Assembly: GCA_014382695.1 (NCBI GenBank)
Contig: JACNJF010000194.1
Location: forward strand, 861 to 64,860
DNA from: Gammaproteobacteria bacterium
GTDB taxonomy: Bacteria; Pseudomonadota; Gammaproteobacteria; GCA-001735895
Length of the DNA stretch: 64,000 nucleotides
Direction of reading: 5' to 3'
Made by a program: the position numbers and the translations under genes. This document shows positions 1 through 64,000 of this stretch, in pieces. The notes under the pieces were generated by a model that worked only from the letters and a program-made list of their open reading frames with translations, had not been told where the DNA came from and did no database searches. Within the stretch, counting starts at the first letter, position 1. Every line of letters starts with the position of its first letter.

Positions 1-284
1 GTAGTGCGGTATTCATGGAAGAGCAAGGCCATGCTTTGAATATGCGATATAGCCGACGCAAACACAATATTATCTGGTCCGATGATGTGCTGACGCAGGA
101 GGCGCTGGATTGTCTGGATGGGTTTCTGGAGTCGGACTCACCCTACCATGTACGCTACCGTCTGAATCAGGGCGAAGGTGTTATGTGTAATAATGTATTG
201 CATACACGCACTGCCTTTACCGACAGTGCTGAACATAAGCGAGTTTATTATCGGGCTCGATACTACAACCGAATTGAATGTTAG
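1..284 (+). CDS. TauD/TfdA-like (clavaminate-synthase-like) Fe(II)/2OG dioxygenase, C-terminal fragment; 5' end lies outside the window
   Basis: The ORF runs to the window edge with no in-frame stop. The C-terminal pattern GEGVMCNNVLHTRTAF...KRVYYRARY resembles the TauD-family motif W.PGD.V.WDNR...H.R.A...R...R. Confidence 0.45.
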   Translation, partial: SAVFMEEQGHALNMRYSRRKHNIIWSDDVLTQEALDCLDGFLESDSPYHVRYRLNQGEGVMCNNVLHTRTAFTDSAEHKRVYYRARYYNRIEC

Positions 285-296
285 AGAGAGAATTTT

Positions 297-485
297 ATGC
301 TGTGGCTAAGTGAAGTACTACTGCAAAACCCGCAACTGGAGTCGTTTGAAGATCTACAGGATGTCATTTCTAAGCGCGCGGCTGCGGGAGAGCGTTTTTT
401 CAGAATGGATTTAAAACCGCCGTTCAGCGATACCCCCGGAAACTGGGAAGATCGCCTGGAAGCTGTTTTTACCGCAGTACGCTAA
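297..485 (+). CDS. hypothetical small protein (62 aa)
   Basis: ORF lies between two same-strand genes, has a weak SD and no recognisable motif, and is in the same frame as both flanking ORFs. Confidence 0.3.
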   Translation: MLWLSEVLLQNPQLESFEDLQDVISKRAAAGERFFRMDLKPPFSDTPGNWEDRLEAVFTAVR

Positions 486-503
486 AGCAGGGGAGTCAAT
501 TCT

Positions 504-1196
504 ATGTACTGGCAGGAAGATCAGGATAAAGGTGAGCACTTCGTTGTTCCAGATGATGTAGTGGACCTACTGTTCAGTATCGAGTGCAGAGATCTGCCGC
601 TGGATCATGGCTTTGTACTGTCACAGCAGATCATAAAAAATCTGCCCTGGATACAGGAAGAGCCGCAGGCAGGCATCCATCAGATACATGTGGCCGAATC
701 GGCGAATGGCTGGATGCGTCCGGAAAATACTGAAACCGAAGTGCTGTGTGTTTCTCGTCGTACTAAAATGACACTACGATTGCCAGCCAGCAGACTGGAT
801 GAGGCAACAGCATTGACTGGAAAAACGCTCGACATACAGGGCCATGCGTTGACGGTAGGGCGTTTCTCTACCCGCAAACTGAGTCGATTAACCACTATAT
901 TTGCGCGTTATGTGGATACCCTCGGTAGCGATGACGAAACCGAGTTCCTGGAGTCGATGCAGCAACAACTGTTGCAGAAAGGCATCCGGGTTAAGAAGAT
1001 GATGAGTGGAAGGCTGCTCACCCATCAAAGCGATGAAGGCATCATCCTCACCCGTAAACTGATGGTTAGCGACCTGACCGTTGAAGAGTCTGTGCTGCTG
1101 CAGGAGCAGGGCATAGGCGACCGAAAATTAATGGGAATGGGTATCTTTATGCCACATAAGGGCATAGATGCGGTGAATAAAAAGCAGGAAGGCTAG
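504..1196 (+). CDS. hypothetical protein with a Cas6/RAMP-like C-terminal glycine-rich loop (GIGDRKLMGMGIF)
   Basis: A strong SD (AGCAGGGGAG) lies 7 nt upstream of the ATG. The C-terminal motif QEQGIGDRKLMGMGIFMP closely resembles the CasE G-loop GIGPAKSMGCGLL and the Cas6f G-loop GLSKGGFVPWF. No cas genes or repeats are nearby. Confidence 0.6.
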   Translation: MYWQEDQDKGEHFVVPDDVVDLLFSIECRDLPLDHGFVLSQQIIKNLPWIQEEPQAGIHQIHVAESANGWMRPENTETEVLCVSRRTKMTLRLPASRLDEATALTGKTLDIQGHALTVGRFSTRKLSRLTTIFARYVDTLGSDDETEFLESMQQQLLQKGIRVKKMMSGRLLTHQSDEGIILTRKLMVSDLTVEESVLLQEQGIGDRKLMGMGIFMPHKGIDAVNKKQEG

Positions 1197-1301
1197 TCAC
1201 TTACTATAACCAATGGGATAAGTGACTTTTCTAAAAACTTGTGGGAAAGTACTGCCCGAATTATTCCATTGATAACAACTTAACGATATTGAGGCATACC
1301 T

Positions 1302-1622
1302 ATGGCACTTGAGTCAGTCGAAAGAACAGAAAAAGGTTACCTGGTCAATTCAAATGACTGGAATGAAGAAATCGCAGCAGAGCTTTTTGCAGAAGAAGGC
1401 ATTACTCCTACCAAAGAACACTGGGATATCATCAAGTACGTGCGTGAGGAAACGCTGGGTGGAGATGAGCCGAATGAGCGTAGCATCATGAAAGCGATGG
1501 GCAAGATCTGGGGGCGCAAGGTGAGCTCGAAGGAAATGTATGAAATGTTTCCCCTTATGCCGTCCAAGCAGGGTCTGAAGATTGGTGGTTGTCCGCAAAG
1601 TACCCGTAAAGGCGGTTATTGA
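1302..1622 (+). CDS. tusE: TusE/DsrC-family sulfur relay protein
   Basis: The sequence aligns with E. coli TusE: EGYL..W.E..A...AE.EGI.....HW....VR, then the LFP/MFP motif followed by KQGLKIGG-C. The Cys is conserved but the C-terminus is extended relative to canonical GLPKPxxC-x. Confidence 0.7.
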   Translation: MALESVERTEKGYLVNSNDWNEEIAAELFAEEGITPTKEHWDIIKYVREETLGGDEPNERSIMKAMGKIWGRKVSSKEMYEMFPLMPSKQGLKIGGCPQSTRKGGY

Positions 1623-1769
1623 TTCAAGATTTTCTGTGAGAGTATTGCTGAAGTAGTGGATAAAAAGGTATTTTCTACCACCTTAGTAATAGTGACGTAA
1701 AGCGACTATTCGCTTACTCTTTCGCCATCTTACAGGTTTATTAGCACACAGTTTGCAGAGGAAGAATTT

Positions 1770-1973
1770 ATGAGCGACAAAGCGGCAAAGATTCAAGAGC
1801 TGATCGAAATGCAGAAAAAATTTATTGCATACGAACAAAAAAATGGCGTTAACTTCAAAGACTATTTCACACCAGAAGCTGGTCATGAGTTAGATGGTTA
1901 CCGTCAATCTTATATGGATAAGGCGATGGAACTGGTCGATATTGCGCATGCGGAAAAAGGATCGCATCGTTAA
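1770..1973 (+). CDS. hypothetical small protein (67 aa)
   Basis: ORF is followed directly by a rho-independent terminator, with a purine-rich region upstream (GCAGAGGAAGAA). Confidence 0.45.
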   Translation: MSDKAAKIQELIEMQKKFIAYEQKNGVNFKDYFTPEAGHELDGYRQSYMDKAMELVDIAHAEKGSHR

Positions 1974-1997
1974 TCTACAATTTAATACCTGGTCCCA

Positions 1998-2026
1998 GAA
2001 AAGCCGCTTTCTAGCGGCTTTTTTTA
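1998..2026 (+). terminator. rho-independent terminator
   Basis: Stem gaaaagccgc / gcggctttt with loop tttcta, followed by a T-run. Confidence 0.8.
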
Positions 2027-2190
2027 TGGCTGGCTCAAAAAGTTTTAAGCTTTATCTATAGCTCCTGTTATATGGTCAAAAGGGTGGGAATATAAATCAG
2101 ACGTGATTTAAGGTCTTTGTTCTATACTTTATTTATCTAAACCTGTTTACTCAGACTGGAACAACCTGAATCACACTAAAAACGGCACGT

Positions 2191-5100
2191 ATGATTTTAG
2201 CGCAACCATTAACTCGACCGGATATAGGGATGCATCAGTCTATCTCTGTTGGCATCAATGGCTTATTCCATGATCTCGAATATAGTTTAAGTTTACTTTT
2301 CAATATATTGATTTATTTAGTATTTGTATCAATATTTCTGCTGTCTTCTGTTGCATTTGCCAATCAGGCACCTGGTTTTGTGGCAACCTCTTTACTACGC
2401 GTAGCCCTCGATGATAACTATCCACCATACGTCATGCGTAGGACTGATGGTTCAGTTGAAGGTTACCTGATCGATGAATGGAAGTTGTGGGAAGCTAAAA
2501 CCGGTGTCAAAGTCGAGCTGATTGCGACGGACTGGGCGCAGGCAAAAAAAAACATGGCAGAGGGCCGCTCCGATGTGATTGATACTATCTTCCGCACGTC
2601 TGAGAGGGAAACCCGACTGGAATTCAGTGCGCCATACGCGACCTTGCCCGTTTCCATCTATACGATTTCGAAACTGCTCGGTATCAATGATATCAACGGA
2701 CTGGAAGGCTTTCGGGTGGGTGTAAAGGATGGTGATGCCTGTGTCGACAGGCTGCGTGCCGGCGGAATTACCGATATAAAGCCTTATACCGATTATGAAA
2801 CCCTGTTGCAGGCAGTTCTGGCTGAGAAGGTGCATGTTTTCTGTATGGATGATCCCCCTGCCAATTATCTTATTTTCCGGGCTGGAGCCGAACACAAGCT
2901 ACTCAAGGCTTTTAGCCTGTATAGCGGAGAGTTTCATCGTGCCGTGCGCAAAGGTGATAGCGCGACTCTGGCTCTGGTTGAGTCGGGATTTGCAGCGATT
3001 ACAGCGCCTGAGCGTGAAGCGTTGCAGGATAAGTGGATGGGACAGAGCCTGCAAAATCCATTGCTACGCAATCTCATTTATTACCTTGTTATTGCTGCGA
3101 TCCTGGCGGTGTTACTGCTGGTCGTATCACTCATACTTCGCCATCTGGTGAGAGTACGCACAGCCGCTCTGGTCACTTCACAAAATAAACTGCAGGCGAC
3201 ACTGGATGCGTTACCGGACCTCTTGTTTGAGATGGATATCAACGGGTGTTATCTCGCTTACCACTCTCCCCGCACCGATTTACTGGCGCTTCCTGTCGAG
3301 CATTTTCTGGGCAAGAAAAACGATGAATTATTGCCGCCCGAAGTGGCTAAAATTGGCATGGAGGCAATACAAGAAGCCGCACAAATGGGCTTTTCCTCGG
3401 GCCGCCAGTTTGAGTTAAGGCTCGGTGGTGTGATTCACTGGTTTGAGCTATCGGTTGCTCGAAAATCGGGTGAGGCTGGCAAACTTCCTTCCTTCGTCGT
3501 ACTTTCTCGTGATATCACCTCACGTAAGCTGGCAGAGTTACAGGTTGCCCGTTTGACCCGTCTATACGCAGCCTTAAGTCAGTGCAACCAGGCGATAGTA
3601 CGTTGCACAACTGAAGCTGAGCTGTTTACCCAGATTTGCCGCGATGCGGTGAATTTTGGTGGGATGAAAATGGCCTGGATCGGTTTGATGGACGAAACCA
3701 CCAACAGTGTTAATCCAGTGGCCGCTTTTGGCGAGGGAATTAAGTATCTGGAGGGACTGGAGATTTCCCTGGATGCGAATTCAGCCAGTGGTCGTGGCCC
3801 GACCGGAATCGCCTTACGCGAAGACCGGCCTTACTGGTGCCAGGATTTTGAGCAGGATCCGGCTACTGCACTTTGGCATGAGCGCGCTGCAGAGTTTGGC
3901 TGGAAATCATCGGCGGCATTACCTCTTTACCGCAACAATATCATCATCGGTGCCTTTAATCTGTATGAAGATAGTGTCGATGCGTTTGATGAGGCCGCGC
4001 AAAACCTGCTGGTCGAAATGGCAACCGATATCAGCTATGCGCTGACCAATTTTGCCCATCAGCAAGCGCGCCAGCAGGCGGAACATGAACGTGAACAGTT
4101 GCTGCAACGAGAACAGCAGGCACGCAATGAAGCCGATAAAACGCGCCGGACCATCAGCGATATCATCGGTAGAATCAGTGATGGCTTCGTCGCACTGGAC
4201 AGAAACTGGTGCTACACCTATGTCAATTCTCAGGCTGCTGAGATGTTTGATCGTAGCGTAGAACAACTAGTCGGTAAGCATATCTGGACAGAGTTCCCCG
4301 AAGGGGTGGGGCAAAAATTTCAACTGGCCTACGAAAAAGCGATGCATGAGCAGAAACCAGCTTTTTTTGAGGAGTATTATCCACCTTATAAGCGCTGGTT
4401 TGAGAATCACATCTATCCATCCCCGGATGGGATATCGATTTACTTTCACGATGTCACCGAACGCAAGCGCATAGAGCAGGCATTACGCGAAAGTGAACAG
4501 GCTTACCGCGCTACTTTTGAGCAGGCCGCTGTGGGTATTGCAAATGTAGCAGCCGATGGGACCTGGCTCGAGGTTAATAACCGGCTGGCTGAGATTGTCG
4601 GCTATACGCATGATGAGTTACTCGAGTTGACCTTTCAGGACATCACGCATCCGGCTGATCTACAGAAAGATCTGGACAGTGTGCATCGGTTACTGGCTGG
4701 AGAAATCGATACCTACAAAATGGAGAAGCGCTATATCCGTAAGTCAGGTGACTTCATATGGATACAGTTAACTGCTTCGCTGGTGAAAAATGATGACGGA
4801 TCGCCCAAATACTTTATTTCAGTAATAGAGGATATCCATCAGCGTAAACTTGATGAGGTTCAATTGCATAAATTGTCGATCGTGGTTGAGCAAAGCCCCA
4901 ATCCCATCATGATTACCGATCTGGACACCAAGATTGAGTATGTGAATGCAGCTTTCAATCAAGTCTCCGGTTACAGTTCAGACGAAGCGCTGGGGAAAAC
5001 ACCGCAATTATTAAAATCAGGCGAGACTCCCATCGAGGTCTATCAGGATATGTGGGCACATCTTTTACGCGGTGAGGTATGGCGTGGAGAACTAACCAAT

Positions 5101-6531
5101 CAACGCAAGGATGGCAGCGTGTATGACGAGCTGGCGATCATTTCGCCGGTGCGTGATGCCAATGGAACTATCACCAATTATCTCGGCATCAAGGAAAACA
5201 TTACCGAGAAAAAGCATGCTGAAGCGCGCATTCAGCAACTGGCCTATTTTGACCAACTCACCGGCCTGCCCAATCGCAGCCAGTTGATTGACCGCTTCAA
5301 TTCTGCACTCAGTTTTGCGCAACGTAATACTGAGAAATTGGCGCTCATGTTTCTGGATCTGGATCATTTCAAGAATATCAATGACACCCTGGGGCATAGT
5401 ATTGGAGATAAATTACTGGTAAAGGTTGCGCACCGGCTTAAACGTATCCTGCGCGAAGAGGACACTTTATCGAGGCTGGGCGGTGATGAGTTCATCCTGT
5501 TATTGCCAAATACCGAGGAAGATGAAGCGCGCCAGATTGCGATTAAACTGATTGAAGCGATTGCTCTACCGTTTCAGCTTGATCAGTATGAACTGGGAAG
5601 TACGCTGTCGATAGGTATTGCGATCTACCCGCTTGATGGCGAAGACTTTGAAACACTGCTACGCAATGCGGATACCGCAATGTACCGGGTGAAACAGGCC
5701 GCGCGTAACGATTTCTGTTTCTTTACCGAGGAGATGCAACTGCATTCTGCGCGCGCATTGAAACTACTGAATGCATTACGTCATGCGCTGGCACGGAATG
5801 AACTGCAGCTACATTATCAGCCACAAATAGAGTTGGTCAGTGGAAGGGTGATTGGTGCGGAAGCCTTACTGCGTTGGAACAATGCTGAGCTGGGTATGAT
5901 TTCACCGGCTGAGTTTATCCCGATTGCGGAAGAGAGTGGACTGATTTTACCGATCGGTGAATGGGTGTTGCGCAGCGCAGTGACTCAGATGAAGCGCTGG
6001 ATGGATGACGGCCTGGCACCGATTGTCGTAGCCGTGAATCTGTCCGTGGTGCAGTTTCGTCATCCTAATCTGACCGACCTGGTCACACGGATACTGAAAC
6101 AGGCTGGTTTGCCGGCGCAGTATCTGGAGCTGGAGTTGACCGAGGCGGTTGCGATGAAAGATCCACAGGGTGCTATTGGAGTGATGAACCGATTGCATGA
6201 GCAAGGTATCCAGATGTCGATCGATGACTTTGGAACCGGTTATTCCAGTTTGAGTTATCTAAAGAAATTCAAGATTGCCAAACTCAAAATCGACCAGTCA
6301 TTTGTACGCGATATTATTGATGATCCGGATGATAGGGCGATTGTGGTTGCGATCATCAATCTGGCCCGTAGTCTGGGTATCCAAACCCTTGCCGAAGGGG
6401 TCGAAACGGAGCATCAGCAGTCACTCCTGCAGGCCCAGGGCTGTGATGAAGTGCAGGGTTATTACTACAGCAGACCGCTGCCGGCGGATCAGTTTGAAGC
6501 CTATGTGCGGAATAAGACAGGCTTAAATTGA
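2191..6531 (+). CDS. sensor diguanylate cyclase/phosphodiesterase: periplasmic SBP (family 3)-like domain, TM, GAF/PAS, three PAS/PAC, GGDEF, EAL
   Basis: Signal/TM segment LIYLVFVSIFLLSSVAFA. A solute-binding-like domain precedes a second TM. The GGDEF motif RLGGDEF is intact with an RxxD I-site (REED), and the EAL motifs EALLRW and DDFGTGYSSL are intact. The true start may lie downstream of 2191. Confidence 0.9.
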   Translation: MILAQPLTRPDIGMHQSISVGINGLFHDLEYSLSLLFNILIYLVFVSIFLLSSVAFANQAPGFVATSLLRVALDDNYPPYVMRRTDGSVEGYLIDEWKLWEAKTGVKVELIATDWAQAKKNMAEGRSDVIDTIFRTSERETRLEFSAPYATLPVSIYTISKLLGINDINGLEGFRVGVKDGDACVDRLRAGGITDIKPYTDYETLLQAVLAEKVHVFCMDDPPANYLIFRAGAEHKLLKAFSLYSGEFHRAVRKGDSATLALVESGFAAITAPEREALQDKWMGQSLQNPLLRNLIYYLVIAAILAVLLLVVSLILRHLVRVRTAALVTSQNKLQATLDALPDLLFEMDINGCYLAYHSPRTDLLALPVEHFLGKKNDELLPPEVAKIGMEAIQEAAQMGFSSGRQFELRLGGVIHWFELSVARKSGEAGKLPSFVVLSRDITSRKLAELQVARLTRLYAALSQCNQAIVRCTTEAELFTQICRDAVNFGGMKMAWIGLMDETTNSVNPVAAFGEGIKYLEGLEISLDANSASGRGPTGIALREDRPYWCQDFEQDPATALWHERAAEFGWKSSAALPLYRNNIIIGAFNLYEDSVDAFDEAAQNLLVEMATDISYALTNFAHQQARQQAEHEREQLLQREQQARNEADKTRRTISDIIGRISDGFVALDRNWCYTYVNSQAAEMFDRSVEQLVGKHIWTEFPEGVGQKFQLAYEKAMHEQKPAFFEEYYPPYKRWFENHIYPSPDGISIYFHDVTERKRIEQALRESEQAYRATFEQAAVGIANVAADGTWLEVNNRLAEIVGYTHDELLELTFQDITHPADLQKDLDSVHRLLAGEIDTYKMEKRYIRKSGDFIWIQLTASLVKNDDGSPKYFISVIEDIHQRKLDEVQLHKLSIVVEQSPNPIMITDLDTKIEYVNAAFNQVSGYSSDEALGKTPQLLKSGETPIEVYQDMWAHLLRGEVWRGELTNQRKDGSVYDELAIISPVRDANGTITNYLGIKENITEKKHAEARIQQLAYFDQLTGLPNRSQLIDRFNSALSFAQRNTEKLALMFLDLDHFKNINDTLGHSIGDKLLVKVAHRLKRILREEDTLSRLGGDEFILLLPNTEEDEARQIAIKLIEAIALPFQLDQYELGSTLSIGIAIYPLDGEDFETLLRNADTAMYRVKQAARNDFCFFTEEMQLHSARALKLLNALRHALARNELQLHYQPQIELVSGRVIGAEALLRWNNAELGMISPAEFIPIAEESGLILPIGEWVLRSAVTQMKRWMDDGLAPIVVAVNLSVVQFRHPNLTDLVTRILKQAGLPAQYLELELTEAVAMKDPQGAIGVMNRLHEQGIQMSIDDFGTGYSSLSYLKKFKIAKLKIDQSFVRDIIDDPDDRAIVVAIINLARSLGIQTLAEGVETEHQQSLLQAQGCDEVQGYYYSRPLPADQFEAYVRNKTGLN

Positions 6532-6547
6532 TGTTGTCTCGATCCGC

Positions 6548-7219
6548 TTAAAGTTCGACCCAGCGCCGCACCAGATTATTAAAGGTAGCACTAATCTTAC
6601 GGGTCGCTTCTGAGTTGGGTAATTCTTTATACAGCATTTCACGTGCCTGATTCAGCTCGTAAAGCATTTCGCGTTTTGCTGGATCGCGCACGGTACTTTG
6701 TGACCAGGTGACCGCAACCAGTCGAACTCCACTGGTAACCGGCGCGACATAATGACGACTATGCGACGGGTACATCACTGCAGAACCGGCTTGCAGCTTG
6801 ATCTGCCTTTCACCATAGCTATCCATGATGGTCAGTTCGCCCCCTTCATAGTCTTCCGGATCGGATAAGAAAATGGTGGTTGAGACATCGGTGCGGTAGA
6901 GTTCTCCCTGACCCATGATCGGATCATCGACATGTTCACCATACGCCATACCCTGTTCATAACGCACATAAAACGGGGCCGCGACACGTTTTGGCCACAC
7001 CACCGCCTTAAATTTCGGGTGGCGCACCAGGTTACCCATTACCAATTCATTGAGTTCATTAAAATGGCTCGATTGCGGATTCATTTCCTGATTATTTTTG
7101 ACCCCCCTGGCCATCATGCCTGCAGAAAGCCTGCCATCGACGAAAGGGGAATCCTGCAGTAACTGCCTTATTTTAGTCAGGTTTTGTGCGGATATAAGGT
7201 GATCAATAGAAGCTAACAT
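6548..7219 (-). CDS. ybiX: PKHD-type Fe(II)/2OG hydroxylase (YbiX/PiuC-like)
   Basis: Length of about 223 aa and overall similarity to the YbiX family (2OG-Fe(II) oxygenase fold). Confidence 0.75.
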   Translation of the reverse strand: MLASIDHLISAQNLTKIRQLLQDSPFVDGRLSAGMMARGVKNNQEMNPQSSHFNELNELVMGNLVRHPKFKAVVWPKRVAAPFYVRYEQGMAYGEHVDDPIMGQGELYRTDVSTTIFLSDPEDYEGGELTIMDSYGERQIKLQAGSAVMYPSHSRHYVAPVTSGVRLVAVTWSQSTVRDPAKREMLYELNQAREMLYKELPNSEATRKISATFNNLVRRWVEL

Positions 7220-7253
7220 AGGTATAATGACTCAAAAATTGACAGGAAAACGC

Positions 7254-7574
7254 ATGATACTGAATATCCTAATTGAAGACCAAAGTTATCCCGTGGAAGT
7301 GCCGGAGGCGATTGTGATGGAAGCCGGTGATTATTTTCAGACTCTGGACAAAGATATGGACAAGGGCTGGCAGATGAGTCGAAGCTGGGTGGATAAGCCC
7401 AATGTCGAGCAGCGTTGTCAGATCGTGGCCGACCGGATTCTGGGTGCATTTGAGCAGGAAAATAAAGCCTCACTGGTGATGCTGTCGGCGTATATCCTGT
7501 CGCGCTACCCGAGCGTGAAGAGCGTTTCGATTAGTACCGATGGTGAAATGCAGGAAACTTCTTTCGACTTTTAA
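7254..7574 (+). CDS. hypothetical protein
   Basis: An ORF-track ATG sits at 7227. A better start is at 7254, which has AGGAAA 3 nt upstream. The gene is divergent from the ybiX-like gene. Confidence 0.45.
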   Translation: MILNILIEDQSYPVEVPEAIVMEAGDYFQTLDKDMDKGWQMSRSWVDKPNVEQRCQIVADRILGAFEQENKASLVMLSAYILSRYPSVKSVSISTDGEMQETSFDF

Positions 7575-7655
7575 AGGTTTTTTTTAAATCCAGGCTGCGC
7601 TGTCTTGCTAACCCGCTTAGCAATGCTGTTCTGACGGTGCCCATCGAAACGGTGT

Positions 7656-8657
7656 ATGGTGTTGAAGCAAATTTACCTCTCTCTGATATTCCTGTTCAGC
7701 GTGCCGTTAAGCGCGCAGACGGCTTGCTGGGAGATAGAAAATAACGACCAGCGTCTGGCTTGCTACGACCAGCAGGAACAAGCTGCCGAAGACGCGCTAC
7801 CTCTGGACCGGATCAAAAGCCGGAAAACACCGGAGGAGGGTGAATACTCGCTGTTGAATGAGCGCTGGGAGCTGGATCAGGATCTGGTGCAATACGCCTT
7901 TCGTGCCTATAAACCGGTTTATTTTCTGCCTATTGCCTACAGCTCAGATGTGAATACATCACCACGCACCAATAATCCCATCACAAGCGTTACCGATGAA
8001 CTCAACATCGATCATCTGGAAGCGCGACTGCAGCTCAGTTTCAAAACCAAATTGATCAACGATGTGATTGGTGATAATGGGGATCTGTGGTTCGGCTATA
8101 CCCAGTCATCACACTGGCAACTGTACAATACCGCAGAGTCGCGCGCGTTCCGTGAAACCAATCATGAGCCCGAGTTCATGTTTGTGTGGCGTACCGATTA
8201 CAGCCTGTTCGGTTTTCATGGCAGGATGCTCAGTTTGAGCCTGAATCATCAATCCAACGGTCAGGATGAACCCCTTTCACGTAGCTGGAACCGCATTATT
8301 CTGACCGTCGGTTTTGACCGTCCGGACTGGGTGGTGCAACTGCGCCCCTGGTGGCGGATACCGGAACGGTCTGCGGAAGAGGATGAAAACCCGGATATTG
8401 AAGATAGTATTGGGCGTGGCGAACTGCTGATCGTTCACCGCAAGAAAAACTCACATCAGATTGCGACCCAGATACGTCACTCATTCGAGCGTCTGGAACA
8501 GGCTCAGGGGTCGATTAAGGTGGACTGGTCTTATCCCTGTTTTCATCGACTGCGCTGTCATGCTCAGGTCTTTCACGGCTATGGTGAAAGCCTGATCGAC
8601 TTTAATCATAAAACCACCAGTGTTGGCCTCGGTGTCGCCTTAGTGGAATGGTTTTAA
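7656..8657 (+). CDS. pldA: outer membrane phospholipase A (OMPLA)
   Basis: Signal peptide is present, and the catalytic region LNHQSNGQDEPLSRSWNRI matches E. coli PldA (HESNG...SRSWNR). Confidence 0.85.
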   Translation: MVLKQIYLSLIFLFSVPLSAQTACWEIENNDQRLACYDQQEQAAEDALPLDRIKSRKTPEEGEYSLLNERWELDQDLVQYAFRAYKPVYFLPIAYSSDVNTSPRTNNPITSVTDELNIDHLEARLQLSFKTKLINDVIGDNGDLWFGYTQSSHWQLYNTAESRAFRETNHEPEFMFVWRTDYSLFGFHGRMLSLSLNHQSNGQDEPLSRSWNRIILTVGFDRPDWVVQLRPWWRIPERSAEEDENPDIEDSIGRGELLIVHRKKNSHQIATQIRHSFERLEQAQGSIKVDWSYPCFHRLRCHAQVFHGYGESLIDFNHKTTSVGLGVALVEWF

Positions 8658-9034
8658 GTTTTTCTCAATAGCGCTTACGTGCGATAGTTTATTGTTTAAA
8701 ACGACCACTTCAGTGCAAAGCTGACAGTCTATTTTAAGAAAGTCTGGTTATTTAAATTACTCACGCTTCCAGAGGTGCGCCATTTAATTCTGGATGTTAT
8801 AGGAAACAGGGGTTTCAGGCATTATCGCCAGGTGTCTACTATCTACCAATGGCTCTTTCTTCTTTTATCCACGTTAAGCCCTGTAATTTTCAATTTAACA
8901 GTGGTTTAAACTCTAAATGTCTCACTACATGAAGGCGTTCAACAAAATTATTAGCAAGTAGCCACAAGTTATTAGAACAGGAATAAGTCTCATTTATACT
9001 GCATCCATTCATAGTCACCCACCAGGTATACAGT

Positions 9035-11302
9035 ATGTCCGAAGATTTTCGCGAAAAAGCACTTGAATACCATCAATTTCCAACCCCCGGTAAATTATGT
9101 ATTCAGTCTACCGTACCTTTAACCACTCAGCGGGATCTGGCGCTAGCGTATTCGCCCGGAGTGGCTTATGCCTGTGAAGAGATTGAAAAGGATCCGTTGA
9201 AAGCGAGTGACTATACCGCGCGTGCCAATCTGGTTGGCGTCATAACGAATGGTACTGCAGTACTGGGTCTGGGTGCTATTGGCCCACTGGCCTCCAAGCC
9301 GGTGATGGAAGGGAAGGCGGTACTATTCAAGAAATTTGCCAATATCGATGTGTTTGATATCGAGATCAAGGAAGAGGATCCGATCAAGCTGGCGCAGACG
9401 ATCGAACGTCTGGAGCCTACCTTCGGCGGCATCAATCTGGAAGATATCAAGGCACCCGAATGCTTCATCGTGGAAGAGTATCTGCGTAAACATATGTCGA
9501 TACCGGTATTTCATGATGATCAGCATGGTACCGCGATCGTGGTTGCTGCCGCTTTAACCAGCGCCCTGGAGCTGGTTGGCAAGCCGATCGATAAGATCAA
9601 GCTGGTCTCATCCGGCGCAGGTGCAGCCGCGTTGGCCTGTCTTAACCTGCTGGTTTCGATGGGGCTGCCACGCGAAAATGTGATTGTCACGGATATCGAT
9701 GGCGTAGTTTATAAGGGCCGGGTGAAAGGGGCCGATCCGTATAAAGATCGCTATGCGGTGGACACTCCACATCGTACCCTGGCCGATGCCATCGCAGGTG
9801 CCGATGTATTTCTTGGCCTGTCAGCGGCGAATGTGCTGAAGCCTGCAATGCTGAAAACTATGGCCGAGCAGCCGGTCGTGTTCGCACTGGCGAATCCTAA
9901 CCCGGAAATTAATCCACTCGATGCGGTCAAGGTGCGTGATGATTTAATCATTGCAACCGGCCGTTCAGATTTTCCAAATCAGGTTAATAACGTGCTGTGT
10001 TTTCCTTTTCTTTTCCGCGGTGCGCTCGATGTCGGGGCCACCGAAATCAATGAAGAAATGAAGATTGCAGCGGTACATGCCATCTCGCGTCTGGCACGCG
10101 CCGGCAGTACTTCGGATATCGTCAGTTCTGCGTATGCGGGACAGTCACTACGCTTTGGACGCGAGTACCTGATACCAAAGCCGTTTGACCCACGTCTGAT
10201 CATTGAAATCGCGAGTGCAGTGGCACAGGCCGCGATGGACTCTGGTGTAGCCACCCGACCCATTGCTAATATGGCTGAGTATCGCGATAAGTTAACCAGT
10301 TTTGTGTATCGCTCTGGTTTGATCATGAAGCCAGTCTTTGAGCTGGCCAGAAACAGCCAGAAAAAGGTCGTTTTCCCAGAAGGTGAAAACCTGAAGGTGT
10401 TACAGGCGGTTGAAAATATTGTGCAGGATCGGCTCGCATTTCCGATTTTGTTAGGTCGCCCCGAGATCATCAAGGCGCAGATCAGCGAATATGGTTTGAG
10501 CATGCAGGAAGGGCGTGATTTTCAGATTATTTACGATACTGATGTCGAGAAATACGCCAGCAGCTATTACCAGATCATGCACAGACGAGGCGTCACCCTG
10601 ATGGAAGCAGAATCTCTGGTGCTGTCGAGTACTACGCTACAGGCCGCATTGATGGTTAAGCTGGGCGAAGCGGATACCTTTATCTGTGGTTCGATCGGTC
10701 GTTTCAATCAGCACCTGAAGCAGGTGATGGATGTTGCCGAACAACCGGATGGTGAGCAGCATATCTCGACTTTGAATGTGCATATATTAAATACCGGCAC
10801 TATCTTCATCTGCGATACCCAGGTCACGGTAAATCCGGCTGCTGAAGATATTGCTCAAATGGCGATAGCGGGTGCACGTGAAGTCGAACGTTTTGGAATC
10901 AAGCCACAGGTGGCGCTGCTATCGCACTCCAATTTTGGTAACCGAGATTCTGCTTCGGCCAGAAAAATGCGTGAAGCACTGGCTATCATTCGTAAACTGG
11001 ATCCAACGCTGGAAGTTGATGGTGAAATGCAAGCTGAATCGGCACTCTCTGCGGCTAAGCGCGGTGAAAAATTTGCCGATTCCAATCTGCAGGGTGCGGC
11101 TAATTTACTGGTGATGCCAAATCTGGACGCGGGTAATATCACCTCTAGCGTGTTACATGTGCTGGGCGGCGGAGTTTCCATCGGTCCTATTTTGATGGGC
11201 TGCAAGCTGGCCGGACATGTGGTGAATTCATCGATCAGTGTACGCGGCCTGGTGAATATGACCGTGGTTGCAGTGGCGCAGACTATTCAAGCTGCAAACT
11301 AA
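9035..11302 (+). CDS. maeB: NADP-dependent malic enzyme (malic enzyme domain plus phosphotransacetylase-like domain)
   Basis: The 755-aa product has a malic-enzyme N-terminal half and a PTA-like C-terminal half, which is the typical MaeB architecture. Confidence 0.95.
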   Translation: MSEDFREKALEYHQFPTPGKLCIQSTVPLTTQRDLALAYSPGVAYACEEIEKDPLKASDYTARANLVGVITNGTAVLGLGAIGPLASKPVMEGKAVLFKKFANIDVFDIEIKEEDPIKLAQTIERLEPTFGGINLEDIKAPECFIVEEYLRKHMSIPVFHDDQHGTAIVVAAALTSALELVGKPIDKIKLVSSGAGAAALACLNLLVSMGLPRENVIVTDIDGVVYKGRVKGADPYKDRYAVDTPHRTLADAIAGADVFLGLSAANVLKPAMLKTMAEQPVVFALANPNPEINPLDAVKVRDDLIIATGRSDFPNQVNNVLCFPFLFRGALDVGATEINEEMKIAAVHAISRLARAGSTSDIVSSAYAGQSLRFGREYLIPKPFDPRLIIEIASAVAQAAMDSGVATRPIANMAEYRDKLTSFVYRSGLIMKPVFELARNSQKKVVFPEGENLKVLQAVENIVQDRLAFPILLGRPEIIKAQISEYGLSMQEGRDFQIIYDTDVEKYASSYYQIMHRRGVTLMEAESLVLSSTTLQAALMVKLGEADTFICGSIGRFNQHLKQVMDVAEQPDGEQHISTLNVHILNTGTIFICDTQVTVNPAAEDIAQMAIAGAREVERFGIKPQVALLSHSNFGNRDSASARKMREALAIIRKLDPTLEVDGEMQAESALSAAKRGEKFADSNLQGAANLLVMPNLDAGNITSSVLHVLGGGVSIGPILMGCKLAGHVVNSSISVRGLVNMTVVAVAQTIQAAN

Positions 11303-11380
11303 ACTCAGGCACAGGGATCAGCTTGACAATATAAGTAAATACTAATATTGTTATAGCCTTTTACGGATCTGTAAAAGGCT

Positions 11381-12769
11381 ATGGCATCCACCCATCAGGA
11401 TTCGCTTCAGGCGAAACGAATCGCTGGAATTATCAGCGTTGTTATCTTCATTCTGGTCGGCATCAACGGCATCTTCACCTATTCAGGCGCGCATCTGTTT
11501 ATCAAGGAGATGCTGTTTGCGATATTGTTTGCGATTGCGGTGCAGTTTTCTATCGCCATCAGCCTGATTGCACTGCCGTATGTTAAGGGCGTCGGTAAGC
11601 TGGTGTTGCTAGTGGTGTATGTCGCTGCCCTGACCCTTTCCACGCTATCGGCCTATACCTTCATCTACAATGCCGGATTGCCGGGTACCATTGGCGATAG
11701 TAATGCCGTTAATACCCAGCTGAAGGCGCGTGTGGCCAATCAGTTAAGCGAAGTGATACTGCTGGAACAGGGCTTTATCGATGCGCAGACCGAACGTCTT
11801 GCCTTTCTCAAGCGCCAGGCTGAAGAAGAAGCACTGCGTGGCTTTCGTTCCGGTCTGGGAGCAGGCAAAGGGCCTGAGTATTATCAGAAGATAGAAATGC
11901 TACAGGCGGATGAAGTCCGTTTTGAAGCACAAAAACGCAAGTATGCAGAAGCAAAAACCATCTATGCCGAGATGGATAGTGCGTTGATGCAAAACACTCA
12001 GGGCCAGCGTGAAATACTGATCCTGTTGCTGTCTCGGCTGAAGTCTGTTGTCATCACGGATGAATCGAAACAGATACTGTCGGATATTTCACAAAGCAAA
12101 CTGGCGATCATTCAAAGTCCAATCGAAACCGCGATGGGGGTCATCATGGATCGTGATGCCTATTCGATACAGCTCGCAGTGAGCATTATCTGGGCCGCTG
12201 TCTTTGACTTGCTGGCATTGTTTCTGGGCATTATCCGTTACTATATCCTGCGCCCGAATTATTCTATCCTGTCGGTTATTTACGATACTATTTCAGCCTT
12301 CGTGACCTTCATCATCCGGCTTGGCTATCTGAAAAAAGATGCGCGCCAGAAGTACAATCAGGAGCTGCAGAACCAGAGCCACGGTACCCCGCTAAACTCT
12401 TCAGAAATGCAGTCTTTTGCGACCTATGTGATGGCGGGCAGTTTATTCTCCGCCGGTGAAGATCAGAATGCGATTGAGCCTTTGCAGAATTTAATCAGCC
12501 ATATTGAGCCGCTGAAGCTGGCCAGTGATCCGCGCGGCGTCGGTATTCCGTTTGCGGTAGTGGATGAGCAGAAGGCGATGAAAACCCTGATGGCGATGTT
12601 GATTCAGAGTCAGGTATTTCTGTCTGATGTGGAAAACGGGGTGTATGTGATGAACCCTGGCAGCGAAATGGCGCAGAAGATTCTGGTGTTCATCAAGATG
12701 GGGCTGAAAGATCCGAGCAAACAAAAAGAACTATCGCGTTTTGCGATTCCAGCAGAGGCTAATGCCTAG
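11381..12769 (+). CDS. hypothetical inner-membrane protein with central coiled-coil
   Basis: Three N-terminal TM helices, a charged coiled-coil segment of about 120 aa, further TM helices, and a C-terminal soluble domain. No family assigned. Confidence 0.6.
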   Translation: MASTHQDSLQAKRIAGIISVVIFILVGINGIFTYSGAHLFIKEMLFAILFAIAVQFSIAISLIALPYVKGVGKLVLLVVYVAALTLSTLSAYTFIYNAGLPGTIGDSNAVNTQLKARVANQLSEVILLEQGFIDAQTERLAFLKRQAEEEALRGFRSGLGAGKGPEYYQKIEMLQADEVRFEAQKRKYAEAKTIYAEMDSALMQNTQGQREILILLLSRLKSVVITDESKQILSDISQSKLAIIQSPIETAMGVIMDRDAYSIQLAVSIIWAAVFDLLALFLGIIRYYILRPNYSILSVIYDTISAFVTFIIRLGYLKKDARQKYNQELQNQSHGTPLNSSEMQSFATYVMAGSLFSAGEDQNAIEPLQNLISHIEPLKLASDPRGVGIPFAVVDEQKAMKTLMAMLIQSQVFLSDVENGVYVMNPGSEMAQKILVFIKMGLKDPSKQKELSRFAIPAEANA

Positions 12770-12855
12770 ATCAATTCCTGGATCAATAATAGTGTCTGCT
12801 GGTATCCATTCTGAGCAGCGTTTAGAATGGACGGATTGACTGGACTCACTCAATT

Positions 12856-13023
12856 ATGCAATTTCTGATTATACTACTGCTGGTACTCTCTTTTTTTCTG
12901 TATCAAACCTTCCGATTATGGCCCAAGGTCGAATTACGTCGTTATCTGGTGCTGTTATTGATTGTCGATACCTGGCTGAGCATCGTACTGATGTATCTGT
13001 TTTATAGTGCGCTTTTTGATTAA
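12856..13023 (+). CDS. possible small membrane protein (55 aa, two TM helices)
   Basis: I translated this ORF manually; it is not in the track because it is under 60 aa. Sequence: MQFLIILLLVLSFFLYQTFRLWPKVELRRYLVLLLIVDTWLSIVLMYLFYSALFD. Confidence 0.3.
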   Translation: MQFLIILLLVLSFFLYQTFRLWPKVELRRYLVLLLIVDTWLSIVLMYLFYSALFD

Positions 13024-13033
13024 TAGAGCGTTT

Positions 13034-13408
13034 TCAATCAAGATGTAACTCGGAACTTTTGAGAATGGCCTCAATACGGTCTTCAAAATCGGCTCCTATC
13101 GGCTTTGAGATGTAGTTATCGCAGCCGGATTTAATCGCCTTCTGACTATCGGCGCTCATCACCGAAGCGGTTACGGCAATAATCAGTCCGCCATAGCCAC
13201 TCTCACGTAGCTTGCGTGTAGCCTGATGCCCATCCATGACCGGCATATGCATATCCATCAGCACCAGGTCAAAATCGCCCGCAGGCGCTTTTTCGACCGC
13301 TTGCTGACCATTGAACGCCAGCTCAACCTGATGTTTGCGCAGGGTCAGTCTCATGTTAATCATGCGGCTGATGAATTCATCATCCTCGACCAGTAAGATT
13401 TTAGCCAT
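13034..13408 (-). CDS. single-domain response regulator (CheY-like receiver)
   Basis: VEDDEF, the phospho-acceptor D in LVLMDMHMP, and the conserved K in ISKP. Confidence 0.9.
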   Translation of the reverse strand: MAKILLVEDDEFISRMINMRLTLRKHQVELAFNGQQAVEKAPAGDFDLVLMDMHMPVMDGHQATRKLRESGYGGLIIAVTASVMSADSQKAIKSGCDNYISKPIGADFEDRIEAILKSSELHLD

Positions 13409-13413
13409 TCTGT

Positions 13414-15969
13414 TTACTCCTGCTTAAGCGTGAAAGAAAAAGTGGTGCCTGAACCATAGATGCTCTCCACCTGTATGTTGCCACCATGTAACTCGACTAG
13501 ACGTTTTGTAATGGCCAGACCAAGCCCCGAACCGCCCACATTGCGGGTGGATGAATCATCGACCTGATGAAAGGTATCAAATATGAATGGCAGTTCCTTC
13601 TGTGGGATGCCAATACCAGTATCGGCCACGCTGAAGGTAACCCGTTTATCCTGTTGCACCGCCGATATTTTTATACTGCCCTGGCGGGTAAATTTAAGCG
13701 CATTTCCGAGCAGGTTGATCAAAATCTGACGCAGGCGACGTGCATCGACCTGAAACTCAAAATCTTGCGCATCGGTCATCAGCTCAATCGACTTGCGCTC
13801 GGCCAGGTTTTCAAACTTGCGTATCATCTCCTGGATTAGCGGGAGGCTGTGGATTGTTTCCAGTTGAAGATCCATCTGGCCGGCTTCTATCTTGGAGATG
13901 TCGAGTAGATCGTTGATCATTTCGAGTAGATGGTTGCCGGAAATATCCATATCGTTGGCGATCTGTGCAATGATTTCAGCAGATGGCATCTGTTCCAGGT
14001 TTTTTAGCATGGGCAGATAACCCAGAATGACGGTGAGAGGGGTACGCAGCTCATGACTCATCACGTTCAGAAACGCTGACTTTTGCCGGTTAGCATCTTC
14101 GGCGGCCAGCTTTGCCCTGAGCATGGCCTGTTCCGAGCGTTTTTGCTCGGTAATATCCAGGTTCACCCCGATCATGCGCTGGGCACGCTTTTGATCATCC
14201 AGCACTACCAGTGCAGAGGCCTTGATATGGCGTTCTTCATGATTCGGCCACAGGATACGAAACTCCGTTTCGAAAGACTTGCCATTCTGAATCGCGTCAT
14301 TCAGTTCTGCTTTGGTGCGCAGTAGATCATCCGGATGCAGCGCTCCCTGCCAGGCTTCGTAGGCATCAGGAAACTGATCTTTGGTGAGGCCATACAGGTC
14401 GAACATACGTTTATCCCAGTTCAGGGTGTTCTGGATCACATCAAAATCCCATACCCCAATACTACCGGCACGAGCGGCCAGCTCCAGACGATCATTAAAT
14501 TCCTTTAACTCGTTTTCCTGCTGTTTCATATCGGTCAGGTCCTTAACTGTACCGATAAACAGTGTGCCCCCATTCACCTGAGCCTGTCCGACCGACAGGT
14601 TCATCGGGAAGGTGAGCCCTGATTTTCTTTTACCGACCACTTCACGTCCGATACCAATGATGCGCTTTTCATGGGTTTGCTGATAATGATCCAGATAACC
14701 GTCATGCTCAGAATGGTATGGCTCAGGCATCAGGATTTTAATATTCTGACCGATCACTTCTTCGGCACTATATCCAAACATTTTTTCAGCCGCAGGGCTG
14801 AATAGACTGACAATACCCAGAGGATTGATCGTGATCACGGCATCGACGGCATTCTCAACGATTGTCCGGTTCATCTTTTCACTTTCAACCAGTTGCCGAC
14901 TGCGCTGGTTAACCAGTTTTTTAATGACAACCTCGCGGTTAATCAGATTGCGTAGATAAAAGCTGATCAGCAGGGTGAAGGTTATACCCACCGCTAACAC
15001 CAGCCACTCGGTCTGTTTGGAATGCAGCTGGGCAAACTGGGTGGTGGCGATACTGGTGATGCGCCAGGTACGGTTAGCAATCTGGATATCCCTGGCATAG
15101 CGCCAGCGCCAGCCTGGCAGGGGTTCCAGTTGCGCCGAAGATTTCATGCTATAGAGTAGTTCGGTATCTGCCAGATCAGTGATATCGATGATCTTTATCA
15201 TCAGTGGATCGAGTAATGCCTTGAGTGGCTGAATGGCCGATTTAAACAGGTCGCCCACGCGAAATACGCCTAACACATAGCCATTAAATCTTTCCTGCGA
15301 CAGGGTCTGGTTTTTTTCTAGCGGTACAAATATGGGTTGAATAATCAAAAATCCCTTTTGTCGGGCGGATGCCTGAATCAGGGTAATGCTTGAGGTTGCC
15401 TGCGTTTGCCGGCTTAGACGTGCCATTTGCAGACTGGCCATGCGCTCGGGACTGGTTGCAAGATCAAACCCTAATACCGCCATGTTTCTGGCCAGGGGTT
15501 CAACATAAAACACCGGGTAATATACCCAGTGATCCTGGGTTGGGATTAGTTTTCCTTCGGCGTTTTGTGACCTGAACTCAAAATCAGTCAGGCCGTCCGC
15601 AAGCGCATTTAAGCGATAGGTTTCACGTTCGCTGGCCATCACCTGCGGAACCCATTCCATGGCATGGATTGAAGCGTTATCCCTGATCAGGGATTCGGTA
15701 AAGCGGAAGAAGTCTTCCCGGCTGACCTCGGGAGACACCATAAAAAACCGTTGTATACCGGATAGTCTGCTCTGATTGATTTCGAGTTCCTTACTCAGCG
15801 CATCGATGGCGAGCTGAGTGGCGCTTTCGTGTTCGACCTGAATGGTGCGGTTTTCCAGCTCTACTGCGACCCGAAACGCCAGAAAACTTAAGCCTAATCC
15901 TGTAAATAGAACCAGCCAGTGAATAAAGCTATTGCGCTGTTCCCGGTAAGGCTGCTGCATGGTTAACAT
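13414..15969 (-). CDS. sensor histidine kinase with periplasmic CHASE domain, PAS/PAC domains, HisKA and HATPase_c
   Basis: Two TM helices flank a periplasmic domain of about 250 aa. The H-box is MSHELRTPL, and the ATPase G-boxes are GSGLGLAI. There is no fused receiver. Confidence 0.9.
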   Translation of the reverse strand: MLTMQQPYREQRNSFIHWLVLFTGLGLSFLAFRVAVELENRTIQVEHESATQLAIDALSKELEINQSRLSGIQRFFMVSPEVSREDFFRFTESLIRDNASIHAMEWVPQVMASERETYRLNALADGLTDFEFRSQNAEGKLIPTQDHWVYYPVFYVEPLARNMAVLGFDLATSPERMASLQMARLSRQTQATSSITLIQASARQKGFLIIQPIFVPLEKNQTLSQERFNGYVLGVFRVGDLFKSAIQPLKALLDPLMIKIIDITDLADTELLYSMKSSAQLEPLPGWRWRYARDIQIANRTWRITSIATTQFAQLHSKQTEWLVLAVGITFTLLISFYLRNLINREVVIKKLVNQRSRQLVESEKMNRTIVENAVDAVITINPLGIVSLFSPAAEKMFGYSAEEVIGQNIKILMPEPYHSEHDGYLDHYQQTHEKRIIGIGREVVGKRKSGLTFPMNLSVGQAQVNGGTLFIGTVKDLTDMKQQENELKEFNDRLELAARAGSIGVWDFDVIQNTLNWDKRMFDLYGLTKDQFPDAYEAWQGALHPDDLLRTKAELNDAIQNGKSFETEFRILWPNHEERHIKASALVVLDDQKRAQRMIGVNLDITEQKRSEQAMLRAKLAAEDANRQKSAFLNVMSHELRTPLTVILGYLPMLKNLEQMPSAEIIAQIANDMDISGNHLLEMINDLLDISKIEAGQMDLQLETIHSLPLIQEMIRKFENLAERKSIELMTDAQDFEFQVDARRLRQILINLLGNALKFTRQGSIKISAVQQDKRVTFSVADTGIGIPQKELPFIFDTFHQVDDSSTRNVGGSGLGLAITKRLVELHGGNIQVESIYGSGTTFSFTLKQE

Positions 15970-17609
15970 TCATCATGAATAATAGTTTTGTTACGGCCAC
16001 TTTCCTTGGCCTGATAAAGGGCTTCATCCGCCGCTTCTATCAGCTTATTTTCCTGGCTGAAAGTGGTGCTGCCGGATATCCCTGCGCTAAAACTGCACTT
16101 AAACTCTTCCTTGTCACTCTTGAACGTTAGCTGAGAAAAAGAAACACGCAGTTTTTCAATGATTTCGAAGGCGGCATCCGGACTGGTATTCGGCATGATA
16201 ATACCAAATTCTTCGCCACCGTAACGCCCAATCAGATCGGATTTACGCAGGCGATCTGTCAGCAATTGCGCAAGAGATTTGAGTACTCGGTCGCCAATCG
16301 AATGGCCGAAACGGTCATTAACCTGTTTAAACAGGTCTATATCCAGCATCAGGTAACTGAGTGGTTCATTTTGACGCTGGCTACGAGCCAGTTCGGATTC
16401 AACCCGGCGTTTAAGGGTGATCTGATTGAGTAAGCCGGTCAGGCCATCGTGATACATCAGCTCGCTGAGGGTGCGCGAACGCTCTATTCTCGACTCAATG
16501 GTACTGATCAACTGTTTATCATCGATCGGTTTTACCAGAAAATCATCGCCCTGTTGCAGGGTCTGCAGCTGGATTTTACGGTTGGTTTCGGTCGACAGAA
16601 AAACAATCGGTGTACTGAAGTAGGTTTGATGCTGGCGCAATACGCTGGCGACTTCAAGACCGGTGATGCCTGGAAAATAAAAATCAAGCAACACCAGTTC
16701 CGGCTGAAACAAGGACATTTGCTCAAGGATGTGTTCTGGATCTGCTAATACGCTGGTATGCATACCCGCCTGACGTAATACCAGGCTGTAGTGCTGGGCC
16801 AGTTCTTCGGTATCGTCTACCACCAGCACCCGGTAGGGCTCGCGCCGGACCCGTTGCGTGATCAGATCCAGGTGATTCACCAGTTCGGAAATATCCAGTG
16901 GTTTTTCCAGGTAAGCGGAGCCACCTGCGCGCACCGCGGCGAGCCGGGATTCCCAGTCCTTGCGTTGAGAGATGAACAGAGCAGGTACCGGTTGCTGTAA
17001 AAGCTGGCGTATCTCGGAGGCAAACTGAGTGCCCGCTAATACACCTTCGGGCAAAATGATATCGAGTACCAGTGCATCCGGTATCTGCATTTCTACCATT
17101 TTTCTGGCGTCAGTCGCGGATGAAAATAAATGGGTTCTAAATCCATAATGTTGCAACTGCAGGCACAGATCCTGTCCCTGAAAAGCTTCATCTTCCACGA
17201 TATATATCAGACGCTGGGCCATGATGGATGGGGTAGTCAGCTGTTCCAACGGCTCAATAATCGAGGTGTTTTCAGGCCCGTTCTCAATCAGGGTATGCAA
17301 TGCCTGCAATCCCCGAACGAGATATTTTGTGGTTTTGCTATCCAGCGTATTTTTCTGGTTTATCGCCTCTTTGAGGATTAATTCCAGTTGGCGCGACTGC
17401 TCACTTAACTGAAAAAATCCGAAGGTACCGGCTGATCCACTCAGACTATGGATCTGGCGGAATATGTCATGCAGCATGGTTGCCGGGTCCGAATGATCGA
17501 CCAAACCATTCAGATCCGCAATCATCTGATCTACGCGAATCCCAAGATTAGCGGCAAACTCCAGCCTGAGAGCCGCTAACTGTTGCTGTATGTCATCCTG
17601 TCCGGGCAT
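15963..17609 (-). CDS. response regulator with N-terminal HPt domain, two receiver domains and a GGDEF (GGEEF) diguanylate cyclase domain
   Basis: HPt-like His in QIHSLSGSAG. Two REC domains (IVEDE...LDIILP and VVDDT...LDFYFP). GGEEF motif with an RKSD I-site. The gene overlaps the HK gene by 7 nt. Confidence 0.9.
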   Translation of the reverse strand: MPGQDDIQQQLAALRLEFAANLGIRVDQMIADLNGLVDHSDPATMLHDIFRQIHSLSGSAGTFGFFQLSEQSRQLELILKEAINQKNTLDSKTTKYLVRGLQALHTLIENGPENTSIIEPLEQLTTPSIMAQRLIYIVEDEAFQGQDLCLQLQHYGFRTHLFSSATDARKMVEMQIPDALVLDIILPEGVLAGTQFASEIRQLLQQPVPALFISQRKDWESRLAAVRAGGSAYLEKPLDISELVNHLDLITQRVRREPYRVLVVDDTEELAQHYSLVLRQAGMHTSVLADPEHILEQMSLFQPELVLLDFYFPGITGLEVASVLRQHQTYFSTPIVFLSTETNRKIQLQTLQQGDDFLVKPIDDKQLISTIESRIERSRTLSELMYHDGLTGLLNQITLKRRVESELARSQRQNEPLSYLMLDIDLFKQVNDRFGHSIGDRVLKSLAQLLTDRLRKSDLIGRYGGEEFGIIMPNTSPDAAFEIIEKLRVSFSQLTFKSDKEEFKCSFSAGISGSTTFSQENKLIEAADEALYQAKESGRNKTIIHDEC

Positions 17610-17756
17610 AGGGCTTTTATACTCACGATTAAAAAAATACGATAAATTAGATTAATAAATCAGTATAAACTTGTTTTATAGTTCTGTACTAGGCGTCAGA
17701 TTCATATTAATGTAATGTCCAGTTTTTATGTGGTTTTAAGGTAAGAGAGAGCAGCA

Positions 17757-19847
17757 TTGGAAAGCGCTAATATCCTGATCGTAGAAGATGACCTTTTCGA
17801 GGCAGAGCATCTTAAACTACACCTGCAACAGGCAGGTCATCATATCGTAGATATCCTCAGCTCTGGCGAAGAAGCTATCGCCAGAGTTAACCACAATGGG
17901 ATCGATATCATGTTGGTGGATATCGTACTATCCGGAGAGCTGGATGGTATCGAGGCGGTACAACAAATCCGTAATAAACAGGATATTCCTGTCATTTTTC
18001 TGACCGCACATGTGAATGCTGATTTGCTGTTAAGGGCAGAACGAGCACGACCTTTCGCTTATCTACTCAAGCCCTATCGTCAGCTTGAGCTCGAATTCAT
18101 GATTAACATGAGTCTGGCCCGGAAGCGCGTTGAACAGGAATTGGCAACCCAGAAAGATCTGGCTGAAGCTGAATTACGTCAGGCTCAGGCCATTATTCAT
18201 CATACCAATGAAGGGGTGATGATTACGAACTCAGAAAGAATTATTATGTTCGTAAATCCGGCATTCAGCCGGATCACAGGTTATGAGCTGGATGACTGTA
18301 TCGGACAGAAAACGAGCATTCTGAATTCAGGCCGGCATGATGATGCGTTTTATGCCGATATCTGGTTTTCCATAGAGCATTACGGTCACTGGCAGGGTGA
18401 GCTATGGAACCGGCGTAAAAATGGTGAAATTTATCCGGAATGGTTGACGATAAATCCTATAGCTGAGCGTGATGGCAGTATCCGTCGTTATGTGGGTATC
18501 TTTTCTGATATCTCCAGCATCAAGCAGTCTGAAGCGGAGCTGGAACATCTCGCGCATCACGACCCGCTGACCAATCTGCCCAATCGCCTGTTATTGATGA
18601 CACGATTGCGCTATTCGCTACGCACCGCTTCCCGTCACCGACTGATGTGTGCGGTGCTGTATATCGATCTGGATCGTTTCAAGTTGATCAATGACAGCCT
18701 CGGGCATGAAATCGGGGATGTGGTTTTACAGACGGTTGCACGGCGATTCGAGAATCAGGTGCGCGAAGCCGATATGGTGGCACGTCTGGGCGGTGATGAA
18801 TTCGTGGTACTGCTGGAAGGCATCACTGATCCGGTCGATGCTTCGCTGATTGCACAAAAAATCATTCAGTCTCTGGAGCAACCGGTGATGGTGAATGACC
18901 ATCGTTTTTCGATCAGTTGCTCCATCGGTATTGCGATTTACCCGAAGGATGGGAATACGGTGGAGGACCTGTTACGTGATGCCGATTCGGCCATGTATCA
19001 GGCCAAAAAAATGGGTATGAACAATATCGTTTTTTACACCGAAGATATGACGCGTAAGGCTTATCGACGCATCAAACTCTACAGTGAGTTACGTCAGGCG
19101 CTGGTTAATCAGGAATTCAGACTCCATTATCAACCCCAGATCAATATGAAGTCAGCCAGCTTAATCGGGGTAGAAGCCCTGATCCGCTGGAAGCATCCTG
19201 AGAAAGGATTGATGGGGCCGAAGCATTTTATCCAGGAAGCCGAAGATACCGGACTGATCATTCCGATTGGAATATGGGTGTTGCAACAGGCCTGCCGGGA
19301 TATGAAGTCCTGGCTCGATAAGGGCCTGAAGTTTGGACGCGTATCGGTGAATGTCGCCGGTCCGCAGCTACAACGTGGTGATTTACTAACCGTGGTGAAT
19401 ATGGCGCTGGCAAAAGCGGAATTAAAACCGCAGTATCTGGAACTGGAGCTGACCGAGACCTATGCCATGGAACTGATAGAATCGCATCTACAGACACTCA
19501 ATGACCTCAACACCATGGGCGTCAGCATCGCTATCGACGATTTCGGTACCGGCACATCATCACTGAGTAAGCTGAAAAATCTGCACATCGACAAACTCAA
19601 GATTGATCGCTCATTTGTCACCGATATCCCGATGGATAAAAACGATGAAGCGATTACCCGTGCAATTATCGGGATGAGTCACACGCTGGGTCTGAGTGTG
19701 ATCGCGGAAGGGGTCGAGACGAAATCACAGGAACAGTTTCTGATTCGTGAAAACTGCCTGTTTGCTCAGGGCTTTCTATACAGCAAGCCGCTCAATATTA
19801 TTGAATTTGAAAAATTTGCGGCGAAATACAATCCACTACCGGATTGA
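17757..19847 (+). CDS. response regulator REC-PAS-GGDEF-EAL
   Basis: TTG start. REC domain (ILIVEDD...MLVDIVL), PAS domain, GGDEF with READ I-site, and EAL (EALIRW, DDFGTGTSSL). Confidence 0.9.
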   Translation: MESANILIVEDDLFEAEHLKLHLQQAGHHIVDILSSGEEAIARVNHNGIDIMLVDIVLSGELDGIEAVQQIRNKQDIPVIFLTAHVNADLLLRAERARPFAYLLKPYRQLELEFMINMSLARKRVEQELATQKDLAEAELRQAQAIIHHTNEGVMITNSERIIMFVNPAFSRITGYELDDCIGQKTSILNSGRHDDAFYADIWFSIEHYGHWQGELWNRRKNGEIYPEWLTINPIAERDGSIRRYVGIFSDISSIKQSEAELEHLAHHDPLTNLPNRLLLMTRLRYSLRTASRHRLMCAVLYIDLDRFKLINDSLGHEIGDVVLQTVARRFENQVREADMVARLGGDEFVVLLEGITDPVDASLIAQKIIQSLEQPVMVNDHRFSISCSIGIAIYPKDGNTVEDLLRDADSAMYQAKKMGMNNIVFYTEDMTRKAYRRIKLYSELRQALVNQEFRLHYQPQINMKSASLIGVEALIRWKHPEKGLMGPKHFIQEAEDTGLIIPIGIWVLQQACRDMKSWLDKGLKFGRVSVNVAGPQLQRGDLLTVVNMALAKAELKPQYLELELTETYAMELIESHLQTLNDLNTMGVSIAIDDFGTGTSSLSKLKNLHIDKLKIDRSFVTDIPMDKNDEAITRAIIGMSHTLGLSVIAEGVETKSQEQFLIRENCLFAQGFLYSKPLNIIEFEKFAAKYNPLPD

Positions 19848-20489
19848 AAAATTTGTAAGCAGTGTTTCAAACTCTGCCCGCGTTATATCGACGGCCCCCA
19901 TGTTGACCAGATGGCGAGTATTCATCTGACAGTCGATGATCCGATACAGGCCTGACTCCACCAGCGCTTTGAGACAGCATTTAGACGCGTTTTCGGCATG
20001 GCTGAACATCGATTCACCATAGAAAAACTGCCCGATCGCAACCCCATATAGCCCCCCCACCAGTATCTTGTCGGCACTCCAGCATTCATAGGAGTGCGCA
20101 TAACCAGCGTTGAATAGCGCGCTATAGGCATCGATCATGGCTGGGCTAATCCAGCTGCGCGGTTGATTCTTGCGCGGTTCTGAGCAGGCTTGCATCACAG
20201 CGCGAAAGCTCTGGTCGCGGGTAATCAGATAGGGTGACTTTTTGAGGAATTTCCGAAACGAGCGGTTGATGTGAAAATTCTGTGGAAACAGCACCGTGCG
20301 CGGAGCCGGTGACCACCACAGTATCGGTTCATGTTCATTGAACCAGGGGAAAATGCCGTGTCCGTAGGCTTCCAGCAACCACTCTACATTCAGCTGTCCA
20401 CCGGCGGCCAGCAGGCCATTCGGTTCCGTTAGTGCGCTGCCGGTGGGCGGAAAGTGCGCAGCTGATAGCGGGTTCAGCCAGGGGATCAA
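19836..20489 (-). CDS. aat: leucyl/phenylalanyl-tRNA--protein transferase
   Basis: Similar to E. coli Aat throughout (GLLAAGG, FPWF, WWSP motifs); the gene order matches E. coli. Confidence 0.9.
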   Translation of the reverse strand: MIPWLNPLSAAHFPPTGSALTEPNGLLAAGGQLNVEWLLEAYGHGIFPWFNEHEPILWWSPAPRTVLFPQNFHINRSFRKFLKKSPYLITRDQSFRAVMQACSEPRKNQPRSWISPAMIDAYSALFNAGYAHSYECWSADKILVGGLYGVAIGQFFYGESMFSHAENASKCCLKALVESGLYRIIDCQMNTRHLVNMGAVDITRAEFETLLTNFSIR

Positions 20490-21637
20490 GCGTTTTTCCG
20501 GTAGGGCGATTTTGCCAGCATTTCGGTACAGTACTGATCGATATACTGTTCTTCCTGTTGCAGGTAATGGCCAATGGCCTGCTGAAACTGTTGGTCGACA
20601 AACCAGTGTGCGGAACAGGTGCGTTGTGGCAGAAAACCACGACTGATCTTATGCTCACCCTGAGCGCCCGGATCAAAATGCTGCAGCCTGTTTTCGATAC
20701 AGAAATCGATGCCCTGATAGTAACAGCACTCAAAATGCAGATGGTTGTAATACTCTTCGCAGCCCCATAGACGACCGTACAGCGTGCTGTCGCTAACGAA
20801 AAACAGCGAAGCGGCAATGATCTCTTCCTGCTTTAGTGCCAGCACCACCATTACCCGCTGTTTCAGTGCCCGACCGATGCGACGGAAAAAATCTTCACTG
20901 AGGGTGGCGGTTCCATATTTACGCTGAAAAATGCCGGCGTAGAGTTGATGTACTCTGTGCCATTCGGCATCCGTTAGCTGATCCCCGTATTTGCGGCAGA
21001 TGGTGAGGTCTTCAGCGGCTACGGCAGCCCGTTCCTTGCGGATATTTTTACGCTTTCTGGAGCTCAGTTGTGCCAGGAAGTCAGCAAAGTTCTGGTAACT
21101 TTGGTTATGCCAGTGATACTGACAGTCATAGCGCAGCAGCAGTTGATGATTGGTAAACGATTTCACAATGCTTTCCCGTTCAAACAGTAAATGCCAGCCA
21201 CTAAGTTGATGAGTCTGGCAAAACTGCTGGATCAGTTGAATCAGTTGCAGCCTCAACTGATGCGCCTGTTGCGCATCACTAATCTGCCGGTGAATCAGAA
21301 AGCGTGGGCCGGTGGCCGGTGTATAGGGGATGGCGGTCACCAGTTTTGGATAATAGTTCTGGCCCGAGCGTTCGTAAGCCTGGGCCCAGGTGTGATCGAA
21401 CACCAGTTCGCCATACGAGTTGGACTTGATGTAGCAGGGTGTCGCCGCAAGCAGCGAAGCGCCATCATGCAGTAGAAAGTAAACCGGCTGCCAGCCGTAT
21501 TCGAGCAGACAGTGGTGCTGTTCCAGCGCCAGCAGAAACTCATGCCGGGTAAACGGGTAATCAGCCTCACCGAGTTGATTCCATTCGCTTTCTTCAATCT
21601 CGGTCAGGCTCTGTTTTATCGTTACCTCAAGCTTCAT
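20486..21637 (-). CDS. GNAT-fold acyltransferase of the FemAB-like/DUF482 family
   Basis: The 383-aa product has an N-terminus W..L....PF..H.FL.ALE.....GW.P typical of PF04339. Its stop overlaps the aat start. Confidence 0.6.
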   Translation of the reverse strand: MKLEVTIKQSLTEIEESEWNQLGEADYPFTRHEFLLALEQHHCLLEYGWQPVYFLLHDGASLLAATPCYIKSNSYGELVFDHTWAQAYERSGQNYYPKLVTAIPYTPATGPRFLIHRQISDAQQAHQLRLQLIQLIQQFCQTHQLSGWHLLFERESIVKSFTNHQLLLRYDCQYHWHNQSYQNFADFLAQLSSRKRKNIRKERAAVAAEDLTICRKYGDQLTDAEWHRVHQLYAGIFQRKYGTATLSEDFFRRIGRALKQRVMVVLALKQEEIIAASLFFVSDSTLYGRLWGCEEYYNHLHFECCYYQGIDFCIENRLQHFDPGAQGEHKISRGFLPQRTCSAHWFVDQQFQQAIGHYLQQEEQYIDQYCTEMLAKSPYRKNA

Positions 21638-21689
21638 GTAGGCTCTGGCTCACACTCGGTAGATGGCATTCCCCGGGCTAATTCGCGGC

Positions 21690-22688
<999 letters not shown>

Positions 22689-22857
22689 TTACATCAAAAA
22701 GCCGGCCGTATTGTGGTGAAATTTATAGGAAAATCAGGGTGAGATTTATTTAATACCCAAGTATCAAATTGCAAGGTTTCGTTTTGGGCGGGTTACTGTA
22801 AAATGATGCGAATTCGAGATGTAATCTTTCCCACTTCTATCCAGCATAAGGTCCACT

Positions 22858-25191
22858 TTGGCACAGGCAAAAGCAAAACCCCCGGTTAATTCGCAGGCAG
22901 ACGGCCAGATTCTGAGCAGTCAGTTTGATCAGCGCCTGCGTGAAGCTGGCATGCTGATCTCGTTTGCGCTGGCGATCTATATGCTGGTTGCACTGCTCAG
23001 CTATGATCCGGCCGATGCGGCGTGGTCGCATAGCGGACTGAATCAGCGTGCCACCAATTTTGGCGGTTCGGCGGGTGCCTGGCTATCCGATCTGCTGCTG
23101 TATCTGTTCGGTTATATGGCCCTGCTGCTGCCGGTGATGCTGTTTTATAACGGCTTCATTCTAGTGCGTGCAAAAATCAGCAGTGCTGAAGACCGTTATC
23201 AGATGCTGGCGGTGCGCTGGAGCGGATTTGCGCTGACCCTGATCTCCGGCTGCGCGCTGTCCAGCCTGCATTTTGCAATGGATAAATCGATGATGCCGCT
23301 GGATGCTGGTGGCATTCTGGGTCAGCTGGCGGGGCATAATTTTTCTCTTAGCATGGGTTTTCTGGGCGCGACCGTGCTCCATCTGGCGCTGTTTTTGTCC
23401 GGTCTCACCCTGTTTACGGGCCTGTCCTGGCTGGCGGTTCTGGATTATACGGGGAAGGGGACTCTGCGCGCTTTTGACTGGTTGAGCGATCAGTATTACC
23501 TTCTCAAGGATAGGCGTATCGGCAGTAAGCTACGTCATCAACGGGAACAGATTTTTACTGAGCATCTTCTGAAAAAGGAAACGCGCAAGCCAGTACGCAT
23601 CGAACCGGTGGTGAAACAGCTGGAACCGAGTGAGCGGGTGCTTAAGGAGCAACAGATTCCGCTATTCAATAAGTCCGATAATGAAAGCTTTATGCCATCG
23701 CTGTCACTGCTGGACAACCCGCCACCGCGTACCCAGGGCTATAGCCCGGAAGCGCTGATGGCGATGTCACAGCAGCTCGAATCCAAGCTGCTGGATTTTG
23801 GTATCGAGATTCAGGTTGAGTCGGTTCATCCCGGCCCGGTTATCACGCGTTTTGAAATCATGCCGGCGGCAGGGGTCAAGGTCAGTCAGATCTCCAATCT
23901 GGCAAAGGATCTGGCGCGATCACTTTCAGTGATTGCGGTCCGTGTGGTGGAAGTCATTCCGGGTAAATCGGTGATGGGGCTGGAGATACCCAACGAGCAT
24001 CGTGAAATCGTGGTACTCAGCGAGATTCTAAAGTCGAAAGCCTACGATCAATCACACTCGCCTTTGACACTCGCGCTGGGCAAGGATATCGGTGGTGAAG
24101 CGGTGGTAGCGGATCTGGCCAAAATGCCGCATTTGCTGGTGGCGGGTACCACCGGTTCCGGTAAGTCGGTGGCGGTGAACGCAATGCTGCTAAGCCTGCT
24201 GTTCAAGTCTACTCCGGAGCAGGTGCGGCTGATCATGATCGATCCGAAGATGCTGGAGCTGAGCGTGTACGATGGCATTCCGCATCTACTGGCTCCGGTG
24301 GTGACCGACATGAAGGATGCGGCGAATGGTCTGCGCTGGTGTGTAGCGGAGATGGAACGGCGCTACAAATTGATGTCCGCTCTCGGTGTGCGCAATATCG
24401 CGGGCTATAACAAAAAGGTTAAAGATGCCATCGCTGCGGGTGAACCGATCAAAGATCCGCTGTTTAATCGCGAGCAGGCGATGTTGATGAATCCGGATGC
24501 CGTACCGGAAGATCTGGACAAGCTGCCTTATATTGTGGTTGTGGTGGATGAGTTTGCCGACATGATGATGGTGGTGGGCAAGAAGGTGGAAGAGTTGATC
24601 GCGCGTCTGGCGCAAAAGGCACGTGCTTCTGGTATCCATCTGATACTGGCCACCCAGCGTCCGTCGGTGGATGTGATCACCGGCCTGATTAAATCGAATA
24701 TCCCGACCCGTATTGCGTTTCAGGTCTCATCCAAGATCGACTCACGCACGATACTGGATCAGATGGGCGCGGAAAACCTGCTCGGGCATGGCGATATGCT
24801 CTATCTGCCACCCGGTACCAGCCTGCCGGAACGTATCCACGGTGCGTTTGTGGATGATCATGAAGTTCATGATGTGGTCGCTGAAATCAAGAAGCAGGGG
24901 AAACCAAACTACGTGGAAGGGGTCTTACAGGAGCAGACTGCTCCGGTGTTACCGGGAGAAGTCGGTCAGGATTCGACCGGTGCCGATCAGGATGCGCTGT
25001 ACGATGAAGCGGTCGCAATCGTGACGGAAACCCGTAAGGCATCGATTTCGTATGTGCAGCGTCGCCTCAAGATTGGCTATAACCGGGCGGCTCGTATGAT
25101 TGAAGAAATGGAAGCCTCTGGAGTCGTGACTCCGGTGCAGTCGAATGGCAGTCGTGAAGTGCTGGCGCCTGCGCCACCCTCTATGGATTAA
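22858..25191 (+). CDS. ftsK: DNA translocase FtsK
   Basis: TTG start. N-terminal TM helices, a linker, then a C-terminal motor with Walker A (GTTGSGKS) and the gamma domain. Confidence 0.95.
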
Positions 25192-25209
25192 CCCTTGAAT
25201 ATTAAAACC

Positions 25210-25836
25210 ATGAAAAATAGTTTAGTGATGTTAATGAGCCTGCTGCCAGCATTATCTTTGCCAGTGAGCGCGACAGAAGTTGAAGACCGGCTGAACCGTG
25301 CCATGGCTTCGCTCGATAATCTGCAGGCTGAGTTCAAACAGACTCTGATTGATGACAATAAGAAGATAGTGCAGCAGTCGATGGGGCGGGTTTCGATCCA
25401 GCGCCCTGGTAAATTCCTATGGATCTATGAACAGCCCTACGAGCAGCAGATCATTGCCGATGGTAAAGAGTTATGGGTCTACGATGTGGATCTGGATCAG
25501 GCCACGGTGAAGCCGATGGAAGCAGGGCTGGCTTCGGCACCGATCATGGTGTTGATGAAGCAGCAAAAGGTCGAAACCGAATTCGATGTGAGTGAAGTCG
25601 GTCAGCACAAATACCTGTACTGGATTGAGCTGACGCCGAAGAACACGGATATGGAATACACCCGAATCTATATCGGAATGGAGAATGAAACCATCAAGGC
25701 ATTGGAGTTGCGTGACAGCTTCGGTCAGAGTACCCAGATCGTGTTTGAGAATCAGCGCAATAATGTAATTTTCAAGCCGGATACCTTCAAGTTTGTGCCG
25801 CCTGCCGGAGTCGATGTGTTCGGGGTCGGTGGTTAA
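25210..25836 (+). CDS. lolA: outer-membrane lipoprotein carrier protein LolA
   Basis: Signal peptide followed by the LolA fold. Conserved position after ftsK. Confidence 0.9.
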   Translation: MKNSLVMLMSLLPALSLPVSATEVEDRLNRAMASLDNLQAEFKQTLIDDNKKIVQQSMGRVSIQRPGKFLWIYEQPYEQQIIADGKELWVYDVDLDQATVKPMEAGLASAPIMVLMKQQKVETEFDVSEVGQHKYLYWIELTPKNTDMEYTRIYIGMENETIKALELRDSFGQSTQIVFENQRNNVIFKPDTFKFVPPAGVDVFGVGG

Positions 25837-25845
25837 GCCTCTGTG

Positions 25846-27150
25846 ATGCAGGATCTGTTTGCCGTCGAGCATGCCTATCAGCCTCTGGCGGATCGTATGC
25901 GACCGCAGAATCTGCAACAGATGATCGGGCAGTCGCATCTGCTGGCGGCAGGAAAACCACTGCGCCAGGCGATAGAATCCGGGAAACTGCATTCGATGCT
26001 GTTCTGGGGACCTCCCGGCACCGGCAAGACCACCCTGGCCAGGCTGATCGCGCGCTACAGTGATGCTCAGTTTCTATCGGTATCAGCCGTGTTATCCGGC
26101 GTTAAGGACATCCGAGCAGCGGTCGATCAGGCCAGACAGTTCAGCGGTTTAACGGTTTTGTTTGTAGATGAGGTACACCGCTTTAATAAATCCCAGCAGG
26201 ATGCCTTTCTGCCGCATATCGAAGATGGCACCCTGATTTTTGTTGGGGCCACCACTGAAAACCCTTCGTTCGAGCTGAACAATGCGTTGTTATCGCGAAC
26301 TCGAACCTATCTGCTGAAGTCTTTCACGGAAGCGGAGCTATCGGCACTGGTGGATATGGCTTTGCAGGACAGTGAACGCGGTCTCGGCCAGTTACAGTTA
26401 AACATAGCAGATGATGCACGCGCGCTGCTGATCCGAGCTGCCGATGGCGATGCACGGCGTGTGCTGACCTTTCTTGAGATACTGGCCGATCTTGAAATCG
26501 ATGGACAGATCGGCGCAGAGCAGGTGTCCGAAGTGGTCAGTCATGGGCATCGACGGTTTGATAACAAGGGCGATATCTTCTATGAGCAGATCTCCGCGTT
26601 ACATAAGTCGGTACGCGGATCCGATCCAGATGCCGCGCTCTACTGGTTATGCCGGATGCTGGATGGCGGCTGCGACCCGCTGTATATCGCGCGCCGGGTG
26701 GTGCGTATGGCTTCAGAAGATATTGGCAATGCCGATCCGCGCGCTCTTGAAATCAGTCTCAATGCCTGGTCCTGTTTTGAGCGACTGGGTAGTCCGGAAG
26801 GTGATCTGGCGATTGCCCATGCGGTGATTTATCTGGCCTGTGCGGCGAAGAGTAATGCGGTATACAATGCTTTCAAACAGGCCATGAGTGCGGCGCGCGA
26901 AACCGGCAGTCTGGATGTGCCTGCGCATCTGCGCAATGCGCCCACGCAGTTTATGAAGGAACTGGGTTACGGGAAGGATTATCGTTATGCCCACGATGAA
27001 ATGGAAGCCTTTGCGGCTGGAGAAAAATATTTTCCGGATGAGATGCCTGTATCTCATTACTATCAGCCGGTCGAGCGTGGACTGGAAACTCGAATTGCAG
27101 AAAAACTACGTTATCTGCGCAACCTGAATAAACAACATGATGTTGAATAA
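25846..27150 (+). CDS. rarA: replication-associated recombination protein A (AAA+ ATPase)
   Basis: Aligns with E. coli RarA throughout, including [11 protein letters not shown] and DEVHRFNK. Confidence 0.95.
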
Positions 27151-27739
27151 ACCCTTTTCTGAATCCTGTGAGCAAAACAGGCTGCCCATCCGACAGGTAC
27201 TGGAACGCTATCTGGAAGGCCGTCGTACGCTACTGGAAATTGGCAGTGGTACCGGTCAGCATGCCATCTATTTCGCTACTGAGTTTCCAGCTCTGGTCTG
27301 GCAAACCAGTGATCTTGCGGAAAATCATTCGGGCATTGCGGCCTGGATCAAGGATAGCGGTCTTTACAACGTGCTATATCCACTGACACTCGATGCAGGC
27401 AGCGACTGGCCGGATCAGCAATATGATCTGTTGTTTTCGGCAAACACGCTGCATATCATGTCGCAATCGGCTGCTGAGCAGTTCATGCGCAGGGTTTCCG
27501 GCTGTATGCATGCGCAATCTGTGCTGCTGCTGTATGGACCGTTTAATTATCAGAATCTTTATACCTCAGACAGTAATGCACGCTTCGATCAGTGGTTGAA
27601 GCAGCGTGACCCTGCCAGCGGAATAAAAAACTTTGAATGGCTAAAAGACATAGCCGATCAGTCTGGTTTAGAATGCACGGAAGATTTCGCGATGCCCGCC
27701 AATAATCGACTGTTGGTATGGCAAAAAACAGGCGGTTGA
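27137..27739 (+). CDS. class I SAM-dependent methyltransferase, DUF938 family
   Basis: The GxGxG-like SAM motif [11 protein letters not shown]. Length about 200 aa. Overlaps the rarA 3' end by 14 nt. Confidence 0.65.
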
Positions 27740-27834
27740 AAACCTTAAGAAACTAAATCAGGCATTGCAGGACTAATTATTTAATCGCTGTACTGTCCAT
27801 AGAATTTAACTAACTTTACTTATTGAGAACCTCG

Positions 27835-28575
27835 ATGAAACCTATAAAACTTTACTTAAGCGCTGGATTATTGTCCTGTATGTCGCTCGCTTTCGCAGCC
27901 GAAAACGCTCCGGCTCCAGATGTTGATATCACCCAGCTACTCAAATCCAGACTTGGTGATGCAGAGGTGAGCGTGGCTCAGAAAACCCCGGCTGAAGGCA
28001 TCTATCAGACCAGCTTCGGCTCCAAAATTGCCTACCTGACCGGGGATGGCCGTTTCGTCATTGTCGGCGATATGATTGATCTACAAACTCAGGTCAATCT
28101 GACCGAGCTTTCGCGCAGAACGGTAAGCAAAAACGCGATCGATAAATTTGCCACCTCTGATCTGGCCATTTTCCCATCCATGAAAGAAACCACCGCTGCG
28201 GTATTGAATATTTTTACCGACTCTTCCTGCCCATACTGCAAAAAGCTGCACGAAGAAGTGCCAGAGTTACAGAAGGCCGGAATTGAAGTACGTTATTTCC
28301 CGTTTCCGCGCGGTGGTAACAGAGGGCCTGGCTATCAGACATTGAAGCAGGTCTGGTGCGCTGAAGACCGGGCGGCGGGGATGGATATTGCAAAAGAAAC
28401 TGCTGTTGGTGAATTACCTCCAGGAACCTGTGAGAATGCCAAAATTGTTGATCGAGGCTACTTACTGGGTAATGAAGTGGGTGTGACCGGTACCCCGGCA
28501 CTTTTTACCGAGAATGGAAAGAAAATTGATGGCTATGTGCCCTATCAAAACCTTATCCCGATGGTATTAAATTAA
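27835..28575 (+). CDS. dsbC: periplasmic thiol:disulfide interchange protein DsbC/DsbG family
   Basis: Signal peptide, an N-terminal dimerisation domain, and a thioredoxin fold with CPYC. Confidence 0.8.
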   Translation: MKPIKLYLSAGLLSCMSLAFAAENAPAPDVDITQLLKSRLGDAEVSVAQKTPAEGIYQTSFGSKIAYLTGDGRFVIVGDMIDLQTQVNLTELSRRTVSKNAIDKFATSDLAIFPSMKETTAAVLNIFTDSSCPYCKKLHEEVPELQKAGIEVRYFPFPRGGNRGPGYQTLKQVWCAEDRAAGMDIAKETAVGELPPGTCENAKIVDRGYLLGNEVGVTGTPALFTENGKKIDGYVPYQNLIPMVLN

Positions 28576-28752
28576 TACTATCTTCAGCGTTTTGGGAGTC
28601 CCGGCGTTGTAAGCCGAGGCTCCTGAACGTTAATCAGATTTACTAATAACAAAATGTTCTTAATTTAATAAGCTTATTCGCATAACTTTGTAGCACATTA
28701 GCCTTATAAAAAGCACAATCTCAAAGCTACCGTTAATCACCGAGACAAAACT

Positions 28753-29136
28753 ATGCAGTCATCAGATGGTCGGCCGATCTATCTTGATTTAAAGAATATC
28801 AAACTTCCAATATCGGGCATTATTTCGATTATGCACCGTGCCTTTGGAATTATTCTTTCTTTCTCCATACCCGTTTTAACATATCTATTTACCCTCAGTT
28901 TGCAAAGTGAGGATGGCTTTAATCAGGTTGCAGGCATGCTTGATTCTGGCTGGTTGTTCCCCGTTTATTTTTTCTTTATCTGGTCCTTCGTACATCATCT
29001 GTTTGCCGGTATTCGCTACCTGCTGATCGATCTCGAGATCGGTGTCGAGAAGCAGATCGCTACGAAAAGTTCTCAGGTGGTTTTAGTCGCCGCTCTGGTG
29101 GTGTCTTTTCTGCTTACGCTGGGAGTGGTGCTATGA
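28753..29136 (+). CDS. sdhC: succinate dehydrogenase cytochrome b556 subunit
   Basis: Membrane anchor of about 127 aa, first gene of the sdhCDAB operon. Confidence 0.9.
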   Translation: MQSSDGRPIYLDLKNIKLPISGIISIMHRAFGIILSFSIPVLTYLFTLSLQSEDGFNQVAGMLDSGWLFPVYFFFIWSFVHHLFAGIRYLLIDLEIGVEKQIATKSSQVVLVAALVVSFLLTLGVVL

Positions 29137-29474
29137 GTGGTTTTTCAGGAATGCAGGCCTGGCTGCTACAGCGTTTTAGCGCCATCTATATCGTATTGTT
29201 TGCCATCATATTGACCATGATACTGTGGGGTGGTGAAGAATTAAGCTACCCCACCTGGGTGGCATTATTTGCCCAGCCATGGCTGCAGGTGATGTCGAGC
29301 CTGTTTGTGGTCGCGTTACTTTTTCATGCCTGGATCGGGCTAAGAGATGTCATCCTGGATTATATCAAACCCGTTGGAATCAAAATGCTGGTTATGTCGG
29401 CGATAGTTTTTATGCTGCTAGCATCAGGATTCTGGTTATTACGTGCACTGTTACTAGTTGAAGTGATCTCATGA
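29133..29474 (+). CDS. sdhD: succinate dehydrogenase hydrophobic membrane anchor subunit
   Basis: 113-aa product with 3 TM helices; overlaps sdhC by 4 nt. Confidence 0.9.
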   Translation: MSGFSGMQAWLLQRFSAIYIVLFAIILTMILWGGEELSYPTWVALFAQPWLQVMSSLFVVALLFHAWIGLRDVILDYIKPVGIKMLVMSAIVFMLLASGFWLLRALLLVEVIS

Positions 29475-31234
29475 GTTTAATAAGAAGAAAATTTGATGCC
29501 TTAATCATCGGCGCTGGCGGCGGCGGCTTACGCGCAGCGTTACAGCTTTCCCGCGCAGATGCCAACGTGGCCGTTGTTTCCAAAGTTTTCCCGACCCGTT
29601 CGCATACCGTTGCGGCGCAGGGTGGTGTGAATGCGGCGCTGGCGAATGTGCTGCCGGATAACTGGCACTGGCACATGTTTGATACCGTAAAGGGTAGCGA
29701 TTACCTGGGTGATCAGGACGCTATCGAGTATATGTGTCGAGTCGCACCGAAACTGGTGTATGAACTGGAACATTACGGGGTGCCTTTCTCACGCCTGGAT
29801 AACGGTAAGATTTATCAGCGTGCTTTCGGTGGGCAGAGTCAGAACTTTGGTGAAAAGCAGGCTGCCAGAACCTGTGCAGCGGCGGATCGAACCGGACATG
29901 CGATGCTGCATGCGCTGTATCAACAAAACATCCGTGCAAAAACCCATTTCTTTGATGAGTATTTTGCGACGGACATCATCAAGAACGAAGACGGTGTTGT
30001 ACTCGGTGCCATCATCGTCAGTATTCAAACCGGTGAAGCAATGCTGATCGAAGCCCGTACTACACTGCTGGCTACCGGCGGCGCTGGTCAGATTTACCGC
30101 ACCAATTCGAATGCATTGATCAATACTGGCGACGGTCTGGGTATGGTGTTAAGAGCCGATATTCCGTTGCAGGATATGGAATTTGTACAGTTTCACCCGA
30201 CTGGTATTGCCGGTATCGGCATGCTGATTACCGAAGGTTGTCGTGGCGAAGGTGGTTATCTGGTGAATGGCGATGGCGAACGCTTTATGGAGCGTTATGC
30301 ACCGAATGCCAAAGATCTGGCCAGTCGTGACGTGGTCAGTCGTTCTATCTTTCTTGAAGTGAAAGAGGGTAGAGGCTGCGGACCGGAAAAAGATTATGTG
30401 TTACTCAAACTGGATCATCTGGGTGCCGATACCATAATGAAACGCCTGCCGGGTATCCGTCAGTCCTGCATCACGTTCCTCGGTATAGACCCGATCAAAG
30501 AGCCGATTCCGGTTTATCCAACCTGTCATTATTTTATGGGTGGAATTCCGACCAACCGTAAGGGTGAAGTCGTGATGCCGGTTAAAGATACGCCGGAAGA
30601 AACCGTTCCCGGCCTGTATGCGGCGGGTGAATGTGCCTGCGTATCGGTGCATGGCGCGAACCGTCTGGGTGGCAACTCATTGCTCGATATCATTGTCTTT
30701 GGACGTGCTGCGGCGAATGAAATGATCAGCTATATGAAAGAAAACCAGTATCGCCTGCCGATGGATGAAAAAGCGGTGGAGAAGGCGATGGATCGTTTAC
30801 ATCGCTGGGATCGCAAGGGTAAGGGCGAAACCGTGGATGGACTGAAAGACGACCTGAAAAAAGTGATGGAGGATTACTGTGGCGTATACCGCACCCAGGA
30901 ATTACTCGATCAGGGTGTGATCGAAATGAAGAAAATTCGTGAACGCCTGCCGAATGTTTATATTGAAGACTTTTCCAGAACCTTCAATACGGCTCGTATA
31001 GAAGCCCTTGAGCTGGAAAATCTGGTCGATGTGGCGATGTGTACCGTAGTTGCTGCTGCCGCCAGACAGGAAAGTCGTGGAGCGCATTCACGTGTAGATT
31101 ATCCGGACCGGGATGATCAGAAGTGGATGAAACATAGCCTGTATTTCAAGAAAGATGACCGGATGGATTACAAACCCGTTCGCACCAAGCCATTGACGGT
31201 AGAATCATTTCCGCCTAAAGAACGCGTCTACTAG
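29471..31234 (+). CDS. sdhA: succinate dehydrogenase flavoprotein subunit
   Basis: FAD-binding motif GAGGAGL and covalent-FAD His in RSHTVAAQGG. Length 587 aa. Confidence 0.95.
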   Translation: MSLIRRKFDALIIGAGGGGLRAALQLSRADANVAVVSKVFPTRSHTVAAQGGVNAALANVLPDNWHWHMFDTVKGSDYLGDQDAIEYMCRVAPKLVYELEHYGVPFSRLDNGKIYQRAFGGQSQNFGEKQAARTCAAADRTGHAMLHALYQQNIRAKTHFFDEYFATDIIKNEDGVVLGAIIVSIQTGEAMLIEARTTLLATGGAGQIYRTNSNALINTGDGLGMVLRADIPLQDMEFVQFHPTGIAGIGMLITEGCRGEGGYLVNGDGERFMERYAPNAKDLASRDVVSRSIFLEVKEGRGCGPEKDYVLLKLDHLGADTIMKRLPGIRQSCITFLGIDPIKEPIPVYPTCHYFMGGIPTNRKGEVVMPVKDTPEETVPGLYAAGECACVSVHGANRLGGNSLLDIIVFGRAAANEMISYMKENQYRLPMDEKAVEKAMDRLHRWDRKGKGETVDGLKDDLKKVMEDYCGVYRTQELLDQGVIEMKKIRERLPNVYIEDFSRTFNTARIEALELENLVDVAMCTVVAAAARQESRGAHSRVDYPDRDDQKWMKHSLYFKKDDRMDYKPVRTKPLTVESFPPKERVY

Positions 31235-31245
31235 GAGTCTGGGCC

Positions 31246-31941
31246 ATGAAATTCAATATTTTTAGATTTAATCCGGAAACCGATACAAAACCCTACATTC
31301 AGAGTTATGAATTACCGGGTGTGAATCCGGAAATGATGTTACTCGATGCTATTTTGACCCTGAAGAAAAAGGACCCGACACTTGGCTTTAGAAAGTCCTG
31401 TCGTGAAGGGGTGTGTGGTTCCGATGGGATGAATGTGAATGGGGTTAATCGTCTGGCCTGTGTAACGCGCCTGTCTGAATTGAGTGACCCGATTGAACTG
31501 CGTCCATTACCTGGATTGCCGGTTATTCGTGATCTGATCATCGATATGGAGCAGTTTTATAAGCAGTATCGCGCGGTTAAGCCGTATCTGATCGGCTCTG
31601 AACCAGAGCCTGAAGTGGAACGCCTGCAAACACCAAAGCAGCGCGAGTTACTGGATGGTCTGTATGAATGTATTCTGTGTGGCTGTTGCTCGACGGCCTG
31701 TCCGTCGTTCTGGTGGAACCCGGATAAATTCCTGGGTCCTGCAGCGCTGCTACAGGCGTCACGTTTTATCGAAGACAGTCGTGATGAAGCCACGGTTGAG
31801 CGTCTGGAACAGCTGGATGATGCTTACAAGCTATATCGTTGCCATACCATCATGAACTGTGTACAGGTTTGCCCGAAAGAGTTGAATCCAACCAAAGCTA
31901 TCGGTCGAATCAAAGAACGCATGGTACAGAAAAAACTATAG
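31246..31941 (+). CDS. sdhB: succinate dehydrogenase iron-sulfur subunit
   Basis: Cys clusters CREGVCGSD, CILCGCCSTAC and CHTIMNCVQVCP. Confidence 0.95.
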   Translation: MKFNIFRFNPETDTKPYIQSYELPGVNPEMMLLDAILTLKKKDPTLGFRKSCREGVCGSDGMNVNGVNRLACVTRLSELSDPIELRPLPGLPVIRDLIIDMEQFYKQYRAVKPYLIGSEPEPEVERLQTPKQRELLDGLYECILCGCCSTACPSFWWNPDKFLGPAALLQASRFIEDSRDEATVERLEQLDDAYKLYRCHTIMNCVQVCPKELNPTKAIGRIKERMVQKKL

Positions 31942-32196
31942 ATGAAAAAAAAATACGAAACACTGTCTGAGTTAAGATGGCAGTGCCGTCGTGGCATGCT
32001 GGAGCTGGATGTATTTCTACAGAAATTCGTCCAGCATGGCTATAGCAAACTGAATGAACAGGAACGCCAGGATTTCTATGAACTGCTGGAATATCCTGAT
32101 CAGGAGTTACTGGAACTATTATTAGCCCAGGTCTCATCAACGGAGCAGCATATCAATGACATCGCCGGCAAAATCCGACAATGTGCTGCGCTATAA
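31942..32196 (+). CDS. sdhE: FAD assembly factor SdhE (DUF339)
   Basis: 84-aa product with the WQCRRGMLELD and RGD-like region typical of SdhE/YgfY. Its start abuts the sdhB stop. Confidence 0.85.
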   Translation: MKKKYETLSELRWQCRRGMLELDVFLQKFVQHGYSKLNEQERQDFYELLEYPDQELLELLLAQVSSTEQHINDIAGKIRQCAAL

Positions 32197-32599
32197 ACTT
32201 CGTTATTCTCGATTCCTGTTTAAACTCGAAGTCCTAACTTCGCTAATACTTCTGGCCAGCCTGCTGGCCGGTCGCTTCGACCTCTGGCTGTTGCCGGCAC
32301 TCTGTATTTATCTGCTACTCATCTTCATTTTTTTTGCAAAATACTCCATTATCCGACAGTTTGGATCGCACTCTGCCGTTGAATTCAGATCTTCACCGGA
32401 GCGCCTGATCTGGTATGATCAAAACACCGAAACCGATTTTCTACAGGAAGAAATAGACGTTATAATAACTCGGTGGTTTGTGCTGTTAAAACTGGGAAAA
32501 AGACCCAATCAAATGAATCGGGTAATGCTAAAGGATAGCTTCGATGATATGAACCACTACTCCAGTTTTAGAAGGCAAATATTACTTAAGCTCAGGTGA
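32156..32599 (+). CDS. YgfX/CptA-like inner membrane protein (DUF1434-like)
   Basis: Two TM helices, length about 147 aa. Position immediately after sdhE matches the E. coli ygfY-ygfX arrangement. Overlaps sdhE by 41 nt. Confidence 0.5.
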   Translation: MTSPAKSDNVLRYKLRYSRFLFKLEVLTSLILLASLLAGRFDLWLLPALCIYLLLIFIFFAKYSIIRQFGSHSAVEFRSSPERLIWYDQNTETDFLQEEIDVIITRWFVLLKLGKRPNQMNRVMLKDSFDDMNHYSSFRRQILLKLR

Positions 32600-33072
32600 A
32601 TTTACGCATGCTCGCTGATTTTGGATCGATCAATTCTGCTCACATAGTTAAGCCGAAAACCTTTTCGGGCCTGATGGATGTTTACGAACAGAACTATATC
32701 CGACTAAAAAAAATTGTCCCTGATCTTGGCATCGCTGATGAAATGATTTCAGTGACACCGGGCCATCTTGATCTTTATCTTTCGGTTAGCATGCGCTGCA
32801 AATTCACCACCATGTTACGCCTGACCTACCGCTTTCATGACGCGGATAAAGTAATCTGCCAGCCGGATATGCATATCCGTATTTACCATGATGCCCGGAT
32901 CGCAGAGGTTCAGGATCGTCTCGATAGAAAACGGCATCGAATCTACAGTGGGAATAGTCTGCAGCAAAAATGGCATCTCAACCGTTTTCTTTATAAATGG
33001 CTGGGTTACTGTATTTATCAGGGCCATTATTTCCATCCAGTGTCAAATTTGAAGCAATTTTCAAAGTTGTAG
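32596..33072 (+). CDS. DUF1249 (YqiB-like) family protein
   Basis: MHIRIYHDARIAEV and NRFLYKWLGYCI align with E. coli YqiB MTVRLYHDAMVAEV and NQFLADWLRYCL. Confidence 0.6.
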   Translation: MNLRMLADFGSINSAHIVKPKTFSGLMDVYEQNYIRLKKIVPDLGIADEMISVTPGHLDLYLSVSMRCKFTTMLRLTYRFHDADKVICQPDMHIRIYHDARIAEVQDRLDRKRHRIYSGNSLQQKWHLNRFLYKWLGYCIYQGHYFHPVSNLKQFSKL

Positions 33073-33183
33073 TTAATTCTAGATAAGCTCTGTAAGTGTC
33101 TGTAAATTAATAAAATATAGCCGATAAAGTTATTGTCAATATAATTAGGCCTTGACGTAAACCTGAGCTTCAGATAAATTCCT

Positions 33184-33196
33184 GACTAAATTAGTC
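33184..33196. promoter_or_regulatory. IscR type-1 binding site (GACTAAATTAGTC palindrome) in the iscR promoter
   Basis: Perfect palindrome matching the type-1 consensus core GACTRwwwYAGTC. It lies between a putative -35/-10 pair (TTGACG at 33152) and the iscR RBS. Confidence 0.6.
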
Positions 33197-33215
33197 GGGA
33201 ATTAAGAGGAAGCAC

Positions 33216-33686
33216 ATGAAACTATCAACAAAAGGTCGTTATGCGGTAACTGCGATGATGGATATTGCACTTCACGAAAAAGTAGGTCCTGTTACTTTGG
33301 CCGATATCTCTCAATGTCAGGGCATTTCACTGTCCTACCTGGAACAGTTGTTTTCTAAATTACGTAATAATGGACTGGTGAAAGGTGTCAGAGGTCCTGG
33401 CGGTGGCTATAGACTAGCCAAACCGGCGCATCAAATCTCTGTTGCCGATATCATCGATTCTGTCGATGAAAAGCTGGATCTGACTAAATGTGGTGGTAAG
33501 GGTAATTGTAACAAGGGTGAAAAGTGTTTAACCCACAAACTCTGGTATGACCTGACCTGTGATTTGCATCGTTATCTGGGCGGTATCAAGCTCGATCAAT
33601 ACGTTAACCGTCCTCAGATCAGTGAATTAGTTAAAAAACAGGATGTACAATACGGCAGATTTTTGAATCGCCGTTCGGCAGCCTGA
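33216..33686 (+). CDS. iscR: Fe-S cluster assembly transcriptional regulator IscR (Rrf2 family)
   Basis: Rrf2 HTH at the N-terminus, and the three cluster-ligand Cys in CGGKGNCNKGEKC. Confidence 0.9.
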   Translation: MKLSTKGRYAVTAMMDIALHEKVGPVTLADISQCQGISLSYLEQLFSKLRNNGLVKGVRGPGGGYRLAKPAHQISVADIIDSVDEKLDLTKCGGKGNCNKGEKCLTHKLWYDLTCDLHRYLGGIKLDQYVNRPQISELVKKQDVQYGRFLNRRSAA

Positions 33687-33737
33687 AGGTTGCGATTTAT
33701 AAACCCAATTTAATGATAAAGCTAAAGAGTATTATTG

Positions 33738-34961
33738 ATGAGTAATTTAAGACTTCCAATTTATCTGGATTACAGTGCTACAACGCCAATTGATCAGCGC
33801 GTCGCTGCTAAAATGGCAGAATATCTGACTATAGAGGGTCAGTTTGGTAACCCTGCCTCGCGCAGTCATGCGTTTGGCTGGAAAGCAGAAGAAGCGGTAG
33901 AGCTTGCCCGTAAGCAGGTTGCTGAGCTGGTGAATGCCGATCCACGTGAAATTATCTGGACCAGTGGAGCCACCGAGTCTGATAATCTGGCGATTAAGGG
34001 TGCTGCACACTTTTATAAGAAAAAAGGTAACCATATCATTACTGTTAAAACCGAGCATAAAGCGGTTTTAGATACCACCAGACAACTGGAACGAGAAGGT
34101 TTCGAAGTTACTTATCTGACCCCGGAAGACAATGGCTTGCTGGATCTGGAAAAGCTCAGGGCTGCAATGCGTGATAGCACGATCATTGTTTCTGTGATGC
34201 ATGTTAATAATGAAATCGGTGTGATTCAGGATATCGCCACTATTGGTGAAATATGCCGCGAAAAAGGGATTATTTTTCATGTCGATGCAGCGCAGTCACC
34301 CGGCAAGGTGACGATCGATCTGGCTGAATTGAAGGTTGATCTGATGTCGTTTTCCGGTCATAAGATTTATGGACCAAAAGGTATTGGCGCCCTGTATGTG
34401 AGGCGCAAGCCACGCATCCGTCTGGAAGCCCAGATGCATGGTGGTGGACATGAACGAGGATTGCGCTCTGGAACACTGGCTACCCATCAAATCGTCGGTA
34501 TGGGTGAAGCGTTCCGAATCGCCAAGGAAGAGATGGCGACCGAAAATGAGCGTATCCGTATGCTACGTGATCGGCTGTATAACGGCCTTAACGATATGGA
34601 AGAGGTTTACCTGAATGGTGATCTGGAGCATCGTATTGCCGGCAATCTGAATATCAGTTTTAATTTTGTGGAAGGCGAGTCGCTGATTATGGCTTTACGT
34701 GATCTTGCGGTTTCATCAGGCTCTGCCTGTACTTCTGCCAGTCTGGAGCCATCCTATGTGCTGAGAGCATTAGGACGTAACGATGAGCTGGCGCATAGTT
34801 CCATCCGCTTTACGCTGGGACGCTATACGACGGTTGAAGAAGTGGATTACACCATTGAGCTGGTGAGAAAGGCAGTGACCAAGCTGCGAGAGCTTTCACC
34901 CCTGTGGGATATGTATAAGGCAGGTATAGATTTAAACTCCGTTGAATGGGTTGCCCATTAA
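33738..34961 (+). CDS. iscS: cysteine desulfurase IscS
   Basis: Near-identity to E. coli IscS over long stretches ([56 protein letters not shown]). Confidence 0.97.
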
Positions 34962-34985
34962 CGCAAAACTATTGAGGTAATCGAA

Positions 34986-35363
34986 ATGGCATATAGTGAA
35001 AAAGTACTGGATCATTATGAGAATCCGCGCAACGTCGGCGTAATCGATGAAGATGACAGTGTAGGCACCGGTATGGTTGGTGCTCCTGCCTGTGGTGATG
35101 TGATGAAGCTACAGATCAAGGTTAGTAAAGATGGCATTATTGAAGATGCTAAATTTAAAACCTATGGCTGTGGTTCAGCGATTGCATCCAGCTCGCTGGT
35201 AACCGAATGGGTAAAGGGTAAAACCCTGGATCAGGCGGCAGAAATCAAAAATACCCATATTGCTGAAGAGCTGGCCTTACCACCGGTTAAGATCCATTGC
35301 TCGGTACTGGCAGAAGATGCGATTGCTGCTGCAATCTCCAACTACCGACAGAAACATCAGTAA
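34986..35363 (+). CDS. iscU: Fe-S cluster scaffold IscU
   Basis: MAYSEKVLDHYENPRNVG, the conserved Cys residues, and the LPPVK motif. Confidence 0.97.
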   Translation: MAYSEKVLDHYENPRNVGVIDEDDSVGTGMVGAPACGDVMKLQIKVSKDGIIEDAKFKTYGCGSAIASSSLVTEWVKGKTLDQAAEIKNTHIAEELALPPVKIHCSVLAEDAIAAAISNYRQKHQ

Positions 35364-35374
35364 ATGTGAGACAG

Positions 35375-35403
35375 AAAAAGCCTGCGTAAGCAGGCTTTTT
35401 TTT
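35375..35403 (+). terminator. rho-independent terminator after iscU
   Basis: Stem aaaaagcctgc / gcaggcttttt with loop gtaa and a T-run. Confidence 0.85.
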
Positions 35404-35414
35404 GAGCTGAATCC

Positions 35415-35606
35415 ATGCTAACGAACAACTTGCCGAACTGGGCCAGATGGATTGCGATGGATGAAGATGGTTGCTGGTGGTGTTATGAAGCCGAACCGCA
35501 GCAGCATGATCGTGGGTGGTATGAGAATGAAGTGGGGCGAACTCAGCGTTTAAAATTAATACGCCAGACAGACTGGCAACATAGTCTGCAAAAAGTGCCT
35601 GGCTAA
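35415..35606 (+). CDS. hypothetical small protein (63 aa)
   Basis: ORF only. Trp-rich, no motif. Confidence 0.3.
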   Translation: MLTNNLPNWARWIAMDEDGCWWCYEAEPQQHDRGWYENEVGRTQRLKLIRQTDWQHSLQKVPG

Positions 35607-35611
35607 AACGG

Positions 35612-36166
35612 TTAGAGTGTAGTGTTTCCTGCGGGCCCGATATTCATTCCTATCGACAGTCGATAGTGCTCGGATCTGTTTTCAGTGACACGATGGGGAG
35701 TCGCGGGGTCAAAAAAGATGAAATTCCCGCTAACTGGTTTGATGACGATGCTCTGTTCTGGTGTTTCGAGTACCAGGTCACCCGAATTTTCAGGCACCGA
35801 CAGATAGATAACCCCGGAAATTAATTCGTCAAAATCATCATGTCGATGCAGTGTTGTGACATGCCCGGGTTGCATCAGGTTGAACCAGTAGCCGATCTTT
35901 AACTCATCTGTGCACATGCCAAGTAGTTCTGCACAGTAGCCCAGGCTTTCTTCGAGTAGCCTTTCTAAATCGGTATTTTGAATGGTTTTCAGATAGATAT
36001 TTTCAAACCGTTGATGAAAATAATGGGTCTTTTTGAGGTTATTAGCATTCTGCTCCAGCTGTTGCTGCAGGTAGCGATCGATAGCACTAAGCTGGGAGGC
36101 GCTTAACTGGCTGATTCGCCGGATATAGGGGGTTTGGCTAAATAATCTCGGTGTGACGAGTGACAC
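35612..36166 (-). CDS. putative 2OG-Fe(II) oxygenase superfamily protein
   Basis: A His/Asp pair in HRHDDFDE and a distal His in ATPHRV, consistent with the double-stranded beta-helix facial triad. Confidence 0.55.
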   Translation of the reverse strand: MSLVTPRLFSQTPYIRRISQLSASQLSAIDRYLQQQLEQNANNLKKTHYFHQRFENIYLKTIQNTDLERLLEESLGYCAELLGMCTDELKIGYWFNLMQPGHVTTLHRHDDFDELISGVIYLSVPENSGDLVLETPEQSIVIKPVSGNFIFFDPATPHRVTENRSEHYRLSIGMNIGPAGNTTL

Positions 36167-36239
36167 GACAGTATCAAAGGTAGAGTACGGATAAATAAAT
36201 GCGGGTCAGAGTTTTCTGGCCCGCATTGTGTCGACCCGA

Positions 36240-36431
36240 TTACTTCCAGTTTTCGAAGTTATCCGTTGATTTTTCCTGACCATCTTCGTAACCAGCAGAA
36301 TAGGCATCGTTAACCTGTTGCTCTTCTCTTTCCGGATGACCCAGGTAACCACCCTGCCAGCCGATTATGTATTGTTCCTGTAAACCCATTTCTTCCATTT
36401 TAGTCGTTGCATCACGATAAGCTTGATCCAT
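36240..36431 (-). CDS. hypothetical small acidic protein (63 aa)
   Basis: ORF with a downstream hairpin (gcgggtcag...ctggcccgc) on the same strand. Confidence 0.4.
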   Translation of the reverse strand: MDQAYRDATTKMEEMGLQEQYIIGWQGGYLGHPEREEQQVNDAYSAGYEDGQEKSTDNFENWK

Positions 36432-36656
36432 AACATTCTCCTCAAATTCAGACGATAAAAAAAGATTATTTGGCGCTGTAGCGCACTCGTAAGAATTGCC
36501 ACAGGCCGAAAAATGTGAGTATTTTACTAGAAAAAACGCAGTTTATAATATCTCTATTGGGAGTATGCGTGGATTTACGTCCCATCAGGGATATTCGAAT
36601 AATAATGAATAATGATTATTATTATCAACAGTTTATTTATCAGGAGTATATATTTG

Positions 36657-37082
36657 ATGACTACCGATGCTGATATGAATTTTATTAGTGGTATGTCGGC
36701 CTTTGAATCTAAAGAGTTCATCCGCGCCGTACAGTTTTTACTACCCTTTGCCGAAAAAGGTGACCCGGATGCCCAGCACCGTGTTGCTATCATGTACCAA
36801 AATGGTCTGGGCATGGTGAAAAAGGAAGCACTGGCTTTCAAGTGGATGAAAGCGGCCGCTGACCAGGGCCATGCGGTTGCACAGCATGGACTCGGGTTTA
36901 TGTATATGGATGGCGATTGTGTTGAAAAGGATGGCGCCAAAGCGGTTGAATGGTTTAGCAAGGCTGCCGATCAGGGGCTGGTCGGCTCGATGACGACACT
37001 TGCCATGATGTATGAATCTGGTGATGGGATTGAGAAAGACCCAGAGAAAGCAAAAGAACTTTACGCGAAGGCGGGGTTTTAA
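36657..37082 (+). CDS. Sel1-repeat (TPR-like) protein
   Basis: Three Sel1-like repeats (AQHRVAIMYQNGLG, AQHGLGFMYMDGD, LAMMYESGDG). SD CAGGAG lies upstream of the 36657 ATG. The track start at 36612 lies inside an AT-rich repeat. The stop overlaps the next start (TAATG). Confidence 0.75.
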   Translation: MTTDADMNFISGMSAFESKEFIRAVQFLLPFAEKGDPDAQHRVAIMYQNGLGMVKKEALAFKWMKAAADQGHAVAQHGLGFMYMDGDCVEKDGAKAVEWFSKAADQGLVGSMTTLAMMYESGDGIEKDPEKAKELYAKAGF

Positions 37083-38125
37083 TGCGTCCTGCGTTTTTGT
37101 CCAAAGTTCTGGAAGAAGAACTACTGGGAACGCTTAAAGGTCATCACACACCGGTGATGGTATGGGGCCCGCCAGGGGTTGGCAAATCACAGATCGTGCT
37201 GCAGATTGGGCAAACCCATAAGCTGCCGGTGATCGATATCCGGCTATCTCAGATGGAACCGAGCGATTTGCGCGGTATCCCGTTTAAACAGGGCAGTAAG
37301 GTTGAATGGGCGGTACCTTCGATGTTGCCCGATGCTAAAACCCATGGCAGTTCAGGCATTCTGTTTCTGGATGAAATAAATTCGGCAGCCCCTTCGGTGT
37401 CAGCAGCGGCCTATCAGCTTATCCTGGATCGCCGACTGGGGAACTATGAAGTACCGCAGGGCTGGGCCATCTTTGCTGCCGGCAACCGACAGGGCGATCG
37501 TGGAGTGACCTATGCGATGCCTGCACCACTGGCGAATCGCTTCTCACATTATGAAATCGATCTGCATCTGGATGACTGGGTGGCCTGGGCCTATAAAAAC
37601 GGTATCGATGAACGCATCATCGGTTTTTTACGTTTTCGCCCGGAGTTACTGTTTGATTTTGATCCGGCGCACAACCCGGTCGCTTTTCCATCACCGCGTT
37701 CCTGGGAGTTTGCTCATCGCGCATTACAAAAATTTATCGATTACCCGAATCTGTTGCTGGGTTCGTTACAGGCCTGTGTTGGTCCTGCGGCAGGAATCGA
37801 ATGTCATGCGTTTATTGAAAGTCTGGATCAAATGCCGGATCTGGATAAGATTATCAATGGTGAAGACATCAAGGCACCGGATGAAATCGACCTGCAATAT
37901 GCAGTGGCTTCTGCACTGGTAGGCCGTGCGATTCGTGCTCAGTCGAGCGCGCAGTCGGCGACTATCTATGGCAATATCCTTAACTATGCGGGTCGTTTTC
38001 CGCAGCGTGAAATGGGTGTAATGCTGGTATCGGATATGCATCGGGCGATTGGTAATGATCTGTTTGAACTGACCGAATTTGCCAGCTGGGCCGATTCTAT
38101 TGCCGATCTGATTCTGTACGACTGA
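37082..38125 (+). CDS. MoxR-like AAA+ ATPase (AAA_5 family)
   Basis: Walker A GPPGVGKS and Walker B ILFLDEIN. The sensor and arginine region (AAGNRQGDRG) is typical of the CbbQ/NorQ/MoxR clade. Confidence 0.9.
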   Translation: MRPAFLSKVLEEELLGTLKGHHTPVMVWGPPGVGKSQIVLQIGQTHKLPVIDIRLSQMEPSDLRGIPFKQGSKVEWAVPSMLPDAKTHGSSGILFLDEINSAAPSVSAAAYQLILDRRLGNYEVPQGWAIFAAGNRQGDRGVTYAMPAPLANRFSHYEIDLHLDDWVAWAYKNGIDERIIGFLRFRPELLFDFDPAHNPVAFPSPRSWEFAHRALQKFIDYPNLLLGSLQACVGPAAGIECHAFIESLDQMPDLDKIINGEDIKAPDEIDLQYAVASALVGRAIRAQSSAQSATIYGNILNYAGRFPQREMGVMLVSDMHRAIGNDLFELTEFASWADSIADLILYD

Positions 38126-38134
38126 TGACGGTTC

Positions 38135-39505
38135 GTGGATAGTTCACTCGAAGCAATTGAAAACAAATTGAGTGCAGCGCGCACTCGATTGATCCTGGAT
38201 AAACCATTTTTGGGGGCGCTGGTGTTGCGTCTGCCGTTGCAGGCGGCCGATCCGAGCTGGTGTGCAACCACCGGTACCGATGCCCGAAAGTTCTATTACA
38301 ATCCGGCCTATATTCAGGAGCTGCGCGCCGATGAAACCCAGTTTGTGCTGGCACACGAAGCCCTGCATTGCGCGCTGTCGCATTTTGCACGGCGCGGTCA
38401 TCGGGTTAAACACCGCTGGGATATCGCCTGTGATTATGCGATTAATCCGCTGCTGTTAGATGAAGGGCTGAAGCCGCCACCCGGCTCTCTGATGCTGCGT
38501 GAGTACCGTGGGATGACGGCGGAGGAAATCTATCCGATGATTCAGGATAACGATATGTCCGAGTCGCTGGATCAGCATCTGTACGATAAACAGGAGCAAA
38601 CCGAAGGCGGGCAGGATAAACAGCAAAATCCACTCGATCAGAAGGATTCAAAAAGTCAGTCTGGTGGTGAAGGTCAGGTGCAACGGCAGGATCAGTCGAA
38701 TAAACCTGCACAGGGCAATCAGCCTGACGAACCGGCGGATAGCGAAAAAAATCCGCAGCAGGATGAAAGCGCGGGCCTGCCGAGACAGAGCAACGATCAG
38801 TTACCCGGAAAAGCCAGCGGTGCCGCCAGTAAAGACCTGCAAAGCAGTGCACCGCAGCCGTTAACCGAATCAGAAAAATCAGATCTGCATGTGCAGTGGC
38901 AGCAGCGACTGGCTGGTTCGGCACAACAGGCGCAGCAGGCCGGTAAGCTGGGTGAAGGCATCGCGCGCATGATCGATTTTTTTCTGCAGCCGACCTTACC
39001 CTGGCGTGTATTACTGGCACGCCATATGAACAGTATTTCGCGCGACGATTACAGCTACACGCGGCCTTCCAGCCGGCGTGGCGATCCGGCGATCTATCCC
39101 AGCCTGCGTAGCCCGCAGATGAACGTGGTGGTCGCTGTCGATGTCAGTGGTTCGATCGACAAGGATGAGCTGGATGAGTTTGTGGCGGAAGTCGATTCAC
39201 TCAAATCCCAGGTTCGGGCGCGTGTCACTTTTCTGACCTGTGATTCAAAGATAACCGGTGATAGTCCTCAGATTTTTGAAGCCTGGGAGTATTGCCGCCT
39301 GCCGGAACGTATTATGGGTGGAGGCAGCACCGATTTTAACCCGGTGTTTGAGTGGGTCGAACGGCATGATGTGAAGCCGGATCTGCTGGTTTACTTTACC
39401 GACGCGGATGGACGATTCCCTCGCTGTCAGGCGCCTTATCCGGTGATCTGGCTGGTGAAAGGCCGTAAGGCCGTTCCCTGGGGCCAGAGAATTCAATTAA
39501 ATTAA
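38135..39505 (+). CDS. HExxH putative metallopeptidase domain (DUF2201_N-like) plus Q/E-rich linker plus C-terminal VWA domain protein
   Basis: GTG start. HEALHCALSH motif at the N-terminus, a low-complexity acidic and Gln-rich linker of about 120 aa, and a VWA domain with MIDAS-like VAVDVSGSID. Confidence 0.85.
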   Translation: MDSSLEAIENKLSAARTRLILDKPFLGALVLRLPLQAADPSWCATTGTDARKFYYNPAYIQELRADETQFVLAHEALHCALSHFARRGHRVKHRWDIACDYAINPLLLDEGLKPPPGSLMLREYRGMTAEEIYPMIQDNDMSESLDQHLYDKQEQTEGGQDKQQNPLDQKDSKSQSGGEGQVQRQDQSNKPAQGNQPDEPADSEKNPQQDESAGLPRQSNDQLPGKASGAASKDLQSSAPQPLTESEKSDLHVQWQQRLAGSAQQAQQAGKLGEGIARMIDFFLQPTLPWRVLLARHMNSISRDDYSYTRPSSRRGDPAIYPSLRSPQMNVVVAVDVSGSIDKDELDEFVAEVDSLKSQVRARVTFLTCDSKITGDSPQIFEAWEYCRLPERIMGGGSTDFNPVFEWVERHDVKPDLLVYFTDADGRFPRCQAPYPVIWLVKGRKAVPWGQRIQLN

Positions 39506-39513
39506 GCGGTCTT

Positions 39514-40632
39514 ATGCAATTATCCAATGAAGATAACCTGCGCCTGAATGTGTTGCTGGCGCAGGACCTGAAAGCGGTTCGCATCGATGAATCGAAAATG
39601 ATCGTGTATGCCTTATCCAGTCGCGGGGATGCCAAAATCCAGCTCAATCCGACTGGCAAGGATGAAAAATATATCCGCCTGGTAAAAGAGCTGCTGTCGA
39701 ACAAGATTATGGGTTCTCCTGGCGGTTATCCGGTGTATATCAAGCGCTGGACACGCATGGGGCAGGAACGTCAGCAGGAAAGCCTGGCGCAATTGCTGTT
39801 ACTGGGTGAGCCGGAAGCGGTGGTGGCGGTGGTGCATGCTCCAACCCTGAGTACCGATATCGCACGCCATGCGTGGTGGGCATTCCCGTCCTCTGAAAAT
39901 GCGCGCCGGTTACTGGAAAAAAAATCCATCGTGGATTCCGATCTGGCGCGAGAGCTGGTCGAGTTTTTACTCGAGTTCCTGCCGTTTGAGATAGAGCACA
40001 GAGACATGATCGATTCGGTTCGATTATGCCTGCAAAATGACCTGTTAACCGCTGCTGAAATCGACGATCTGTGGAAACGGGCGCGGCGTAAACAGAGTCT
40101 GTATGTCGGGTTTTTACACAGCCAGCCGGATGCTCTGCCGGATCAGGCCGGTGCACATCCGCTGTATAAACCGTTGCAGCAGTCTTTGCAGCCACTGGTC
40201 GAGCAGGGCAATGTGTACGCGATCCAGCTATTGCGCTACCTGTCGGAGCCGGGGCAGGGCTTTCTCAGAACCATCATCCGGGTGCTTGAAAAAGCCGCCA
40301 GCCAGGATACGATCGTTTCACTGTTTCAGGCGCTGTCAAACTATAACCGCCTGTTACCTCTGGCATCGGTGAAGCAGCGCGATATCAAGAATGCGGAGCA
40401 GCTGGTCACGGTATGGATAAGTGGCAAGCAGGATGAGCAACTGGTGAGCTGTCTTGAGGCCTGTGCACAATATAGCGATCAGATTCGAGCCATGCTGGTC
40501 ATATCTCAGCTGGATGAAGTGACGCTGTTTCCGATTTTTGGCCTGACCGATGCACTGGGCACGGTGATGCGCAAAAAACTTGAGCCGGTCACCGGCCCTT
40601 TATTGCAACATATCCGGCAGCTGTTACATTAG
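39514..40632 (+). CDS. hypothetical all-alpha protein (372 aa), fourth gene of the MoxR-VWA operon
   Basis: Separated by 8 nt from the VWA gene. No recognisable motif; predicted helical repeats. Confidence 0.7.
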   Translation: MQLSNEDNLRLNVLLAQDLKAVRIDESKMIVYALSSRGDAKIQLNPTGKDEKYIRLVKELLSNKIMGSPGGYPVYIKRWTRMGQERQQESLAQLLLLGEPEAVVAVVHAPTLSTDIARHAWWAFPSSENARRLLEKKSIVDSDLARELVEFLLEFLPFEIEHRDMIDSVRLCLQNDLLTAAEIDDLWKRARRKQSLYVGFLHSQPDALPDQAGAHPLYKPLQQSLQPLVEQGNVYAIQLLRYLSEPGQGFLRTIIRVLEKAASQDTIVSLFQALSNYNRLLPLASVKQRDIKNAEQLVTVWISGKQDEQLVSCLEACAQYSDQIRAMLVISQLDEVTLFPIFGLTDALGTVMRKKLEPVTGPLLQHIRQLLH

Positions 40633-40731
40633 GCGAAGTTCGTGGAGTGCAACTATCGGTTGCGCGATGTTTTCTATATAATGATTTCCTTATATTAAAT
40701 TTAAGGCCTCCAACTGGAGCGGGTGTATGCG

Positions 40732-42132
40732 ATGAAGTACCTTCCGATATTTTATGAAATCACCGATAAGCCCTGTGTAGTGATCGGAGGCGGGGGGATT
40801 GCCGCACGTAAAGCCGACCTGTTACATCAGGCGGGTGCCAGAGTCAGTGTGATTTCCCCCGAGCTGGGCGATGAAATGTCGCGCTTTCAACAACAGGGTA
40901 AGATTAGCTGGCAGCAACGTAATTTTGAGGCAGGTGATCTGACCGATTATTTTCTGGTGATCGCCGCAACCAGTGACAGGCGGGTCAATGAACAGGCTGC
41001 GGCTGAAGCACTGGTGCTGAAGATTCCCTGTAATGTGGTGGATAACCCAGAGCTATGCAGTTTCATCATGCCTTCGATTATCAACCGGGATCCAGTACAG
41101 ATTGCGGTATCTACCGGTGGCGCATCACCGGTGCTAGCACGTCTGATTCGGACCAATCTGGAAAGCTGTACGCCATCGGCCTATGGCAAGCTGGCGAAGC
41201 TGGTCGAAAAGTATCGTGACCGGGTCAAAAGTACCTTCCCACGCGTGGTCGAGCGTCGTAAATTCTGGGAGTCTATTCTGGAAGGGCCGGTGGCTGAACA
41301 TATCTTTGCCGGTCGTAACGACGATGCCCGACAGTTGATTGAACAACTGATCGACAAGGCCGATTCCAACCCGTCCTATAAAGGTGAAGTGTTTCTGGTA
41401 GGTGCCGGTCCGGGAGACCCCGACCTGCTCACCTTTCGCGCCTTACGCCTGATGCAAAAGGCCGATGTCATCGTCTACGATCGACTGGTTTCGCAACCGA
41501 TCATGGATCTGGTGCGGCGTGACGCGGAGCGCATCTACGCCGGCAAGGAACGCTCCCATCATGCGATACCCCAGGAAAACATCAATCAGTTGCTGGTGCG
41601 GTTGGCCAAAGAAGGCAAACGTGTACTACGCCTGAAAGGTGGCGATAACTTCATTTTCGGACGCGGTGGTGAAGAAATATCTGAATTGATCGATGAAGAT
41701 ATCCCGTTTCAGGTCGTGCCCGGTATAACTGCCGCTTCCGGTTGTACAACCTACGCAGGTATTCCGTTAACCCACCGTGATTATGCGCAGGCCTGTATCT
41801 TTGTGACCGGCCACCTGAAGGATGGCTCCAGTGATCTGAACTGGGATATGTTGTCGCATGCGAATCAAACGGTGGTTTTTTACATGGGGCTGGTGAATGT
41901 TCAGTCGATCTGCGATTCACTCAAACAACATGGCCGAGCCGCCTCTACACCGGCTGCGTTGATCGAAAAAGGTACAACGCCGGAACAACGGGTTTTTATC
42001 GGTGATCTGGATACCTTACCGGGGCTGGTGAACCAGAATAATGTCAAGGCCCCGACCCTGATTGTGGTCGGTGAAGTGGTGGAGTTGCATAAGAAACTGC
42101 ACTGGTTCAAGCCGGGCGAAGAGATTAAATAG
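40732..42132 (+). CDS. cysG: siroheme synthase
   Basis: Three functional regions: precorrin-2 dehydrogenase, sirohydrochlorin ferrochelatase, and uroporphyrinogen-III C-methyltransferase. MKYLPIF...VVIGGGGIAARKADLL matches the E. coli CysG N-terminus, and the SUMT motifs VGAGPGDPDLLT are present. Confidence 0.95.
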   Translation: MKYLPIFYEITDKPCVVIGGGGIAARKADLLHQAGARVSVISPELGDEMSRFQQQGKISWQQRNFEAGDLTDYFLVIAATSDRRVNEQAAAEALVLKIPCNVVDNPELCSFIMPSIINRDPVQIAVSTGGASPVLARLIRTNLESCTPSAYGKLAKLVEKYRDRVKSTFPRVVERRKFWESILEGPVAEHIFAGRNDDARQLIEQLIDKADSNPSYKGEVFLVGAGPGDPDLLTFRALRLMQKADVIVYDRLVSQPIMDLVRRDAERIYAGKERSHHAIPQENINQLLVRLAKEGKRVLRLKGGDNFIFGRGGEEISELIDEDIPFQVVPGITAASGCTTYAGIPLTHRDYAQACIFVTGHLKDGSSDLNWDMLSHANQTVVFYMGLVNVQSICDSLKQHGRAASTPAALIEKGTTPEQRVFIGDLDTLPGLVNQNNVKAPTLIVVGEVVELHKKLHWFKPGEEIK

Positions 42133-42257
42133 CCCCGTAGAGTGTTCCTGTAGGACTATGATGGCAATCATGCTTCTTCCTGAGGTGTATTACCTGGCGT
42201 TGCCAATTACATTGAAAACTAGTTTGTACCATCTCAGTGCTGATTTCCGAGTATCCG

Positions 42258-42812
42258 ATGCTTAAAAGCTATTTTAAAAGGATGTGTGGTCAGGGCGATA
42301 AATGCCGTGAAACTTATACCCCTGTCTGGTTACTGTGGTCAGTTGTGGGGGGATCGCTTGCCATACTGATCATCTCCTTTACCCATCAGTGGATACCGAT
42401 TTCGCATGCCAGCAGTCTGTTTTTGATCGGCTCTTTTGGTGCCTCTTCGGTTCTCATTTTCGGCACACCGAATGTACCCTATGCCCAGCCCAGGAACCTG
42501 CTCGGAGGGCATCTGATCTCTGCCCTGATCGGGGTGACGATCGCTCAATATGTGATTTTACCGATTGAATTTCAGGCGGCGCTGGTGGTTTCGCTGGCGA
42601 TACTGTTTATGCTGCTCACCAATACGGTGCATCCACCCGGCGGGGCAACCGGGCTGATCGCCGTAATCGGACATGATGGAGTGCATGAAATGGGTTACCA
42701 CTTCGTGTTGCAACCAGTACTGTCAGGCCTGTTGATCATGCTGGTGATTGCGTTGCTGTTCAATAATCTGAGTTCTGATTGTGAACGTCATTATCCCCGG
42801 CACTGGTGGTAG
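42258..42812 (+). CDS. HPP-family membrane protein
   Basis: Four TM helices and the signature HPPGGAT. Confidence 0.8.
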   Translation: MLKSYFKRMCGQGDKCRETYTPVWLLWSVVGGSLAILIISFTHQWIPISHASSLFLIGSFGASSVLIFGTPNVPYAQPRNLLGGHLISALIGVTIAQYVILPIEFQAALVVSLAILFMLLTNTVHPPGGATGLIAVIGHDGVHEMGYHFVLQPVLSGLLIMLVIALLFNNLSSDCERHYPRHWW

Positions 42813-42822
42813 GACCGCGTAT

Positions 42823-42855
42823 TAATTGCTAAGTATCCGGACATATTAGCAATTA
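42823..42855. promoter_or_regulatory. perfect 10-bp inverted repeat (taattgctaa-N13-ttagcaatta) upstream of sulP
   Basis: Seen directly in the sequence. It lies about 50 bp upstream of the SulP start, with a -10-like TAGAAT at 42873. Confidence 0.45.
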
Positions 42856-42906
42856 CTTATATATTCGGGTAGAATCCGCGCCTTTTAATCTGTGCAAGGC
42901 GAATCT

Positions 42907-44463
42907 ATGTTCCAACTCACCTGTCCTGGTAAACAATGTGTAAAAAATGATGTGTTATCCGGTCTGACCGTCGCGTTGGCGCTGGTTCCGGAAGCAGTCG
43001 CTTTTGCCTTTGTCGCGGGTGTCGAACCTCTGGTAGGCCTGTACGGCGCCTTTATGATGGGAATCATCACCGCTTTTATCGGCGGTCGTCCCGGTATGAT
43101 TTCTGGAGCCACCGGTGCGATGGCGGTGGTGATGGTGTCGCTGGTTGCTCAGCATGGGGTCGAGTATCTGTTTGCCGCGATTATCGTCACCGGTTTGATC
43201 CAGATGAGTGCCGGTGTGCTGCGCCTGGGCAAGTTTATCCGTCTGGTGCCTTTCCCGGTAATGCTGGGTTTCGTGAATGGTCTCGCCATCGTTATTTTTC
43301 TGGCCCAGTTACAGCAGTTCAAGGTGATTTCAGCCGATGGTGGGCTGGAGTGGATGAGCGGACAGTCATTGTTGATTATGCTGGGTCTGATTGCGCTGAC
43401 CATGGCGATCATCCACTTTTTACCTCGTTTTACGGTTGCTGTTCCAGCTTCTTTGGCTGCCATTATTACAGTGACTCTGCTGGTCATCGGACTGGACCTG
43501 GATAGCCGCTCGGTGGTTGATGTATTGCGTGATATGACGGGCGATATGCAGGCCACGATTGCGGGTGGTCTACCTTCGTTTCATCTACCCGTTGTGCCGT
43601 TTAACTGGGAAACACTGCGGATCATTCTGCCTTACAGCATTATTCTGGCTGGTGTTGGCCTGATTGAGTCGCTGCTGACGCTGAATCTGGTGGATGATCT
43701 GACCGAAACCCGTGGGCGTGGTAATCAGGAGTGTGTCGGGCAGGGAATCGGTAATACCGTCAATGGCCTGTTTGGCGGAATGGGCGGCTGTGCCATGATC
43801 GGACAGTCCATGATCAATATCAATTCGGGAGGCAAGGGCCGCCTGTCAGGCATCAGCGCGGCGCTGTTTCTGCTGGGATTTATTCTGTTCGCTTCCGGCC
43901 TGATCGAAATCATCCCGGTCGCAGCGCTGGTCGGGGTGATGTTCATGGTGGTGCTTGGCACCTTTGAATGGGCCACCTTTCGCATGATCGGTAAAGTGCC
44001 GTTGGCGGATATTCTGATTACCATTCTGGTTGCGGCTGTCACCGTTATATCGGATCTGGCGATCGCCGTTATCGTCGGCGTCATCGTGTCGGCACTGGTA
44101 TTTGCCTGGGAGCATGCCAAGCACATGAACGCGAAGTCTTTTATCGATGAAAATGGCAGTAAAATCTATGAGCTAAACGGGCCGCTGTTCTTTGGTTCGG
44201 TGCATGCCTTTCATGAACTGTTTAATCCACGCGAAGACCCGGATGATGTAATCATCGATTTTTATAATTCACGGGTTGCCGATCATTCCGGCATCGAAGC
44301 CATCGATAGTCTGGCTGAGCGTTATCAGCGTAACGGTAAAACACTGCATCTCAAGCATCTGAGCGAAGAATGCAAGCTGCTGCTACATACGGCCGGAAAC
44401 CTGGTAGAAGTGAATGTAATGGAAGATCCGGTATACCATGTGGCGGATGATCTGCTGGATTAG
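42907..44463 (+). CDS. SulP-family sulfate/anion transporter with C-terminal STAS domain
   Basis: Signature region [18 protein letters not shown], multiple TM helices, and a STAS domain at the C-terminus. Confidence 0.9.
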
Positions 44464-45083
44464 CGAGCAATCCATTCGGCCTGTGAGATCACTGCACCAC
44501 GCAGGGTTATTTTTCCATTATAACGTTCACCCGGCTGGATGATGCCGACGCCTTTCGGGGTTCCTGTCATCACGATATCGCCGTCATTCAGCGTCATAAA
44601 ACGACTGATTTCGTTTAAAATGGTGGCTGGTTTATACAGCATCAGACTGGTATCGGCCTTTTGTACGGTGGTGCCGTTTATCTCCAGTTCCAGAGTCAAC
44701 GCCGGATCAACCTCGGATATCCTCACAAACGGGCTAAACAGTGCTGCGCCATCAAACGCTTTGGCCCGTTCCCACGGTAAGCCTTTAGCCTTGAGTTTAT
44801 CCTGCAGTGCGCGTTTGGTTAGATCAAGCCCAAACCCTACCGCTGCAAAACGCCCGTCCTCAACCACAAAACACAGCTCACCTTCGTAATTGATAGCTTC
44901 CTGATGGATCGCGTGCAGTTGATCGGATATGGCTGAATTAGGTTTGCTGAACACGACCATTTCATCGGCGACTTCATTCTTCAATTCTTCAATGTGGGCC
45001 GCATAGTTACGCCCAACGCAGACAATTTTTCCGGGAGTCAGTTGTTGCTGGCCTATTTGAATCTTGTTCATTGCTTTGCTCAT
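44460..45083 (-). CDS. fumarylacetoacetate hydrolase (FAH) family protein (YcgM-like)
   Basis: [12 protein letters not shown] at the N-terminus and the GTP.GVG motif (MTGTPKGVG). Confidence 0.85.
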
Positions 45084-45407
45084 GTTAGTTTCTCTGCAGT
45101 CGGAGTGGCGCTAAAGGTGGCGAAATAGTCTAGCAGTAACTCGATAAATAAGCGCCATTTTAGCAGCATGATGCGTCAGTAATCGACTAGTAGTGGACTA
45201 CTGAATTCACGAGGGGAGGTTGGGTGCTCCGTTAGTATGCGATCCGGCTGACTGTCTTCAAAACAGAAACAGTGTATCAATAATTTCACATATTGTTTTT
45301 ATTCGGTGCAGGCCTAATACTTTATTTCAATCAGATGAAGTTTCATAACAAAACTTTTGGTTGACCTGTAAACACTAAATAACAACGAATCCGTAGAGGA
45401 AAATTGA

Positions 45408-46001
45408 ATGAATAAATTTGTCAAAAAATCTTTAACTGTCATGACTTTATTGGGCACCCTGAGCCTGACCCAACCGGTTATGGCTGAAATGGCTTCAGCT
45501 GGAAATTATACGATCGACCCAGGTCATACTTTCGTCACTTTCAGTGTCAGTCACCTTGGTTTCAGTGAATTACAGGGTCGTTTTAACACCGTTGAAGGTA
45601 GCATGAAATATACACCTAATGGCGCATCGAGTGTTGAAGTCACGATCGATGCCGCCAGTGTGGATAGCAACCATCAGAAACGTGATGATCATTTGCGTGG
45701 TCCTGATTTCTTCAACGCGAAGCAGTTTCCTCAGATCAAGTTTGCATCCAGCAAAGTCCATTACGGCGCTTCCGGAGAACCCAGTCGTGTCGATGGAAAC
45801 TTCACTTTACACGGTGTTACCAAAGCGGTGTCTCTGGATGTGACTCCAGTCGGTGCAGGTAGCGATCCCTGGGGTGGTTACCGTTCTGGCTACAATGCCT
45901 CTACCAAGATCAAACGCAGTGACTACGGGATGAACTATATGCCTGGTGGTATCGGTGATGAGATTTCAATCAAACTTTATATCGAACTGACAAAGAATTA
46001 A
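45408..46001 (+). CDS. yceI: YceI-family periplasmic protein
   Basis: Signal peptide, YTIDPGHTFVTFSVSHLGFS, and about 190 aa in length. Confidence 0.9.
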   Translation: MNKFVKKSLTVMTLLGTLSLTQPVMAEMASAGNYTIDPGHTFVTFSVSHLGFSELQGRFNTVEGSMKYTPNGASSVEVTIDAASVDSNHQKRDDHLRGPDFFNAKQFPQIKFASSKVHYGASGEPSRVDGNFTLHGVTKAVSLDVTPVGAGSDPWGGYRSGYNASTKIKRSDYGMNYMPGGIGDEISIKLYIELTKN

Positions 46002-46057
46002 TGGAGTGCTGGCTATTCGTCAAGCATGACGAGTAGCCATTGACTCTGGTGACCCGG

Positions 46058-46843
46058 ATGAATCTTCAATTACAACTTGCCCTTCAGGTTTTGCTGCTAC
46101 CGCTGGTACTGTCTTTTGTGGTGTGGCATGCGGGCTTAAAAAGTCATCGATTTAACCTGCTAGCATTGTTTCTAATCTGGGTTATCAGTTTTGTGTGGAT
46201 AAAAGGCATGCCAGCTTTTCCACCTGCAGAAGCGGTAGAGTGGGTGGTATTAATCGGCCTGCTGTATGCCATTATCAGTATCAGCTTTAAATCTGCCGTC
46301 ATTCCATTGCTGCTGAATGCCGCCATTTTGTTGCTTGGAATTGTAATCTTGACCTGGCCGGTACTGATCCGTGCTTCAGACCCACAGTTTTTTTTAGAAC
46401 TCTTTTTGTTTGCTTCACTCGGAATAATAATACCCCTCCTCTTGAAACGCGCTTCTCCTTCCAGTCCAGCTTTAACAGTGGGAATCAGCAATGCTGGTCT
46501 CGCTGCGATATCTGGGCTGGGTGGGAGTCTTTTAATTGGACAACTGGCTGGGGTCGCGGCCTCGTTGCTGGGTGCTTTTATACTGTATGAGCTGCTTTCA
46601 AAACTGCACAATTCTGAATTACCACCTCGATCCCTTAATCTGATGGTGAACCTGCATATCTGGCTTGCGCTAATCGCTAGAGTATATGCGGAAGTGGCAC
46701 TTATTCCCGTTGTACTGGTTAGTCTGTCGTTGTTGTTTGGTTTGACCGTTCGCTGGCGCTACGCCTCTGTAGTGTCGTTACTGTTGAGTTTGGGAGCTTT
46801 GGGCTGGTTGTTAGCGACCAGCGATAACTCCAGCTATTACTAG
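46058..46843 (+). CDS. hypothetical polytopic membrane protein
   Basis: At least 7 predicted TM helices and no motif. The track start is at 46040. Confidence 0.5.
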   Translation: MNLQLQLALQVLLLPLVLSFVVWHAGLKSHRFNLLALFLIWVISFVWIKGMPAFPPAEAVEWVVLIGLLYAIISISFKSAVIPLLLNAAILLLGIVILTWPVLIRASDPQFFLELFLFASLGIIIPLLLKRASPSSPALTVGISNAGLAAISGLGGSLLIGQLAGVAASLLGAFILYELLSKLHNSELPPRSLNLMVNLHIWLALIARVYAEVALIPVVLVSLSLLFGLTVRWRYASVVSLLLSLGALGWLLATSDNSSYY

Positions 46844-46918
46844 TCCGATTCTTTGTGGCAGCAAGGTTTCTGTATGTATAGCATTTCTTTTCTTTAAATT
46901 TTTATTTCAGGTAGCCCG

Positions 46919-47875
46919 ATGTTAGTTAATGGAAAATGGAGCAAGGACTTTGATCCTGTACAGGCGGTCGATGAAGATGGCCGCTTTATCCGTCAGGATT
47001 CCCAGTTTCGCAACTGGATAACTCCCGATGGAAGTGCTGGAATAACCGGCAAAGCCGGTTTTAAAGCAGAGTCGGAACGCTATCATCTGTATGTTGCTTT
47101 AATCTGCCCCTGGGCCTGCCGCACACTGATGGCTCGCAAAATTAAAAAGCTGGAAGCTCTAATTTCGGTCAGTGTGGTGGAGCCTTATCTGCAGGATGAA
47201 TGCTGGAGTTTTGGCGCATACCCAGGCGCTGACATTGAGCCTCTGTATGGTTTTAAGTATGCCCACCAGCTCTACACCCGTGCCGATGGCAACTACAGTG
47301 GTCAGGTCACCGTACCCGTGCTGTGGGATAAACAACAGCATACCATTGTGAATAATGAGTCGGCCGATATCGTGCGCATGCTGAACAGTGGTTTTGGTGA
47401 TCTGGCTGATAATACGGTTGATCTGTACCCATTGGATCTGAGAGCTGAAATCGATGCCGTCAATGAACGTCTTTACGATAGCTTTAACAATGGCGTGTAT
47501 CAGGCTGGATTTGCTTCTACCCAGTTTGCATATGAGGAGGCGGTCGCAAAAGTATTCGACAGTCTGGCTTTTTTACAGCAGCAACTGGAAGGGCAGGATT
47601 ACCTGGTTGGTAATCGTCTGACCGAGGCTGATATTCGTGCGTTTGTGACGCTGATTCGTTTTGATACTGCTTATTACGGCCTGTTTAAAACCAATCTGGC
47701 CCAGGTCAGGGATTACCCGACTATTCTGGCGTATATGCAACGAATCTATGCGTTACCGGGGGTGGCTGAAACCGTAAATTTTGATCATATCAAGCAGGGA
47801 TACTACTCGATTAAAATGTTGAACCCTCTGGGAATAATTCCGCAAGGGCCTGATCTGTCCTATATAACGGGGTAA
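46919..47875 (+). CDS. yqjG: glutathionyl-hydroquinone reductase (Xi-class GST, YqjG/ECM4-like)
   Basis: CPWA active-site motif in YHLYVALICPWACRT. Aligns with E. coli YqjG throughout (VPVLWDK..HTIVNNESA.I.RM, AETVNFDHIK). Confidence 0.92.
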   Translation: MLVNGKWSKDFDPVQAVDEDGRFIRQDSQFRNWITPDGSAGITGKAGFKAESERYHLYVALICPWACRTLMARKIKKLEALISVSVVEPYLQDECWSFGAYPGADIEPLYGFKYAHQLYTRADGNYSGQVTVPVLWDKQQHTIVNNESADIVRMLNSGFGDLADNTVDLYPLDLRAEIDAVNERLYDSFNNGVYQAGFASTQFAYEEAVAKVFDSLAFLQQQLEGQDYLVGNRLTEADIRAFVTLIRFDTAYYGLFKTNLAQVRDYPTILAYMQRIYALPGVAETVNFDHIKQGYYSIKMLNPLGIIPQGPDLSYITG

Positions 47876-47943
47876 TGCTGGCATCTGGAAAATGTGACGC
47901 GCGCTGGTTCGATCCAGTAGCCAAAAGCATTTAACCGGGTAAT

Positions 47944-48390
47944 TCAGCTATTCTGCGTTAGAATTCTGTCCAGGTGGTTGGCAAAGGTCTTCCGATCGCT
48001 CTGATTGAGTGGCGGCGGCCCTCCGGTATCGACTCCACTGGAGCGCAGGCTATCCATAAAATCGCGCATATTCAGACGCGAGCGGATATTTTCGACGGTA
48101 TACAGTTCACCACGTGGGCTAAGCGAAGTTCCGCCTTTATCAATCACTTCTGCTGCTAGTGGTATATCACTGGTAATCACCAGATCCCCACTTTGCATGC
48201 GCTTTACGATTTCATTATCGGCTACATCAAAACCACTCTGCACACGAATCGATTTAATATATTTCGATGGAGGCACCGCAACCGACTGATTGGCAATCAG
48301 CGTTAGCTGGGTTGCGGTACGGTTGGCCGCTTTAAACAGTATGTCCTTGATGACAACAGGACAGGCATCGGCATCACACCAGATTTTCAT
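47944..48390 (-). CDS. yaiI: YaiI/UPF0178 (DUF188) family protein
   Basis: The N-terminus [11 protein letters not shown] is the hallmark of the family. Confidence 0.85.
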
Positions 48391-48527
48391 AGCTTCGAAT
48401 TCACGGGGTTAAATGAGAGGCTGGAATTAGCCTTGAGCGGGCAGCGAGTTTACCTCACGCTATGCTAGCTGAACAGCGAGGATCGGAGTAAAGTTAACCT
48501 GAAGAAGGTTAGATCGGAGGACACATC

Positions 48528-50525
48528 ATGCCTATCCGCAGGCAGGCCAGGGTATTAAAGATTGTATTCGTGCTGTTATTTGCTATCCCGTTGCTGGGAT
48601 GCTTTAACTCTGACTCTGAGTCCCCGCCAACGTTTGAGTATCGCGCCGCACTCAAGCCTTTTTCCAGCTGTGATGCACTCGCCACCTATCTACAGGATAC
48701 GGCCGAGCAGCAGAATCGTCTGAGTCAGTATTATTATGCGCTGCCGGGCATCAGTAATGCCGTGCAGGATAATGTCATCGGTATTCCGGGTGGAAATGTC
48801 GCGCTAAGTGCGGATGCTATTGCGCCGGCCATAGAAACTACCCGTACAATCAGCGAGTTTACCCAGACCAATAATCAGGTGAGTGGGGTCGATGAAGCCG
48901 ACTTCATCAAAACCGATGGCGACTATAGCTATATCGTGAGCGGTGGCTTTCTGGTCGTAGTGGATAACTGGCCAGCCGATCAAAGCTCAATACTGGCTCG
49001 GATAGCGGTGAAAGGCTTGTCTTCCAATCTGTTTGTGTATCAGGATACGGTGTGGGTCGTGAGTGATTTAATGAGCACCGACCTGTCCGCCAGTCAGATG
49101 GCCTTTGCACCCCGGGTCAATCAGTTAACCCTGATTTCAATGTTCGATATCACCGATCGCAGCAATCCGCTGTTGCTGCGTGAAACAACACTGGAAGGTT
49201 ACTATGTCGATGCCAGACGTATTGATAACCGGGTGTATCTGGTCACTTCCGCTTACTTTGATCTGTATCCGTTACTTTCTGATAATGCCAGTCCTGCGAT
49301 TGATACGTTGCTACCGAAGCTGTCCGACCGAGTGTATAACGCAGGAATCAGTAGCGTCAGTGAACAGCTGATCAGCCCCTGTGAACAGATCTATCAACCG
49401 GGTACCGCAAATGGCACCGGTACCATCACCCTGTCGACGTTTGATTTACTGACACCTCGGTCTGAGATCAAACGCCAGACCATCATCAGTAATTCAGGAA
49501 CCATCTATGCCAGTCGTGAGCATCTTTATCTGGCCACGGTAGAGGATAACTTCTGGACCTGGTTGCCCGTGCTGGAAGGCGATGAAGTTCCCAGTCCTGG
49601 TACTACCTTGCATAAATTTAGCCTGTTGCAGGAACCGGTGTATCTGGCCAGTGGACGAGTCGACGGTTATCTGTTGAATCAGTTTGCGCTGGATGAACAT
49701 AACGATTTATTGCGCATAACTACTACCAGTTTTGCGTGGTGGAACAACCAGCCGCCGCAGAACAGGCTGTATATCCTTGAGCAGCAGGGTGAGCGACTGG
49801 TGCAACGCAGTCAGCTAGATGGGCTGGGTAAGCCCGGAGAGCGCATCTATGCCACACGCTTTTTTGGTGATCAGGGTTTTGTCGTGACTTTCCAGCAGAT
49901 TGACCCGTTGTATACGCTGGATCTGAGTGATCCGGATAATCCGCAAGTTGCTGGCGAACTGGAGGTTCCTGGATTTTCCACCTATCTGCATCCTCTGGAG
50001 GATGGTCTGCTGCTGGCGATTGGACGCAACCAGAGCAATAACGCCACCGATGTCAGTCTGTTTGATACCACGGATTTTTCTCAACCGGCACTGCTGCATC
50101 GGATCTCTATCGGCAAGGACAGTTATTCGGAAGCTGAATACAATCATAAGGCCTTTACCTGGTATCCACGTGAACAGTTGTTGGCGCTGCCGGTCACGCG
50201 TTGGTCGGGTGATTTGGTGCGGGATGGTTACTCGGGCTACCGACTGTTCAACGGTCTGCAATTATATCGGGCCGACCGAGTAAATGGTTTCGCTGATGTT
50301 GGGCTGGTCGATCATAGTTCGCTGTATCAAAATAGTACGGGCCAGTTCTGGTATCAGCCGGAAAATATCCGTAGAAGTTTTTTTGTGGCTGATGACGCAA
50401 ATCAGAGTTACCTGTACTCGGTCAGCAGTCGTGGCATCAAGATCAATGCACTCGGCGATCTGGCAACGGATCTGGCGGTACTAGAATTACCCGTGTATGA
50501 CAGGCAGAATGTTCTTTTTTATTAA
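48528..50525 (+). CDS. lipoprotein with C-terminal beta-propeller domain (Beta_propel/PF09826-like)
   Basis: Lipobox LLGC. The 665-aa product has repeated beta-strand-rich segments. Family assignment is from memory of the family architecture. Confidence 0.6.
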   Translation: MPIRRQARVLKIVFVLLFAIPLLGCFNSDSESPPTFEYRAALKPFSSCDALATYLQDTAEQQNRLSQYYYALPGISNAVQDNVIGIPGGNVALSADAIAPAIETTRTISEFTQTNNQVSGVDEADFIKTDGDYSYIVSGGFLVVVDNWPADQSSILARIAVKGLSSNLFVYQDTVWVVSDLMSTDLSASQMAFAPRVNQLTLISMFDITDRSNPLLLRETTLEGYYVDARRIDNRVYLVTSAYFDLYPLLSDNASPAIDTLLPKLSDRVYNAGISSVSEQLISPCEQIYQPGTANGTGTITLSTFDLLTPRSEIKRQTIISNSGTIYASREHLYLATVEDNFWTWLPVLEGDEVPSPGTTLHKFSLLQEPVYLASGRVDGYLLNQFALDEHNDLLRITTTSFAWWNNQPPQNRLYILEQQGERLVQRSQLDGLGKPGERIYATRFFGDQGFVVTFQQIDPLYTLDLSDPDNPQVAGELEVPGFSTYLHPLEDGLLLAIGRNQSNNATDVSLFDTTDFSQPALLHRISIGKDSYSEAEYNHKAFTWYPREQLLALPVTRWSGDLVRDGYSGYRLFNGLQLYRADRVNGFADVGLVDHSSLYQNSTGQFWYQPENIRRSFFVADDANQSYLYSVSSRGIKINALGDLATDLAVLELPVYDRQNVLFY

Positions 50526-50538
50526 AGTGAGTTTCGAC

Positions 50539-50901
50539 ATGCTCAGAGCCTTCATTATATTCACGCTTGTCTTTATTCAAAACGCCTGTGTGACCAGCAG
50601 TACTGTAATCACCGGCGAAGTCAGGGAGCGGATTGAGTTTGAGGCCGTGGAAGTGTTTTTTAATACTGCGCCTGACTGTGATTTCGATGTCATCGCCCAT
50701 ATCAATATCCCAGGTACCTATTTCAACCGCGCATCGCTGATCGACGCGTTTCGCTGGAAAGCCGCTTCGGTTGGCGCTAATGCAATACAGATCCTCGATA
50801 TTCAGCCGGTTGGTGTTAACGAGATGATGGGTTCAGCCAGAGCCTTACGTTGCGAGCGTGCAGTCCCTCTGTTCAATCCGATCGAGAAAGTTGACCTTTA
50901 A
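50539..50901 (+). CDS. small putative lipoprotein (about 120 aa)
   Basis: Internal start MLRAFIIFTLVFIQNAC with a lipobox-like FIQNAC. The track ORF at 50497 overlaps the upstream gene. Confidence 0.45.
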   Translation: MLRAFIIFTLVFIQNACVTSSTVITGEVRERIEFEAVEVFFNTAPDCDFDVIAHINIPGTYFNRASLIDAFRWKAASVGANAIQILDIQPVGVNEMMGSARALRCERAVPLFNPIEKVDL

Positions 50902-50943
50902 TGATTTAGCGTTAAGCTTACACAAACTATAACAAACGGCTTC

Positions 50944-52416
50944 ATGTTCTCTTTTTCCTCCCAGTTCTCAGATGGTGAAAACAGTTACCGGCTGATTGCC
51001 GCACTGTTTCTGCGCCTGCTCGCCATCATTTATTTCATGGCCTTCTTTTCTCTCAGCTTTCAGATTACCGGGCTGGTGGGAGAGCAGGGCATACTGCCAC
51101 TCAGCCCCTGGCTGGATAGCCTGCTGAGTGAAATGGGCGGCTCGGCTTTTGTCTACTTTCCGATGTTGTTCTGGTTTGAGCAGAGCGATTTTTTCCTGCA
51201 GGCAGTAGCCTGGTCGGGTTGTGTTGTTTCAATTTCGCTATTGCTTAATATCTGGCCCAGACTGAGCCTGATCCTGCTGTTCATTTTCTATCTGTCGCTG
51301 GTTAAGGCAGGGCAGACCTTTATGAACTTTCAGTGGGATGGCTTACTGCTGGAGGCTGGATTTCTGGCAATTTTTCTACGTCCGGATTCCAGAATCCTGA
51401 TCCTGTTATTCCGCTGGTTACTGTTTCGCTTACGCTTCATGTCCGGTATTTCAAAACTGGTGATGGGCGATCCGTCCTGGCTGGGCATGACGGCGCTGAT
51501 CTATTACTTTGAAACCCAGCCGTTACCGCATGTAGGGGCCTGGTATTTTGATAACCTGCCGCAGATACTACTGATCGCCGCTACCGTTCTGGTGCTGATC
51601 ATTGAGATCATAGTGCCTTTTATGATGTTTTTACCCCGGCGTTATCGTCTGATAGCCGCCTGGGCCACGCTCGCGCTGCAAGTGCTGATTATGCTCAGCA
51701 GTAATCACAACTGGTTTAACTTTCTGACCATCGCGTTATGCCTTTTTCTGTTCGATGATAAAGCCGTGCGACGCATCGTACCGGGTGGGCTGGAACGCTG
51801 GTTGACCATGAGCTGGGCGCAACGCCTGCAAAACCCGCGCGCTCGACGTTCGGTGGCGGCGAGTTATCTGCTGGCGGGAGTGGTTACGCTGGGCGGTATC
51901 CTGAGCATCCATAAATTGGTCACCAACAGGAGTCTGGGCACTGTTGCCGATACCCTGCAGGATATCCTGCAGCAATGGCATATCGTGAATACCTATCATG
52001 TTTTCCCAACCATGACGACGCGTCAGATCGAACTTAAAATTGAAGGCTCTATCGATGGGATTAACTGGAAAGAGTATGAGTTTATCCATCGCCCAAATGC
52101 GCTATCGAAAGCACCGACGATCGTTTTCCCGCATCATCCGCGACTCGACTGGATGATGTGGTTTGTGCCGTTTCATCCACGCTTTTTACCCTGGTTTGAT
52201 GCTTTCCTGCAAACCCTGCTGGAAAACTCAGCGCAGGTAACGGCATTGCTAAAGGATAATCCGTTCAAGGACCAGGCTCCCCGCTATCTGCGTGTGAATG
52301 CCTGGCACTATGAGTTTACCAGTCCCGCCGAGCGTGAGCAGACTGGCAACTGGTGGAAACGCAGTTATCTGGGACCCTTTTACCCGCTACCCGGTAAATA
52401 CAGGATCGCGCCCTGA
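50944..52416 (+). CDS. lipase maturation factor (LMF1)/HTTM-like polytopic membrane protein
   Basis: 490-aa product with an N-terminal YRLIAALFLRLLAIIYFMAFFS hydrophobic core and many TM helices. Resembles bacterial LMF-family proteins. Confidence 0.55.
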   Translation: MFSFSSQFSDGENSYRLIAALFLRLLAIIYFMAFFSLSFQITGLVGEQGILPLSPWLDSLLSEMGGSAFVYFPMLFWFEQSDFFLQAVAWSGCVVSISLLLNIWPRLSLILLFIFYLSLVKAGQTFMNFQWDGLLLEAGFLAIFLRPDSRILILLFRWLLFRLRFMSGISKLVMGDPSWLGMTALIYYFETQPLPHVGAWYFDNLPQILLIAATVLVLIIEIIVPFMMFLPRRYRLIAAWATLALQVLIMLSSNHNWFNFLTIALCLFLFDDKAVRRIVPGGLERWLTMSWAQRLQNPRARRSVAASYLLAGVVTLGGILSIHKLVTNRSLGTVADTLQDILQQWHIVNTYHVFPTMTTRQIELKIEGSIDGINWKEYEFIHRPNALSKAPTIVFPHHPRLDWMMWFVPFHPRFLPWFDAFLQTLLENSAQVTALLKDNPFKDQAPRYLRVNAWHYEFTSPAEREQTGNWWKRSYLGPFYPLPGKYRIAP

Positions 52417-52420
52417 TGCC

Positions 52421-52588
52421 TCACTTGTGTAACTTGCCTTTATCAGTATTGGATGGTTTTTCCTGTTTATGCTCTGCCTGAGCAGGGGGATACAGACTAT
52501 CCATCATTTCCCCGGTGGTTAAAATAACCGTTATATCGTCATCGACTTCGTCGTCGTTGGCTGTTTCTCTGGGTTGCTTATCACGCAT
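52421..52588 (-). CDS. possible small acidic protein (55 aa)
   Basis: I translated this manually: MRDKQPRETANDDEVDDDITVILTTGEMMDSLYPPAQAEHKQEKPSNTDKGKLHK. SD AGAGG lies 6 nt upstream. It fits the gap between flanking genes exactly. Confidence 0.3.
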   Translation of the reverse strand: MRDKQPRETANDDEVDDDITVILTTGEMMDSLYPPAQAEHKQEKPSNTDKGKLHK

Positions 52589-52610
52589 TCTGGACCTCTA
52601 TTCTCAGTAA

Positions 52611-53771
52611 TCATGCTGGCCAGTATTCCGTCTGTATGGATTCTCCTAAATCGGCATCGATCAGACGCTGTCTGACTTCGAGCAGTTTTTTAATTAATGC
52701 TGGTTCCGCCTTCTCATAGGCGGCTGCATCCGGCGCACGCTTAACAACCACGCCGAGTAATTCTGTAATCGCATTGCCTATCGAGTTCTGGCTGATGGTG
52801 ACGACCCATTTGCCACTATCGTTACGATAGATAAGCTGCTTGAAAGCCGGCTGCCAGCGTATCGCGTTGGCATATTGCGCGTTTTTAATGCACTGGTCAC
52901 GTACAATCTTGGCGGTGCTCAAAAAATCATTATTAAAGAGCAGCTTTTCTGTTACCTGTTGCGGGAAATTGACATTTTTTGGGATGGCAGCATTGCGCGT
53001 TGAAACCTGGCTGAAAAAAGTGCGGTAAAAATCGATAAACCCTTTTAGAATGATATCGTACTCTTGCCAGAATTTAACCTCCTTTATGGAATCCAGACCA
53101 CCACTAATCTCCCAGCAGGGAAGTCCCTGCGGGTAACCGGTCAACATCAGCTGCGACGAATCGCCAGTCATCGGTTTTAGTATTTCCAGCTCCAGGGTGT
53201 CGAAAAAAGCACAATAGGCATCATGCATATAGCTTTGAAACAGACTGTGCTGGCCACCATCGGTGAGGTTTGGGTTGTTAGTTTCAGCCAGCGGAGCATC
53301 ACGCAGTTGCTGTTTATCGAATACGATGAAATGATTGTGCAGCATGCGGATGCTGGGAACTCCAGCGGAGGTCAGCGGCCAGGTTGCATCCAGACTGGCT
53401 TCACCACACAGCAGCAGATGATTTTTCGGGTTGGGGAAAATCTCGTGCATGTAGCTGATCAGAATCTGGTTCATGCGGTTCCAGACATTGCGTACATTTT
53501 CCGGTACCTGAGTGCGCCTTACCGGACGACCCAGCGGATCCAGTATAACCTTGGATGTGTTGTAAATGATGGAGGCGTCGAATACATTGGAGTGTCCCAG
53601 CGCCTTCCGATACATTAACAGGTTTTCATCGTTGCGTAACAGACCGTTGTTATGCTCAAGATCATTCAGGTTTTCTGTGCTGTTGAAAAATTCATTCGGT
53701 TTCATACCTTCTGGCACATCCAGTGGAATGGGCCGGAATGGCGTGGTTATTTCTCTTGGTCCGGTGGTCAT
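52611..53771 (-). CDS. hypothetical protein (386 aa), no recognisable family
   Basis: Long ORF with coding-like composition. Contains LHNHFIVF, a possible HxHxx histidine motif. Monocistronic apart from the small downstream ORF. Confidence 0.7.
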   Translation of the reverse strand: MTTGPREITTPFRPIPLDVPEGMKPNEFFNSTENLNDLEHNNGLLRNDENLLMYRKALGHSNVFDASIIYNTSKVILDPLGRPVRRTQVPENVRNVWNRMNQILISYMHEIFPNPKNHLLLCGEASLDATWPLTSAGVPSIRMLHNHFIVFDKQQLRDAPLAETNNPNLTDGGQHSLFQSYMHDAYCAFFDTLELEILKPMTGDSSQLMLTGYPQGLPCWEISGGLDSIKEVKFWQEYDIILKGFIDFYRTFFSQVSTRNAAIPKNVNFPQQVTEKLLFNNDFLSTAKIVRDQCIKNAQYANAIRWQPAFKQLIYRNDSGKWVVTISQNSIGNAITELLGVVVKRAPDAAAYEKAEPALIKKLLEVRQRLIDADLGESIQTEYWPA

Positions 53772-53862
53772 ACAGGGATACTCTGAGCTTTAAAATGTGC
53801 ATTAGGATACAGCAAAGAGAATGATTTTAGTCTTCAAAAAAACTTGGGTAGATATTCAATAG

Positions 53863-54720
53863 ATGAATCTTACGGCAAACAGTAAAGGAATTTTACTGGC
53901 CTTTAGCGGAATCGTCCTGTTGAGCCCCGACAGTCTGTTGATTCGTCTGATTGATACCGATCTGTGGAGCTTGATGTTTCTACGTGGTCTGTTTATGGGT
54001 GTTTCATTATTACTGCTCAATTTTGTGCTGCATCGGGGGCAGGCCGTACAGCAGTTTAAGATGCTGGATCGTTATGCCTGGGGCATTATTGTATTGACCG
54101 CCATCAGTTCCTTCTTCTTTGTGGCATCGATCCAGACCACAAGTGTTGCGCATACGCTGATTATCGTCGGTTCGACCCCGGTGGTGGCGGCTGTGCTGGC
54201 GCTGTATTTTCTGCACGAAAAAGTATCGCAGAATACCTGGATAACCATTTTTATCGTGGTTACAGGTCTGGCGGTGGTGGTTTATGATGATCAGCAAAGT
54301 ACCTTAAAGGGCGATGTATATGCGTTGATCGCCTGCCTGTTATGGTCGGTAAATTTTTTGCTGGCGCGACTGACACGCATGGCCGATATGGTGGCTTCGA
54401 TGTGTATCGGTGGTTTTATGATGGCTTTACTCAGTCTGCCACTGGCACAGCTTGATACGGTTTCCATTACTCAGTTGCTACTGAGTCTATTGCTCGGGCT
54501 GCTGGTGGGTGTATCGCTGTCACTGATTACATTGGCGCCACGCTATATTCTGGCTGCCGAAGTAGCAGTATTTCTTCCACTGGAGTCTGTTTTTGGTTCG
54601 TTGCTGGTGTGGTGGTTAGTGGGAGAATATCCCGGGTCCGTTTCACTGACGGCGGGTCTGGTCATCGTGCTGGCGATTATGCTAAACAGTTACCTGCAAA
54701 TCAGCAGGTCAACGAAGTGA
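53863..54720 (+). CDS. DMT-superfamily (EamA-like) transporter
   Basis: Ten TM helices in two EamA-like halves. Confidence 0.85.
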   Translation: MNLTANSKGILLAFSGIVLLSPDSLLIRLIDTDLWSLMFLRGLFMGVSLLLLNFVLHRGQAVQQFKMLDRYAWGIIVLTAISSFFFVASIQTTSVAHTLIIVGSTPVVAAVLALYFLHEKVSQNTWITIFIVVTGLAVVVYDDQQSTLKGDVYALIACLLWSVNFLLARLTRMADMVASMCIGGFMMALLSLPLAQLDTVSITQLLLSLLLGLLVGVSLSLITLAPRYILAAEVAVFLPLESVFGSLLVWWLVGEYPGSVSLTAGLVIVLAIMLNSYLQISRSTK

Positions 54721-54760
54721 GTTTTTCTGGGCATGAATTTTTAACAATACAGGTATTTAC

Positions 54761-56155
54761 ATGACACAAAAAACACGTACCGAGACAGACAGCATGGGTG
54801 AACTACAGGTTCCGCTTGATGCACTGTATCGCGCTCAAACACAGCGTGCGGTAGAAAATTTTCCGCTCAGTGGGATTCCATTGCCGCGCCAGATGATACG
54901 TGCACTGGGGCTGATCAAGGTCGCCTGCGCGCGTACAAATCGGCAACTCGGTTTGCTGGATAATCCGATTGCGCGTGCGATCGAGCAGGCGGGGAAGCAG
55001 GTGGTGAGTGGTGACGTCGATGCGCATTTTCCGGTCGATATTTTTCAGACCGGTTCAGGCACCAGCAGTAACATGAATGCAAACGAAGTCATCGCCTCGC
55101 TGGCGAGTTCGCCAAAGCTTAAGGTGCATCCGAACGATCATGTGAATATGGGACAGAGCTCTAACGATGTGTTTCCTTCGGCCATCCATGTCAGTGCCTG
55201 CCTGGCGATTCATGAACAGCTATTGCCTGCGTTGTCACATCTGGAAAAAACCCTCAACCAGAAAGCCGATGAACTGAAGGATGTGGTGAAGACCGGTCGT
55301 ACTCATCTGATGGATGCGATGCCGCTTACCTTCGGCCAGGAAATTGGCGCCTGGGCGGCACAGATTAAACAGGGGATGTACCGGATTCAATCCAGCCTGA
55401 CGCGGTTGCAGAAGCTGGCACAGGGCGGCACTGCCGTCGGTACCGGGATCAATGCGCATGCAGAGTTTTCTTTGCGCGTGTGTGCTGAACTCAAGTTGCT
55501 GAGCGGGATCCAGTTCGCTCCCAAAGACAATCTGTTTGAAGGCCTGAGTAGCCAGGATTCTGCGGTTGAAATGAGCGGGCAGTTAAAGACGCTGGCGGTG
55601 GCATTGATGAAGATATCAAATGACCTGCGCTGGATGAATTCGGGACCGCTCGCCGGCCTCGCAGAGATTTCTCTACCGGCTCTGCAGCCCGGCAGTTCGA
55701 TCATGCCGGGTAAGGTCAATCCGGTCATTCCTGAAGCCGTTGCGATGGTTTGTGCGCAGGTCATCGGCAATGACAGTACCATTACCATTGCGGGCCAGTC
55801 GGGTAATTTTCAGCTGAATGTGATGTTGCCGGTGATCGCCTATAACCTGATTCAGAGCATTGAGCTGCTGGCGAATGCGGCGAAGCTACTGGCGGATAAG
55901 GCTATTCATGGGCTGACGGTCAATCACGAACAGATCGAACGGGCGCTATCGGTGAATCCGATACTGGTTACGGCTTTAAATCCGGTCATCGGTTATGAAC
56001 TGGGGGTGAAAATTGCCAGGGCAGCCTATGCACAGAAAAGACCAGTCTTCGATGTGGCTCGAGAATTATGCGACTTGAGTGAAGAAGAACTGCGGAAATT
56101 ACTCGATCCAGCCCGTTTGACCCAGGGCGGACCTGGCAAGGGAGGGATCGGCTAG
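54761..56155 (+). CDS. fumC: class II fumarate hydratase
   Basis: GSSIMPGKVNP signature. Length 464 aa. Confidence 0.95.
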   Translation: MTQKTRTETDSMGELQVPLDALYRAQTQRAVENFPLSGIPLPRQMIRALGLIKVACARTNRQLGLLDNPIARAIEQAGKQVVSGDVDAHFPVDIFQTGSGTSSNMNANEVIASLASSPKLKVHPNDHVNMGQSSNDVFPSAIHVSACLAIHEQLLPALSHLEKTLNQKADELKDVVKTGRTHLMDAMPLTFGQEIGAWAAQIKQGMYRIQSSLTRLQKLAQGGTAVGTGINAHAEFSLRVCAELKLLSGIQFAPKDNLFEGLSSQDSAVEMSGQLKTLAVALMKISNDLRWMNSGPLAGLAEISLPALQPGSSIMPGKVNPVIPEAVAMVCAQVIGNDSTITIAGQSGNFQLNVMLPVIAYNLIQSIELLANAAKLLADKAIHGLTVNHEQIERALSVNPILVTALNPVIGYELGVKIARAAYAQKRPVFDVARELCDLSEEELRKLLDPARLTQGGPGKGGIG

Positions 56156-56736
56156 TGTTGTTAACCTACCAGCAGCAGGATCGAAGTAATTTTCCAGAAA
56201 GCGAAAACTCTGTGTTTGACCGTGTCATTTACTGGTTTGAGAAAAGTGTGCTGGGGCTGAATTTGTGCCCGTTTGCGGCTAAGCCCTACCGCGAAGGGGG
56301 TATCCGTTTCGTGTCAAGCAGTGCCCAGACCGATGTAGATTGCCTGACCGATCTGTTTGACTGTCTAAACCAGCTCGATCAGCAGCCCGATATCGAAACC
56401 ATGGTGTTGATTTGCCCGCATCATCTACAGGATTTTTCTGACTATAACCAGTTTCTCGATTATTGTGATGCTTTACTCGAGCAACAAGGCTGGAGTGGTA
56501 TCTATCAGATCGCAAGTTTCCACCCTGACTATCAGTTTGCCGAAAATCTGCCCGATGATCGGGCCAACTGGACTAACCGTTCACCCAGTCCATTGCTGCA
56601 TTTGATTCGAGAAGCTTCCATCAGCCGGGCAGTGGCTGTTGCGAATAGTGCGGCAATCCCTGCACGCAATATCCAGACGATCGAGGCTTTGTCTGAAGCG
56701 CAGATGATTGAAATATTCGGTGCTCATTTGCGCTAA
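56155..56736 (+). CDS. DUF1415-family protein
   Basis: NLCPFA motif. GTG start overlapping the fumC stop by 1 nt. Confidence 0.75.
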   Translation: MLLTYQQQDRSNFPESENSVFDRVIYWFEKSVLGLNLCPFAAKPYREGGIRFVSSSAQTDVDCLTDLFDCLNQLDQQPDIETMVLICPHHLQDFSDYNQFLDYCDALLEQQGWSGIYQIASFHPDYQFAENLPDDRANWTNRSPSPLLHLIREASISRAVAVANSAAIPARNIQTIEALSEAQMIEIFGAHLR

Positions 56737-56767
56737 AAAAAACCGGGGAGACACCCGGTTTTTTTGC
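56735..56767. terminator. bidirectional rho-independent terminator between convergent genes
   Basis: aaaaaaaaccggg-gagaca-cccggttttttt: an A-tract, a GC stem, then a T-tract. Confidence 0.85.
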
Positions 56768-56785
56768 TTATGCAAGTGACTATAA

Positions 56786-58369
56786 CTAGTTTTTAATCAG
56801 CTTCAGAACATCACTGTTTGAGATTAAGGCTATTGGCTGAAAGTTGATGTAACGCGGCATCTTGTTGAGCGTTTCGGTAACCTGAGCCTGGTCATCGAAC
56901 TGACCGCCGTAGATCAGGTTGTATTGATCTTTATCATCGATGAAGTAAGCCAGCTCCTGGGTAAAGTAGTGATTGTAACGTTGCGCTATTTCAAACAGTT
57001 CCTGCTTTTTGGCAACCGTGGCAACCTTGATGGAATACTTGTCAGGATTCAGTTTGACCAGCCATTGTGACCCATGAATGGTATTCTTCGAGCCAAAGTT
57101 ATACAGTGGTGCGAGATATTGAACGCGCCCATCCAGGCTTTCGACTTCATCGTTCATTGCTTTCATATCCTGCTGGATCAGCTGGGTTTTTTCCTGCAAA
57201 TCCTGTTGAACCTGATTCAGGTTTTTCTGTAACTCGATGATTTCAGAGTAAAATACCTGCGATGCCATCTGCTCATCCTGCACTCGACTCTCCAGCTGTG
57301 TGACCTGTTCGTTGATGACTTCATTATGCTGAACGGTAACCGCCTGTTGCGTATCACGTTGATATTCTGCGTAAAAAAAGATGGCGATCACGGCCAGCAA
57401 TAACAGTAAACTCGATGCCGCCAGTGCTTTGAAATGCTTTCTCTCCAGACTTGCCAGTGCCAGCAGGGTACGCGTCAGGGAACCGGTTTTGTCACTCAGG
57501 GTATCGATCTGTCCCTGTTGTTCGATATTCTGTTGCTGCAGACGCGCGGTATGTAATTCGAGTGCCTCCACATCTCCAGACAGCTTGCTGGTCAGTATAT
57601 CCAGGGTGTCGGTGGAGTCTTTCAGTGTTTCACTGTCTTCGATCAGTTTGGCAGAAACCGCTTCCAGAGAAGCGGCACGCTTTTCCAGTGCTGCATCGAC
57701 GCTTTGCATCAGCAGCATTTTTGCTTTCTGGCTATCAATCGCTTTATCAGCGGACTTTATCTTGCTGTCCAGCGTATCATCACGCTGTTGAGTCGACTGA
57801 GCGAGTTGCTCTAGTTCAGCGATAATTTTTACTTCCAGTGTAGTAATCGCCTTGCTGTTATCTTTGATGCTTTTGTTCAATTTGGTGCTGATTGTCGATA
57901 CTTTTTTGGATAAAGTTTCGGCACGCGCAATCAGATCCACATGCTGCTGTCTAAATTCGACATTGACTTCAGTCTGGCTTTGAATAGCTTCATTCAGCGC
58001 CTTGCTGGATGATTTTTCGAATGATTTGATCGCGCTGTTGACCGCTTTCAAATCGCTGCTCATCTTATTTGACTGCAGGTTTAATTCCTTAAAGGATGTT
58101 TCGATGATTCCTAGCTGCTTATAAGTGTCAGCTACTTTTTCAGACAGTCCTGCTTCCGATGTTGACAGGCGTTCGACATCGGTATTGATCTGTTTGTTGC
58201 TGCTATTGATTTTTTTATTCAGTTTGGCAATGGTAGCTTCCAGAGCCGACATCTGTTTATTAATTTCCATCACCTGTTTTTCCTTGCCGTTTTCCTGCAA
58301 TGGAACCAGATTACCTTTTGCCACAGGGGCATCGCTGACTTTATCCAGCTTTTTATTTTCTTGAGCCAT
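56786..58369 (-). CDS. bitopic coiled-coil protein with C-terminal SPOR domain (DamX-like)
   Basis: Long heptad-rich N-terminal region, one TM helix (LLLLLAVIAIFFYA), and a C-terminal region about 90 aa long with the SPOR-like pattern YSIKVATV...YNLIYGGQF. Confidence 0.6.
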   Translation of the reverse strand: MAQENKKLDKVSDAPVAKGNLVPLQENGKEKQVMEINKQMSALEATIAKLNKKINSSNKQINTDVERLSTSEAGLSEKVADTYKQLGIIETSFKELNLQSNKMSSDLKAVNSAIKSFEKSSSKALNEAIQSQTEVNVEFRQQHVDLIARAETLSKKVSTISTKLNKSIKDNSKAITTLEVKIIAELEQLAQSTQQRDDTLDSKIKSADKAIDSQKAKMLLMQSVDAALEKRAASLEAVSAKLIEDSETLKDSTDTLDILTSKLSGDVEALELHTARLQQQNIEQQGQIDTLSDKTGSLTRTLLALASLERKHFKALAASSLLLLLAVIAIFFYAEYQRDTQQAVTVQHNEVINEQVTQLESRVQDEQMASQVFYSEIIELQKNLNQVQQDLQEKTQLIQQDMKAMNDEVESLDGRVQYLAPLYNFGSKNTIHGSQWLVKLNPDKYSIKVATVAKKQELFEIAQRYNHYFTQELAYFIDDKDQYNLIYGGQFDDQAQVTETLNKMPRYINFQPIALISNSDVLKLIKN

Positions 58370-58535
58370 GGTTATTAACCCGTTAGTTAAATTGAATTCG
58401 ATAATTAGAATATTAGCATAATCTAATATATAATTAAAGGTGAATCACTACAGCCAGCAAGCGTTGTAGGCTACAATCGCGGATCAAATTATTCTGGATC
58501 ATTAAATTATGCACTTTAGTTTTTCAAGTTTTGGA

Positions 58536-58922
58536 ATGCGTTTTCTTTTTTCAACCATCCTCGTTTTTGCGACCTTCAATCCAGAGGGTTACTCCTATTT
58601 CCACTGGGTAAAATCCGTCTTTCCTTCGGTGACCATTGAGCAGGCTTTTGTGGGTGTTTTACTGATTATTGGCTGGGTTATCTACCTGCGCGCCACGTTC
58701 AGATCACTCGGCGTGATTGGATTGATGCTGGCCTTCGCCTTCTTTGGTCTGCTGCTGTTCATGTTGATCAAGTGGGGCTGGTTGTCACTGGATGCCACCA
58801 GAATGGTAAGCTATGTCATCGAGATTCTGATAGCGGTGGTTCTGGCGGTTGGTATGTCCTGGTCGCATATAAGACGCCGCCTGTCCGGTCAAATGGATAT
58901 GGATGATGTCGATCAGGATTAA
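58536..58922 (+). CDS. hypothetical small membrane protein (4 TM)
   Basis: ORF with 4 hydrophobic helices and an acidic C-terminus. The track start is at 58509. Confidence 0.45.
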   Translation: MRFLFSTILVFATFNPEGYSYFHWVKSVFPSVTIEQAFVGVLLIIGWVIYLRATFRSLGVIGLMLAFAFFGLLLFMLIKWGWLSLDATRMVSYVIEILIAVVLAVGMSWSHIRRRLSGQMDMDDVDQD

Positions 58923-58994
58923 ACCGGTTTTCCTTGCTAGTTCTATAAGTTACTTTTAAAATATAATATAACATAATGAAATTAAAGGTAATTT

Positions 58995-60968
58995 GTGTTT
59001 TGTAAAAAATGGAAGTTAACGACTAAACTGTACCCAAATCTACCGTTAACGGCTCCACTTTTAGCGTTGCTGATTTTTTTGTTATCGGCACCGGTTTTAG
59101 CCTCTATTTCGCCTGTTGAAAAGCAACGGCTTCTTTTTCAGCAGGCGGAAAATGCGCTGTCCGAAAATGATCTGAAACAGTTTGATGATTTGCTTGCAAA
59201 GTTGCATGACTATCCAGTGGTGGCCTACCTGGAATACGATGCCTTAAGTCTCCAGCTTAGCCACACAAACGCTGACGACGTGAAGCTTTTTCTTAACAAA
59301 CATGACGATTATCCTTTTCGCTACGCCTTACTCAGCAAATGGCTGGATTTACTGGCGTCGCGTAAAGACTGGGCTGGTTATCTGGATTTTTATGACGGCC
59401 GAAGTGCGACACGCTACAAATGTCTGGCCTTAACCGCCAGACTGGAGGTCGGTCAGATCGCTGATATCAATCAGGATATCGAAAAGCTGTGGTTGACCGG
59501 ATATTCACAGCCTGACGAGTGTGATATTCCATTCCAGCATTTTCTGCAAACCGGCGATGATGTATACGCTAGCGTGTGGACCCGAATCGAAAAAGCGTTT
59601 GAGGCGAGGCGACCTACGCTATCAACGTATCTGGCCAGAAATCTTTCGGCTGATGACCGTAAGCTGGTCGATGAATGGTATCAGGCACATCGGCATCCGC
59701 AACAGCGCCTGAGTGTACTGGCTGATTTCCCGGATACATTGATCAATCGAAAGATTATTGTGCATGCTATTCAGCGTTTGGCCCGTAAAAACAGCCTGCA
59801 AGCCAAACAGTACTGGGATCAGACTCGTGATTCTTTCCAGTTTTCAGCGCAGCAGGTCGCGCAAATCAATAAGCGCATCGCGCTTTCAGCCGCTTATCAG
59901 CATAAGGCTGAGTCAAAAGAGTTACTGGAGCAACTTCCCGTTGAACAAAAATCAGACAATGCGCATCTGTGGTTAGCCCGGATTTATTTGCGGGATGAAG
60001 ACTGGATCGGACTGATTAAAACGATCGAAGTCATGCCTGAGCACCTGCAGAAAGAGTCCGAGTGGGTTTACTGGCAGGCACGTGCGTATGACAAGGTTGG
60101 ACATCATGTGAAAGCGACCGAAACCTACCGCGGCCTGGCACAGAAAGGCAGCTACTACGGATTTCTGGCGGCTGATCGGATTGCGGTTAGCTATCAGATC
60201 AATCAGCAGCAGGCGGCAGATGAGGCTTCCTTTGATGAAAACTTGCTGCTGGCAAAAAGTGATCATCTGCTGCGCGCACGTGAGTTATTTTTCCTGAATC
60301 GATTACTCGATGCCCGGCGTGAGTGGTTTCAGGGAATCCGTAAGCTCAGTCAGCTGGAAATTCGTCAGGCGGCGAGTATGGCATCTAACTGGAAGTGGCA
60401 TGATAACGCGATCAAGACCGTTGCGAAAACCAGTCATCGAACTGATTACGACCTGCGCTTCCCCATGCCTTACCGCCAACTGATGGTCGAAAACGTGGAG
60501 CAAAATGGGCTGGATTTGTCCGTCATCTATGGCGTAATGCGCAGGGAAAGTCTGTTCGATCCGCTGGCAAAATCCAAAGTGGGCGCGCTTGGCCTTATGC
60601 AGCTGATGCCTTCTACGGCGCGCCATGTGGCCAAATCACTAGGCCTTAAAAAACCGGTTCAGTCTGATATTCTGAATATCGACAATAATATCCGCCTCGG
60701 CACCAGTTATTTTAAATCGGTACTGAAACGTTTCGATGATAATGTTTCTCTGGCGACAGCAGCCTATAATGCCGGCCCTGGAAACGTAAAAAAATGGTTG
60801 CCCGAAAAAGAGTCATTACCGGCCGATTTATGGGTTGAAACAGTGCCTTTTAAAGAGACCAGAAATTATATTCAGGCCGTGTTAGCGTATGCAACAATTT
60901 TTGATAAGCATCTGGGTAAAGAGGTCAATATCTCTAGCAGAATGGCGGATGTAAAGCCTGAGTATTGA
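58995..60968 (+). CDS. slt: soluble lytic murein transglycosylase
   Basis: Signal peptide, a superhelical N-terminal region, and a C-terminal lysozyme-like domain with MRRESLFDP and GLMQLMPSTA. Confidence 0.9.
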   Translation: MFCKKWKLTTKLYPNLPLTAPLLALLIFLLSAPVLASISPVEKQRLLFQQAENALSENDLKQFDDLLAKLHDYPVVAYLEYDALSLQLSHTNADDVKLFLNKHDDYPFRYALLSKWLDLLASRKDWAGYLDFYDGRSATRYKCLALTARLEVGQIADINQDIEKLWLTGYSQPDECDIPFQHFLQTGDDVYASVWTRIEKAFEARRPTLSTYLARNLSADDRKLVDEWYQAHRHPQQRLSVLADFPDTLINRKIIVHAIQRLARKNSLQAKQYWDQTRDSFQFSAQQVAQINKRIALSAAYQHKAESKELLEQLPVEQKSDNAHLWLARIYLRDEDWIGLIKTIEVMPEHLQKESEWVYWQARAYDKVGHHVKATETYRGLAQKGSYYGFLAADRIAVSYQINQQQAADEASFDENLLLAKSDHLLRARELFFLNRLLDARREWFQGIRKLSQLEIRQAASMASNWKWHDNAIKTVAKTSHRTDYDLRFPMPYRQLMVENVEQNGLDLSVIYGVMRRESLFDPLAKSKVGALGLMQLMPSTARHVAKSLGLKKPVQSDILNIDNNIRLGTSYFKSVLKRFDDNVSLATAAYNAGPGNVKKWLPEKESLPADLWVETVPFKETRNYIQAVLAYATIFDKHLGKEVNISSRMADVKPEY

Positions 60969-61039
60969 GCTGAAAATGGTTTTACACAAAAACGAATTTA
61001 GCGGTTAACTGCATCCATACTTTTAATGAGGGGCTGAAC

Positions 61040-61933
61040 ATGAAAAAGGGAATTGGCATACTATCCATTATCATACTTTTAACGCTACTATCCGCCTGTG
61101 CGGTACATCAGACCCGCACCAAAAGTAGTGTTGTTGATTACCTTTATCCCAAAACAGATACCATCGTGCAGCCATCTGTTCCAGTATTAAAGATTCCGGT
61201 TAGTGTCGGTATTGCGTTTGTTCCTGAGCAGGGTGTGCGAACAAATCAACCTGGACTATGGCCAGGACTGGGAAATTCAGGGATAACGGAATCGCAAAAA
61301 AATGAACTACTTGAAAAGGTCGCTGAAAATTTCCGTAAATATGAATTTGTCGGGAGTATCGAGGTCATTCCATCCGCCTATCTGACCGCTGAAGGCAGTT
61401 TCTCCAATCTGGAACAGATTAAAACGATGTACAACATCGATGTGATTGCGCTGGTTTCTTATGATCAGGTTCAGTTTACCGATGAAGGTCTGCTTTCCCT
61501 GACTTACTGGACGGTGGTAGGTGCTTATGTTGTAAATGGCGAAAAAAATGATACCAGCACTATGTTAGACACCGTCGTGATGGATATTAACAGTCGTAAA
61601 ATGCTGTTTAGAGCTCCGGGAACCAGTGATATAAAAGGCTCTTCCACGCTGATAAACTTATCTGAAAAACTAAGGATTGACCGCTTAAGTGGCTTCGCCG
61701 AAGCGACGGATAAGATGATCGTCAATCTGGATGAACAACTGGCGAGCTTTAAAGAAAAAATTAAAGCTAAACCCGAACAGGTGAAAATTACCTACAGTCC
61801 CGGTTACTCGGGATCTGGCGGTGGCGGCGGTGGAATTCTTAGTATGACCGATATCAGCGCTTTACTGTTATTGCTGTTGCTATCTTCCCACAGGAAAATG
61901 AATTTCAGCCGTAATCTGTCCAGGCTCGGATAA
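61040..61933 (+). CDS. lipoprotein with C-terminal Gly-run plus hydrophobic helix plus basic tail (rhombotail/GlyGly-CTERM-like)
   Basis: Lipobox LLSAC. The C-terminus is SGSGGGGGGILSMTDISALLLLLLLSSHRK. The local region is AT-rich. Confidence 0.5.
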   Translation: MKKGIGILSIIILLTLLSACAVHQTRTKSSVVDYLYPKTDTIVQPSVPVLKIPVSVGIAFVPEQGVRTNQPGLWPGLGNSGITESQKNELLEKVAENFRKYEFVGSIEVIPSAYLTAEGSFSNLEQIKTMYNIDVIALVSYDQVQFTDEGLLSLTYWTVVGAYVVNGEKNDTSTMLDTVVMDINSRKMLFRAPGTSDIKGSSTLINLSEKLRIDRLSGFAEATDKMIVNLDEQLASFKEKIKAKPEQVKITYSPGYSGSGGGGGGILSMTDISALLLLLLLSSHRKMNFSRNLSRLG

Positions 61934-62272
61934 ATGAACAGGGAGAATCTGCTGTTATATAACTCGTTCGCTTTTATGGTGGCCCTGAGCAATTTCAGGG
62001 CTATTGCTTTAACTGTAGTTCTACTCTTCCCGTTGATGGGGTCAGGATTAGCGCTTATTGCGCAGTTTCCGCTACAGATATTTCTTTTTATTCTGTTATC
62101 GCAAATAAGCCTGCTGACTTATTTGCTGATCACAGCAAATAGCAACAAACCTCATACCGTCAATCCAGAAATCCGATCTACCATTGGTAAGGGCTTTGGT
62201 TCTGCCTTTTTAGGTTCTGGCATGGCATCTACATTCACTTCACAAAATAAGGTAATTCATCATGGAAAATAA
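61934..62272 (+). CDS. hypothetical small membrane protein
   Basis: ORF starts immediately after the upstream stop. Two or three hydrophobic segments. Low GC. Confidence 0.3.
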
Positions 62273-62858
62273 AAGTACTAATGTTGTCTGGCATAACGCT
62301 ACCGTGACACGTACACGTCGTGAACAGAAAAATAACCACAAGGGAGCCTTATTCTGGTTCACCGGATTTTCCGGTTCTGGAAAATCAACTCTGGCGCATG
62401 CGGTGGAAGAACGTCTATATCTGAATGGTTATAATACTTACGTACTGGATGGAGACAATGTCAGGCATGGTTTATGTGCGGATCTGGCTTTTTCGGATAA
62501 CGACAGGAAAGAAAATATCCGCCGTATTAGCCATATGAGTAATCTGTTTGTGCAGGCAGGGGTGATCGTGCTCACTGCTTTCATTTCGCCTTTTAGAGTT
62601 GATCGTGACAATGCCCGAAAAATAGCGGGTAAAGACTTCCATGAAATTTTCTGTAATTGCAGCCTCGATGTATGTGAGACCAGAGATGTAAAAGGCCTCT
62701 ATAAAAAAGCCAGAGCCGGACAGATCCCCTTTTTTACCGGCATAGATTCACCTTACGAAGCACCGGAACATGCGGAACTGGTGACTAACACCGACGCCAA
62801 TCTTGAGCAGTCTATCGATCAGGTTTATGACTACATCATGTCGAACGTGAAAGTATGA
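62262..62858 (+). CDS. cysC: adenylyl-sulfate (APS) kinase
   Basis: P-loop GFSGSGKST and overall CysC length and similarity. Confidence 0.92.
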
Positions 62859-62887
62859 GCTGTTAATTTTACGGTTTCTTTATTCTC

Positions 62888-64000
62888 ATGGGATCTCCTG
62901 CCTGGGGGCGCACTGAAAAGCCTCATTCAAATCGCAAAGACTGGGATAACATCAAACAGATGTTCCCGTTCATCTGGACCTATCGTGGGCGTGTATTATT
63001 GGCGCTGGCCAGTCTTATTATTTCAAAACTGGCGATGGTCGGCGTTCCCATTACGCTTAAATATATTGTTGATTCGCTGGATGGGAGCACCGGTCAGACC
63101 GTCGCTTTACCGATAGCACTCCTATTAGCCTATGGCATTTTACGATTTGTTAATTCAGGCTTTAACGAGTTAAGGGATGTTATTTTTGCGCGCGTGCGCT
63201 ATCACGCAATGCGTGAATTATCGGTTGCTGCCTTACAGCATCTGCATGATCTCTCCTTGCGCTTTCATCTTGAGCGTAATACCGGTGCTATTTCGCGTGA
63301 TCTGGAACGGGGGGCACAGAGTTTCAGTTCGATTTTAAACTATCTGGTGTTCAGTATTGTGCCAACCATTGCTGAATTCCTGCTGGTTGCGAGTATTCTG
63401 TTCGGTCAATACGATGTGCAGTTTGCTGTCACAGTATTCACTACGGTACTGTTTTATGTGCTATTCACTTTTCTGGTTACCGAATGGCGTATGCACCACC
63501 GGCATGAAATGAACGCTCTCGATTCCAGTGCCAATGGTAAGGCTATGGACAGTCTGATGAATTATGAAACAGTAAAGTACTTCAATAACGAACGGCATGA
63601 AATCGATCGTTATAAAAAAACCATGACAGGCTGGGAGGATGCGGCCGTTAAAAGCCAGACTACTATGTCAACCCTGAATTTTGGACAGGGTGCGATTATT
63701 GCGGTCGGTGTGACCATCGTTATGTTGTATGCGGCTCATGGTGTGGAGCAGGGGCAATTGTCGATCGGTGATCTAGTACTGATTAATACGATGATGCTAC
63801 AACTGTTCTTACCACTGGGTTTTCTTGGTATCGTTTATCGTTCATTAAAGTATGCTATGGCCGATATGGATATGGTGGTGAAGCTATTGAAAAAGCCTCT
63901 CGAAATTACCGATAGTCCGGCGGCTACTGAGCTTATTATCGATTCTGCCACCGTAGAGTTTGATCATGCCTGCTTTTCCTATAATGACGATCGTCAAATA
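62888..64000 (+). CDS. ABC transporter permease/ATPase, ATM1/HMT1-type exporter, N-terminal transmembrane domain; 3' end outside the window
   Basis: I translated this manually; it is not in the track because no stop falls within the window. Six-TM ABC-exporter transmembrane domain with no stop for more than 370 codons. The ATM1-like N-terminal region includes FPFIWTYRGRVLLALASL. Confidence 0.8.
   Translation, partial: MGSPAWGRTEKPHSNRKDWDNIKQMFPFIWTYRGRVLLALASLIISKLAMVGVPITLKYIVDSLDGSTGQTVALPIALLLAYGILRFVNSGFNELRDVIFARVRYHAMRELSVAALQHLHDLSLRFHLERNTGAISRDLERGAQSFSSILNYLVFSIVPTIAEFLLVASILFGQYDVQFAVTVFTTVLFYVLFTFLVTEWRMHHRHEMNALDSSANGKAMDSLMNYETVKYFNNERHEIDRYKKTMTGWEDAAVKSQTTMSTLNFGQGAIIAVGVTIVMLYAAHGVEQGQLSIGDLVLINTMMLQLFLPLGFLGIVYRSLKYAMADMDMVVKLLKKPLEITDSPAATELIIDSATVEFDHACFSYNDDRQI

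What the first reader, a model, noticed from the sequence alone, without database searches (positions are those of the whole stretch)
504..1196. Orphan Cas6-like (RAMP glycine-rich loop) protein with no CRISPR-Cas locus
The C-terminal segment EESVLLQEQGIGDRKLMGMGIFMPHKGI resembles the signature G-rich loop that closes the Cas6 ferredoxin fold (CasE: QQGIGPAKSMGCGLLSL; Cas6f: EEGGFTCYGLSKGGFVPWF). The N-terminal region DVVDLLFSIECRDLPLDHGFVLSQ loosely resembles the first strand and helix of Cas6f. I found no direct repeats in the flanking 1.2 kb and no other cas genes. The neighbour is a TusE/DsrC-like gene. A stand-alone Cas6-fold RNA-binding protein would be unusual.
Basis: inference. Interest (0 to 1): 0.5.

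Follow-up and report, generated by a model that had tools for sequence, protein, structure and literature searches.

The report
Cas6-like protein in sulfur-oxidation locus
The gene encodes a real Cas6-fold protein, but it belongs to a large branch of that family that has left CRISPR immunity and is a fixed part of a small gene cassette next to the sulfur-oxidation (dsr) genes of sulfur bacteria, where its job is still unknown.

Summary

The gene lies in a conserved cassette: TauD-like dioxygenase (dsrQ), a 62-aa protein, the Cas6-like protein, a cysteine-less DsrC-like protein and a 67-aa protein. The cassette is transcribed divergently from dsrABEFHCMKL.

This arrangement recurs in about 90 loci, down to 33% Cas6 identity, including cultured Thiorhodovibrio.

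Compared with CRISPR-linked relatives, this clade:
- keeps the G-rich loop, His59, Arg92 and Arg135;
- lacks a basic beta-hairpin;
- has gained an NGW loop and a PHKGI tail;
- is acidic (median pI 6.1 versus 9.25).

I read it as an exapted Cas6. It most likely still handles RNA, as a post-transcriptional factor for the dsr regulon, but this is inferred. A protein-adaptor role is a serious rival. Databases label the clade "type I-MYXAN CRISPR-associated", which is misleading. I found no paper describing the dsr link.

The parts
15..284 (+). 3' part of the TauD-like Fe(II)/2-oxoglutarate dioxygenase gene ('dsrQ'). The full gene is 292 aa and starts about 594 nt before the window.
   Evidence: PF02668 TauD on the fragment. 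The full-length gene in L006 8903..9781 matches PF02668 at E=4.8e-19. The HxD...H...R metal and 2OG motifs are conserved in 50 orthologues. It lies upstream of the Cas6-like gene in 56 of 63 loci with enough flank. tauD/dsrQ next to dsrA is noted in PMC7596348.
297..485 (+). p62: a 62-aa acidic protein of unknown family. It ends 18 nt before the Cas6-like start codon and is in the same frame.
   Evidence: No hit in Pfam, NCBIfam or PADLOC. It is present directly upstream of the Cas6-like gene in 76 of 83 loci, with a typical gap of 4-40 nt. Eleven residues are invariant across 16 diverse orthologues (A4).
504..1196 (+). Cas6-like protein, 230 aa, of the dsr-linked clade of PF09559 (the finding itself).
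   Evidence: Profile matches. Structure and fold matches. Clade-specific residues.
1205..1220 (.). TATAACCAATGGGATA, a degenerate copy (2 mismatches) of the TATCCC-N4-GGGATA box. It lies in the Cas6-like / DsrC-like intergenic region.
   Evidence: Found (6 window matches against 1.9 expected). The block is conserved in the close clade (alignment).
1302..1622 (+). DsrC/TusE-family protein, 106 aa, lacking both canonical C-terminal cysteines (RspA-like class). The conserved C-terminus is ...PSKQGxKIAGLP(E/Q)S(R/T)RKGGY.
   Evidence: PF04358 E=1.1e-23 and TIGR03342. C-termini were compared with the true DsrC of the same loci, which ends ...KQACKYAGLPKPTGCV. It lies downstream of the Cas6-like gene in 50 of 56 loci.
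1676..1691 (.). TACCACCTTAGTAATA, a weak copy (4 mismatches) of the same box, 79 nt upstream of the p67 start.
   Evidence: In 34 of 46 DsrC-like/p67 intergenic regions the best site has 3 or fewer mismatches, against about 5% of shuffled sequences. The sites sit at a consistent distance of about 60-130 nt from the p67 start.
1770..1973 (+). p67: a 67-aa protein of unknown family, the last gene of the cassette.
   Evidence: No family hit. Present in 35 of 42 loci with enough flank. Orthologues are listed.
6548..7219 (-). PKHD-type (YbiX-like) Fe(II)/2OG hydroxylase, a recurrent neighbour of the cassette. In this window the 2191..6531 GGDEF/EAL gene separates it from p67.
   Evidence: PF13640 plus PF18331, and NCBIfam NF003974 at 246.9 bits. 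Its orthologue cluster occurs in 32 loci and also in L092, L093 and L098.
7227..7574 (+). 115-aa protein of unknown family, divergent from the hydroxylase and another recurrent neighbour.
   Evidence: Its orthologue cluster occurs in 15 loci. The GWQMSR and QRCQIVAD motifs are conserved. No family hit.

Best explanation
SHOWN
- The gene encodes a two-RRM Cas6-fold protein of the Cmx6 lineage.
- It belongs to a large, separate, non-CRISPR clade.
- Its gene is a fixed member of this cassette: TauD-like dsrQ, p62, Cas6-like, cysteine-less DsrC-like, p67.
- The cassette is transcribed divergently from the reverse dissimilatory sulfite reductase operon dsrABEFHCMKL of sulfur-oxidising Gammaproteobacteria.

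INFERRED
- It is an exapted Cas6 that no longer makes crRNA but still acts on RNA.
- It probably works with the closely coupled p62 (an 18-nt gap separates the two genes).
- It binds, and may cut (His59 is retained), a specific site in transcripts of the dsr regulon or of the cassette itself.
- In that way it would tune expression of the sulfur-oxidation machinery after transcription.
- The cysteine-less DsrC-like neighbour and/or an unidentified factor would act at the conserved TATCCC-N4-GGGATA box in the shared promoter region.
For: Family and fold:
- Profile matches.
- Structure and fold matches.

Non-CRISPR context:
- Window and upstream flank.
- A true relative, for contrast, sits in TniQ / Cas6 / DevT(Cas8) / Cas7 / Cas5 next to a 7-repeat array.

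Linkage to dsr over 87 loci:
- p62 in 76 of 83 loci.
- TauD-like gene in 56 of 63.
- Divergent dsrA or dsrE in 38 of 41.
- DsrC-like gene in 50 of 56.
- p67 in 35 of 42.
- The order holds at 33-36% Cas6 identity (L092, L097).
- It also holds in cultured Thiorhodovibrio.
- A more distant branch still pairs the gene with DsrC and a rhodanese.

Retention of the ancestral chemistry:
- The residues shared by 382 dsr-type and 100 CRISPR-type proteins include the histidine at the usual Cas6 catalytic position (His59, 94% versus 99%).
- They also include Arg92 (99% and 99%), Arg135 (96% and 100%), and the LQxxGxG...GxF loop.

Precedent, from my own knowledge of Grimm et al. 2010/2011 (not read here): dsr genes in Allochromatium vinosum are subject to post-transcriptional control.
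Against: - The clade lacks the 13+4-residue basic hairpin insert (DGTPQRRQLTI...) that the CRISPR-type proteins carry in the second RRM.
- It is acidic, with median pI 6.1 against 9.25.
- His59 is replaced by Q, Y, L and other residues in about 6% of members.
- I found no RNA element with covariation.
- The one striking hairpin-capable motif (TATCCC-N4-GGGATA) behaves more like a DNA operator. Its degenerate copies keep the GGGATA half-site but not the pairing, and all variation in the main copy is one-sided.
- The clade-specific invariant residues (W3, H35, W49, H62, the NGW-RP loop, R86, H218-K219) point to a new binding surface whose ligand is unknown.
Confidence: 0.42

Rival explanations
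1. Protein adaptor or allosteric subunit. The Cas6 fold has been reused as a protein-binding module with no RNA role. It would form a complex with p62 and the cysteine-less DsrC-like protein, and perhaps with DsrAB or DsrEFH. It would modulate sulfur transfer or enzyme activity.
For: - The basic hairpin is lost and the protein is acidic; p62, the DsrC-like protein and p67 are acidic too.
- Many new invariant surface-type residues and a flexible NGW loop with pLDDT below 50.
- Tight coupling to small partner genes.
- The distant branch sits with DsrC and a rhodanese, which are sulfur-transfer proteins.
- Precedent in the same pathway: DsrD has a winged-helix 'DNA-binding' fold but is an allosteric activator of DsrAB (PMC8794893).
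Against: - The candidate catalytic His and the two arginines shared with true Cas6 remain under strong conservation. A pure adaptor would not need that.
- No known Cas6 homologue works without RNA.
Confidence: 0.3
2. DNA-binding regulator. The Cas6-like protein itself, as a dimer, recognises the TATCCC-N4-GGGATA inverted repeat and controls the divergent dsr and cassette promoters.
For: - The box is found between dsrA and the cassette in about 45 loci. Only 3 of the 48 matches in 692 kb lie elsewhere.
- Weaker copies precede the DsrC-like and p67 genes.
- No classical transcription factor is encoded in the cassette.
Against: - No Cas6 or RAMP protein is known to read double-stranded DNA.
- The DsrC-family neighbour is the more obvious candidate. 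From my own knowledge, it carries a helix-turn-helix-like motif and DsrC is reported to bind dsr promoter DNA.
- The protein is acidic.
Confidence: 0.1
3. Ordinary crRNA endonuclease. It would serve a CRISPR array and cas operon located elsewhere in the genome, and the dsr neighbourhood would be coincidental.
For: - NCBI and JGI annotate it as type I-MYXAN Cas6/Cmx6.
- It passes the curated NCBIfam cut-off.
- The full genome could not be scanned.
Against: - The dsr context recurs in about 90 loci across 33-100% identity. No cas gene or array was seen in any of them.
- The clade differs from CRISPR-linked members in diagnostic inserts and in charge. Cross-clade identity has a median of 26% and a maximum of 37.5%.
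- Nothing was found in viral contigs.
Confidence: 0.03

Closest known systems
Cas6/Cmx6 of type I-B (MYXAN) CRISPR-Cas and type I-B CRISPR-associated transposons (PDB 8fcj/8fcu chain B; Pfam PF09559; TIGR02807)
   Same: - Shared residues: F24, D34, P48, His59, R92, R135, and the S..LQ..G.G.....G.F.P glycine-rich loop.
   Different: - No CRISPR array and no Cas8/Cas7/Cas5 neighbours.
- Only about 24-26% identity.
- Lacks the basic hairpin insert.
- Has an extra G-W-x-R-P loop, an N-terminal M(Y/F)WQ motif, an LPW motif and a C-terminal PHKGIDAV motif.
- Acidic rather than basic.
tauD/dsrQ gene upstream of dsrA in aerobic sulfur oxidisers (Lenk et al. 2012, as cited in PMC7596348 and PMC9371685)
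   Same: The first gene of the cassette here is that TauD-like gene, divergent from dsrA.
   Different: The passages I retrieved from those two papers (term searches; 'Cas6' and 'CRISPR' do not occur in either) mention only tauD/dsrQ. The four genes downstream of it, including the Cas6-like gene, are not mentioned there. Lenk et al. itself was not available.
DsrD of sulfate reducers
   Same: A small protein with a nucleic-acid-binding fold, encoded next to dsrAB. It turned out to act on the enzyme rather than on DNA (PMC8794893). It serves as a model for the adaptor rival.
   Different: It has an unrelated fold (winged helix), occurs in reductive rather than oxidative Dsr systems, and its function was tested experimentally.
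DsrC/TusE/RspA family (for the neighbouring gene)
   Same: PF04358 fold. The cysteine-less class is known as RspA-like and has been suggested to be regulatory (family named in PMC8477390; the regulatory suggestion is from my own knowledge of Venceslau et al. 2014).
   Different: This subgroup has its own invariant ...RKGGY C-terminus and a fixed position after the Cas6-like gene.
Stand-alone CRISPR-repeat-like regulatory RNAs bound by Cas proteins (bioRxiv 10.1101/2023.03.03.530964, seen, abstract only)
   Same: The concept of a Cas protein plus a single repeat-like element used for gene regulation.
   Different: Those elements lie inside CRISPR-cas loci. Here there is no cas locus, and no RNA element has been demonstrated.

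Membership tests
Cas6 superfamily, PF09559 / TIGR02807 (Cmx6 lineage) | Profile match above the curated threshold over the full length | tested here: met
   Pfam 193.9 bits against 26.7. NCBIfam 123.4 bits against 98.85. PADLOC Cas6 E=6.6e-57.
Cas6 superfamily, PF09559 / TIGR02807 (Cmx6 lineage) | Tandem ferredoxin-like (RRM) fold closed by a glycine-rich loop | tested here: met
   [not shown]
Cas6 superfamily, PF09559 / TIGR02807 (Cmx6 lineage) | Histidine at the catalytic position after helix 1 | tested here: met
   His59 aligns with the His of GIHPI in CRISPR-type members. It is conserved in 94% of 382 dsr-type sequences. Activity itself was not tested.
Cas6 superfamily, PF09559 / TIGR02807 (Cmx6 lineage) | Basic RNA-gripping hairpin and overall basic charge | tested here: not met
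   The insert is absent in the dsr-type (A3). Median pI is 6.1 against 9.25.
Cas6 superfamily, PF09559 / TIGR02807 (Cmx6 lineage) | Site-specific cleavage of CRISPR repeat RNA | not testable with these tools
   Needs biochemistry. No repeat is available in the locus.
Type I-B / I-MYXAN CRISPR-Cas system (the database label) | Encoded with Cas8b/DevT, Cas7, Cas5 (and Cas3, Cas1, Cas2) next to a CRISPR array | tested here: not met
   None are present in the window or in 10 kb upstream. No cas Pfam family was listed for any called gene of L006-L011, L092-L095, L097, L098 or L101; the other loci were not screened for cas genes or arrays. The positive control L096 has all of them.
dsr (reverse dissimilatory sulfite reductase) gene neighbourhood | Conserved position beside dsrAB/dsrEFHC across distant genomes | tested here: met
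   Divergent dsrA or dsrE in 38 of 41 loci with enough flank. The position holds at 33-36% identity and in Thiorhodovibrio.
dsr (reverse dissimilatory sulfite reductase) gene neighbourhood | Functional requirement for sulfur oxidation | not testable with these tools
   Needs genetics.
DsrC proper (for the neighbour at 1302..1622) | Two conserved cysteines in the C-terminal arm (CysB-x10-CysA) | tested here: not met
   The C-terminus is ...KIGGCPQSTRKGGY. The single Cys is lineage-specific, with L or M in other orthologues.

The most novel reading that the evidence does not exclude
The cassette is a domesticated 'Cas6 plus one repeat' pair. In this reading the Cas6-like protein recognises the near-invariant 6-bp / 4-nt-loop hairpin UAUCCC-NNNN-GGGAUA, and its weaker copies ahead of the DsrC-like and p67 genes. 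The hairpin has the same size as a Cas6 substrate (the true relative's repeat hairpin is 5 bp plus a tetraloop). Binding or cutting there would switch the sulfur-oxidation regulon on or off. This would be a CRISPR-type RNA-recognition device reused to control core energy metabolism.
Probability: 0.12. Interest if true: 0.85.

Novelty: new variant of a known kind. Interest (0 to 1): 0.62.

Why it matters
For CRISPR biology, this is a large clade of a Cas protein living entirely outside CRISPR-Cas: 2704 clusters at 90% identity match its Thiohalocapsa member. It is either an exaptation or a glimpse of what Cas6 did before CRISPR. It also shows that the automatic label "type I-MYXAN CRISPR-associated" is wrong in context for most of the family. 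That label could inflate CRISPR counts in sulfur-oxidiser genomes.

For sulfur microbiology, the finding defines a five-gene cassette next to dsrAB. Two further genes recur near it, and a near-invariant operator-like box sits beside it. In the literature I could read, only the first gene (tauD/dsrQ) has been noticed. The cassette is present in cultivable purple sulfur bacteria, so it can be tested directly. It may explain how dsr expression is controlled.

Tried and rejected
- **Canonical CRISPR role.** Rejected on context and on clade-specific sequence differences (see rivals).
- **RNA hairpins in the Cas6/DsrC-like and DsrC-like/p67 spacers.** Single-sequence folds are not conserved between loci. 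The hairpin after the Cas6 stop codon in the window (GTCACTTA...TAAGTGAC) is absent in the 87%-identical locus L012.
- **G/C hairpins after dsrC.** They are present in many loci but differ in sequence and look like ordinary attenuators.
- **Promoter/terminator scan of the cassette.** It found fewer promoter-like sites than chance and nothing useful.
- **Rfam at permissive threshold on the cassette.** Only chance-level hits.
- **Second Cas6 or Cas11 in the extra gene.** I tested whether the extra 231-253-aa gene seen in some loci is one of these. BLAST against the Cas6-like protein found nothing. A Cse2 hit at E=0.019 is below threshold and was not reproduced by PDB or NCBIfam profiles.
- **p62 as a DUF6967 member.** DUF6967 is the small gene at the same position in the distant branch. 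hhalign gave probability 0.3%, so this is unsupported.
- **Covariation in the TATCCC-N4-GGGATA box.** The arms are almost invariant and all variants are one-sided transitions, so it is uninformative.
- **Organism names from cluster look-up.** None were returned.
- **AFDB fold library.** Not installed.
- **Lenk et al. 2012.** Not held.
- **Literature searches** for Cas6/Cmx6 with dsr, for orphan Cas6, for family accessions and for Allochromatium locus tags found nothing relevant.

Full report
**1.

Window 504..1196 (+) is an ATG-initiated ORF of 230 aa. A GGGGAG run sits a few bases upstream.

The protein matches Cas6 profiles strongly:
- Pfam PF09559 'Cas6' end to end: E=3.6e-57, 193.9 bits, cut-off 26.7.
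- NCBIfam TIGR02807 cas6_cmx6: 123.4 bits against a cut-off of 98.85.
- Several PADLOC Cas6 profiles, best E=6.6e-57.
- The only solved structure found by sequence is the Cas6 subunit of a type I-B CRISPR-associated transposon, 8fcj_B (E=1.2e-10). It shares the GIH.I and LQEQGIG..K.M.GIF.P motifs.

The predicted structure agrees:
- An AlphaFold2 model built on 30 homologues is confident (pLDDT 86.9, pTM 0.83).
- Foldseek puts 8fcu_B and 8fcj_B first (E~6e-16, TM 0.74-0.80), followed only by Cas6 and Cas6e structures.

So this is a Cas6-fold protein of the Cmx6 / type I-B lineage. It is not close to Cas6f or Cas6e.

**2. 'Orphan' also holds within reach**

- The 64 kb window has no tandem or spaced repeats of CRISPR type.
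- It has no Rfam hit at gathering score.
- Gene-by-gene Pfam content shows no cas family. This rests on precomputed hits for the same genome region and on my own scans.
- The genes are ordinary housekeeping and signalling genes. They include sdhCDAB, iscRSU, ftsK, trxB, cysG, fumarase, and GGDEF/EAL sensors.
- The rest of the genome could not be examined.

**3.

The window begins inside the upstream gene. The identical protein (P0001) lies on a 115.7 kb metagenome contig. I fetched 10 kb upstream of the gene from it as locus L006, in which window position 1 corresponds to position 9498.

The gene order there is dsrL<dsrK<dsrM<dsrC<dsrH<dsrF<dsrE<dsrB<dsrA, then divergently:
- a TauD-like dioxygenase (292 aa);
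- a 62-aa protein (p62);
- the Cas6-like protein;
- a DsrC-like protein (106 aa);
- a 67-aa protein (p67).

The TauD-like gene upstream of dsrA has been noticed before and was called dsrQ (Lenk et al. 2012, as reported in PMC7596348, and PMC9371685). The genes after it are not mentioned there.

**4. The arrangement is conserved**

I collected 5 loci from reference genomes, 80 from metagenomes, and several more from exact-protein look-ups. tblastn with the cassette and Dsr proteins gave these counts over 87 loci, counting only loci with enough flank:

| Neighbour | Loci with it / loci with enough flank |
|---|---|
| p62 directly upstream | 76 / 83 |
| TauD-like gene | 56 / 63 |
| Divergent dsrA (or dsrE) | 38 / 41 |
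| DsrC-like gene downstream | 50 / 56 |
| p67 | 35 / 42 |

Further points on the distribution:
- The loci are metagenome contigs and are not all independent. Even so, their Cas6-like proteins span 39-100% identity to the window protein.
- The order also holds for representatives at 33% identity (L092) and 36% identity (L097), and for L098.
- It holds in the cultured purple sulfur bacterium Thiorhodovibrio (L101).
- Thiohalocapsa marina carries the protein too.
- In three loci the cassette abuts dsrEFHC directly, without dsrAB or TauD (L030, L031, L036).
- A more distant branch lacks the NGW insert. It has the order DUF6967 (73 aa), Cas6-like, then (seen for P0262; the P0270 contig ends too soon) DsrC and a rhodanese.
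- Exceptions: L004 is a lone copy beside rnc-era-recO, and L079 and L081 have no dsr genes within the flank.
- Two more genes recur nearby: a PKHD-type 2OG hydroxylase (window 6548..7219) in 32 loci, and a protein of about 110 aa (window 7227..7574) in 15 loci.

The family is large:
- 866 representatives at 50% identity with E<=1e-3, of which 158 have E<=1e-30.
- 2704 clusters at 90% identity with E<=1e-20 to the Thiohalocapsa member.
- None in viral contigs.

**5. How it differs from CRISPR-linked relatives**

As a control I retrieved cyanobacterial Cas6/Cmx6 proteins using the 8fcj_B sequence. One of them sits in TniQ / Cas6 / DevT(Cas8) / Cas7 / Cas5 beside a 7-repeat array.

I compared 382 dsr-type with 100 CRISPR-type sequences:

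| Category | Features |
|---|---|
| Shared by both | F24, D34, P48, His59 (94% vs 99%), R92, R135, S196, L199, Q200, G203, G205, G213, F215, P217 |
| dsr-type only | W3, H35, W49, H62, S66, an inserted G69-W70-x-R72-P73 loop (low model confidence), S84, R86, K165, G169, R184, G211, H218-K219 |
| CRISPR-type only | a 13+4-residue basic insert (DGTPQRRQLTI...) in the second RRM |
| Median pI | 6.1 (dsr-type) vs 9.25 (CRISPR-type) |
| Identity | cross-clade median 26%, maximum 37.5%; within the dsr-type median 42% |

**6. The neighbours**

- The DsrC-like protein lacks both canonical cysteines and ends in an invariant ...RKGGY. The true DsrC of the same loci ends ...KQACKYAGLPKPTGCV. [quoted passage not shown] It cannot carry sulfur in the usual way.
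- The TauD-like protein and the PKHD hydroxylase both keep their HxD...H...R motifs and are probably active oxygenases.
- p62, p67 and the ~110-aa protein match no family.

**7. A conserved cis element**

A near-invariant inverted repeat, TATCCC-N4-GGGATA, lies between dsrA and the cassette in about 45 loci. There are 48 matches with at most 1 mismatch in 692 kb of loci, and only 3 lie elsewhere.

- In L006 it is at 8815-8830. That is 146 nt upstream of the dsrA start codon, and about 75-90 nt upstream of the TauD start. This is about 670 nt left of the window.
- Thiorhodovibrio has it too.
- Degenerate copies precede p67. The best site has 3 or fewer mismatches in 34 of 46 spacers, against about 5% of shuffles, at a consistent distance.
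- In the close clade a degenerate copy also precedes the DsrC-like gene (window 1205-1220).

As RNA, the box would be a 6-bp stem with a tetraloop. That is the size of a Cas6 substrate; the control array's repeat hairpin is 5 bp plus a tetraloop.

However, the evidence leans the other way:
- The degenerate copies keep the GGGATA half-site without keeping pairing.
- The half-sites are 10 bp apart centre to centre.
- Variation in the main copy is one-sided only.

I therefore regard a DNA operator for a dimeric regulator as more likely than an RNA hairpin. It could be the DsrC-like protein. DsrC has a helix-turn-helix-like motif and has been reported to bind dsr promoter DNA; this is from my knowledge of Grimm et al. 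2010, not checked here. The data do not settle it.

**8. Mechanism**

Shown:
- Cas6 fold and family.
- Non-CRISPR context.
- Fixed membership of a dsr-adjacent cassette.
- Retention of the Cas6 core residues, loss of the basic hairpin, and gain of new invariant residues.

Inferred, with my best guess at about 0.4: the protein still binds, and perhaps cuts, a specific RNA. It would act with p62 as a post-transcriptional factor for the dsr regulon. The reasons are:
- The residues that both clades conserve include the histidine at the usual Cas6 catalytic position (His59), two arginines and the glycine-rich loop.
- Every close structural relative is an RNA-binding protein.

The main rival, at about 0.3, is a protein-adaptor or allosteric role. 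It is supported by the acidic charge, the lost hairpin and the new surface motifs. The DsrD precedent also supports it: a winged-helix fold that activates DsrAB (PMC8794893).

Direct DNA binding (about 0.1) and a canonical crRNA role (about 0.03) are less likely.

**9. Novelty**

The protein is already in databases, labelled 'type I-MYXAN CRISPR-associated protein Cas6/Cmx6'. The bare homology is therefore known.

I found no paper in the held library that links Cas6/Cmx6 to dsr loci or describes this cassette beyond tauD/dsrQ. Absence from that library is not proof of absence from the literature. Lenk et al. 2012 could not be read.

I rate it a new variant of a known kind: a Cas6 lineage exapted to, or ancestrally belonging to, a sulfur-oxidation gene neighbourhood.

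Noticed in passing
L006 8815-8830 (about 670 nt left of window position 1); also about 45 other loci, e.g. L101 7476-7491: A near-invariant inverted repeat, TATCCC-N4-GGGATA, lies in the divergent dsrA / cassette intergenic region. There are 48 matches with at most 1 mismatch in 692 kb of loci, and only 3 lie outside that region. It is a candidate operator, or an RNA hairpin, of the dsr regulon.
   Followed up: partly
L006 about 8740-8765; close-clade loci L010, L017-L023: A second palindrome, CTTGTAA-N4-7-TTACAAG, lies about 75-100 nt upstream of the dsrA start. In L021 the arms read CTTGCGG/CCGTAAG, a possible compensatory change (alignment).
   Followed up: no
window 36578-36593: CGTCCCATCAGGGATA (2 mismatches to the box) sits just upstream of a + strand gene run. 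The run is Sel1-like, MoxR-type AAA, DUF2201, a 372-aa unknown, CysG siroheme synthase, HPP and SulP. Siroheme is the DsrAB cofactor, so this run may belong to the same regulon. The window has 6 matches against 1.9 expected.
   Followed up: no
window 2191-6531: A 1446-aa SBP_bac_3-PAS-GAF-GGDEF-EAL signalling gene is inserted between p67 and the conserved PKHD hydroxylase. In L001 and many other loci these two are adjacent.
   Followed up: no
L101 9192-9929; L098 9295-9990; L092 6890-7651; L003 3977-4774: In Chromatiaceae and some other loci an extra 231-253-aa helical protein lies between p62 and the Cas6-like gene. It carries an invariant ETPDDADGAAVAA motif. It has no significant Pfam, NCBIfam or PDB match; a Cse2 hit at E=0.019 is below threshold.
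   Followed up: partly
L095 955-1805; unnamed contig of P0262: A distant branch of the family lacks the NGW insert. In both contigs a DUF6967 (73 aa) gene directly precedes the Cas6-like gene, and in the longer one (P0262) DsrC and a rhodanese follow. The link to sulfur-carrier genes is therefore older than the link to dsrAB.
   Followed up: partly
L004 9295-10669: The one lone copy (43% identity) is divergent from rnc (RNase III)-era-recO-pdxJ, with no dsr genes within 7-10 kb.
   Followed up: no
downstream of dsrC in L030, L037, L047, L052, L062, L072, L088, L090 and others: Strong G/C hairpins of the type GGGGGGAG-loop-CTCCCCCC, without a U tract, directly follow dsrC. They are probably attenuators or mRNA stabilisers.
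   Followed up: no
window 1302-1622 and orthologues: The cysteine-less DsrC-like proteins share an invariant C-terminal ...RKGGY. This is unlike DsrC (PTGCV) or TusE. The single Cys in the window's copy (GGCPQS) is lineage-specific.
   Followed up: partly
database annotation of P0001, P0028, P0393, P0430, P0488 etc.: NCBI and JGI name the whole dsr-linked clade 'type I-MYXAN CRISPR-associated protein Cas6/Cmx6', and some JGI entries even say 'Cas3'. None of the loci examined has a CRISPR context.
   Followed up: yes

Follow-up and report, generated by a model that had tools for sequence, protein, structure and literature searches.

Four adjacent genes at positions 13034-19847 form a conserved signalling unit whose synteny is kept in unrelated genomic contexts. 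They belong to an 18-kb stretch (2191-19847) of the window, the whole 64-kb piece of DNA analysed. With moderate confidence in both proposals taken together, we read this stretch as two independent c-di-GMP devices, the four-gene cassette (A) and a free-standing RmcA-like SBP/PAS/GAF-GGDEF-EAL sensor (B), and the cassette, most likely, as a split His-Asp-His-Asp phosphorelay in which an O2-/ligand-sensing kinase would act on a cyclase and a phosphodiesterase.

What is established here is which domains are present, which catalytic and phospho-acceptor residues they retain, and that the cassette genes stay linked across genomes. An ORF check found the four large regulators at the coordinates given below, and Pfam, with all matches above gathering scores, bore out the architectures of the original prediction (SBP-PAS-GGDEF-EAL, CHASE-PAS-HK, HPt-REC-REC-GGEEF and REC-PAS-GGDEF-EAL). 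GGDEF and EAL domains were recovered together with their catalytic motifs. As predicted, the translations contain three RxxD I-sites (REED, RKSD and READ), and the catalytic motifs of both EAL domains are intact (EAL(L/I)RW, N, ELTE, DDFGTG, KID, EGVET and Q).

According to Pfam and hydropathy, the 1446-aa protein (2191-6531, plus strand; gene callers place its start 13 codons later) is a one-component sensor. A transmembrane (TM) segment, a periplasmic SBP_bac_3 domain (aa 69-285) and another TM segment are followed by a PAS domain, a previously overlooked GAF domain (aa 473-618), three PAS domains, GGDEF and EAL. Pfam matched SBP_bac_3, GAF, PAS folds (PAS_4 on four stretches), GGDEF (171 bits) and EAL (261 bits); REED-5aa-GGDEF lies at 1088-1101, with GGDEF at 1097-1101. 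The PAS domain adjoining GGDEF matches NifL (TIGR02938, E=1e-33), while the best NCBIfam model of the protein is DibA, below its cut-off, and the best PDB match is 5m3c (415 bits). By its domains and this PDB match the protein resembles RmcA, with which it shares a periplasmic Venus-flytrap/SBP domain, several cytoplasmic PAS domains and a GGDEF-EAL tandem, but it has an additional GAF domain. RmcA is the smaller of the two.

That the whole 18 kb, including this protein, is one integrated hub, as originally proposed, appears highly improbable to us. All three GGDEF genes do lie inside the 18 kb, and elsewhere in the window, over the other 44 kb, there is no further gene for a GGDEF, EAL, kinase or receiver protein. 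The layout is also identical in all same-species contigs, and in the distant relative L090 an SBP_bac_3-GGDEF gene is located 7.5 kb from the cassette. However, 6.5 kb and four unrelated genes on mixed strands separate the 1446-aa gene from the closest gene of the cassette. Pfam and NCBIfam confirmed the metabolic genes among these, namely a PKHD/YbiX-type hydroxylase (6548-7219, minus strand), PLA1 (PldA, 7656-8657) and a malic enzyme-PTA (MaeB, 9035-11302); in addition, there are a 115-aa ORF (7227-7574) and a 462-aa membrane protein without family match (11381-12769), the latter overlooked before. The 1446-aa protein has neither a receiver nor an Hpt domain, so that phosphorelay input is not possible, and it possesses periplasmic and cytoplasmic sensors of its own. 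L016, L087-L089, L091-L093 and the P0030 locus have no homologue of it around their cassette, the intervening genes (6548-12769) are not beside the cassette in L016 or L087-L093, and in no relative outside the window's own species do the 1446-aa protein and the metabolic genes adjoin it. GGDEF/EAL genes are typically numerous in gammaproteobacteria, and one extra neighbour is therefore unremarkable. The 1446-aa protein, pldA, maeB and the ybiX-like gene are probably bystanders to the cassette. Conservation of the predicted cluster in related genomes holds for the four genes at 13034-19847 and not for the 1446-aa and metabolic genes. The conserved gene order gives strong support to the predicted coupling of a kinase, via receivers, to enzymes of c-di-GMP turnover, but none to a single 18-kb hub.

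Within the cassette, the Hpt-REC-REC-GGDEF gene is followed by the CHASE/haem-PAS kinase gene and a lone REC gene, and the REC-PAS-GGDEF-EAL gene is divergent. With a 7-nt overlap between cyclase and kinase and a 5-nt gap between kinase and lone receiver, these three genes are one operon. The AT-rich intergenic region of 147 bp (17610-17756) between the operon and the divergent gene is presumed to be a shared promoter region; a sigma-70 consensus scan returned no site in it. The cassette recurs at 45-70% identity amid unrelated genomic contexts, having entirely different flanks in L016 (60% identity), L088 (56%), L089 (50%) and L090 (45%), and a metagenome scan added one case (L095). Since synteny is conserved in unrelated contexts, the clustering of these four genes goes beyond chance. 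For the core triad (kinase, lone REC and Hpt-REC-REC-GGDEF), we surveyed 46 non-redundant loci whose flanks extended for 3.5 kb or more in each direction: a same-strand kinase was present in 43 and the lone REC as well in 38, while a strict haem-PAS kinase occurred at 19 of the 46 (19 of the 43 kinases). About half of the close relatives lack the divergent GGDEF-EAL partner or have something else in its place (L087, L096, L098-L100 and the P0030 locus). The L087 partner shares 62% identity over 265 aa with the REC-PAS part of the window protein and has its output swapped to HisKA-HATPase-REC; it is the partner's REC-PAS input, rather than its output, that is tied to the operon.

The sensor histidine kinase (851 aa; 13414-15969, minus strand) was analysed by Pfam, hydropathy and motifs in its translation. 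It comprises TM1 (aa 18-36), a periplasmic CHASE domain (aa 81-273), TM2 (aa 321-340), a FixL-type haem-PAS, PAS_3 (aa 516-603), HisKA with the phospho-acceptor His639, and HATPase_c with N, G1 and G2 boxes. Pfam matched CHASE (139 bits), PAS, PAS_3, HisKA and HATPase_c but found no receiver domain in the kinase, which is therefore not a hybrid. Periplasmic ligand sensing, as originally proposed, covers just one half of the input; the other half would be cytoplasmic, residing in the first PAS domain, whose FixL-type haem-PAS character had been overlooked. For this domain (aa ~367-491; 14497-14871, minus strand) we infer haem binding from phmmer comparison with the PDB. It aligns to the haem domain of B. 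japonicum FixL without gaps over 125 aa (E=4.7e-36; about half of the positions identical by eye), and its 13 best PDB matches are all haem-PAS proteins (FixL and EcDOS/DosP). Kinases from 10 related loci retain both the proximal His422 (in HSEHDGY) and the distal Arg442 (in IGIGR), the latter equivalent to the O2-binding Arg220 of FixL. Alternatively, the domain might not report O2 but sense NO, CO or redox, bind no haem at all or be a mere dimerisation module, leaving CHASE as the real input. Ligand selectivity varies among haem-PAS proteins, two FixL haem-pocket residues differ in the kinase (R206 to His, H214 to Arg), and CHASE is well conserved in most close relatives. Yet the gapless FixL alignment and the retained His and Arg make this unlikely, as does the persistence of the haem-PAS where CHASE was lost or replaced (L093, L098-L100 and L089, which has a GAF domain instead). 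Only within the window's clade does every kinase have the haem-PAS.

The first operon gene (15963-17609, minus strand) encodes a 548-aa response-regulator diguanylate cyclase composed of Hpt (aa ~5-112; His54), REC1 (aa ~133-250; Asp183), REC2 (aa ~259-375; Asp309) and GGDEF (aa 386-541). Pfam matched Hpt (34.6 bits, cut-off 24.6), two Response_reg domains and GGDEF (152 bits). The motif RKSD-5aa-GGEEF at 455-468 comprises the I-site (R455-D458) and GGEEF (464-468). Among 104 aligned homologues, His54, D183/S214/K236, D309/K360, RxxD and GGEEF are kept in at least 95%, except for E467, the second Glu of GGEEF (80-95%). In the PDB, its best matches are PleD and DgcR (2wb4, 1w25, 6zxm); with the NCBIfam PleD model it reaches 209 bits, below the cut-off of 474, so the cyclase is no PleD orthologue. 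Because REC1 and REC2 both have the acceptor Asp, the order of transfer between them is not fixed by sequence.

The last operon gene (13034-13408, minus strand), also overlooked before, encodes a stand-alone receiver of 124 aa (Asp52, Thr80, Lys102; Response_reg 85 bits), which adjoins the cyclase or the kinase at 38 of the 46 loci. We propose it as the putative intermediate receiver of the relay, since with a separate receiver even a kinase that is not a hybrid could feed a four-step His-Asp-His-Asp relay. A more doubtful proposal is a simple branched two-component system. Here, the kinase would phosphorylate two receivers without an intermediate, REC1 of the cyclase and that of the GGDEF-EAL protein, the Hpt would shift phosphate intramolecularly from REC1 to REC2 or drain it, and the lone REC would serve as a phosphate sink or as an independent CheY-like output. 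Many distant relatives have a kinase that is itself a hybrid with one or two receivers, so that an intermediate receiver is already there, and the lone REC is nonetheless present; it therefore need not be an obligatory intermediate. All acceptor residues are kept in REC1 and REC2 and, among the receivers of the window, none is closer to the REC of the GGDEF-EAL protein than REC1 (35% identity). This similarity was, however, not reproduced in L016, L088 or L090, and every kinase of the window's clade is non-hybrid, with the REC gene directly behind it. The two best NCBIfam matches of the lone receiver are receiver domains of hybrid kinases (PRK15347 and BarA), with RcsC, ArcB and TorS also matching, intermixed with ordinary response regulators. 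Moreover, 11 of 120 cyclase homologues are REC-Hpt-REC-REC-GGDEF fusions, which place a domain like the lone REC directly before the Hpt, as in unorthodox kinases.

The divergent gene (17757-19847, plus strand, TTG start) encodes a 696-aa response regulator with REC (Asp55), PAS (aa ~144-253), GGDEF (345-349) and an EAL domain with all catalytic motifs (Pfam: Response_reg, PAS, GGDEF with 177 bits, EAL with 232 bits). READ-5aa-GGDEF lies at 336-349, and GMN replaces GRN. Its PAS is NifL/MmoS-like and of flavin type, best matching 3ewk (MmoS), 2gj3 (NifL), LOV and Aer. All motifs are kept in the orthologues of L016, L088, L089 and L090. The protein is a probable phosphodiesterase, which may be bifunctional given its nearly intact GGDEF domain. 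Should it instead be a second cyclase or a bifunctional enzyme and not a phosphodiesterase, the cassette would be without push-pull logic. The protein and its orthologues do retain GGDEF, the RxxD I-site and most of the residues that bind GTP and metal, and bifunctional REC-GGDEF-EAL regulators exist, e.g. Legionella Lpl0329. We nevertheless regard this as quite unlikely: the EAL catalytic residues are all intact, and the Arg of the GRN motif is Met and variable in orthologues. Further, the tandem is closest to those of RmcA and MorA (best PDB match 5m3c, the PA0575/RmcA GGDEF-EAL tandem, 432 bits), and the tandem of RmcA (PA0575) from Pseudomonas aeruginosa acts as a GTP-dependent phosphodiesterase (PMC9028604). 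By its domain description the protein also resembles PdeR (RavR) of Xanthomonas, a REC/GGDEF/EAL-domain regulator whose phosphodiesterase activity is triggered by its kinase PdeK (RavS) (PMC6637768).

Every part of the cassette is of a known kind; the proposed wiring would be new. The Hpt-REC-REC-GGDEF architecture was previously noted only in Halomonas. HtDGC from the Wsp-like HtChe2 cluster of Halomonas titanicae KHS3, fed by a chemosensory kinase, is the only studied cyclase of this architecture; according to its authors, no cyclase of this organisation had been characterised, and its relay is undissected (PMC5907407; bioRxiv 10.1101/2024.04.09.588698). HtDGC and the window cyclase share the domain order, phosphorylatable residues in three relay domains, A-site and I-site, and at Thiopseudomonas loci (L012, L013, L015, L017) family members occur in an HtChe2-like context with an adjoining lone REC. 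While HtDGC is fed by a chemoreceptor and a CheA-type kinase with CheB and CheR, the window cyclase would depend on the CHASE/haem-PAS kinase, lacks che genes and, unlike HtDGC, has a REC-PAS-GGDEF-EAL partner. The REC-REC-GGDEF core, with GGEEF and RxxD, is common to PleD (Caulobacter) and DgcR (Leptospira), as is the expected mode of activation, by receiver phosphorylation and dimerisation. In contrast to both, the window cyclase has an N-terminal Hpt, and its REC2 keeps the acceptor Asp, unlike the second receiver of PleD, a non-phosphorylated adaptor (PMC5907407).

As in FixL (B. japonicum, S. meliloti), whose whole haem domain aligns with the first PAS, a HisKA/HATPase transmitter follows in the kinase. 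Besides the two substitutions, the kinase differs in its extra periplasmic CHASE domain and in having a REC, an Hpt-cyclase and a REC-phosphodiesterase as partners rather than a FixJ-type transcription factor; the NCBIfam FixL model reaches 252 bits (cut-off 850). DosC/DosP of E. coli likewise couple a haem sensor to paired c-di-GMP synthesis and breakdown, and the haem-PAS and GGDEF-EAL of DosP are among the PDB matches of window proteins. However, DosC/DosP are one-component systems with the haem domain fused to catalytic domains, whereas that of the cassette is on a kinase and would act through phosphotransfer. In Anabaena PCC 7120, the CHASE-PAS kinase CdgK controls the REC-GGDEF cyclase CdgS by a His-Asp-His-Asp relay (PMC9927289). 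There, the intermediate REC and Hpt are fused to the kinase and a phosphodiesterase partner is lacking, whereas the window has a plain kinase, a separate REC gene and the Hpt on the cyclase. Xanthomonas PcrK is a CHASE kinase regulating the phosphodiesterase response regulator PcrR, of a type grouped with HD-GYP proteins, by a four-step relay (PMC6637768). Unlike the cassette, PcrK/PcrR and PdeK/PdeR each act on just one enzyme and lack an Hpt-cyclase. Phosphorylation activates PdeR, whereas lower phosphorylation of PcrR accompanies activated phosphodiesterase activity (PMC6637768); in the cassette, either sign of regulation may apply.

For the split relay, we infer both the path of the phosphoryl group and whether each step activates or inhibits. 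The kinase would integrate two cues, a ligand in the periplasm and O2 (or another haem ligand), and autophosphorylate on His639. Having no receiver of its own, it would pass the phosphoryl group to Asp52 of the lone receiver, from there to His54 of the cyclase Hpt and on to the cyclase receivers. Phosphorylation of Asp309 in REC2, which directly precedes GGDEF as in DgcR, WspR and PleD, would rearrange the dimer and switch on c-di-GMP synthesis, with the RxxD I-site capping output. Asp55 of the 696-aa protein would take phosphate from the same relay, and its flavin-type PAS would add a redox input. One kinase would thereby set both c-di-GMP synthesis and breakdown.

Pfam searches recovered the four large regulators of the original prediction at their predicted coordinates and with their predicted architectures, every one above the gathering score. 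These are a 1,446-aa protein (2191–6531, +; SBP_bac_3, GAF, multiple PAS, GGDEF and EAL), a histidine kinase (13414–15969, −; 851 aa; CHASE, PAS, PAS_3, HisKA and HATPase_c), a 548-aa cyclase (15963–17609, −; Hpt, two receivers termed REC1 and REC2, and GGDEF) and a 696-aa protein (17757–19847, +; receiver, PAS, GGDEF and EAL). The GGDEF domains (PF00990) of the 1,446-, 548- and 696-aa proteins scored 152–177 bits, and a motif scan located their A-sites at residues 1097–1101 (GGDEF), 464–468 (GGEEF) and 345–349 (GGDEF), respectively. All three carry the predicted RxxD I-site (REED, RKSD and READ), each separated by five residues from GG[DE]EF in the translations. At the GRN motif, whose arginine is a phosphate-binding position, we found GRN in the 548-aa, ARN in the 1,446-aa and GMN in the 696-aa protein, the arginine varying among orthologues of the latter. 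Both EAL domains (PF00563, full length; 261 bits in the 1,446-aa and 232 bits in the 696-aa protein) keep their catalytic motifs, that is, the E of EAL, R, N, ExxE, DD(FGTG), K, the E of EGVE, and Q. The interspersed metabolic genes were likewise identified as a PKHD/YbiX-type hydroxylase, PldA and MaeB. Since the SBP domain of the 1,446-aa protein and the CHASE domain of the kinase are each flanked by two hydrophobic segments in hydropathy profiles, both are predicted to be periplasmic. Missing from the original prediction were a stand-alone 124-aa receiver (13034–13408, −), which starts 5 nt past the kinase stop, the GAF domain of the 1,446-aa protein, a 462-aa membrane protein and the haem type of the first kinase PAS domain. 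Equivalog identities could not be assigned by NCBIfam, as PleD, FixL, DibA, DgcR and all other models stayed below cut-off.

These genes had been proposed to form one 18-kb c-di-GMP hub. The source organism, an uncultured gammaproteobacterium, is known only from metagenome assemblies, and the closest other species in the genome collection (locus L016) shows 60% identity. Tracing cyclase homologues to the contigs that carry them revealed the four genes together among wholly different neighbours in L016 (60%), L088 (56%), L089 (50%) and L090 (45%), and L095 holds a further cassette with different neighbours. The recurrent layout is a REC-(PAS)-GGDEF-EAL gene divergent from an Hpt-REC-REC-GGDEF gene, which is followed by a sensor kinase and a lone receiver. 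Beside the cassettes of L016, L088–L090 and L095 we detected no homologues of the 1,446-aa protein, pldA, maeB or the ybiX-like gene; the 1,446-aa and metabolic genes accompany the cassette in same-species contigs only. Since the cassette recurs without the other genes, the conserved unit is 13034–19847. In L090, some 5 kb past its cassette, there is also a SBP_bac_3-GGDEF gene of smaller size.

The 1,446-aa protein has neither receiver nor Hpt, is equipped with periplasmic and cytoplasmic sensors of its own and is separated from the cassette by four unrelated genes. It resembles RmcA (PA0575), which also combines a periplasmic SBP/VFT domain, cytoplasmic PAS domains and a GGDEF-EAL tandem (PMC9028604). 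Its SBP_bac_3 domain spans residues 69–285 between hydrophobic segments, and its best solved relative is the RmcA GGDEF-EAL structure (5m3c); unlike RmcA, it has an additional GAF domain. The most plausible reading is a one-component enzyme of the RmcA type that acts independently of the cassette. The original prediction is confirmed in its observations and partly supported in its interpretation: the hub shrinks to a conserved phosphorelay cassette at 13034–19847 beside an unrelated neighbour, and proximity of GGDEF and EAL genes should not by itself be annotated as a hub.

The flanks consist of ordinary core genes (aat, trxB, ftsK, lolA and rarA), and the remaining window is housekeeping. A Cas6 gene (504–1196, +; PF09559, 194 bits) lies at the left edge and is followed by a DsrC/TusE-like gene (1302–1622, +). 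No CRISPR repeats were detected in 1–2300; any array or cas operon therefore lies outside the window, unless Cas6 is an orphan. In the 462-aa protein (11381–12769, +), which is encoded between maeB and the cassette and has no Pfam or NCBIfam match, a charged helical middle separates several hydrophobic segments at the N-terminus from one further such segment. It is followed by a 55-aa ORF annotated in metagenomes (12855–13022, +), and both occur in same-species contigs only. In L003, a same-species metagenome scaffold, the 696-aa and 462-aa genes are each split into two ORFs (6812–8916 and 13904–15284), which is a frameshift or an assembly error. Further along the window, a 665-aa Beta_propel protein (PF09826; 48528–50525, +) precedes a homologue of lipase maturation factors (LMF1 and LMF1_C; 50944–52416, +), a family best known from eukaryotes. 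Five ORFs of 267–527 aa gave no Pfam match at E ≤ 0.001 (39514–40632, +; 46040–46843, +; 52611–53771, −; 56786–58369, −; 61040–61933, +), the first of which comes after a Sel1/AAA_5/DUF2201 (VWA-like metallopeptidase) gene set (36612–39505).

Within the cassette, the kinase combines a CHASE domain (PF03924, 139 bits, residues 81–273, between hydrophobic segments 18–36 and 321–340) with a transmitter in which a motif scan found His639 and the N (NLLGNA), G1 (DTGIGI) and G2 (GSGLGL) boxes. Its best NCBIfam match is FixL, centred on residues 360–495. Compared with solved structures, this segment aligned with the Bradyrhizobium japonicum FixL haem domain over 125 residues without gaps (E = 4.7e-36), and the 13 best structure matches were all haem-PAS proteins (FixL and EcDOS/DosP). 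The proximal histidine of FixL (H200) corresponds to H422 in HSEHDGY and the O2-contacting Arg220 to R442 in IGIGR, while FixL R206 is replaced by His and H214 by Arg. A haem-PAS with both key residues was also present in the cyclase-adjacent kinases of further loci (L016, L087–L093 and L018), and the domain is retained even where CHASE is absent or exchanged for GAF. The FixL equivalog NF041777 scored 252 bits against a cut-off of 850, and no FixJ-type regulator was found in the locus. From homology and key residues, we predict that the first PAS domain is a FixL-type haem-PAS and a haem/O2 sensor.

How might such a signal reach the cyclase? The Hpt domain (PF01627) scored 34.6 bits (cut-off 24.6), and its His54, within the H-x-x-x-G-S-x-G motif (HSLSGSAGTFG), is invariant in 104 homologues and in an alignment of the Hpt-REC1 region. 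Across the 104 homologues, His54, Asp183, Ser214 and Lys236 of REC1, Asp309 and Lys360 of REC2, the I-site (R455, D458) and GGEEF are each conserved to at least 95%, except for the second Glu of GGEEF (80–95%). Given this conservation, every relay position is under selection, and neither cyclase receiver is a pseudo-receiver. Both DgcR and PleD D2-GGDEF align with REC2-GGDEF over its entire length, which marks REC2 as the receiver gating catalysis.

The lone receiver keeps Asp52, Thr80 and Lys102. Its top two NCBIfam matches are hybrid-kinase receiver domains (PRK15347 and BarA), RcsC, ArcB, TorS and ordinary response regulators matching as well. When receivers are compared across all loci, it clusters with the remaining lone receivers and those of hybrid kinases. 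Eleven of the 120 best cyclase homologues are single-polypeptide REC-Hpt-REC-REC-GGDEF fusions, which put a domain like the lone receiver straight before Hpt, as in unorthodox kinases. These proteins measure 671–688 aa (P0044, P0048, P0052, P0056, P0060, P0075, P0080, P0088, P0093, P0101 and P0111); an 806-aa ORF of the same order was observed in a Pseudanabaena MAG (L021). All four classes of relay site (H639, D52, H54 and D183/D309) are present and linked in the window, where the three genes abut or overlap, with linkage in 38–43 of 46 loci. An Hpt domain can be loaded only from an Asp, and since the kinase has no receiver, a route via the lone receiver is the most economical. Phosphate would pass from His639 of the kinase to Asp52 of the lone receiver, then to Hpt His54 and finally to Asp309 (and/or Asp183). 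Alternatively, the lone receiver could be a phosphate sink or side output, an explanation kept alive by its persistence beside hybrid kinases in distant relatives. The FATGUY motif, a proposed test for intermediate receivers (PMC9981736), did not discriminate here, the lone receiver carrying AVTASV at this position. On grounds of economy we favour the route through Asp52. Promoter and terminator scans of 12700–20000 returned nothing in the divergent intergenic region, and promoter-like sites were fewer than in shuffled sequence.

For the GGDEF-EAL tandem of the divergent 696-aa protein, RmcA and MorA are the nearest matches. In four orthologues the EAL residues, GGDEF motif and I-site are kept, whereas the Arg of GRN is not. 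The tandem of RmcA acts as a phosphodiesterase that depends on GTP (PMC9028604), and the REC/GGDEF/EAL-domain regulator PdeR is a phosphodiesterase activated by its kinase (PMC6637768). Since both are phosphodiesterases, net c-di-GMP hydrolysis is the likelier activity of the 696-aa protein. Its PAS domain best matched MmoS (3ewk), NifL (2gj3), LOV domains and Aer, without the LOV cysteine. The GGDEF-adjacent PAS domains at 18186–18515 (+, 696-aa protein) and 4882–5244 (+, 1,446-aa protein) are both NifL/MmoS-like, of the flavin-binding type and devoid of the LOV cysteine, which suggests redox inputs to both GGDEF-EAL proteins. In L087, the REC-PAS part of the divergent gene (7916–9877, −) is 62% identical to the 696-aa protein over 265 aa, and its output is HisKA-HATPase-REC, not GGDEF-EAL; the same swap occurred in L096 and L098–L100. 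Since REC-PAS is kept while the output is swapped, the conserved tie to the operon is the receiver-PAS input. This argues for the divergent partner being a phosphorylation target of the cassette, not a chance neighbour. The partner is absent from the P0030 locus and from all loci with the order kinase, receiver, cyclase, save one distant copy (L092). We rejected the idea that REC1 and the receiver of the 696-aa protein form a pair sharing one phosphodonor; the likeness in the window (35% identity, similar alpha-1 helices) was absent in L016, L088 and L090.

We then asked how general the triad of cyclase, kinase and lone receiver is. Scanning metagenome contigs with the Hpt-REC1 alignment added 80 loci, which were annotated with HMMs from the window's domains. 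Counts refer to 46 non-redundant loci in which the cyclase gene has 3.5 kb or more of sequence on either side, a kinase being scored when on the same strand within 6 kb. Such a histidine kinase was present in 43 loci, 38 of the 46 had the lone receiver too, and three had neither. After 11 loci the FixL-type PAS had seemed universal to the triad, a view overturned by the metagenome sample: when at least 60 bits in hmmsearch and the His...GxGR motif were both required, 19 of the 43 kinases qualified under this strict definition, and the domain is universal in the window's clade alone. In that clade the gene order is cyclase, kinase, receiver, and the kinase always bears the haem-PAS and is non-hybrid; most loci, which are more distant, show the order kinase, receiver, cyclase, often with a hybrid kinase. 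Culturable carriers include Dyella subtropica for the triad, and Thiopseudomonas or Halomonas strains for the chemosensory form. The Hpt-REC N-terminus itself fell into 223 clusters (50% identity) at E ≤ 1e-30 and 2,149 at E ≤ 1e-10. Hpt-REC-REC modules fused to PAS-histidine kinase or GGDEF-EAL outputs were also observed (P0109; L121, 655–4218; L166, 2339–5062; L173, 6992–10837; L155, 2334–4772; L171, 2–2386), some fusions with other outputs adjoining a canonical Hpt-REC-REC-GGDEF gene. A window-type cassette in L102 is followed, 1.6 kb downstream, by an ORF of about 1,265 aa (6491–10285, +) that scored as Hpt-PAS-GGDEF-EAL and may be another means of linking a phosphodiesterase with the relay.

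Haem-based O2 control of c-di-GMP operates through DosC/DosP, and to our knowledge O2 control is known mainly from one-component haem enzymes (DosC/DosP and globin-coupled cyclases). Among cyclases, PleD, WspR and CdgS are the known cases of two-component control. The PleD equivalog (NF007135) scored 209 bits against a cut-off of 474; the second domain of PleD is a pseudo-receiver, whereas REC2 of the cyclase keeps Asp309, Ser/Thr and Lys360, and the cyclase has an extra Hpt. DibA (NF045675) scored 702 and 624 bits (cut-off 980). Kinase control of c-di-GMP enzymes has clear precedents: the CHASE kinase CdgK acts on the REC-GGDEF protein CdgS by a four-step relay (PMC9927289), the CHASE kinase PcrK acts on the phosphodiesterase PcrR, and PdeK acts on PdeR (PMC6637768). 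The sole published case of the cyclase architecture belongs to the Wsp-like HtChe2 cluster of Halomonas titanicae, whose authors remarked that cyclases organised in this way were all uncharacterised (PMC5907407); in a later preprint its control is still presumed (bioRxiv 10.1101/2024.04.09.588698). Unlike HtChe2, the window holds no MCP, CheW, CheA, CheB or CheR genes, beside the cyclase or elsewhere. Thiopseudomonas loci match the HtChe2 neighbourhood, with a 350-aa REC-containing ORF and an Hpt-HKcore-REC kinase beside the cyclase, which from domain order and size may be read as a CheB-like protein and a CheA-like hybrid kinase. In the freely accessible literature searched, we found neither a FixL-type kinase described together with an Hpt-REC-REC-GGDEF partner nor a biochemical study of the Hpt-REC N-terminal module. 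Every part of the cassette is of a known kind, and as a whole it probably works like the PleD, FixL, DibA and DgcR systems while being an orthologue of none. What sets it apart is the way the relay is divided (a kinase without a receiver, an intermediate receiver encoded by itself and an Hpt joined to the cyclase), a FixL-type sensor whose partner is a cyclase instead of FixJ and, within the window's clade, a receiver-phosphodiesterase partner that has a flavin-type PAS of its own.

Taken together, we tentatively propose, at somewhat less than even confidence, that the cassette represents a widespread, unstudied class of gas- and redox-responsive c-di-GMP switch. A FixL-type haem kinase would feed a split phosphorelay instead of a transcription factor: phosphate would leave a kinase that has no receiver, pass over a free receiver and reach an Hpt on the output enzyme. 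The relay would end on a cyclase and, within the window's clade, also on a flavin-PAS phosphodiesterase sharing the REC-PAS input, and Hpt-REC-REC would be a portable input module, being also fused to kinase and GGDEF-EAL outputs. The predicted His and Asp sites offer a testable model for the use of a cyclase-fused Hpt and for why both receivers stay phosphorylatable. If true, one O2 signal would set c-di-GMP synthesis and degradation reciprocally within seconds, and the cassette would join haem-based O2 control with two-component control of c-di-GMP.

Follow-up and report, generated by a model that had tools for sequence, protein, structure and literature searches.

A four-gene operon in the window (the whole 64,000-nucleotide stretch of DNA that was analysed) encodes a MoxR-type AAA+ ATPase, its obligate VWA/MIDAS partner with a conserved HExxH domain, and two repeat-type, non-enzymatic proteins, DsrS and a small cytoplasmic Sel1-repeat protein. 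The operon is chromosomal and vertically inherited, and its carriers are sulfur-oxidising Proteobacteria. The coupling of DsrS to an AAA+ ATPase and a VWA protein across many sulfur oxidisers suggests a chaperone that matures or repairs a sulfur-oxidising enzyme. We give an even chance to the more specific reading of a MoxR-VWA remodelling or maturation module in which DsrS and Sel1 act as adaptors and reverse DsrAB, or sirohaem delivery, is the candidate client. If true, this would assign a role in an ATP-driven chaperone to DsrS, whose part in bacterial sulfur oxidation has long gone unexplained.

Organization of the operon

The features of the operon and its flanks are as follows.
36240..36431, minus strand: conserved 63-aa ORF (MDQAYRDATTKMEEMG...), divergent from the operon and just 5' of it; function unassigned
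36432..36656, no strand: AT-rich divergent intergenic region, presumably carrying the operon promoter
36657..37082, plus strand: Sel1-repeat protein, probably 141 aa (ORF opens at 36612); three Sel1 repeats, no signal peptide
37082..38125, plus strand: MoxR-like AAA+ ATPase (AAA_5, PF07728), 347 aa
37166..37189, plus strand: Walker A GPPGVGKS, residues 29-36 of the translation; conservation at least 90% across 45 sequences
37358..37378, plus strand: Walker B ILFLDEI, residues 93-99 of the translation; at least 90% conserved
38135..39505, plus strand: DUF2201_N putative metallopeptidase domain, disordered linker and DUF2201 VWA domain, 456 aa; GTG start
38354..38368, plus strand: HExxH motif, H74-E75-A-L-H78; HEALHCA with conservation of at least 90% across 49 sequences
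38552..38869, plus strand: variable low-complexity linker, residues 140-245, rich in Gln, Ser and Asp
39140..39154, plus strand: MIDAS DxSxS, D336-V-S338-G-S340; at least 90% conserved
39514..40632, plus strand: DsrS-family protein by sequence, 372 aa; N-terminal α/β domain, conserved loop and helical-repeat body
40647..40665, plus strand: weak terminator-like hairpin, a pattern match only, in the gap of about 100 nt 5' of cysG
40732..42132, plus strand: cysG (sirohaem synthase), with NAD_binding_7, Sirohm_synth_M, CysG_dimeriser and TP_methylase domains (Pfam)

In the ORF listing of the window, four ORFs on the plus strand (36612-37082, 37082-38125, 38135-39505 and 39514-40632) encode, in order, the Sel1-repeat protein, the AAA_5/MoxR-type ATPase, a DUF2201_N plus DUF2201 protein and the 372-aa DsrS-family protein. 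The Sel1/ATPase junction is a TAATG with a 1-nt overlap, the ATPase/VWA junction measures 9 nt (TGA tgacggttc GTG) and the VWA/dsrS junction 8 nt (TAA gcggtctt ATG), all of which agrees with the tight, same-strand, four-gene operon described in a first-pass annotation. No in-frame start lies at 36598, the position given there; the Sel1 ORF opens at 36612 and translation probably begins at the ATG at 36657, since orthologues begin at the Met encoded there and an AGGAG lies at 36642-36646. The operon promoter presumably lies within 36432..36656, where sigma-70-like matches (36496-36525 and 36574-36603) are matches to consensus only and no Rfam family was found. The divergent 63-aa ORF has no Pfam match, is recovered at E 3e-36 by an HMM from 29 orthologues, and is a syntenic neighbour, found at the equivalent place in most of the related loci. 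At the other end, the operon may stop at the hairpin or be read through into cysG, whose likely start is the ATG at 40732, though the ORF opens at a GTG at 40723, because of orthologues and a GGAG at 40716-40719. HPP and SulP genes lie 3' of cysG, and Pfam matches on the downstream genes confirm that the operon stands directly upstream of cysG-HPP-SulP.

The encoded proteins

Pfam matches above the curated cut-offs for Sel1, AAA_5, DUF2201_N and DUF2201 uphold the domain assignments proposed earlier. The three Sel1 repeats (PF08238) score 106.8 bits, and the ATPase matches PF07728 at 36.2 bits (cut-off 22). The Walker, HExxH and MIDAS motifs claimed earlier are all there: Walker A GPPGVGKS and Walker B in the ATPase, and HEALH and DxSGS..GGGxT..FTDA in its partner, each with at least 90% conservation across 44-49 orthologues. 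The ATPase is 68-90% identical across loci, and its closest solved relatives by sequence are midasin AAA modules and NorQ.

The VWA protein matches PF13203 (DUF2201_N) over residues 9-323 (148.9 bits) and PF09967 (DUF2201) over residues 331-455 (84.1 bits), matches no further Pfam family at E<=0.01, and has no solved relative by sequence search. Downstream of HEALHCA, the block RWD.ACDYA.NP is likewise at least 90% conserved, and the remaining MIDAS residues are found in GGGST (395-399) and FTDADG (about 421-426). The linker is Gln-rich and acidic as described, measures about 106 aa (Q 19%, S 12%, D 11%, E 8%), and shows no conservation across orthologues, the length of the protein varying from 376 to 456 aa.

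The fourth product had been considered an orphan of no recognisable family, a view refuted by its homologues, which number more than 3,700 and form 519 clusters at 50% identity. On sequence evidence it is a DsrS-family protein, end-to-end 40-49% identical to 14 proteins named "sulfur reduction protein DsrS" at NCBI, and the assignment rests on these named proteins and not on direct alignment to A. vinosum Alvin_1265. No model of Pfam, NCBIfam, PADLOC or PHROG matches the protein, and PGAP names it only "hypothetical protein" in the window's own clade. The PGAP name of the family is shared with a Thiocapsa gene beside dsrR and dsrN that has been equated with Alvin_1265 (PMC10892978). DsrS belongs to the dsr cluster dsrABEFHCMKLJOPNRS of Allochromatium and Thiocapsa, beside dsrN and dsrR (PMC3368242, PMC10892978), and its function was described as unresolved (PMC3368242). 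The predicted structure (pLDDT 94) consists of a small N-terminal α/β domain (residues 1-66), the conserved loop GSPGGYPVYIKRWTRMGQ (67-84) and a helical-repeat body (88-372), with no close solved relative; its three-stranded N-terminal sheet contradicts the earlier description as all-alpha. No invariant or near-invariant Cys or His was present in a 64-sequence alignment.

The strictly conserved HExxH points to peptidase activity, for which a pure chaperone would have no use, and this counts against maturation of DsrAB. Regulated proteolysis or quality control is an unlikely though real possibility: the HExxH domain would be an active metallopeptidase tethered to the VWA domain, the AAA+ ATPase would unfold or present substrates, and DsrS and Sel1, as adaptors, would select which Dsr or sirohaem-pathway proteins are processed or degraded, so that the levels of these proteins are set post-translationally. 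The conservation of HEALHCA and RWD.ACDYA.NP, the strong DUF2201_N match and a SprT-like zincin gene 5' of the ATPase gene in one divergent lineage are consistent with such a role. So is the phenotype that Grimm et al. reportedly described in 2011, in which deletion of dsrS in A. vinosum slowed the oxidation of stored sulfur and altered Dsr protein levels post-transcriptionally. However, the literature search found no DUF2201_N protein with demonstrated peptidase activity. To our knowledge the VWA partners in characterised MoxR systems are not peptidases, and we know of no MoxR ATPase that acts as an unfoldase feeding a protease.

Gene-order conservation and carriers

Gene order was followed in 80 species-level loci anchored on DsrS, 76 of them determinable for AAA-VWA-DsrS. 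The VWA gene was directly 5' of DsrS in this order in 48 of the 80 (48/76 determinable), 36 of these 48 had the full Sel1-AAA-VWA-DsrS layout, and a further 21 of the 80 had Sel1-DsrS without the ATPase pair. The Sel1 gene lay directly 5' of AAA or of DsrS in 57/80 loci. When the ATPase was used as the anchor, the VWA gene came next in 61/62 loci and DsrS followed in 33/45. Dozens of species keep the gene order with DsrS just 48-77% identical, the triad was seen down to 31% DsrS identity, and every divergent AAA-VWA lineage examined (L082, L086, L087, L089, L090, L091, L093/94 and L095) has AAA-VWA-DsrS. The arrangement recurs far beyond chance, and the neighbourhood counts bear out a co-inherited unit, contradicting the non-co-occurrence that had been named beforehand as refuting it. 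The literature search found no paper joining DsrS with MoxR, VWA or DUF2201, in line with the initial remark that Sel1 plus the fourth gene was not a described architecture.

Adjacency between DsrS and the AAA-VWA pair is not obligatory: about one-third of the species have DsrS without an adjoining AAA-VWA pair, and about one-quarter of close AAA-VWA loci have no adjoining DsrS. Nearly all labelled carriers are Gamma- or Betaproteobacteria that oxidise sulfur, among them Thiohalobacter, Thiohalophilus, Thiogranum, Thiothrix, Ectothiorhodospiraceae, Sulfurirhabdus and the symbionts of Gigantopelta and Solemya. Carriers and DsrS identity point to dissimilatory sulfur oxidation, and not to the assimilation of sulfate or nitrite first suggested.

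Linkage to tetrapyrrole genes

A cysG gene was found within 3.5 kb downstream in 15/16 testable Sel1-DsrS loci and in 7/33 full-operon loci. The divergent lineages L082, L087, L090 and L095 show cysG linkage as well. A solitary DsrS adjoins hemL, near hemB; elsewhere DsrS adjoins ferrochelatase, and a glutaredoxin gene is also among its neighbours. In the complete genome CP054689, about 7 kb separates the cluster from DsrN-like and DsrR-like genes. Linkage to cysG is recurrent and not accidental, and cofactor or metallocentre maturation is the better supported of the two options offered initially.

The recurrent cysG, hemL, hemB and ferrochelatase neighbours, with cysG, HPP and SulP beside DsrS in the window, would also suit a general control of the tetrapyrrole/sirohaem pathway, which we think quite improbable. 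The module would then act on CysG or haem-branch enzymes and not on DsrAB, through assembly, activation or flux partitioning, and would serve all sirohaem enzymes, assimilatory sulfite and nitrite reductases included. Sirohaem synthesis is near-universal in bacteria, whereas the family, to judge by the labels, is restricted to sulfur oxidisers, and DsrS of Allochromatium and Thiocapsa is listed in the dsr cluster, not in a haem cluster.

Proposed role

The four proteins may form an ATP-driven remodelling or maturation module like other MoxR-VWA pairs, which remodel clients and insert metal cofactors, with NorQ/NorD as an example (PMC9976466, PMC13036017). The ATPase hexamer would supply force, the VWA protein would dock on it and grip the client via its MIDAS site, and DsrS, with the help of Sel1, would recognise or hold the client. 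An adaptor role for DsrS is suggested by its predicted helical-repeat fold together with the lack of invariant Cys and His. The most likely client would be reverse DsrAB, a sirohaem/siroamide-[4Fe-4S] enzyme, or the step delivering sirohaem to it. Either would explain dsrS beside dsrN and dsrR in the dsr cluster, as well as the cysG, glutaredoxin and haem-pathway neighbours elsewhere. The phenotype reportedly seen by Grimm et al. on deleting dsrS in A. vinosum counts for this reading too. Maturation of DsrAB is opposed by the loci in which DsrS and AAA-VWA stand apart, by the equal conservation of DsrS with or without adjoining AAA-VWA, by the weak cysG linkage of full operons outside the window's own clade (the 7/33 above) and by the finding of no dsr or sox genes in the 64-kb window.

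Comparison with known systems

Class I chelatases (CobNST, BchHID) likewise have genes for an AAA+ ATPase and a VWA/MIDAS subunit beside tetrapyrrole biosynthesis genes. A chelatase-like machine on the model of CobS/CobT or BchI/BchD, with DsrS binding the tetrapyrrole and metal inserted into a sirohaem precursor, would fit the proximity of the ATPase gene to cysG and the weak ATPase match (E 2e-9) to the phage CobS-type "porphyrin biosynthesis" family phrog_249. It is nevertheless very improbable, as the operon encodes no CobN/BchH-like large subunit, DsrS (372 aa, helical-repeat) has no similarity to such subunits, the VWA protein is of the DUF2201 and not the CobT or BchD family, and CysG already has its own ferrochelatase domain.

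Kaur, Burroughs, Iyer and Aravind (2020, PMC7159879) described ternary systems that combine a MoxR-vWA pair with a conserved third protein in one operon, and distant relatives of both core proteins here occur in phages, so that an NTP-dependent conflict or anti-phage system inserted by chance beside cysG had been an alternative. This is now close to refuted. The operon has DsrS as its third protein and encodes neither VMAP, iSTAND, FtsH, a beta-propeller nor any effector domain. PADLOC matches were marginal AAA ones (E at least 2e-4), with none for the remaining three proteins, and the ATPase scored 17.9 bits with the bpMoxR model, below its cut-off of 27. Base composition is unremarkable, the surrounding genes are core chromosomal genes, and the conserved flanking synteny is vertical and housekeeping, with identities that track species divergence and no association with multicellular lineages.

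N4-like and jumbo phages share the core pair, the ATPase belonging to phrog_1297 (E 1e-92) and the VWA protein to phrog_1314 (E 1e-83), and 526 phage records have a DUF2201 relative. Identity to these phage proteins is at most 33%, however, with no DsrS or Sel1 partner seen in phages and no DsrS relative in IMG/VR viral contigs. Database labels of the phage homologues are inconsistent ("HNH endonuclease", "hydrolase").

DsrS of A. vinosum, a cytoplasmic protein of about 41 kDa, is of the same named family and similar size, and its carriers are sulfur oxidisers; here the gene is the last of a Sel1-MoxR-VWA operon beside cysG and not part of a dsr operon. Close parallels are NorQ/NorD, CbbQ/CbbO, CoxD/CoxE and RavA/ViaA, client-specific maturation or activase chaperones in which an AAA_5/MoxR ATPase gene lies directly 5' of a VWA gene with a complete MIDAS; as in NorQ/NorD-type pairs, the genes are tightly coupled and adjoin metallo-cofactor pathway genes. 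NorQ is among the few solved relatives of the ATPase, which has 347 aa against 268 aa in the solved NorQ chain. In contrast to NorD-type partners, the VWA protein is of the uncharacterised DUF2201 family with an N-terminal HExxH domain, and the operon adds two conserved components, DsrS and Sel1.

DsrS identity of the fourth gene

The last gene of the operon (gene 4), described in the first-pass annotation as an orphan of no recognisable family, belongs to DsrS and is 40–49% identical end to end, over about 370 residues, to 14 proteins named DsrS by NCBI (E 1e-83 to 1e-124). Its product drew no match from Pfam, NCBIfam, PADLOC or PHROGs, even when NCBIfam was run at E≤10 with seven divergent relatives added. 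A first homologue search returned more than 3,700 sequences, with identity still at 52% at rank 120. By exhaustive profile search the family comprised 519 clusters at 50% identity, and with each species represented by a single genome at least 588 carriers were counted. A profile of the most divergent representatives retrieved NCBI and UniRef entries named "sulfur reduction protein DsrS", more of which came up in a third search, and the DsrS family was continuous across the three homologue searches. Cluster members of these relatives were mostly named "hypothetical protein" and one was named DsrS, while the hosts, where labelled, carried the taxon names of sulfur oxidisers. Given this large homologous family, an ORFan or an artefact was rejected.

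The tie to the founding Allochromatium vinosum gene Alvin_1265 is indirect and runs through a shared PGAP product name: a Thiocapsa bogorovii gene listed by dsrR and dsrN has been equated with Alvin_1265 (PMC10892978), and its PGAP product name is that of the named relatives of gene 4. Gene 4 does not close a dsr operon behind dsrN and dsrR, and the 64-kb window contains no dsr genes. Such a position is not strictly defining for DsrS, because dsrS has already been reported at a distance from the dsr cluster in Sulfurifustis, Sulfuricaulis and Thioalkalivibrio. The A. vinosum genome paper gives the gene a promoter of its own and leaves the function of DsrS unresolved (PMC3368242).

Architecture of the operon

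The operon consists of four closely spaced genes:

36612-37082, +, Sel1 ORF, opening ORF of the operon
37082-38125, +, AAA ORF (ATPase)
38135-39505, +, VWA ORF
39514-40632, +, gene 4 (DsrS)

The tight junctions noted at first reading hold, with a TAATG overlap followed by a 9-nt gap with a GTG start and then an 8-nt gap. The operon start that had been set at 36598 had to be abandoned, being out of frame. The true start of Sel1 is most likely ATG 36657, because AGGAG precedes it and orthologues begin there, and the predicted product has 141 aa and no signal peptide. For the downstream cysG the start is probably ATG 40732, not GTG 40723.

Pfam recognised three Sel1 repeats (PF08238) in the first product, at 106.8 bits against a cut-off of 30.7, and AAA_5 (PF07728) in the ATPase, at 36.2 bits against a threshold of 22, whose matches to AAA_3 and bpMoxR were weak and both under their cut-offs. 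MoxR ATPases have been divided into the seven Snider-Houry subfamilies MRP, APE0892, RavA, CGN, APE2220, PA2707 and YehL (PMC3893208). The VWA gene begins 9 nt 3' of the ATPase gene, which places a VWA-domain partner next to it. Its product has DUF2201_N (PF13203; residues 9-323, 148.9 bits) followed by DUF2201 (PF09967; residues 331-455, 84.1 bits), both over the gathering threshold and in the canonical domain order, and the linker of about 106 residues between the two halves is rich in Gln, Ser and Asp and unconserved. Alignment with 44-49 orthologues drawn from the related loci bore out the motifs that had been picked out by eye. Walker A (GPPGVGKS) and Walker B (ILFLDEI) are intact in the ATPase, and the VWA protein has both HExxH (H74-E75-H78 in HEALHCA) and a complete MIDAS (D336/S338/S340 in DxSGS, GGGST for GGGxT, and FTDA), these two across 49 sequences; all are at least 90% conserved. 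The VWA protein belongs with the VWA/metallopeptidase-like proteins of DUF2201, with putative metal binding and peptidase activity.

Other features of the window were recorded alongside. In the part of the window from 35 to 45 kb no Rfam family was found. After iscR-iscS-iscU (33216-35363) there is no iscA-hscBA-fdx but an oppositely oriented 2OG oxygenase gene, which gives the isc cluster of the window a truncated or split appearance. A Cas6 gene (PF09559, E 4e-57) occupies 504-1196 at the window edge, with no direct-repeat array within the first 2.3 kb. Downstream of cysG, at 42237-44463, are an HPP-family membrane protein and a SulP/STAS transporter, a cysG-adjoining pair that recurs only in the closest relatives of the window (loci L001, L002, L005-L007); in a sulfur-oxidising host, this SulP transporter could carry sulfate out of the cell and not into it. 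For five ORFs of 267-527 aa, Pfam gave nothing above the thresholds applied (11381-12769, 46040-46843, 52611-53771, 56786-58369 and 61040-61933).

Genomic neighbourhoods of DsrS and of the ATPase

The association of the four genes was surveyed twice, with DsrS and with the ATPase as the anchor. The DsrS-anchored survey comprised 80 species-level loci searched with HMMs built for each family, and the reverse test comprised 80 metagenome loci with an ATPase 73-89% identical to that of the window.

Gene order at loci anchored on DsrS or on the ATPase
VWA directly upstream of DsrS (AAA too wherever the contig reaches): 48 loci
Full Sel1-AAA-VWA-DsrS order visible: 36 of those 48 loci
Sel1-DsrS, ATPase pair missing: 21 loci
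Neither VWA nor Sel1 directly upstream of DsrS: 7 loci
Upstream side of DsrS cut by contig end: 4 loci
VWA 3' of ATPase: 61/62 testable loci
DsrS following AAA-VWA: 33/45 testable loci
Sel1 directly 5' of ATPase: 33/59 testable loci

From these locus surveys, with VWA so constantly 3' of the ATPase, the AAA-VWA pair is obligate. DsrS usually accompanies the pair but can be separated from it, and Sel1 often joins as a fourth member, remaining with DsrS where AAA-VWA is missing, typically at an intergenic distance of about 8-50 nt. Twelve metagenome loci with an ATPase 73-76% identical to that of the window have AAA-VWA without a downstream DsrS (L104, L115, L116, L124, L133, L134, L139, L144, L149, L170, L171 and L175). 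Three of these (L133, L170 and L175) share the arrangement htpG..hslR..AAA-VWA-adk, in which htpG, hslR and adk were assigned by eye from ORF starts, and in L091, within the same htpG-to-adk frame, DsrS sits between VWA and adk.

The order AAA_5-DUF2201-DsrS was found every time the ATPase pair occurred in look-ups of distant DsrS, including the most divergent one found (31% identical to gene 4), two long metagenome contigs and three further lineages. In the sulfur-oxidising symbiont of Gigantopelta aegis, where NCBI names DsrS, the order is Sel1-AAA-VWA-DsrS-Grx-CysG. The complete genome of Ectothiorhodospiraceae bacterium 2226 (CP054689, locus L095) has the conserved block entire, from 2OG oxygenase through CysG. 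About 7 kb from its Sel1-AAA-VWA-DsrS-Grx-CysG cluster, on the opposite strand at 17337-19090, lie a DsrR-like gene (Fe-S_biosyn, 108 aa) and a DsrN-like gene (CbiA + GATase_3, 476 aa), so that a dsr operon may end near the cluster. On one long-read contig (L088 2777-5904) the two genes that precede DsrS, AAA and VWA, are broken into several frames, which could be pseudogenes or assembly frameshifts.

Genes for tetrapyrrole biosynthesis are found repeatedly close to DsrS. Within 3.5 kb downstream, cysG is present in 15 of the 16 sufficiently long Sel1-DsrS loci, and it lies downstream in 7 of 33 full-operon loci; glutaredoxin is another recurrent neighbour. Solitary DsrS genes have similar company, in the order hemL-DsrS-ccsA/resB with hemB nearby in Sulfurirhabdus autotrophica, and as DsrS-ferrochelatase in relatives of HGW-Gammaproteobacteria-1 (solitary DsrS with tetrapyrrole genes: L081 6708-9155 and 14113-15123; L083 7001-9169). 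This proximity could reflect a general role in the sirohaem pathway, which we nevertheless consider improbable.

Two further elements recur around the operon. A block upstream contains a 2OG-Fe(II) oxygenase, DUF6866, a 189-aa protein of unassigned family and an ORF of about 65 aa (for example L026 1553-4022 and L095 2070-4568), of which the window keeps only the oxygenase and the small ORF:

35612-36166, -, 2OG oxygenase
36240-36431, -, small ORF of 63 aa (MDQAYRDATTKMEEMGLQEQYIIGWQGGYLGHPEREEQ...), E 3e-36 with an HMM from 29 orthologues

The small ORF has no Pfam match, and most of the related loci likewise have it upstream of Sel1 and divergently oriented. Directly 3' of DsrS, and often overlapping it, a protein of about 180 aa without a Pfam match was seen in 32 of the first 87 loci (for example L060 9140-9679, L048 4543-5085 and L095 10142-10687). 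This family, missing from the window, is a candidate fifth component.

Predicted structure of DsrS

An AlphaFold2 model of DsrS, made with a 64-sequence alignment, was confident (pLDDT 94, pTM 0.88). In the model, residues 1-66 form a small N-terminal domain of helix, three strands and helix, residues 67-84 a conserved loop (GSPGGYPVYIKRWTRMGQ) of lower confidence, and the body consists of about 285 residues of helical repeats. A PDB sequence search found no relative for gene 4 or the VWA protein. When DsrS from loci with and without AAA-VWA was compared, no discriminating positions emerged and the same ones were conserved in all layouts, suggesting that genomes without the adjacent pair encode the partners at another locus, or else that DsrS itself performs a core role.

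A possible role in the maturation of DsrAB

The products of the operon fall into known families with conserved motifs, and their genes are inherited together and repeatedly lie near sirohaem or haem biosynthesis genes. That the DsrS system is a chaperone for DsrAB has, in our estimate, an even chance of being right. In a more specific and more tentative version, DsrS would be the subunit recognising the client of a MoxR-VWA AAA+ machine dedicated to loading or repairing the sirohaem/siroamide-[4Fe-4S] centre of rDsrAB (reverse DsrAB). Two published accounts describe client remodelling and metal-cofactor insertion by MoxR-VWA pairs, NorQ/NorD among them (PMC9976466, PMC13036017). By analogy with NorQ/NorD, the ATPase hexamer would be the power source for remodelling, the VWA protein would bridge from the ATPase to the client via its MIDAS, and DsrS and Sel1 would serve as repeat-protein adaptors. 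We infer that the most plausible client would be rDsrAB, or a step that supplies this enzyme with sirohaem/siroamide, because DsrS is named as a dsr gene and in purple sulfur bacteria is listed beside DsrN and DsrR. The former is a sirohaem amidase and the latter is A-type-carrier-like. Deletion of dsrS in A. vinosum reportedly slows sulfur oxidation and alters Dsr protein levels post-transcriptionally. The chaperone model leaves the invariant HExxH of the VWA protein unaccounted for, and for this reason a variant with regulated proteolysis stays alive, unlikely as we hold it to be.

Should the more specific version hold, with DsrS recognising the client, the system would be the first chaperone described as dedicated to the maturation of a sirohaem enzyme, and the function of the last uncharacterised gene in the classical dsr operon would be resolved. 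In the environment, rDsrAB accounts for much of the sulfur oxidation that takes place in sediments, symbioses and oxygen-minimum zones. The position of DsrS as the usual third gene of a MoxR-VWA operon, often by sirohaem synthase, leads to a concrete hypothesis of ATP-driven assembly, repair or turnover of an enzyme or cofactor, which is genetically and biochemically testable. It also provides a first physiological context for the widespread DUF2201 VWA/HExxH family, present also in hundreds of phage genomes. In the literature searched, no paper describes DsrS as the typical third gene of a DUF2201-type MoxR-VWA operon or its recurrent company of Sel1, glutaredoxin and CysG.

Comparison with known systems

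A conflict or defence system, the other role that the first-pass annotation had considered, is very unlikely, bordering on negligible. PADLOC gave marginal hits only, to the ATPase, bpMoxR was below threshold, and an IMG/VR scan returned zero DsrS relatives. The base composition of the region is ordinary, the surroundings are core genes (trxB, ftsK, lolA, rarA, sdhAB, iscRSU, fumC and slt) and the flanking synteny is kept across species. The MoxR-vWA ternary systems of Kaur et al. 2020 (PMC7159879) have a VMAP, iSTAND, FtsH or beta-propeller third component together with effector domains, whereas gene 4 has none of these and no effector or VMAP/iSTAND-type component was detected in the operon.

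N4-like and jumbo phages commonly carry remote homologues, at most 33% identical, of both the ATPase and the VWA protein. The labels of phage DUF2201 proteins are inconsistent ("HNH endonuclease", "hydrolase", "Zn-dependent hydrolase" and "metalloprotease"; for example LC727697.1 76298-77482, OZ195920.1 and NC_041878.1), and the PHROG label "HNH endonuclease" on phrog_1314 looks like an annotation error.

A role as a class I chelatase (CobNST/BchHID) was rejected and is highly improbable. Such chelatases have a CobN/BchH large subunit and a CobT- or BchD-type VWA protein, neither of which is encoded by the operon or its conserved neighbourhood, and CysG carries a chelatase domain of its own. 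All four families of the operon are already catalogued, and MoxR-VWA chaperones, to which NorQ/NorD belong, are an established kind.

Follow-up and report, generated by a model that had tools for sequence, protein, structure and literature searches.

The closest studied machines to the gene pair described here are formed by the ATPase NorQ and its partner NorD. As far as the published accounts of this system go, NorD is composed of an N-domain, a disordered linker and a VWA domain, and its MIDAS is needed for the target and not for the binding of NorQ (PMC9976466, PMC13036017). A finger of the NorD VWA domain is reported to enter the pore of NorQ (PMC13036017). The linker is described as essential, and the proposal has been made that rotation of the VWA domain by the ring stretches it (PMC9976466, PMC13036017).

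A MoxR-type ATPase and a vWA protein are also combined in the ternary conflict systems (Kaur et al. 2020, PMC7159879), in some of which the vWA component is fused to a peptidase domain, in rare cases a metallopeptidase. In N4-like phages the core genes include gp24 (AAA+ ATPase) and gp25 (vWFA domain), which are found on middle-gene transcripts (PMC4193335, PMC7650795). A MoxR-vWA pair with an N-terminal metallopeptidase was described in group 2.2 jumbo phages (PMC7824862), and Iyer et al. proposed a role in assembly with proteolytic processing.

To this background we add a gene found in a window of 64 kb, the window being the whole stretch of DNA that was analyzed. The gene is one more cellular example of a known and widespread family. 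Its product, here referred to as the zincin-VWA protein, has an arrangement that is neither new nor unusual, being the defining architecture of the DUF2201_N/DUF2201 family and described in print.

The zincin-VWA protein and its family

Two Pfam domains were found in the zincin-VWA protein. The 'putative metallopeptidase domain' DUF2201_N (PF13203) matched aa 9-323 (E=2.7e-43; 148.9 bits vs a cut-off of 23.2) and covered profile positions 3-269 of 271. C-terminal to it the 'VWA-like domain' DUF2201 (PF09967) matched aa 331-455 (E=1.1e-23; 84.1 bits vs 26.4). The protein also matched phrog_1314 in PHROGs (E=1.3e-83), and nothing was found for it in PADLOC, NCBIfam or the PDB sequence search.

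A preliminary description of this DNA had guessed the DUF2201_N membership, which the Pfam match now establishes. It had furthermore claimed a zincin-like HExxH, a VWA domain with an intact MIDAS and a MoxR-class AAA+ ATPase encoded directly upstream. These claims hold as well: HEALH is present at aa 74-78, the VWA domain carries a complete MIDAS (DxSxS...T...D) made up of D336, S338, S340, T399 and D423, and an ATPase gene of the AAA_5 type has its stop 9 bp upstream of the zincin-VWA gene. The positions of all these features are given in Table 1.

Table 1. Genes of the cassette and protein features of the zincin-VWA protein (nucleotide positions refer to the window)
Feature	Position	Strand	Description	Basis or remark
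Sel1-repeat protein	36612-37082	+	156 aa as listed; first gene of the cassette	Pfam Sel1, E=3.9e-31
AAA+ ATPase	37082-38125	+	347 aa; MoxR/midasin-like, AAA_5 type	Homologous to phage N4 gp24
Zincin-VWA gene	38135-39505	+	456 aa; GTG start	DUF2201_N + DUF2201, phage N4 gp25 type
N-terminal zincin lobe, aa 1-151	38135-38587	+		AlphaFold pLDDT 88-98 over aa 11-150; hhalign to M48
HEALHCALSH motif, aa 74-83	38354-38383	+	H74, E75, H78, H83; form HExxHxxxxH, then RR	Translation
Disordered insertion, aa 152-239	38588-38851	+	88 aa; rich in Q/S/G/D/K; calculated pI 4.5	Identity, pLDDT, entropy
Conserved helical segment, aa 240-325	38852-39109	+	Three helices, then DDYSYTRPSSRR stretch	Part of DUF2201_N (Pfam)
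Minimal VWA domain, aa 326-456	39110-39505	+	MIDAS DVSGS at 39140-39154, plus T399 and D423
X372, orphan	39514-40632	+	372 aa; last gene of the cassette	8 bp after the zincin-VWA stop codon

The family is very large and already catalogued. A word-indexed search yielded 5,274 proteins at E<=1e-5 among 8,000 candidates, and both Pfam domains were present in all 120 proteins among the matches listed. When 1.84 billion cluster representatives were searched exhaustively with HMMER, 18,810 of them matched at E<=1e-3, and 3,171 did so at E<=1e-30. Counted in this way, as representatives of clusters at 50% identity, the family has at least 18,810 members. No experimental study of family members was found in the searchable literature.

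A protein from a Gammaproteobacteria MAG that is identical to the zincin-VWA protein is in the databases as a hypothetical protein (P0001, 449 aa). Its start is an ATT codon at 38156, located 7 codons after the GTG at 38135. Since approximately 7 residues precede IENKL in the homologues, we favour the GTG start. An antisense ORF (38442-39020, minus strand, 192 aa) lies over the linker-coding region of the gene. It is without any family match and was rejected as a real gene, probably being a shadow ORF of G+C-rich low-complexity DNA.

A conserved zincin site with similarity to M48 peptidases

In the model the N-terminal zincin lobe is composed of two helices, a three-stranded sheet, the putative active-site helix (aa 65-80) and a further helix (aa 92-109). 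The former bears H74, E75 and H78, the latter W95, D96, A98, D100 and N104. Conservation was analyzed in an alignment of 136 diverse homologues with 28-80% identity (alignment A2). Here H74 was kept in 131, E75 in 125, H78 in 135 and H83 in 132 homologues, and R86 (133), D100 (134) and N104 (133) were similarly retained. All of these residues are also present in two phage homologues of 28-33% identity.

The preliminary description had named the absence of a third metal ligand or of a conserved Glu across homologues as a finding that would point to a non-catalytic scaffold. The comparison gave the opposite picture, with H74, E75, H78, H83 and D100 each kept in 92-99% of the 136 homologues. Such conservation speaks for a functional metal site. 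Three candidates can be named for the third zinc ligand, namely H83, D100 and residue 96; at the last of these positions A2 has Asn in 102 homologues and Asp in 21, the zincin-VWA protein itself being among the latter.

Marginal PDB matches of the A2 profile were the M48 peptidase 3c37 (E=0.013), minigluzincins (MJ1213, E=0.02) and an HtpX homologue. For a direct comparison by hhalign, ten BepA-like M48+TPR proteins from related loci served as the M48 reference profile. The whole alignment matched this profile over aa 35-103 with a probability of 90% (E=1.6e-6), and the N-lobe alone with a probability of 94.8% (E=5e-8). The extended motif hAHEhxHxxxxHxxR is common to the zincin-VWA family and M48. 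Judged by these profile comparisons, the active-site helix and the strands preceding it are homologous to M48 peptidases.

In M48 peptidases the third zinc ligand is a Glu from the downstream ExxAD helix. While the strands, the active-site helix and the extended motif are shared with M48 (HtpX, BepA, Ste24) and the minigluzincins, this second helix differs. The hhalign alignment never reached it in local, low-mact or global mode, and the equivalent helix of the zincin-VWA family has N/D96 and D100, with no conserved Glu among the 136 homologues. Furthermore, the peptidase domain is here part of a soluble protein with a VWA domain, and this protein had no Pfam match to PF01435 (M48) at E<=0.1, the similarity being one of profile to profile only. 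The SprT-like/Wss1 zincins (PF10263) stayed below the threshold (14.8 bits vs 25.6, E=0.026).

The Glu of the motif is not present throughout the family. E75 was replaced in 10 of the 136 representatives, in which the motif starts with HD, HV, HS, HL, HN, RA, NC or QV and H78, H83, D100 and the full MIDAS are retained. One of them, P0121 (HDALH), is 58% identical to the zincin-VWA protein. These are apparent pseudo-peptidase lineages inside the family, and since approximately 7% of the homologues are without the catalytic Glu, proteolysis seems to be dispensable in some lineages rather than universal. As far as can be read from the residues, the site is intact in the zincin-VWA protein and in most of the family.

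A disordered insertion within the peptidase domain

A low-complexity linker of about 120 aa had been reported in the preliminary description, tethering a protease part of about 130 aa to the VWA domain. The low-complexity stretch is real, with a length of 88 aa instead, and the conserved N-terminal part spans approximately 150 aa. The bounds of the stretch are backed by poor conservation, low AlphaFold confidence and reduced sequence entropy. Within an alignment of 18 close homologues (alignment A1) the identity to the query was 83% for aa 8-151, 26% for aa 152-239, 77% for aa 240-325 and 65% for the VWA domain.

Across A2 the length of the stretch ranged from 0 to 135 aa with a median of 33 aa, compared to the 88 aa found here. 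G, D, E, Q and S were abundant in it, and of the 101 homologues in which it comprised at least 15 aa, 92 had a net acidic stretch. There was no DNA tandem repeat under the linker-coding stretch.

A second conserved helical segment, missed in the preliminary description, is located between this stretch and the VWA domain. AlphaFold2 on A2 (mean pLDDT 85.3, pTM 0.76, low confidence only from approximately aa 151 to 240) placed three conserved helices at aa 245-301, followed by a compact alpha/beta domain. Each of the residues W255, G270, W290, P311, R314 and P322 was retained in at least 120 of the 136 homologues.

A protease tethered to the VWA domain by a linker was therefore not found: the Pfam peptidase domain (aa 9-323) encloses the stretch and three conserved helices follow it, so that the 'linker' is rather an insertion inside the peptidase domain. 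With its pTM the model points to a single compact body that has a disordered loop.

The ATPase and the four-gene cassette

The ATPase matched AAA_5 in Pfam (36.2 bits vs a cut-off of 22) and phrog_1297 'ATPase' in PHROGs (E=1.2e-92). A Walker A motif GPPGVGKS is encoded at 37166-37189, and the Walker B motif was read as ILFLDE (aa 93-98). Midasin AAA modules and NorQ were the best PDB sequence matches. The protein remained below the thresholds for the MoxR-proper model AAA_3 (19.6 vs 27 bits) and for bpMoxR (17.9 vs 27 bits).

In this clade the pair is part of a cassette of four genes encoding the Sel1-repeat protein, the ATPase, the zincin-VWA protein and X372. The stop of the Sel1 gene overlaps the start of the ATPase gene, and the true start of the Sel1-repeat protein is probably a later Met. 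X372 is without a Pfam, NCBIfam, PHROG or PADLOC family and has more than 3,700 relatives. Its predicted fold consists of a small alpha/beta N-terminal domain and an alpha-solenoid; a role as adaptor or client is possible. A weak promoter-like cluster (36496-36654) and a hairpin (40647-40665) fit a four-gene operon, with promoter and terminator scans of the cassette not clearly above shuffled expectation.

The gene order was compared in 80 related genome loci, which were recovered with the close alignment A1 and are therefore biased to relatives of 52-80% identity. All of them are from sulfur-oxidising Gammaproteobacteria, for example Thiothrix, Leucothrix, Cocleimonas, Thiohalophilus and Chromatiaceae. 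In 72 loci the zincin-VWA gene directly followed the ATPase gene, most exceptions being cut contigs. Upstream of the ATPase gene, 26 of the 80 loci had a Sel1 gene, as did L085. X372 was found in 33 of the 80, almost always immediately downstream of the zincin-VWA gene. Loci centred on X372 (homologues of 51-53% identity) had the order Sel1, AAA, DUF2201, X372 and then cysG.

In the window the siroheme synthase gene cysG (40723-42132, plus strand) also follows the cassette. The same neighbour was found in 9 of the 80 loci and in all three X372-centred loci (cysG subset: L002, L004, L005, L018, L033, L059 and L083-L085). This adjacency may represent lineage synteny rather than a functional link.

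A different gene took the place of X372 in 15 of the 80 loci. It encodes a BepA-like M48+TPR protein with a signal-like N-terminus and is located immediately downstream of the ATPase/zincin-VWA pair (L022, L026, L027, L030, L038, L047, L057, L060, L066, L068, L071, L073, L078, L079 and L080), at about 7.1-9.9 kb in most of these loci and at 4823-5971 in L071. Those with informative names belong to Chromatiales, Chromatiaceae, Thiohalocapsa, Halochromatium, Sedimenticolaceae and Candidatus Thiodiazotropha.

Upstream of the cassette a 2OG-Fe(II) oxygenase-like gene is divergently orientated (35612-36166, minus strand; Pfam 2OG-FeII_Oxy_5, with TIGR02466 below threshold). It was conserved at this position only in the five closest relatives (L001-L005).

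No tRNA gene was found in the 64-kb window. Together with the housekeeping neighbours and the conserved gene order, nothing suggests a mobile element.

Relatives in phages

By tblastn the family was found in 526 phage records, mostly of N4-like podoviruses and jumbo phages, with 22-33% identity. The homologue of Litunavirus P121 is annotated as 'N4 gp25-like', and just upstream of it a 'gp24-like' gene is 31% identical to the ATPase (E=4e-38). In the jumbo phage EC.P1 the gene upstream of the homologue is 29% identical to the ATPase (E=3e-37). Both phage homologues carry DUF2201_N and DUF2201. The adjacency of the ATPase is kept from sulfur-oxidising Gammaproteobacteria to N4-like and jumbo phages.

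The locus analyzed here shares with N4 gp24/gp25 and the jumbo-phage pair the order of the two Pfam domains, the HExxHxxxxH and MIDAS residues and the upstream ATPase. It differs from them in being cellular and in sharing only 22-33% identity with the phage proteins. In the annotation of the two phage loci neither a Sel1 gene nor X372 could be recognised.

The label 'HNH endonuclease' is attached to phrog_1314 and to many phage homologues (e.g. NC_028799.1, NC_029101.1 and PQ310662.1). We rejected this assignment, as the two phage homologues that were scanned, both annotated as 'hypothetical protein', have only DUF2201_N and DUF2201. With no HNH domain in these two proteins, which do not themselves carry the label, it looks like a propagated misannotation.

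Proposed function and alternative explanations

We consider it somewhat more probable than not that the zincin-VWA protein is a cytoplasmic VWA co-factor of its dedicated MoxR-class ATPase, and that it couples the remodelling of a client to predicted proteolysis. The ATP-driven part of this mechanism is drawn from the analogy with NorQ/NorD. By this analogy the gp24-type ATPase ring would hold the VWA domain, the MIDAS would capture an acidic residue of the client, and ATP-driven motion would remodel the client, which would then be cleaved by the zincin lobe, or would unmask the lobe. The Sel1-repeat protein and X372, putatively co-transcribed in this clade, may be adaptors or the client.

The comparison with NorQ/NorD, as also with CbbQ/CbbO and RavA/ViaA, is based on an ATPase of the AAA_5 clade with Walker A and B motifs and on a VWA partner with a complete MIDAS. 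The likeness to NorQ/NorD is known from sequence, whereas the contact of finger and pore is a feature described for NorQD. Instead of the NorD N-domain, for which the available accounts describe no peptidase role, a zincin domain with a conserved catalytic Glu is present here. The VWA domain is about 130 aa in size, compared to the 33 kDa given for NorD, and no metalloenzyme client is encoded near the zincin-VWA gene.

The main rival to this coupling of remodelling and proteolysis is a zincin-like lobe that serves as a non-proteolytic domain for the binding of metal or client. In this case the role of the pair would be purely that of a chaperone for remodelling or metal insertion, as with NorQ/NorD, CoxD/CoxE or CobS/CobT, and the HExxH would hold or deliver metal rather than cleave. 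The characterised MoxR-VWA pairs are, according to the accounts of them, such metal-insertion or remodelling chaperones (PMC9976466, PMC13036017), and in some relatives the cassette adjoins the siroheme synthase gene cysG. The pattern of conservation can be read in both directions. H78, H83 and D100 (132-135 of 136) are better conserved than E75 (125 of 136), and the ten representatives that have lost E75 keep the His residues and the MIDAS. However, E75 is present in 92% of the homologues, including all close relatives, which would hardly be expected of a site that only binds metal, and the whole active-site helix with the preceding strands appears homologous to a true peptidase family. We therefore regard the non-proteolytic role as unlikely. 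Two autonomous modules, namely a protease of 130 aa and a VWA domain, with a flexible tether between them whose passive role is only to set the radius of reach, would account for the fact that the insertion is disordered in the model and not conserved in sequence. The peptidase domain of Pfam resumes after the insertion, however, and extends to aa 323; the helices behind it are about as conserved as the N-lobe in close homologues (77% vs 83%), and the pTM reaches 0.76 even though approximately 20% of the chain is disordered. An insertion of only 0-10 aa in some homologues is moreover incompatible with a required tether between independent domains, and this arrangement seems very improbable to us.

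A further explanation would see the cassette as cargo derived from phages, either a prophage remnant or an anti-phage or conflict module, and not as a housekeeping system. Both the zincin-VWA protein and the ATPase match phage families strongly, 526 phage genomes carry the family, and in N4-like phages the two genes are a core pair. The G+C content of the cassette is slightly raised, with 0.54 in the bin of 38-40 kb vs 0.43-0.49 in the four upstream bins (30-38 kb), and MoxR-vWA pairs form the core of described conflict systems (PMC7159879). On the other hand, identity to the phage proteins is just 22-33%, whereas 54-80% identity and the gene order are kept across many Thiotrichales and Chromatiales genomes. 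The window is free of tRNA genes and the neighbours are housekeeping genes (sdhAB, iscRSU and cysG). With the ternary conflict systems the MoxR-type ATPase and the vWA protein are shared, but a third component (VMAP, iSTAND, FtsH or a beta-propeller) is absent near the zincin-VWA gene, where Sel1 and X372 are the neighbours in a genomic context of housekeeping genes; the ATPase is below the threshold for bpMoxR. PADLOC gave no match for the VWA protein and weak generic P-loop matches for the ATPase. An origin as phage-derived cargo is accordingly given little credence here.

Within the preferred reading of a VWA co-factor that couples remodelling to proteolysis, a more specific speculation can be made, to which we give a small chance only. 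Rather than being a passive spacer, the acidic insertion might serve as an intramolecular ligand of the MIDAS or as a pseudosubstrate and so keep the M48-like site shut. Only when the AAA+ ring twists the VWA domain would the insertion be pulled out. The result would be an ATP-gated protease, domesticated in sulfur-oxidising Gammaproteobacteria together with a Sel1 adaptor and X372 for one housekeeping client. The idea is permitted by the acidity of the insertion, which persists in 92 of 101 homologues despite the lack of sequence conservation, and hinted at by the NorD linker, which by the accounts of that system is essential and stretched by NorQ.

Significance

The DUF2201_N/DUF2201 family matters because of its extent, with more than 18,000 clusters at 50% identity, 526 phage genomes and a core gene pair in N4-like phages. 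If the proposed coupling is true, the connection of a MoxR-type motor with a protease would set this mechanism apart from the metal-insertion chaperones that have been studied to date. The main value of the locus lies in the clade-specific cassette of four genes, from which candidate adaptors or substrates could be taken when biochemical work on the family begins.
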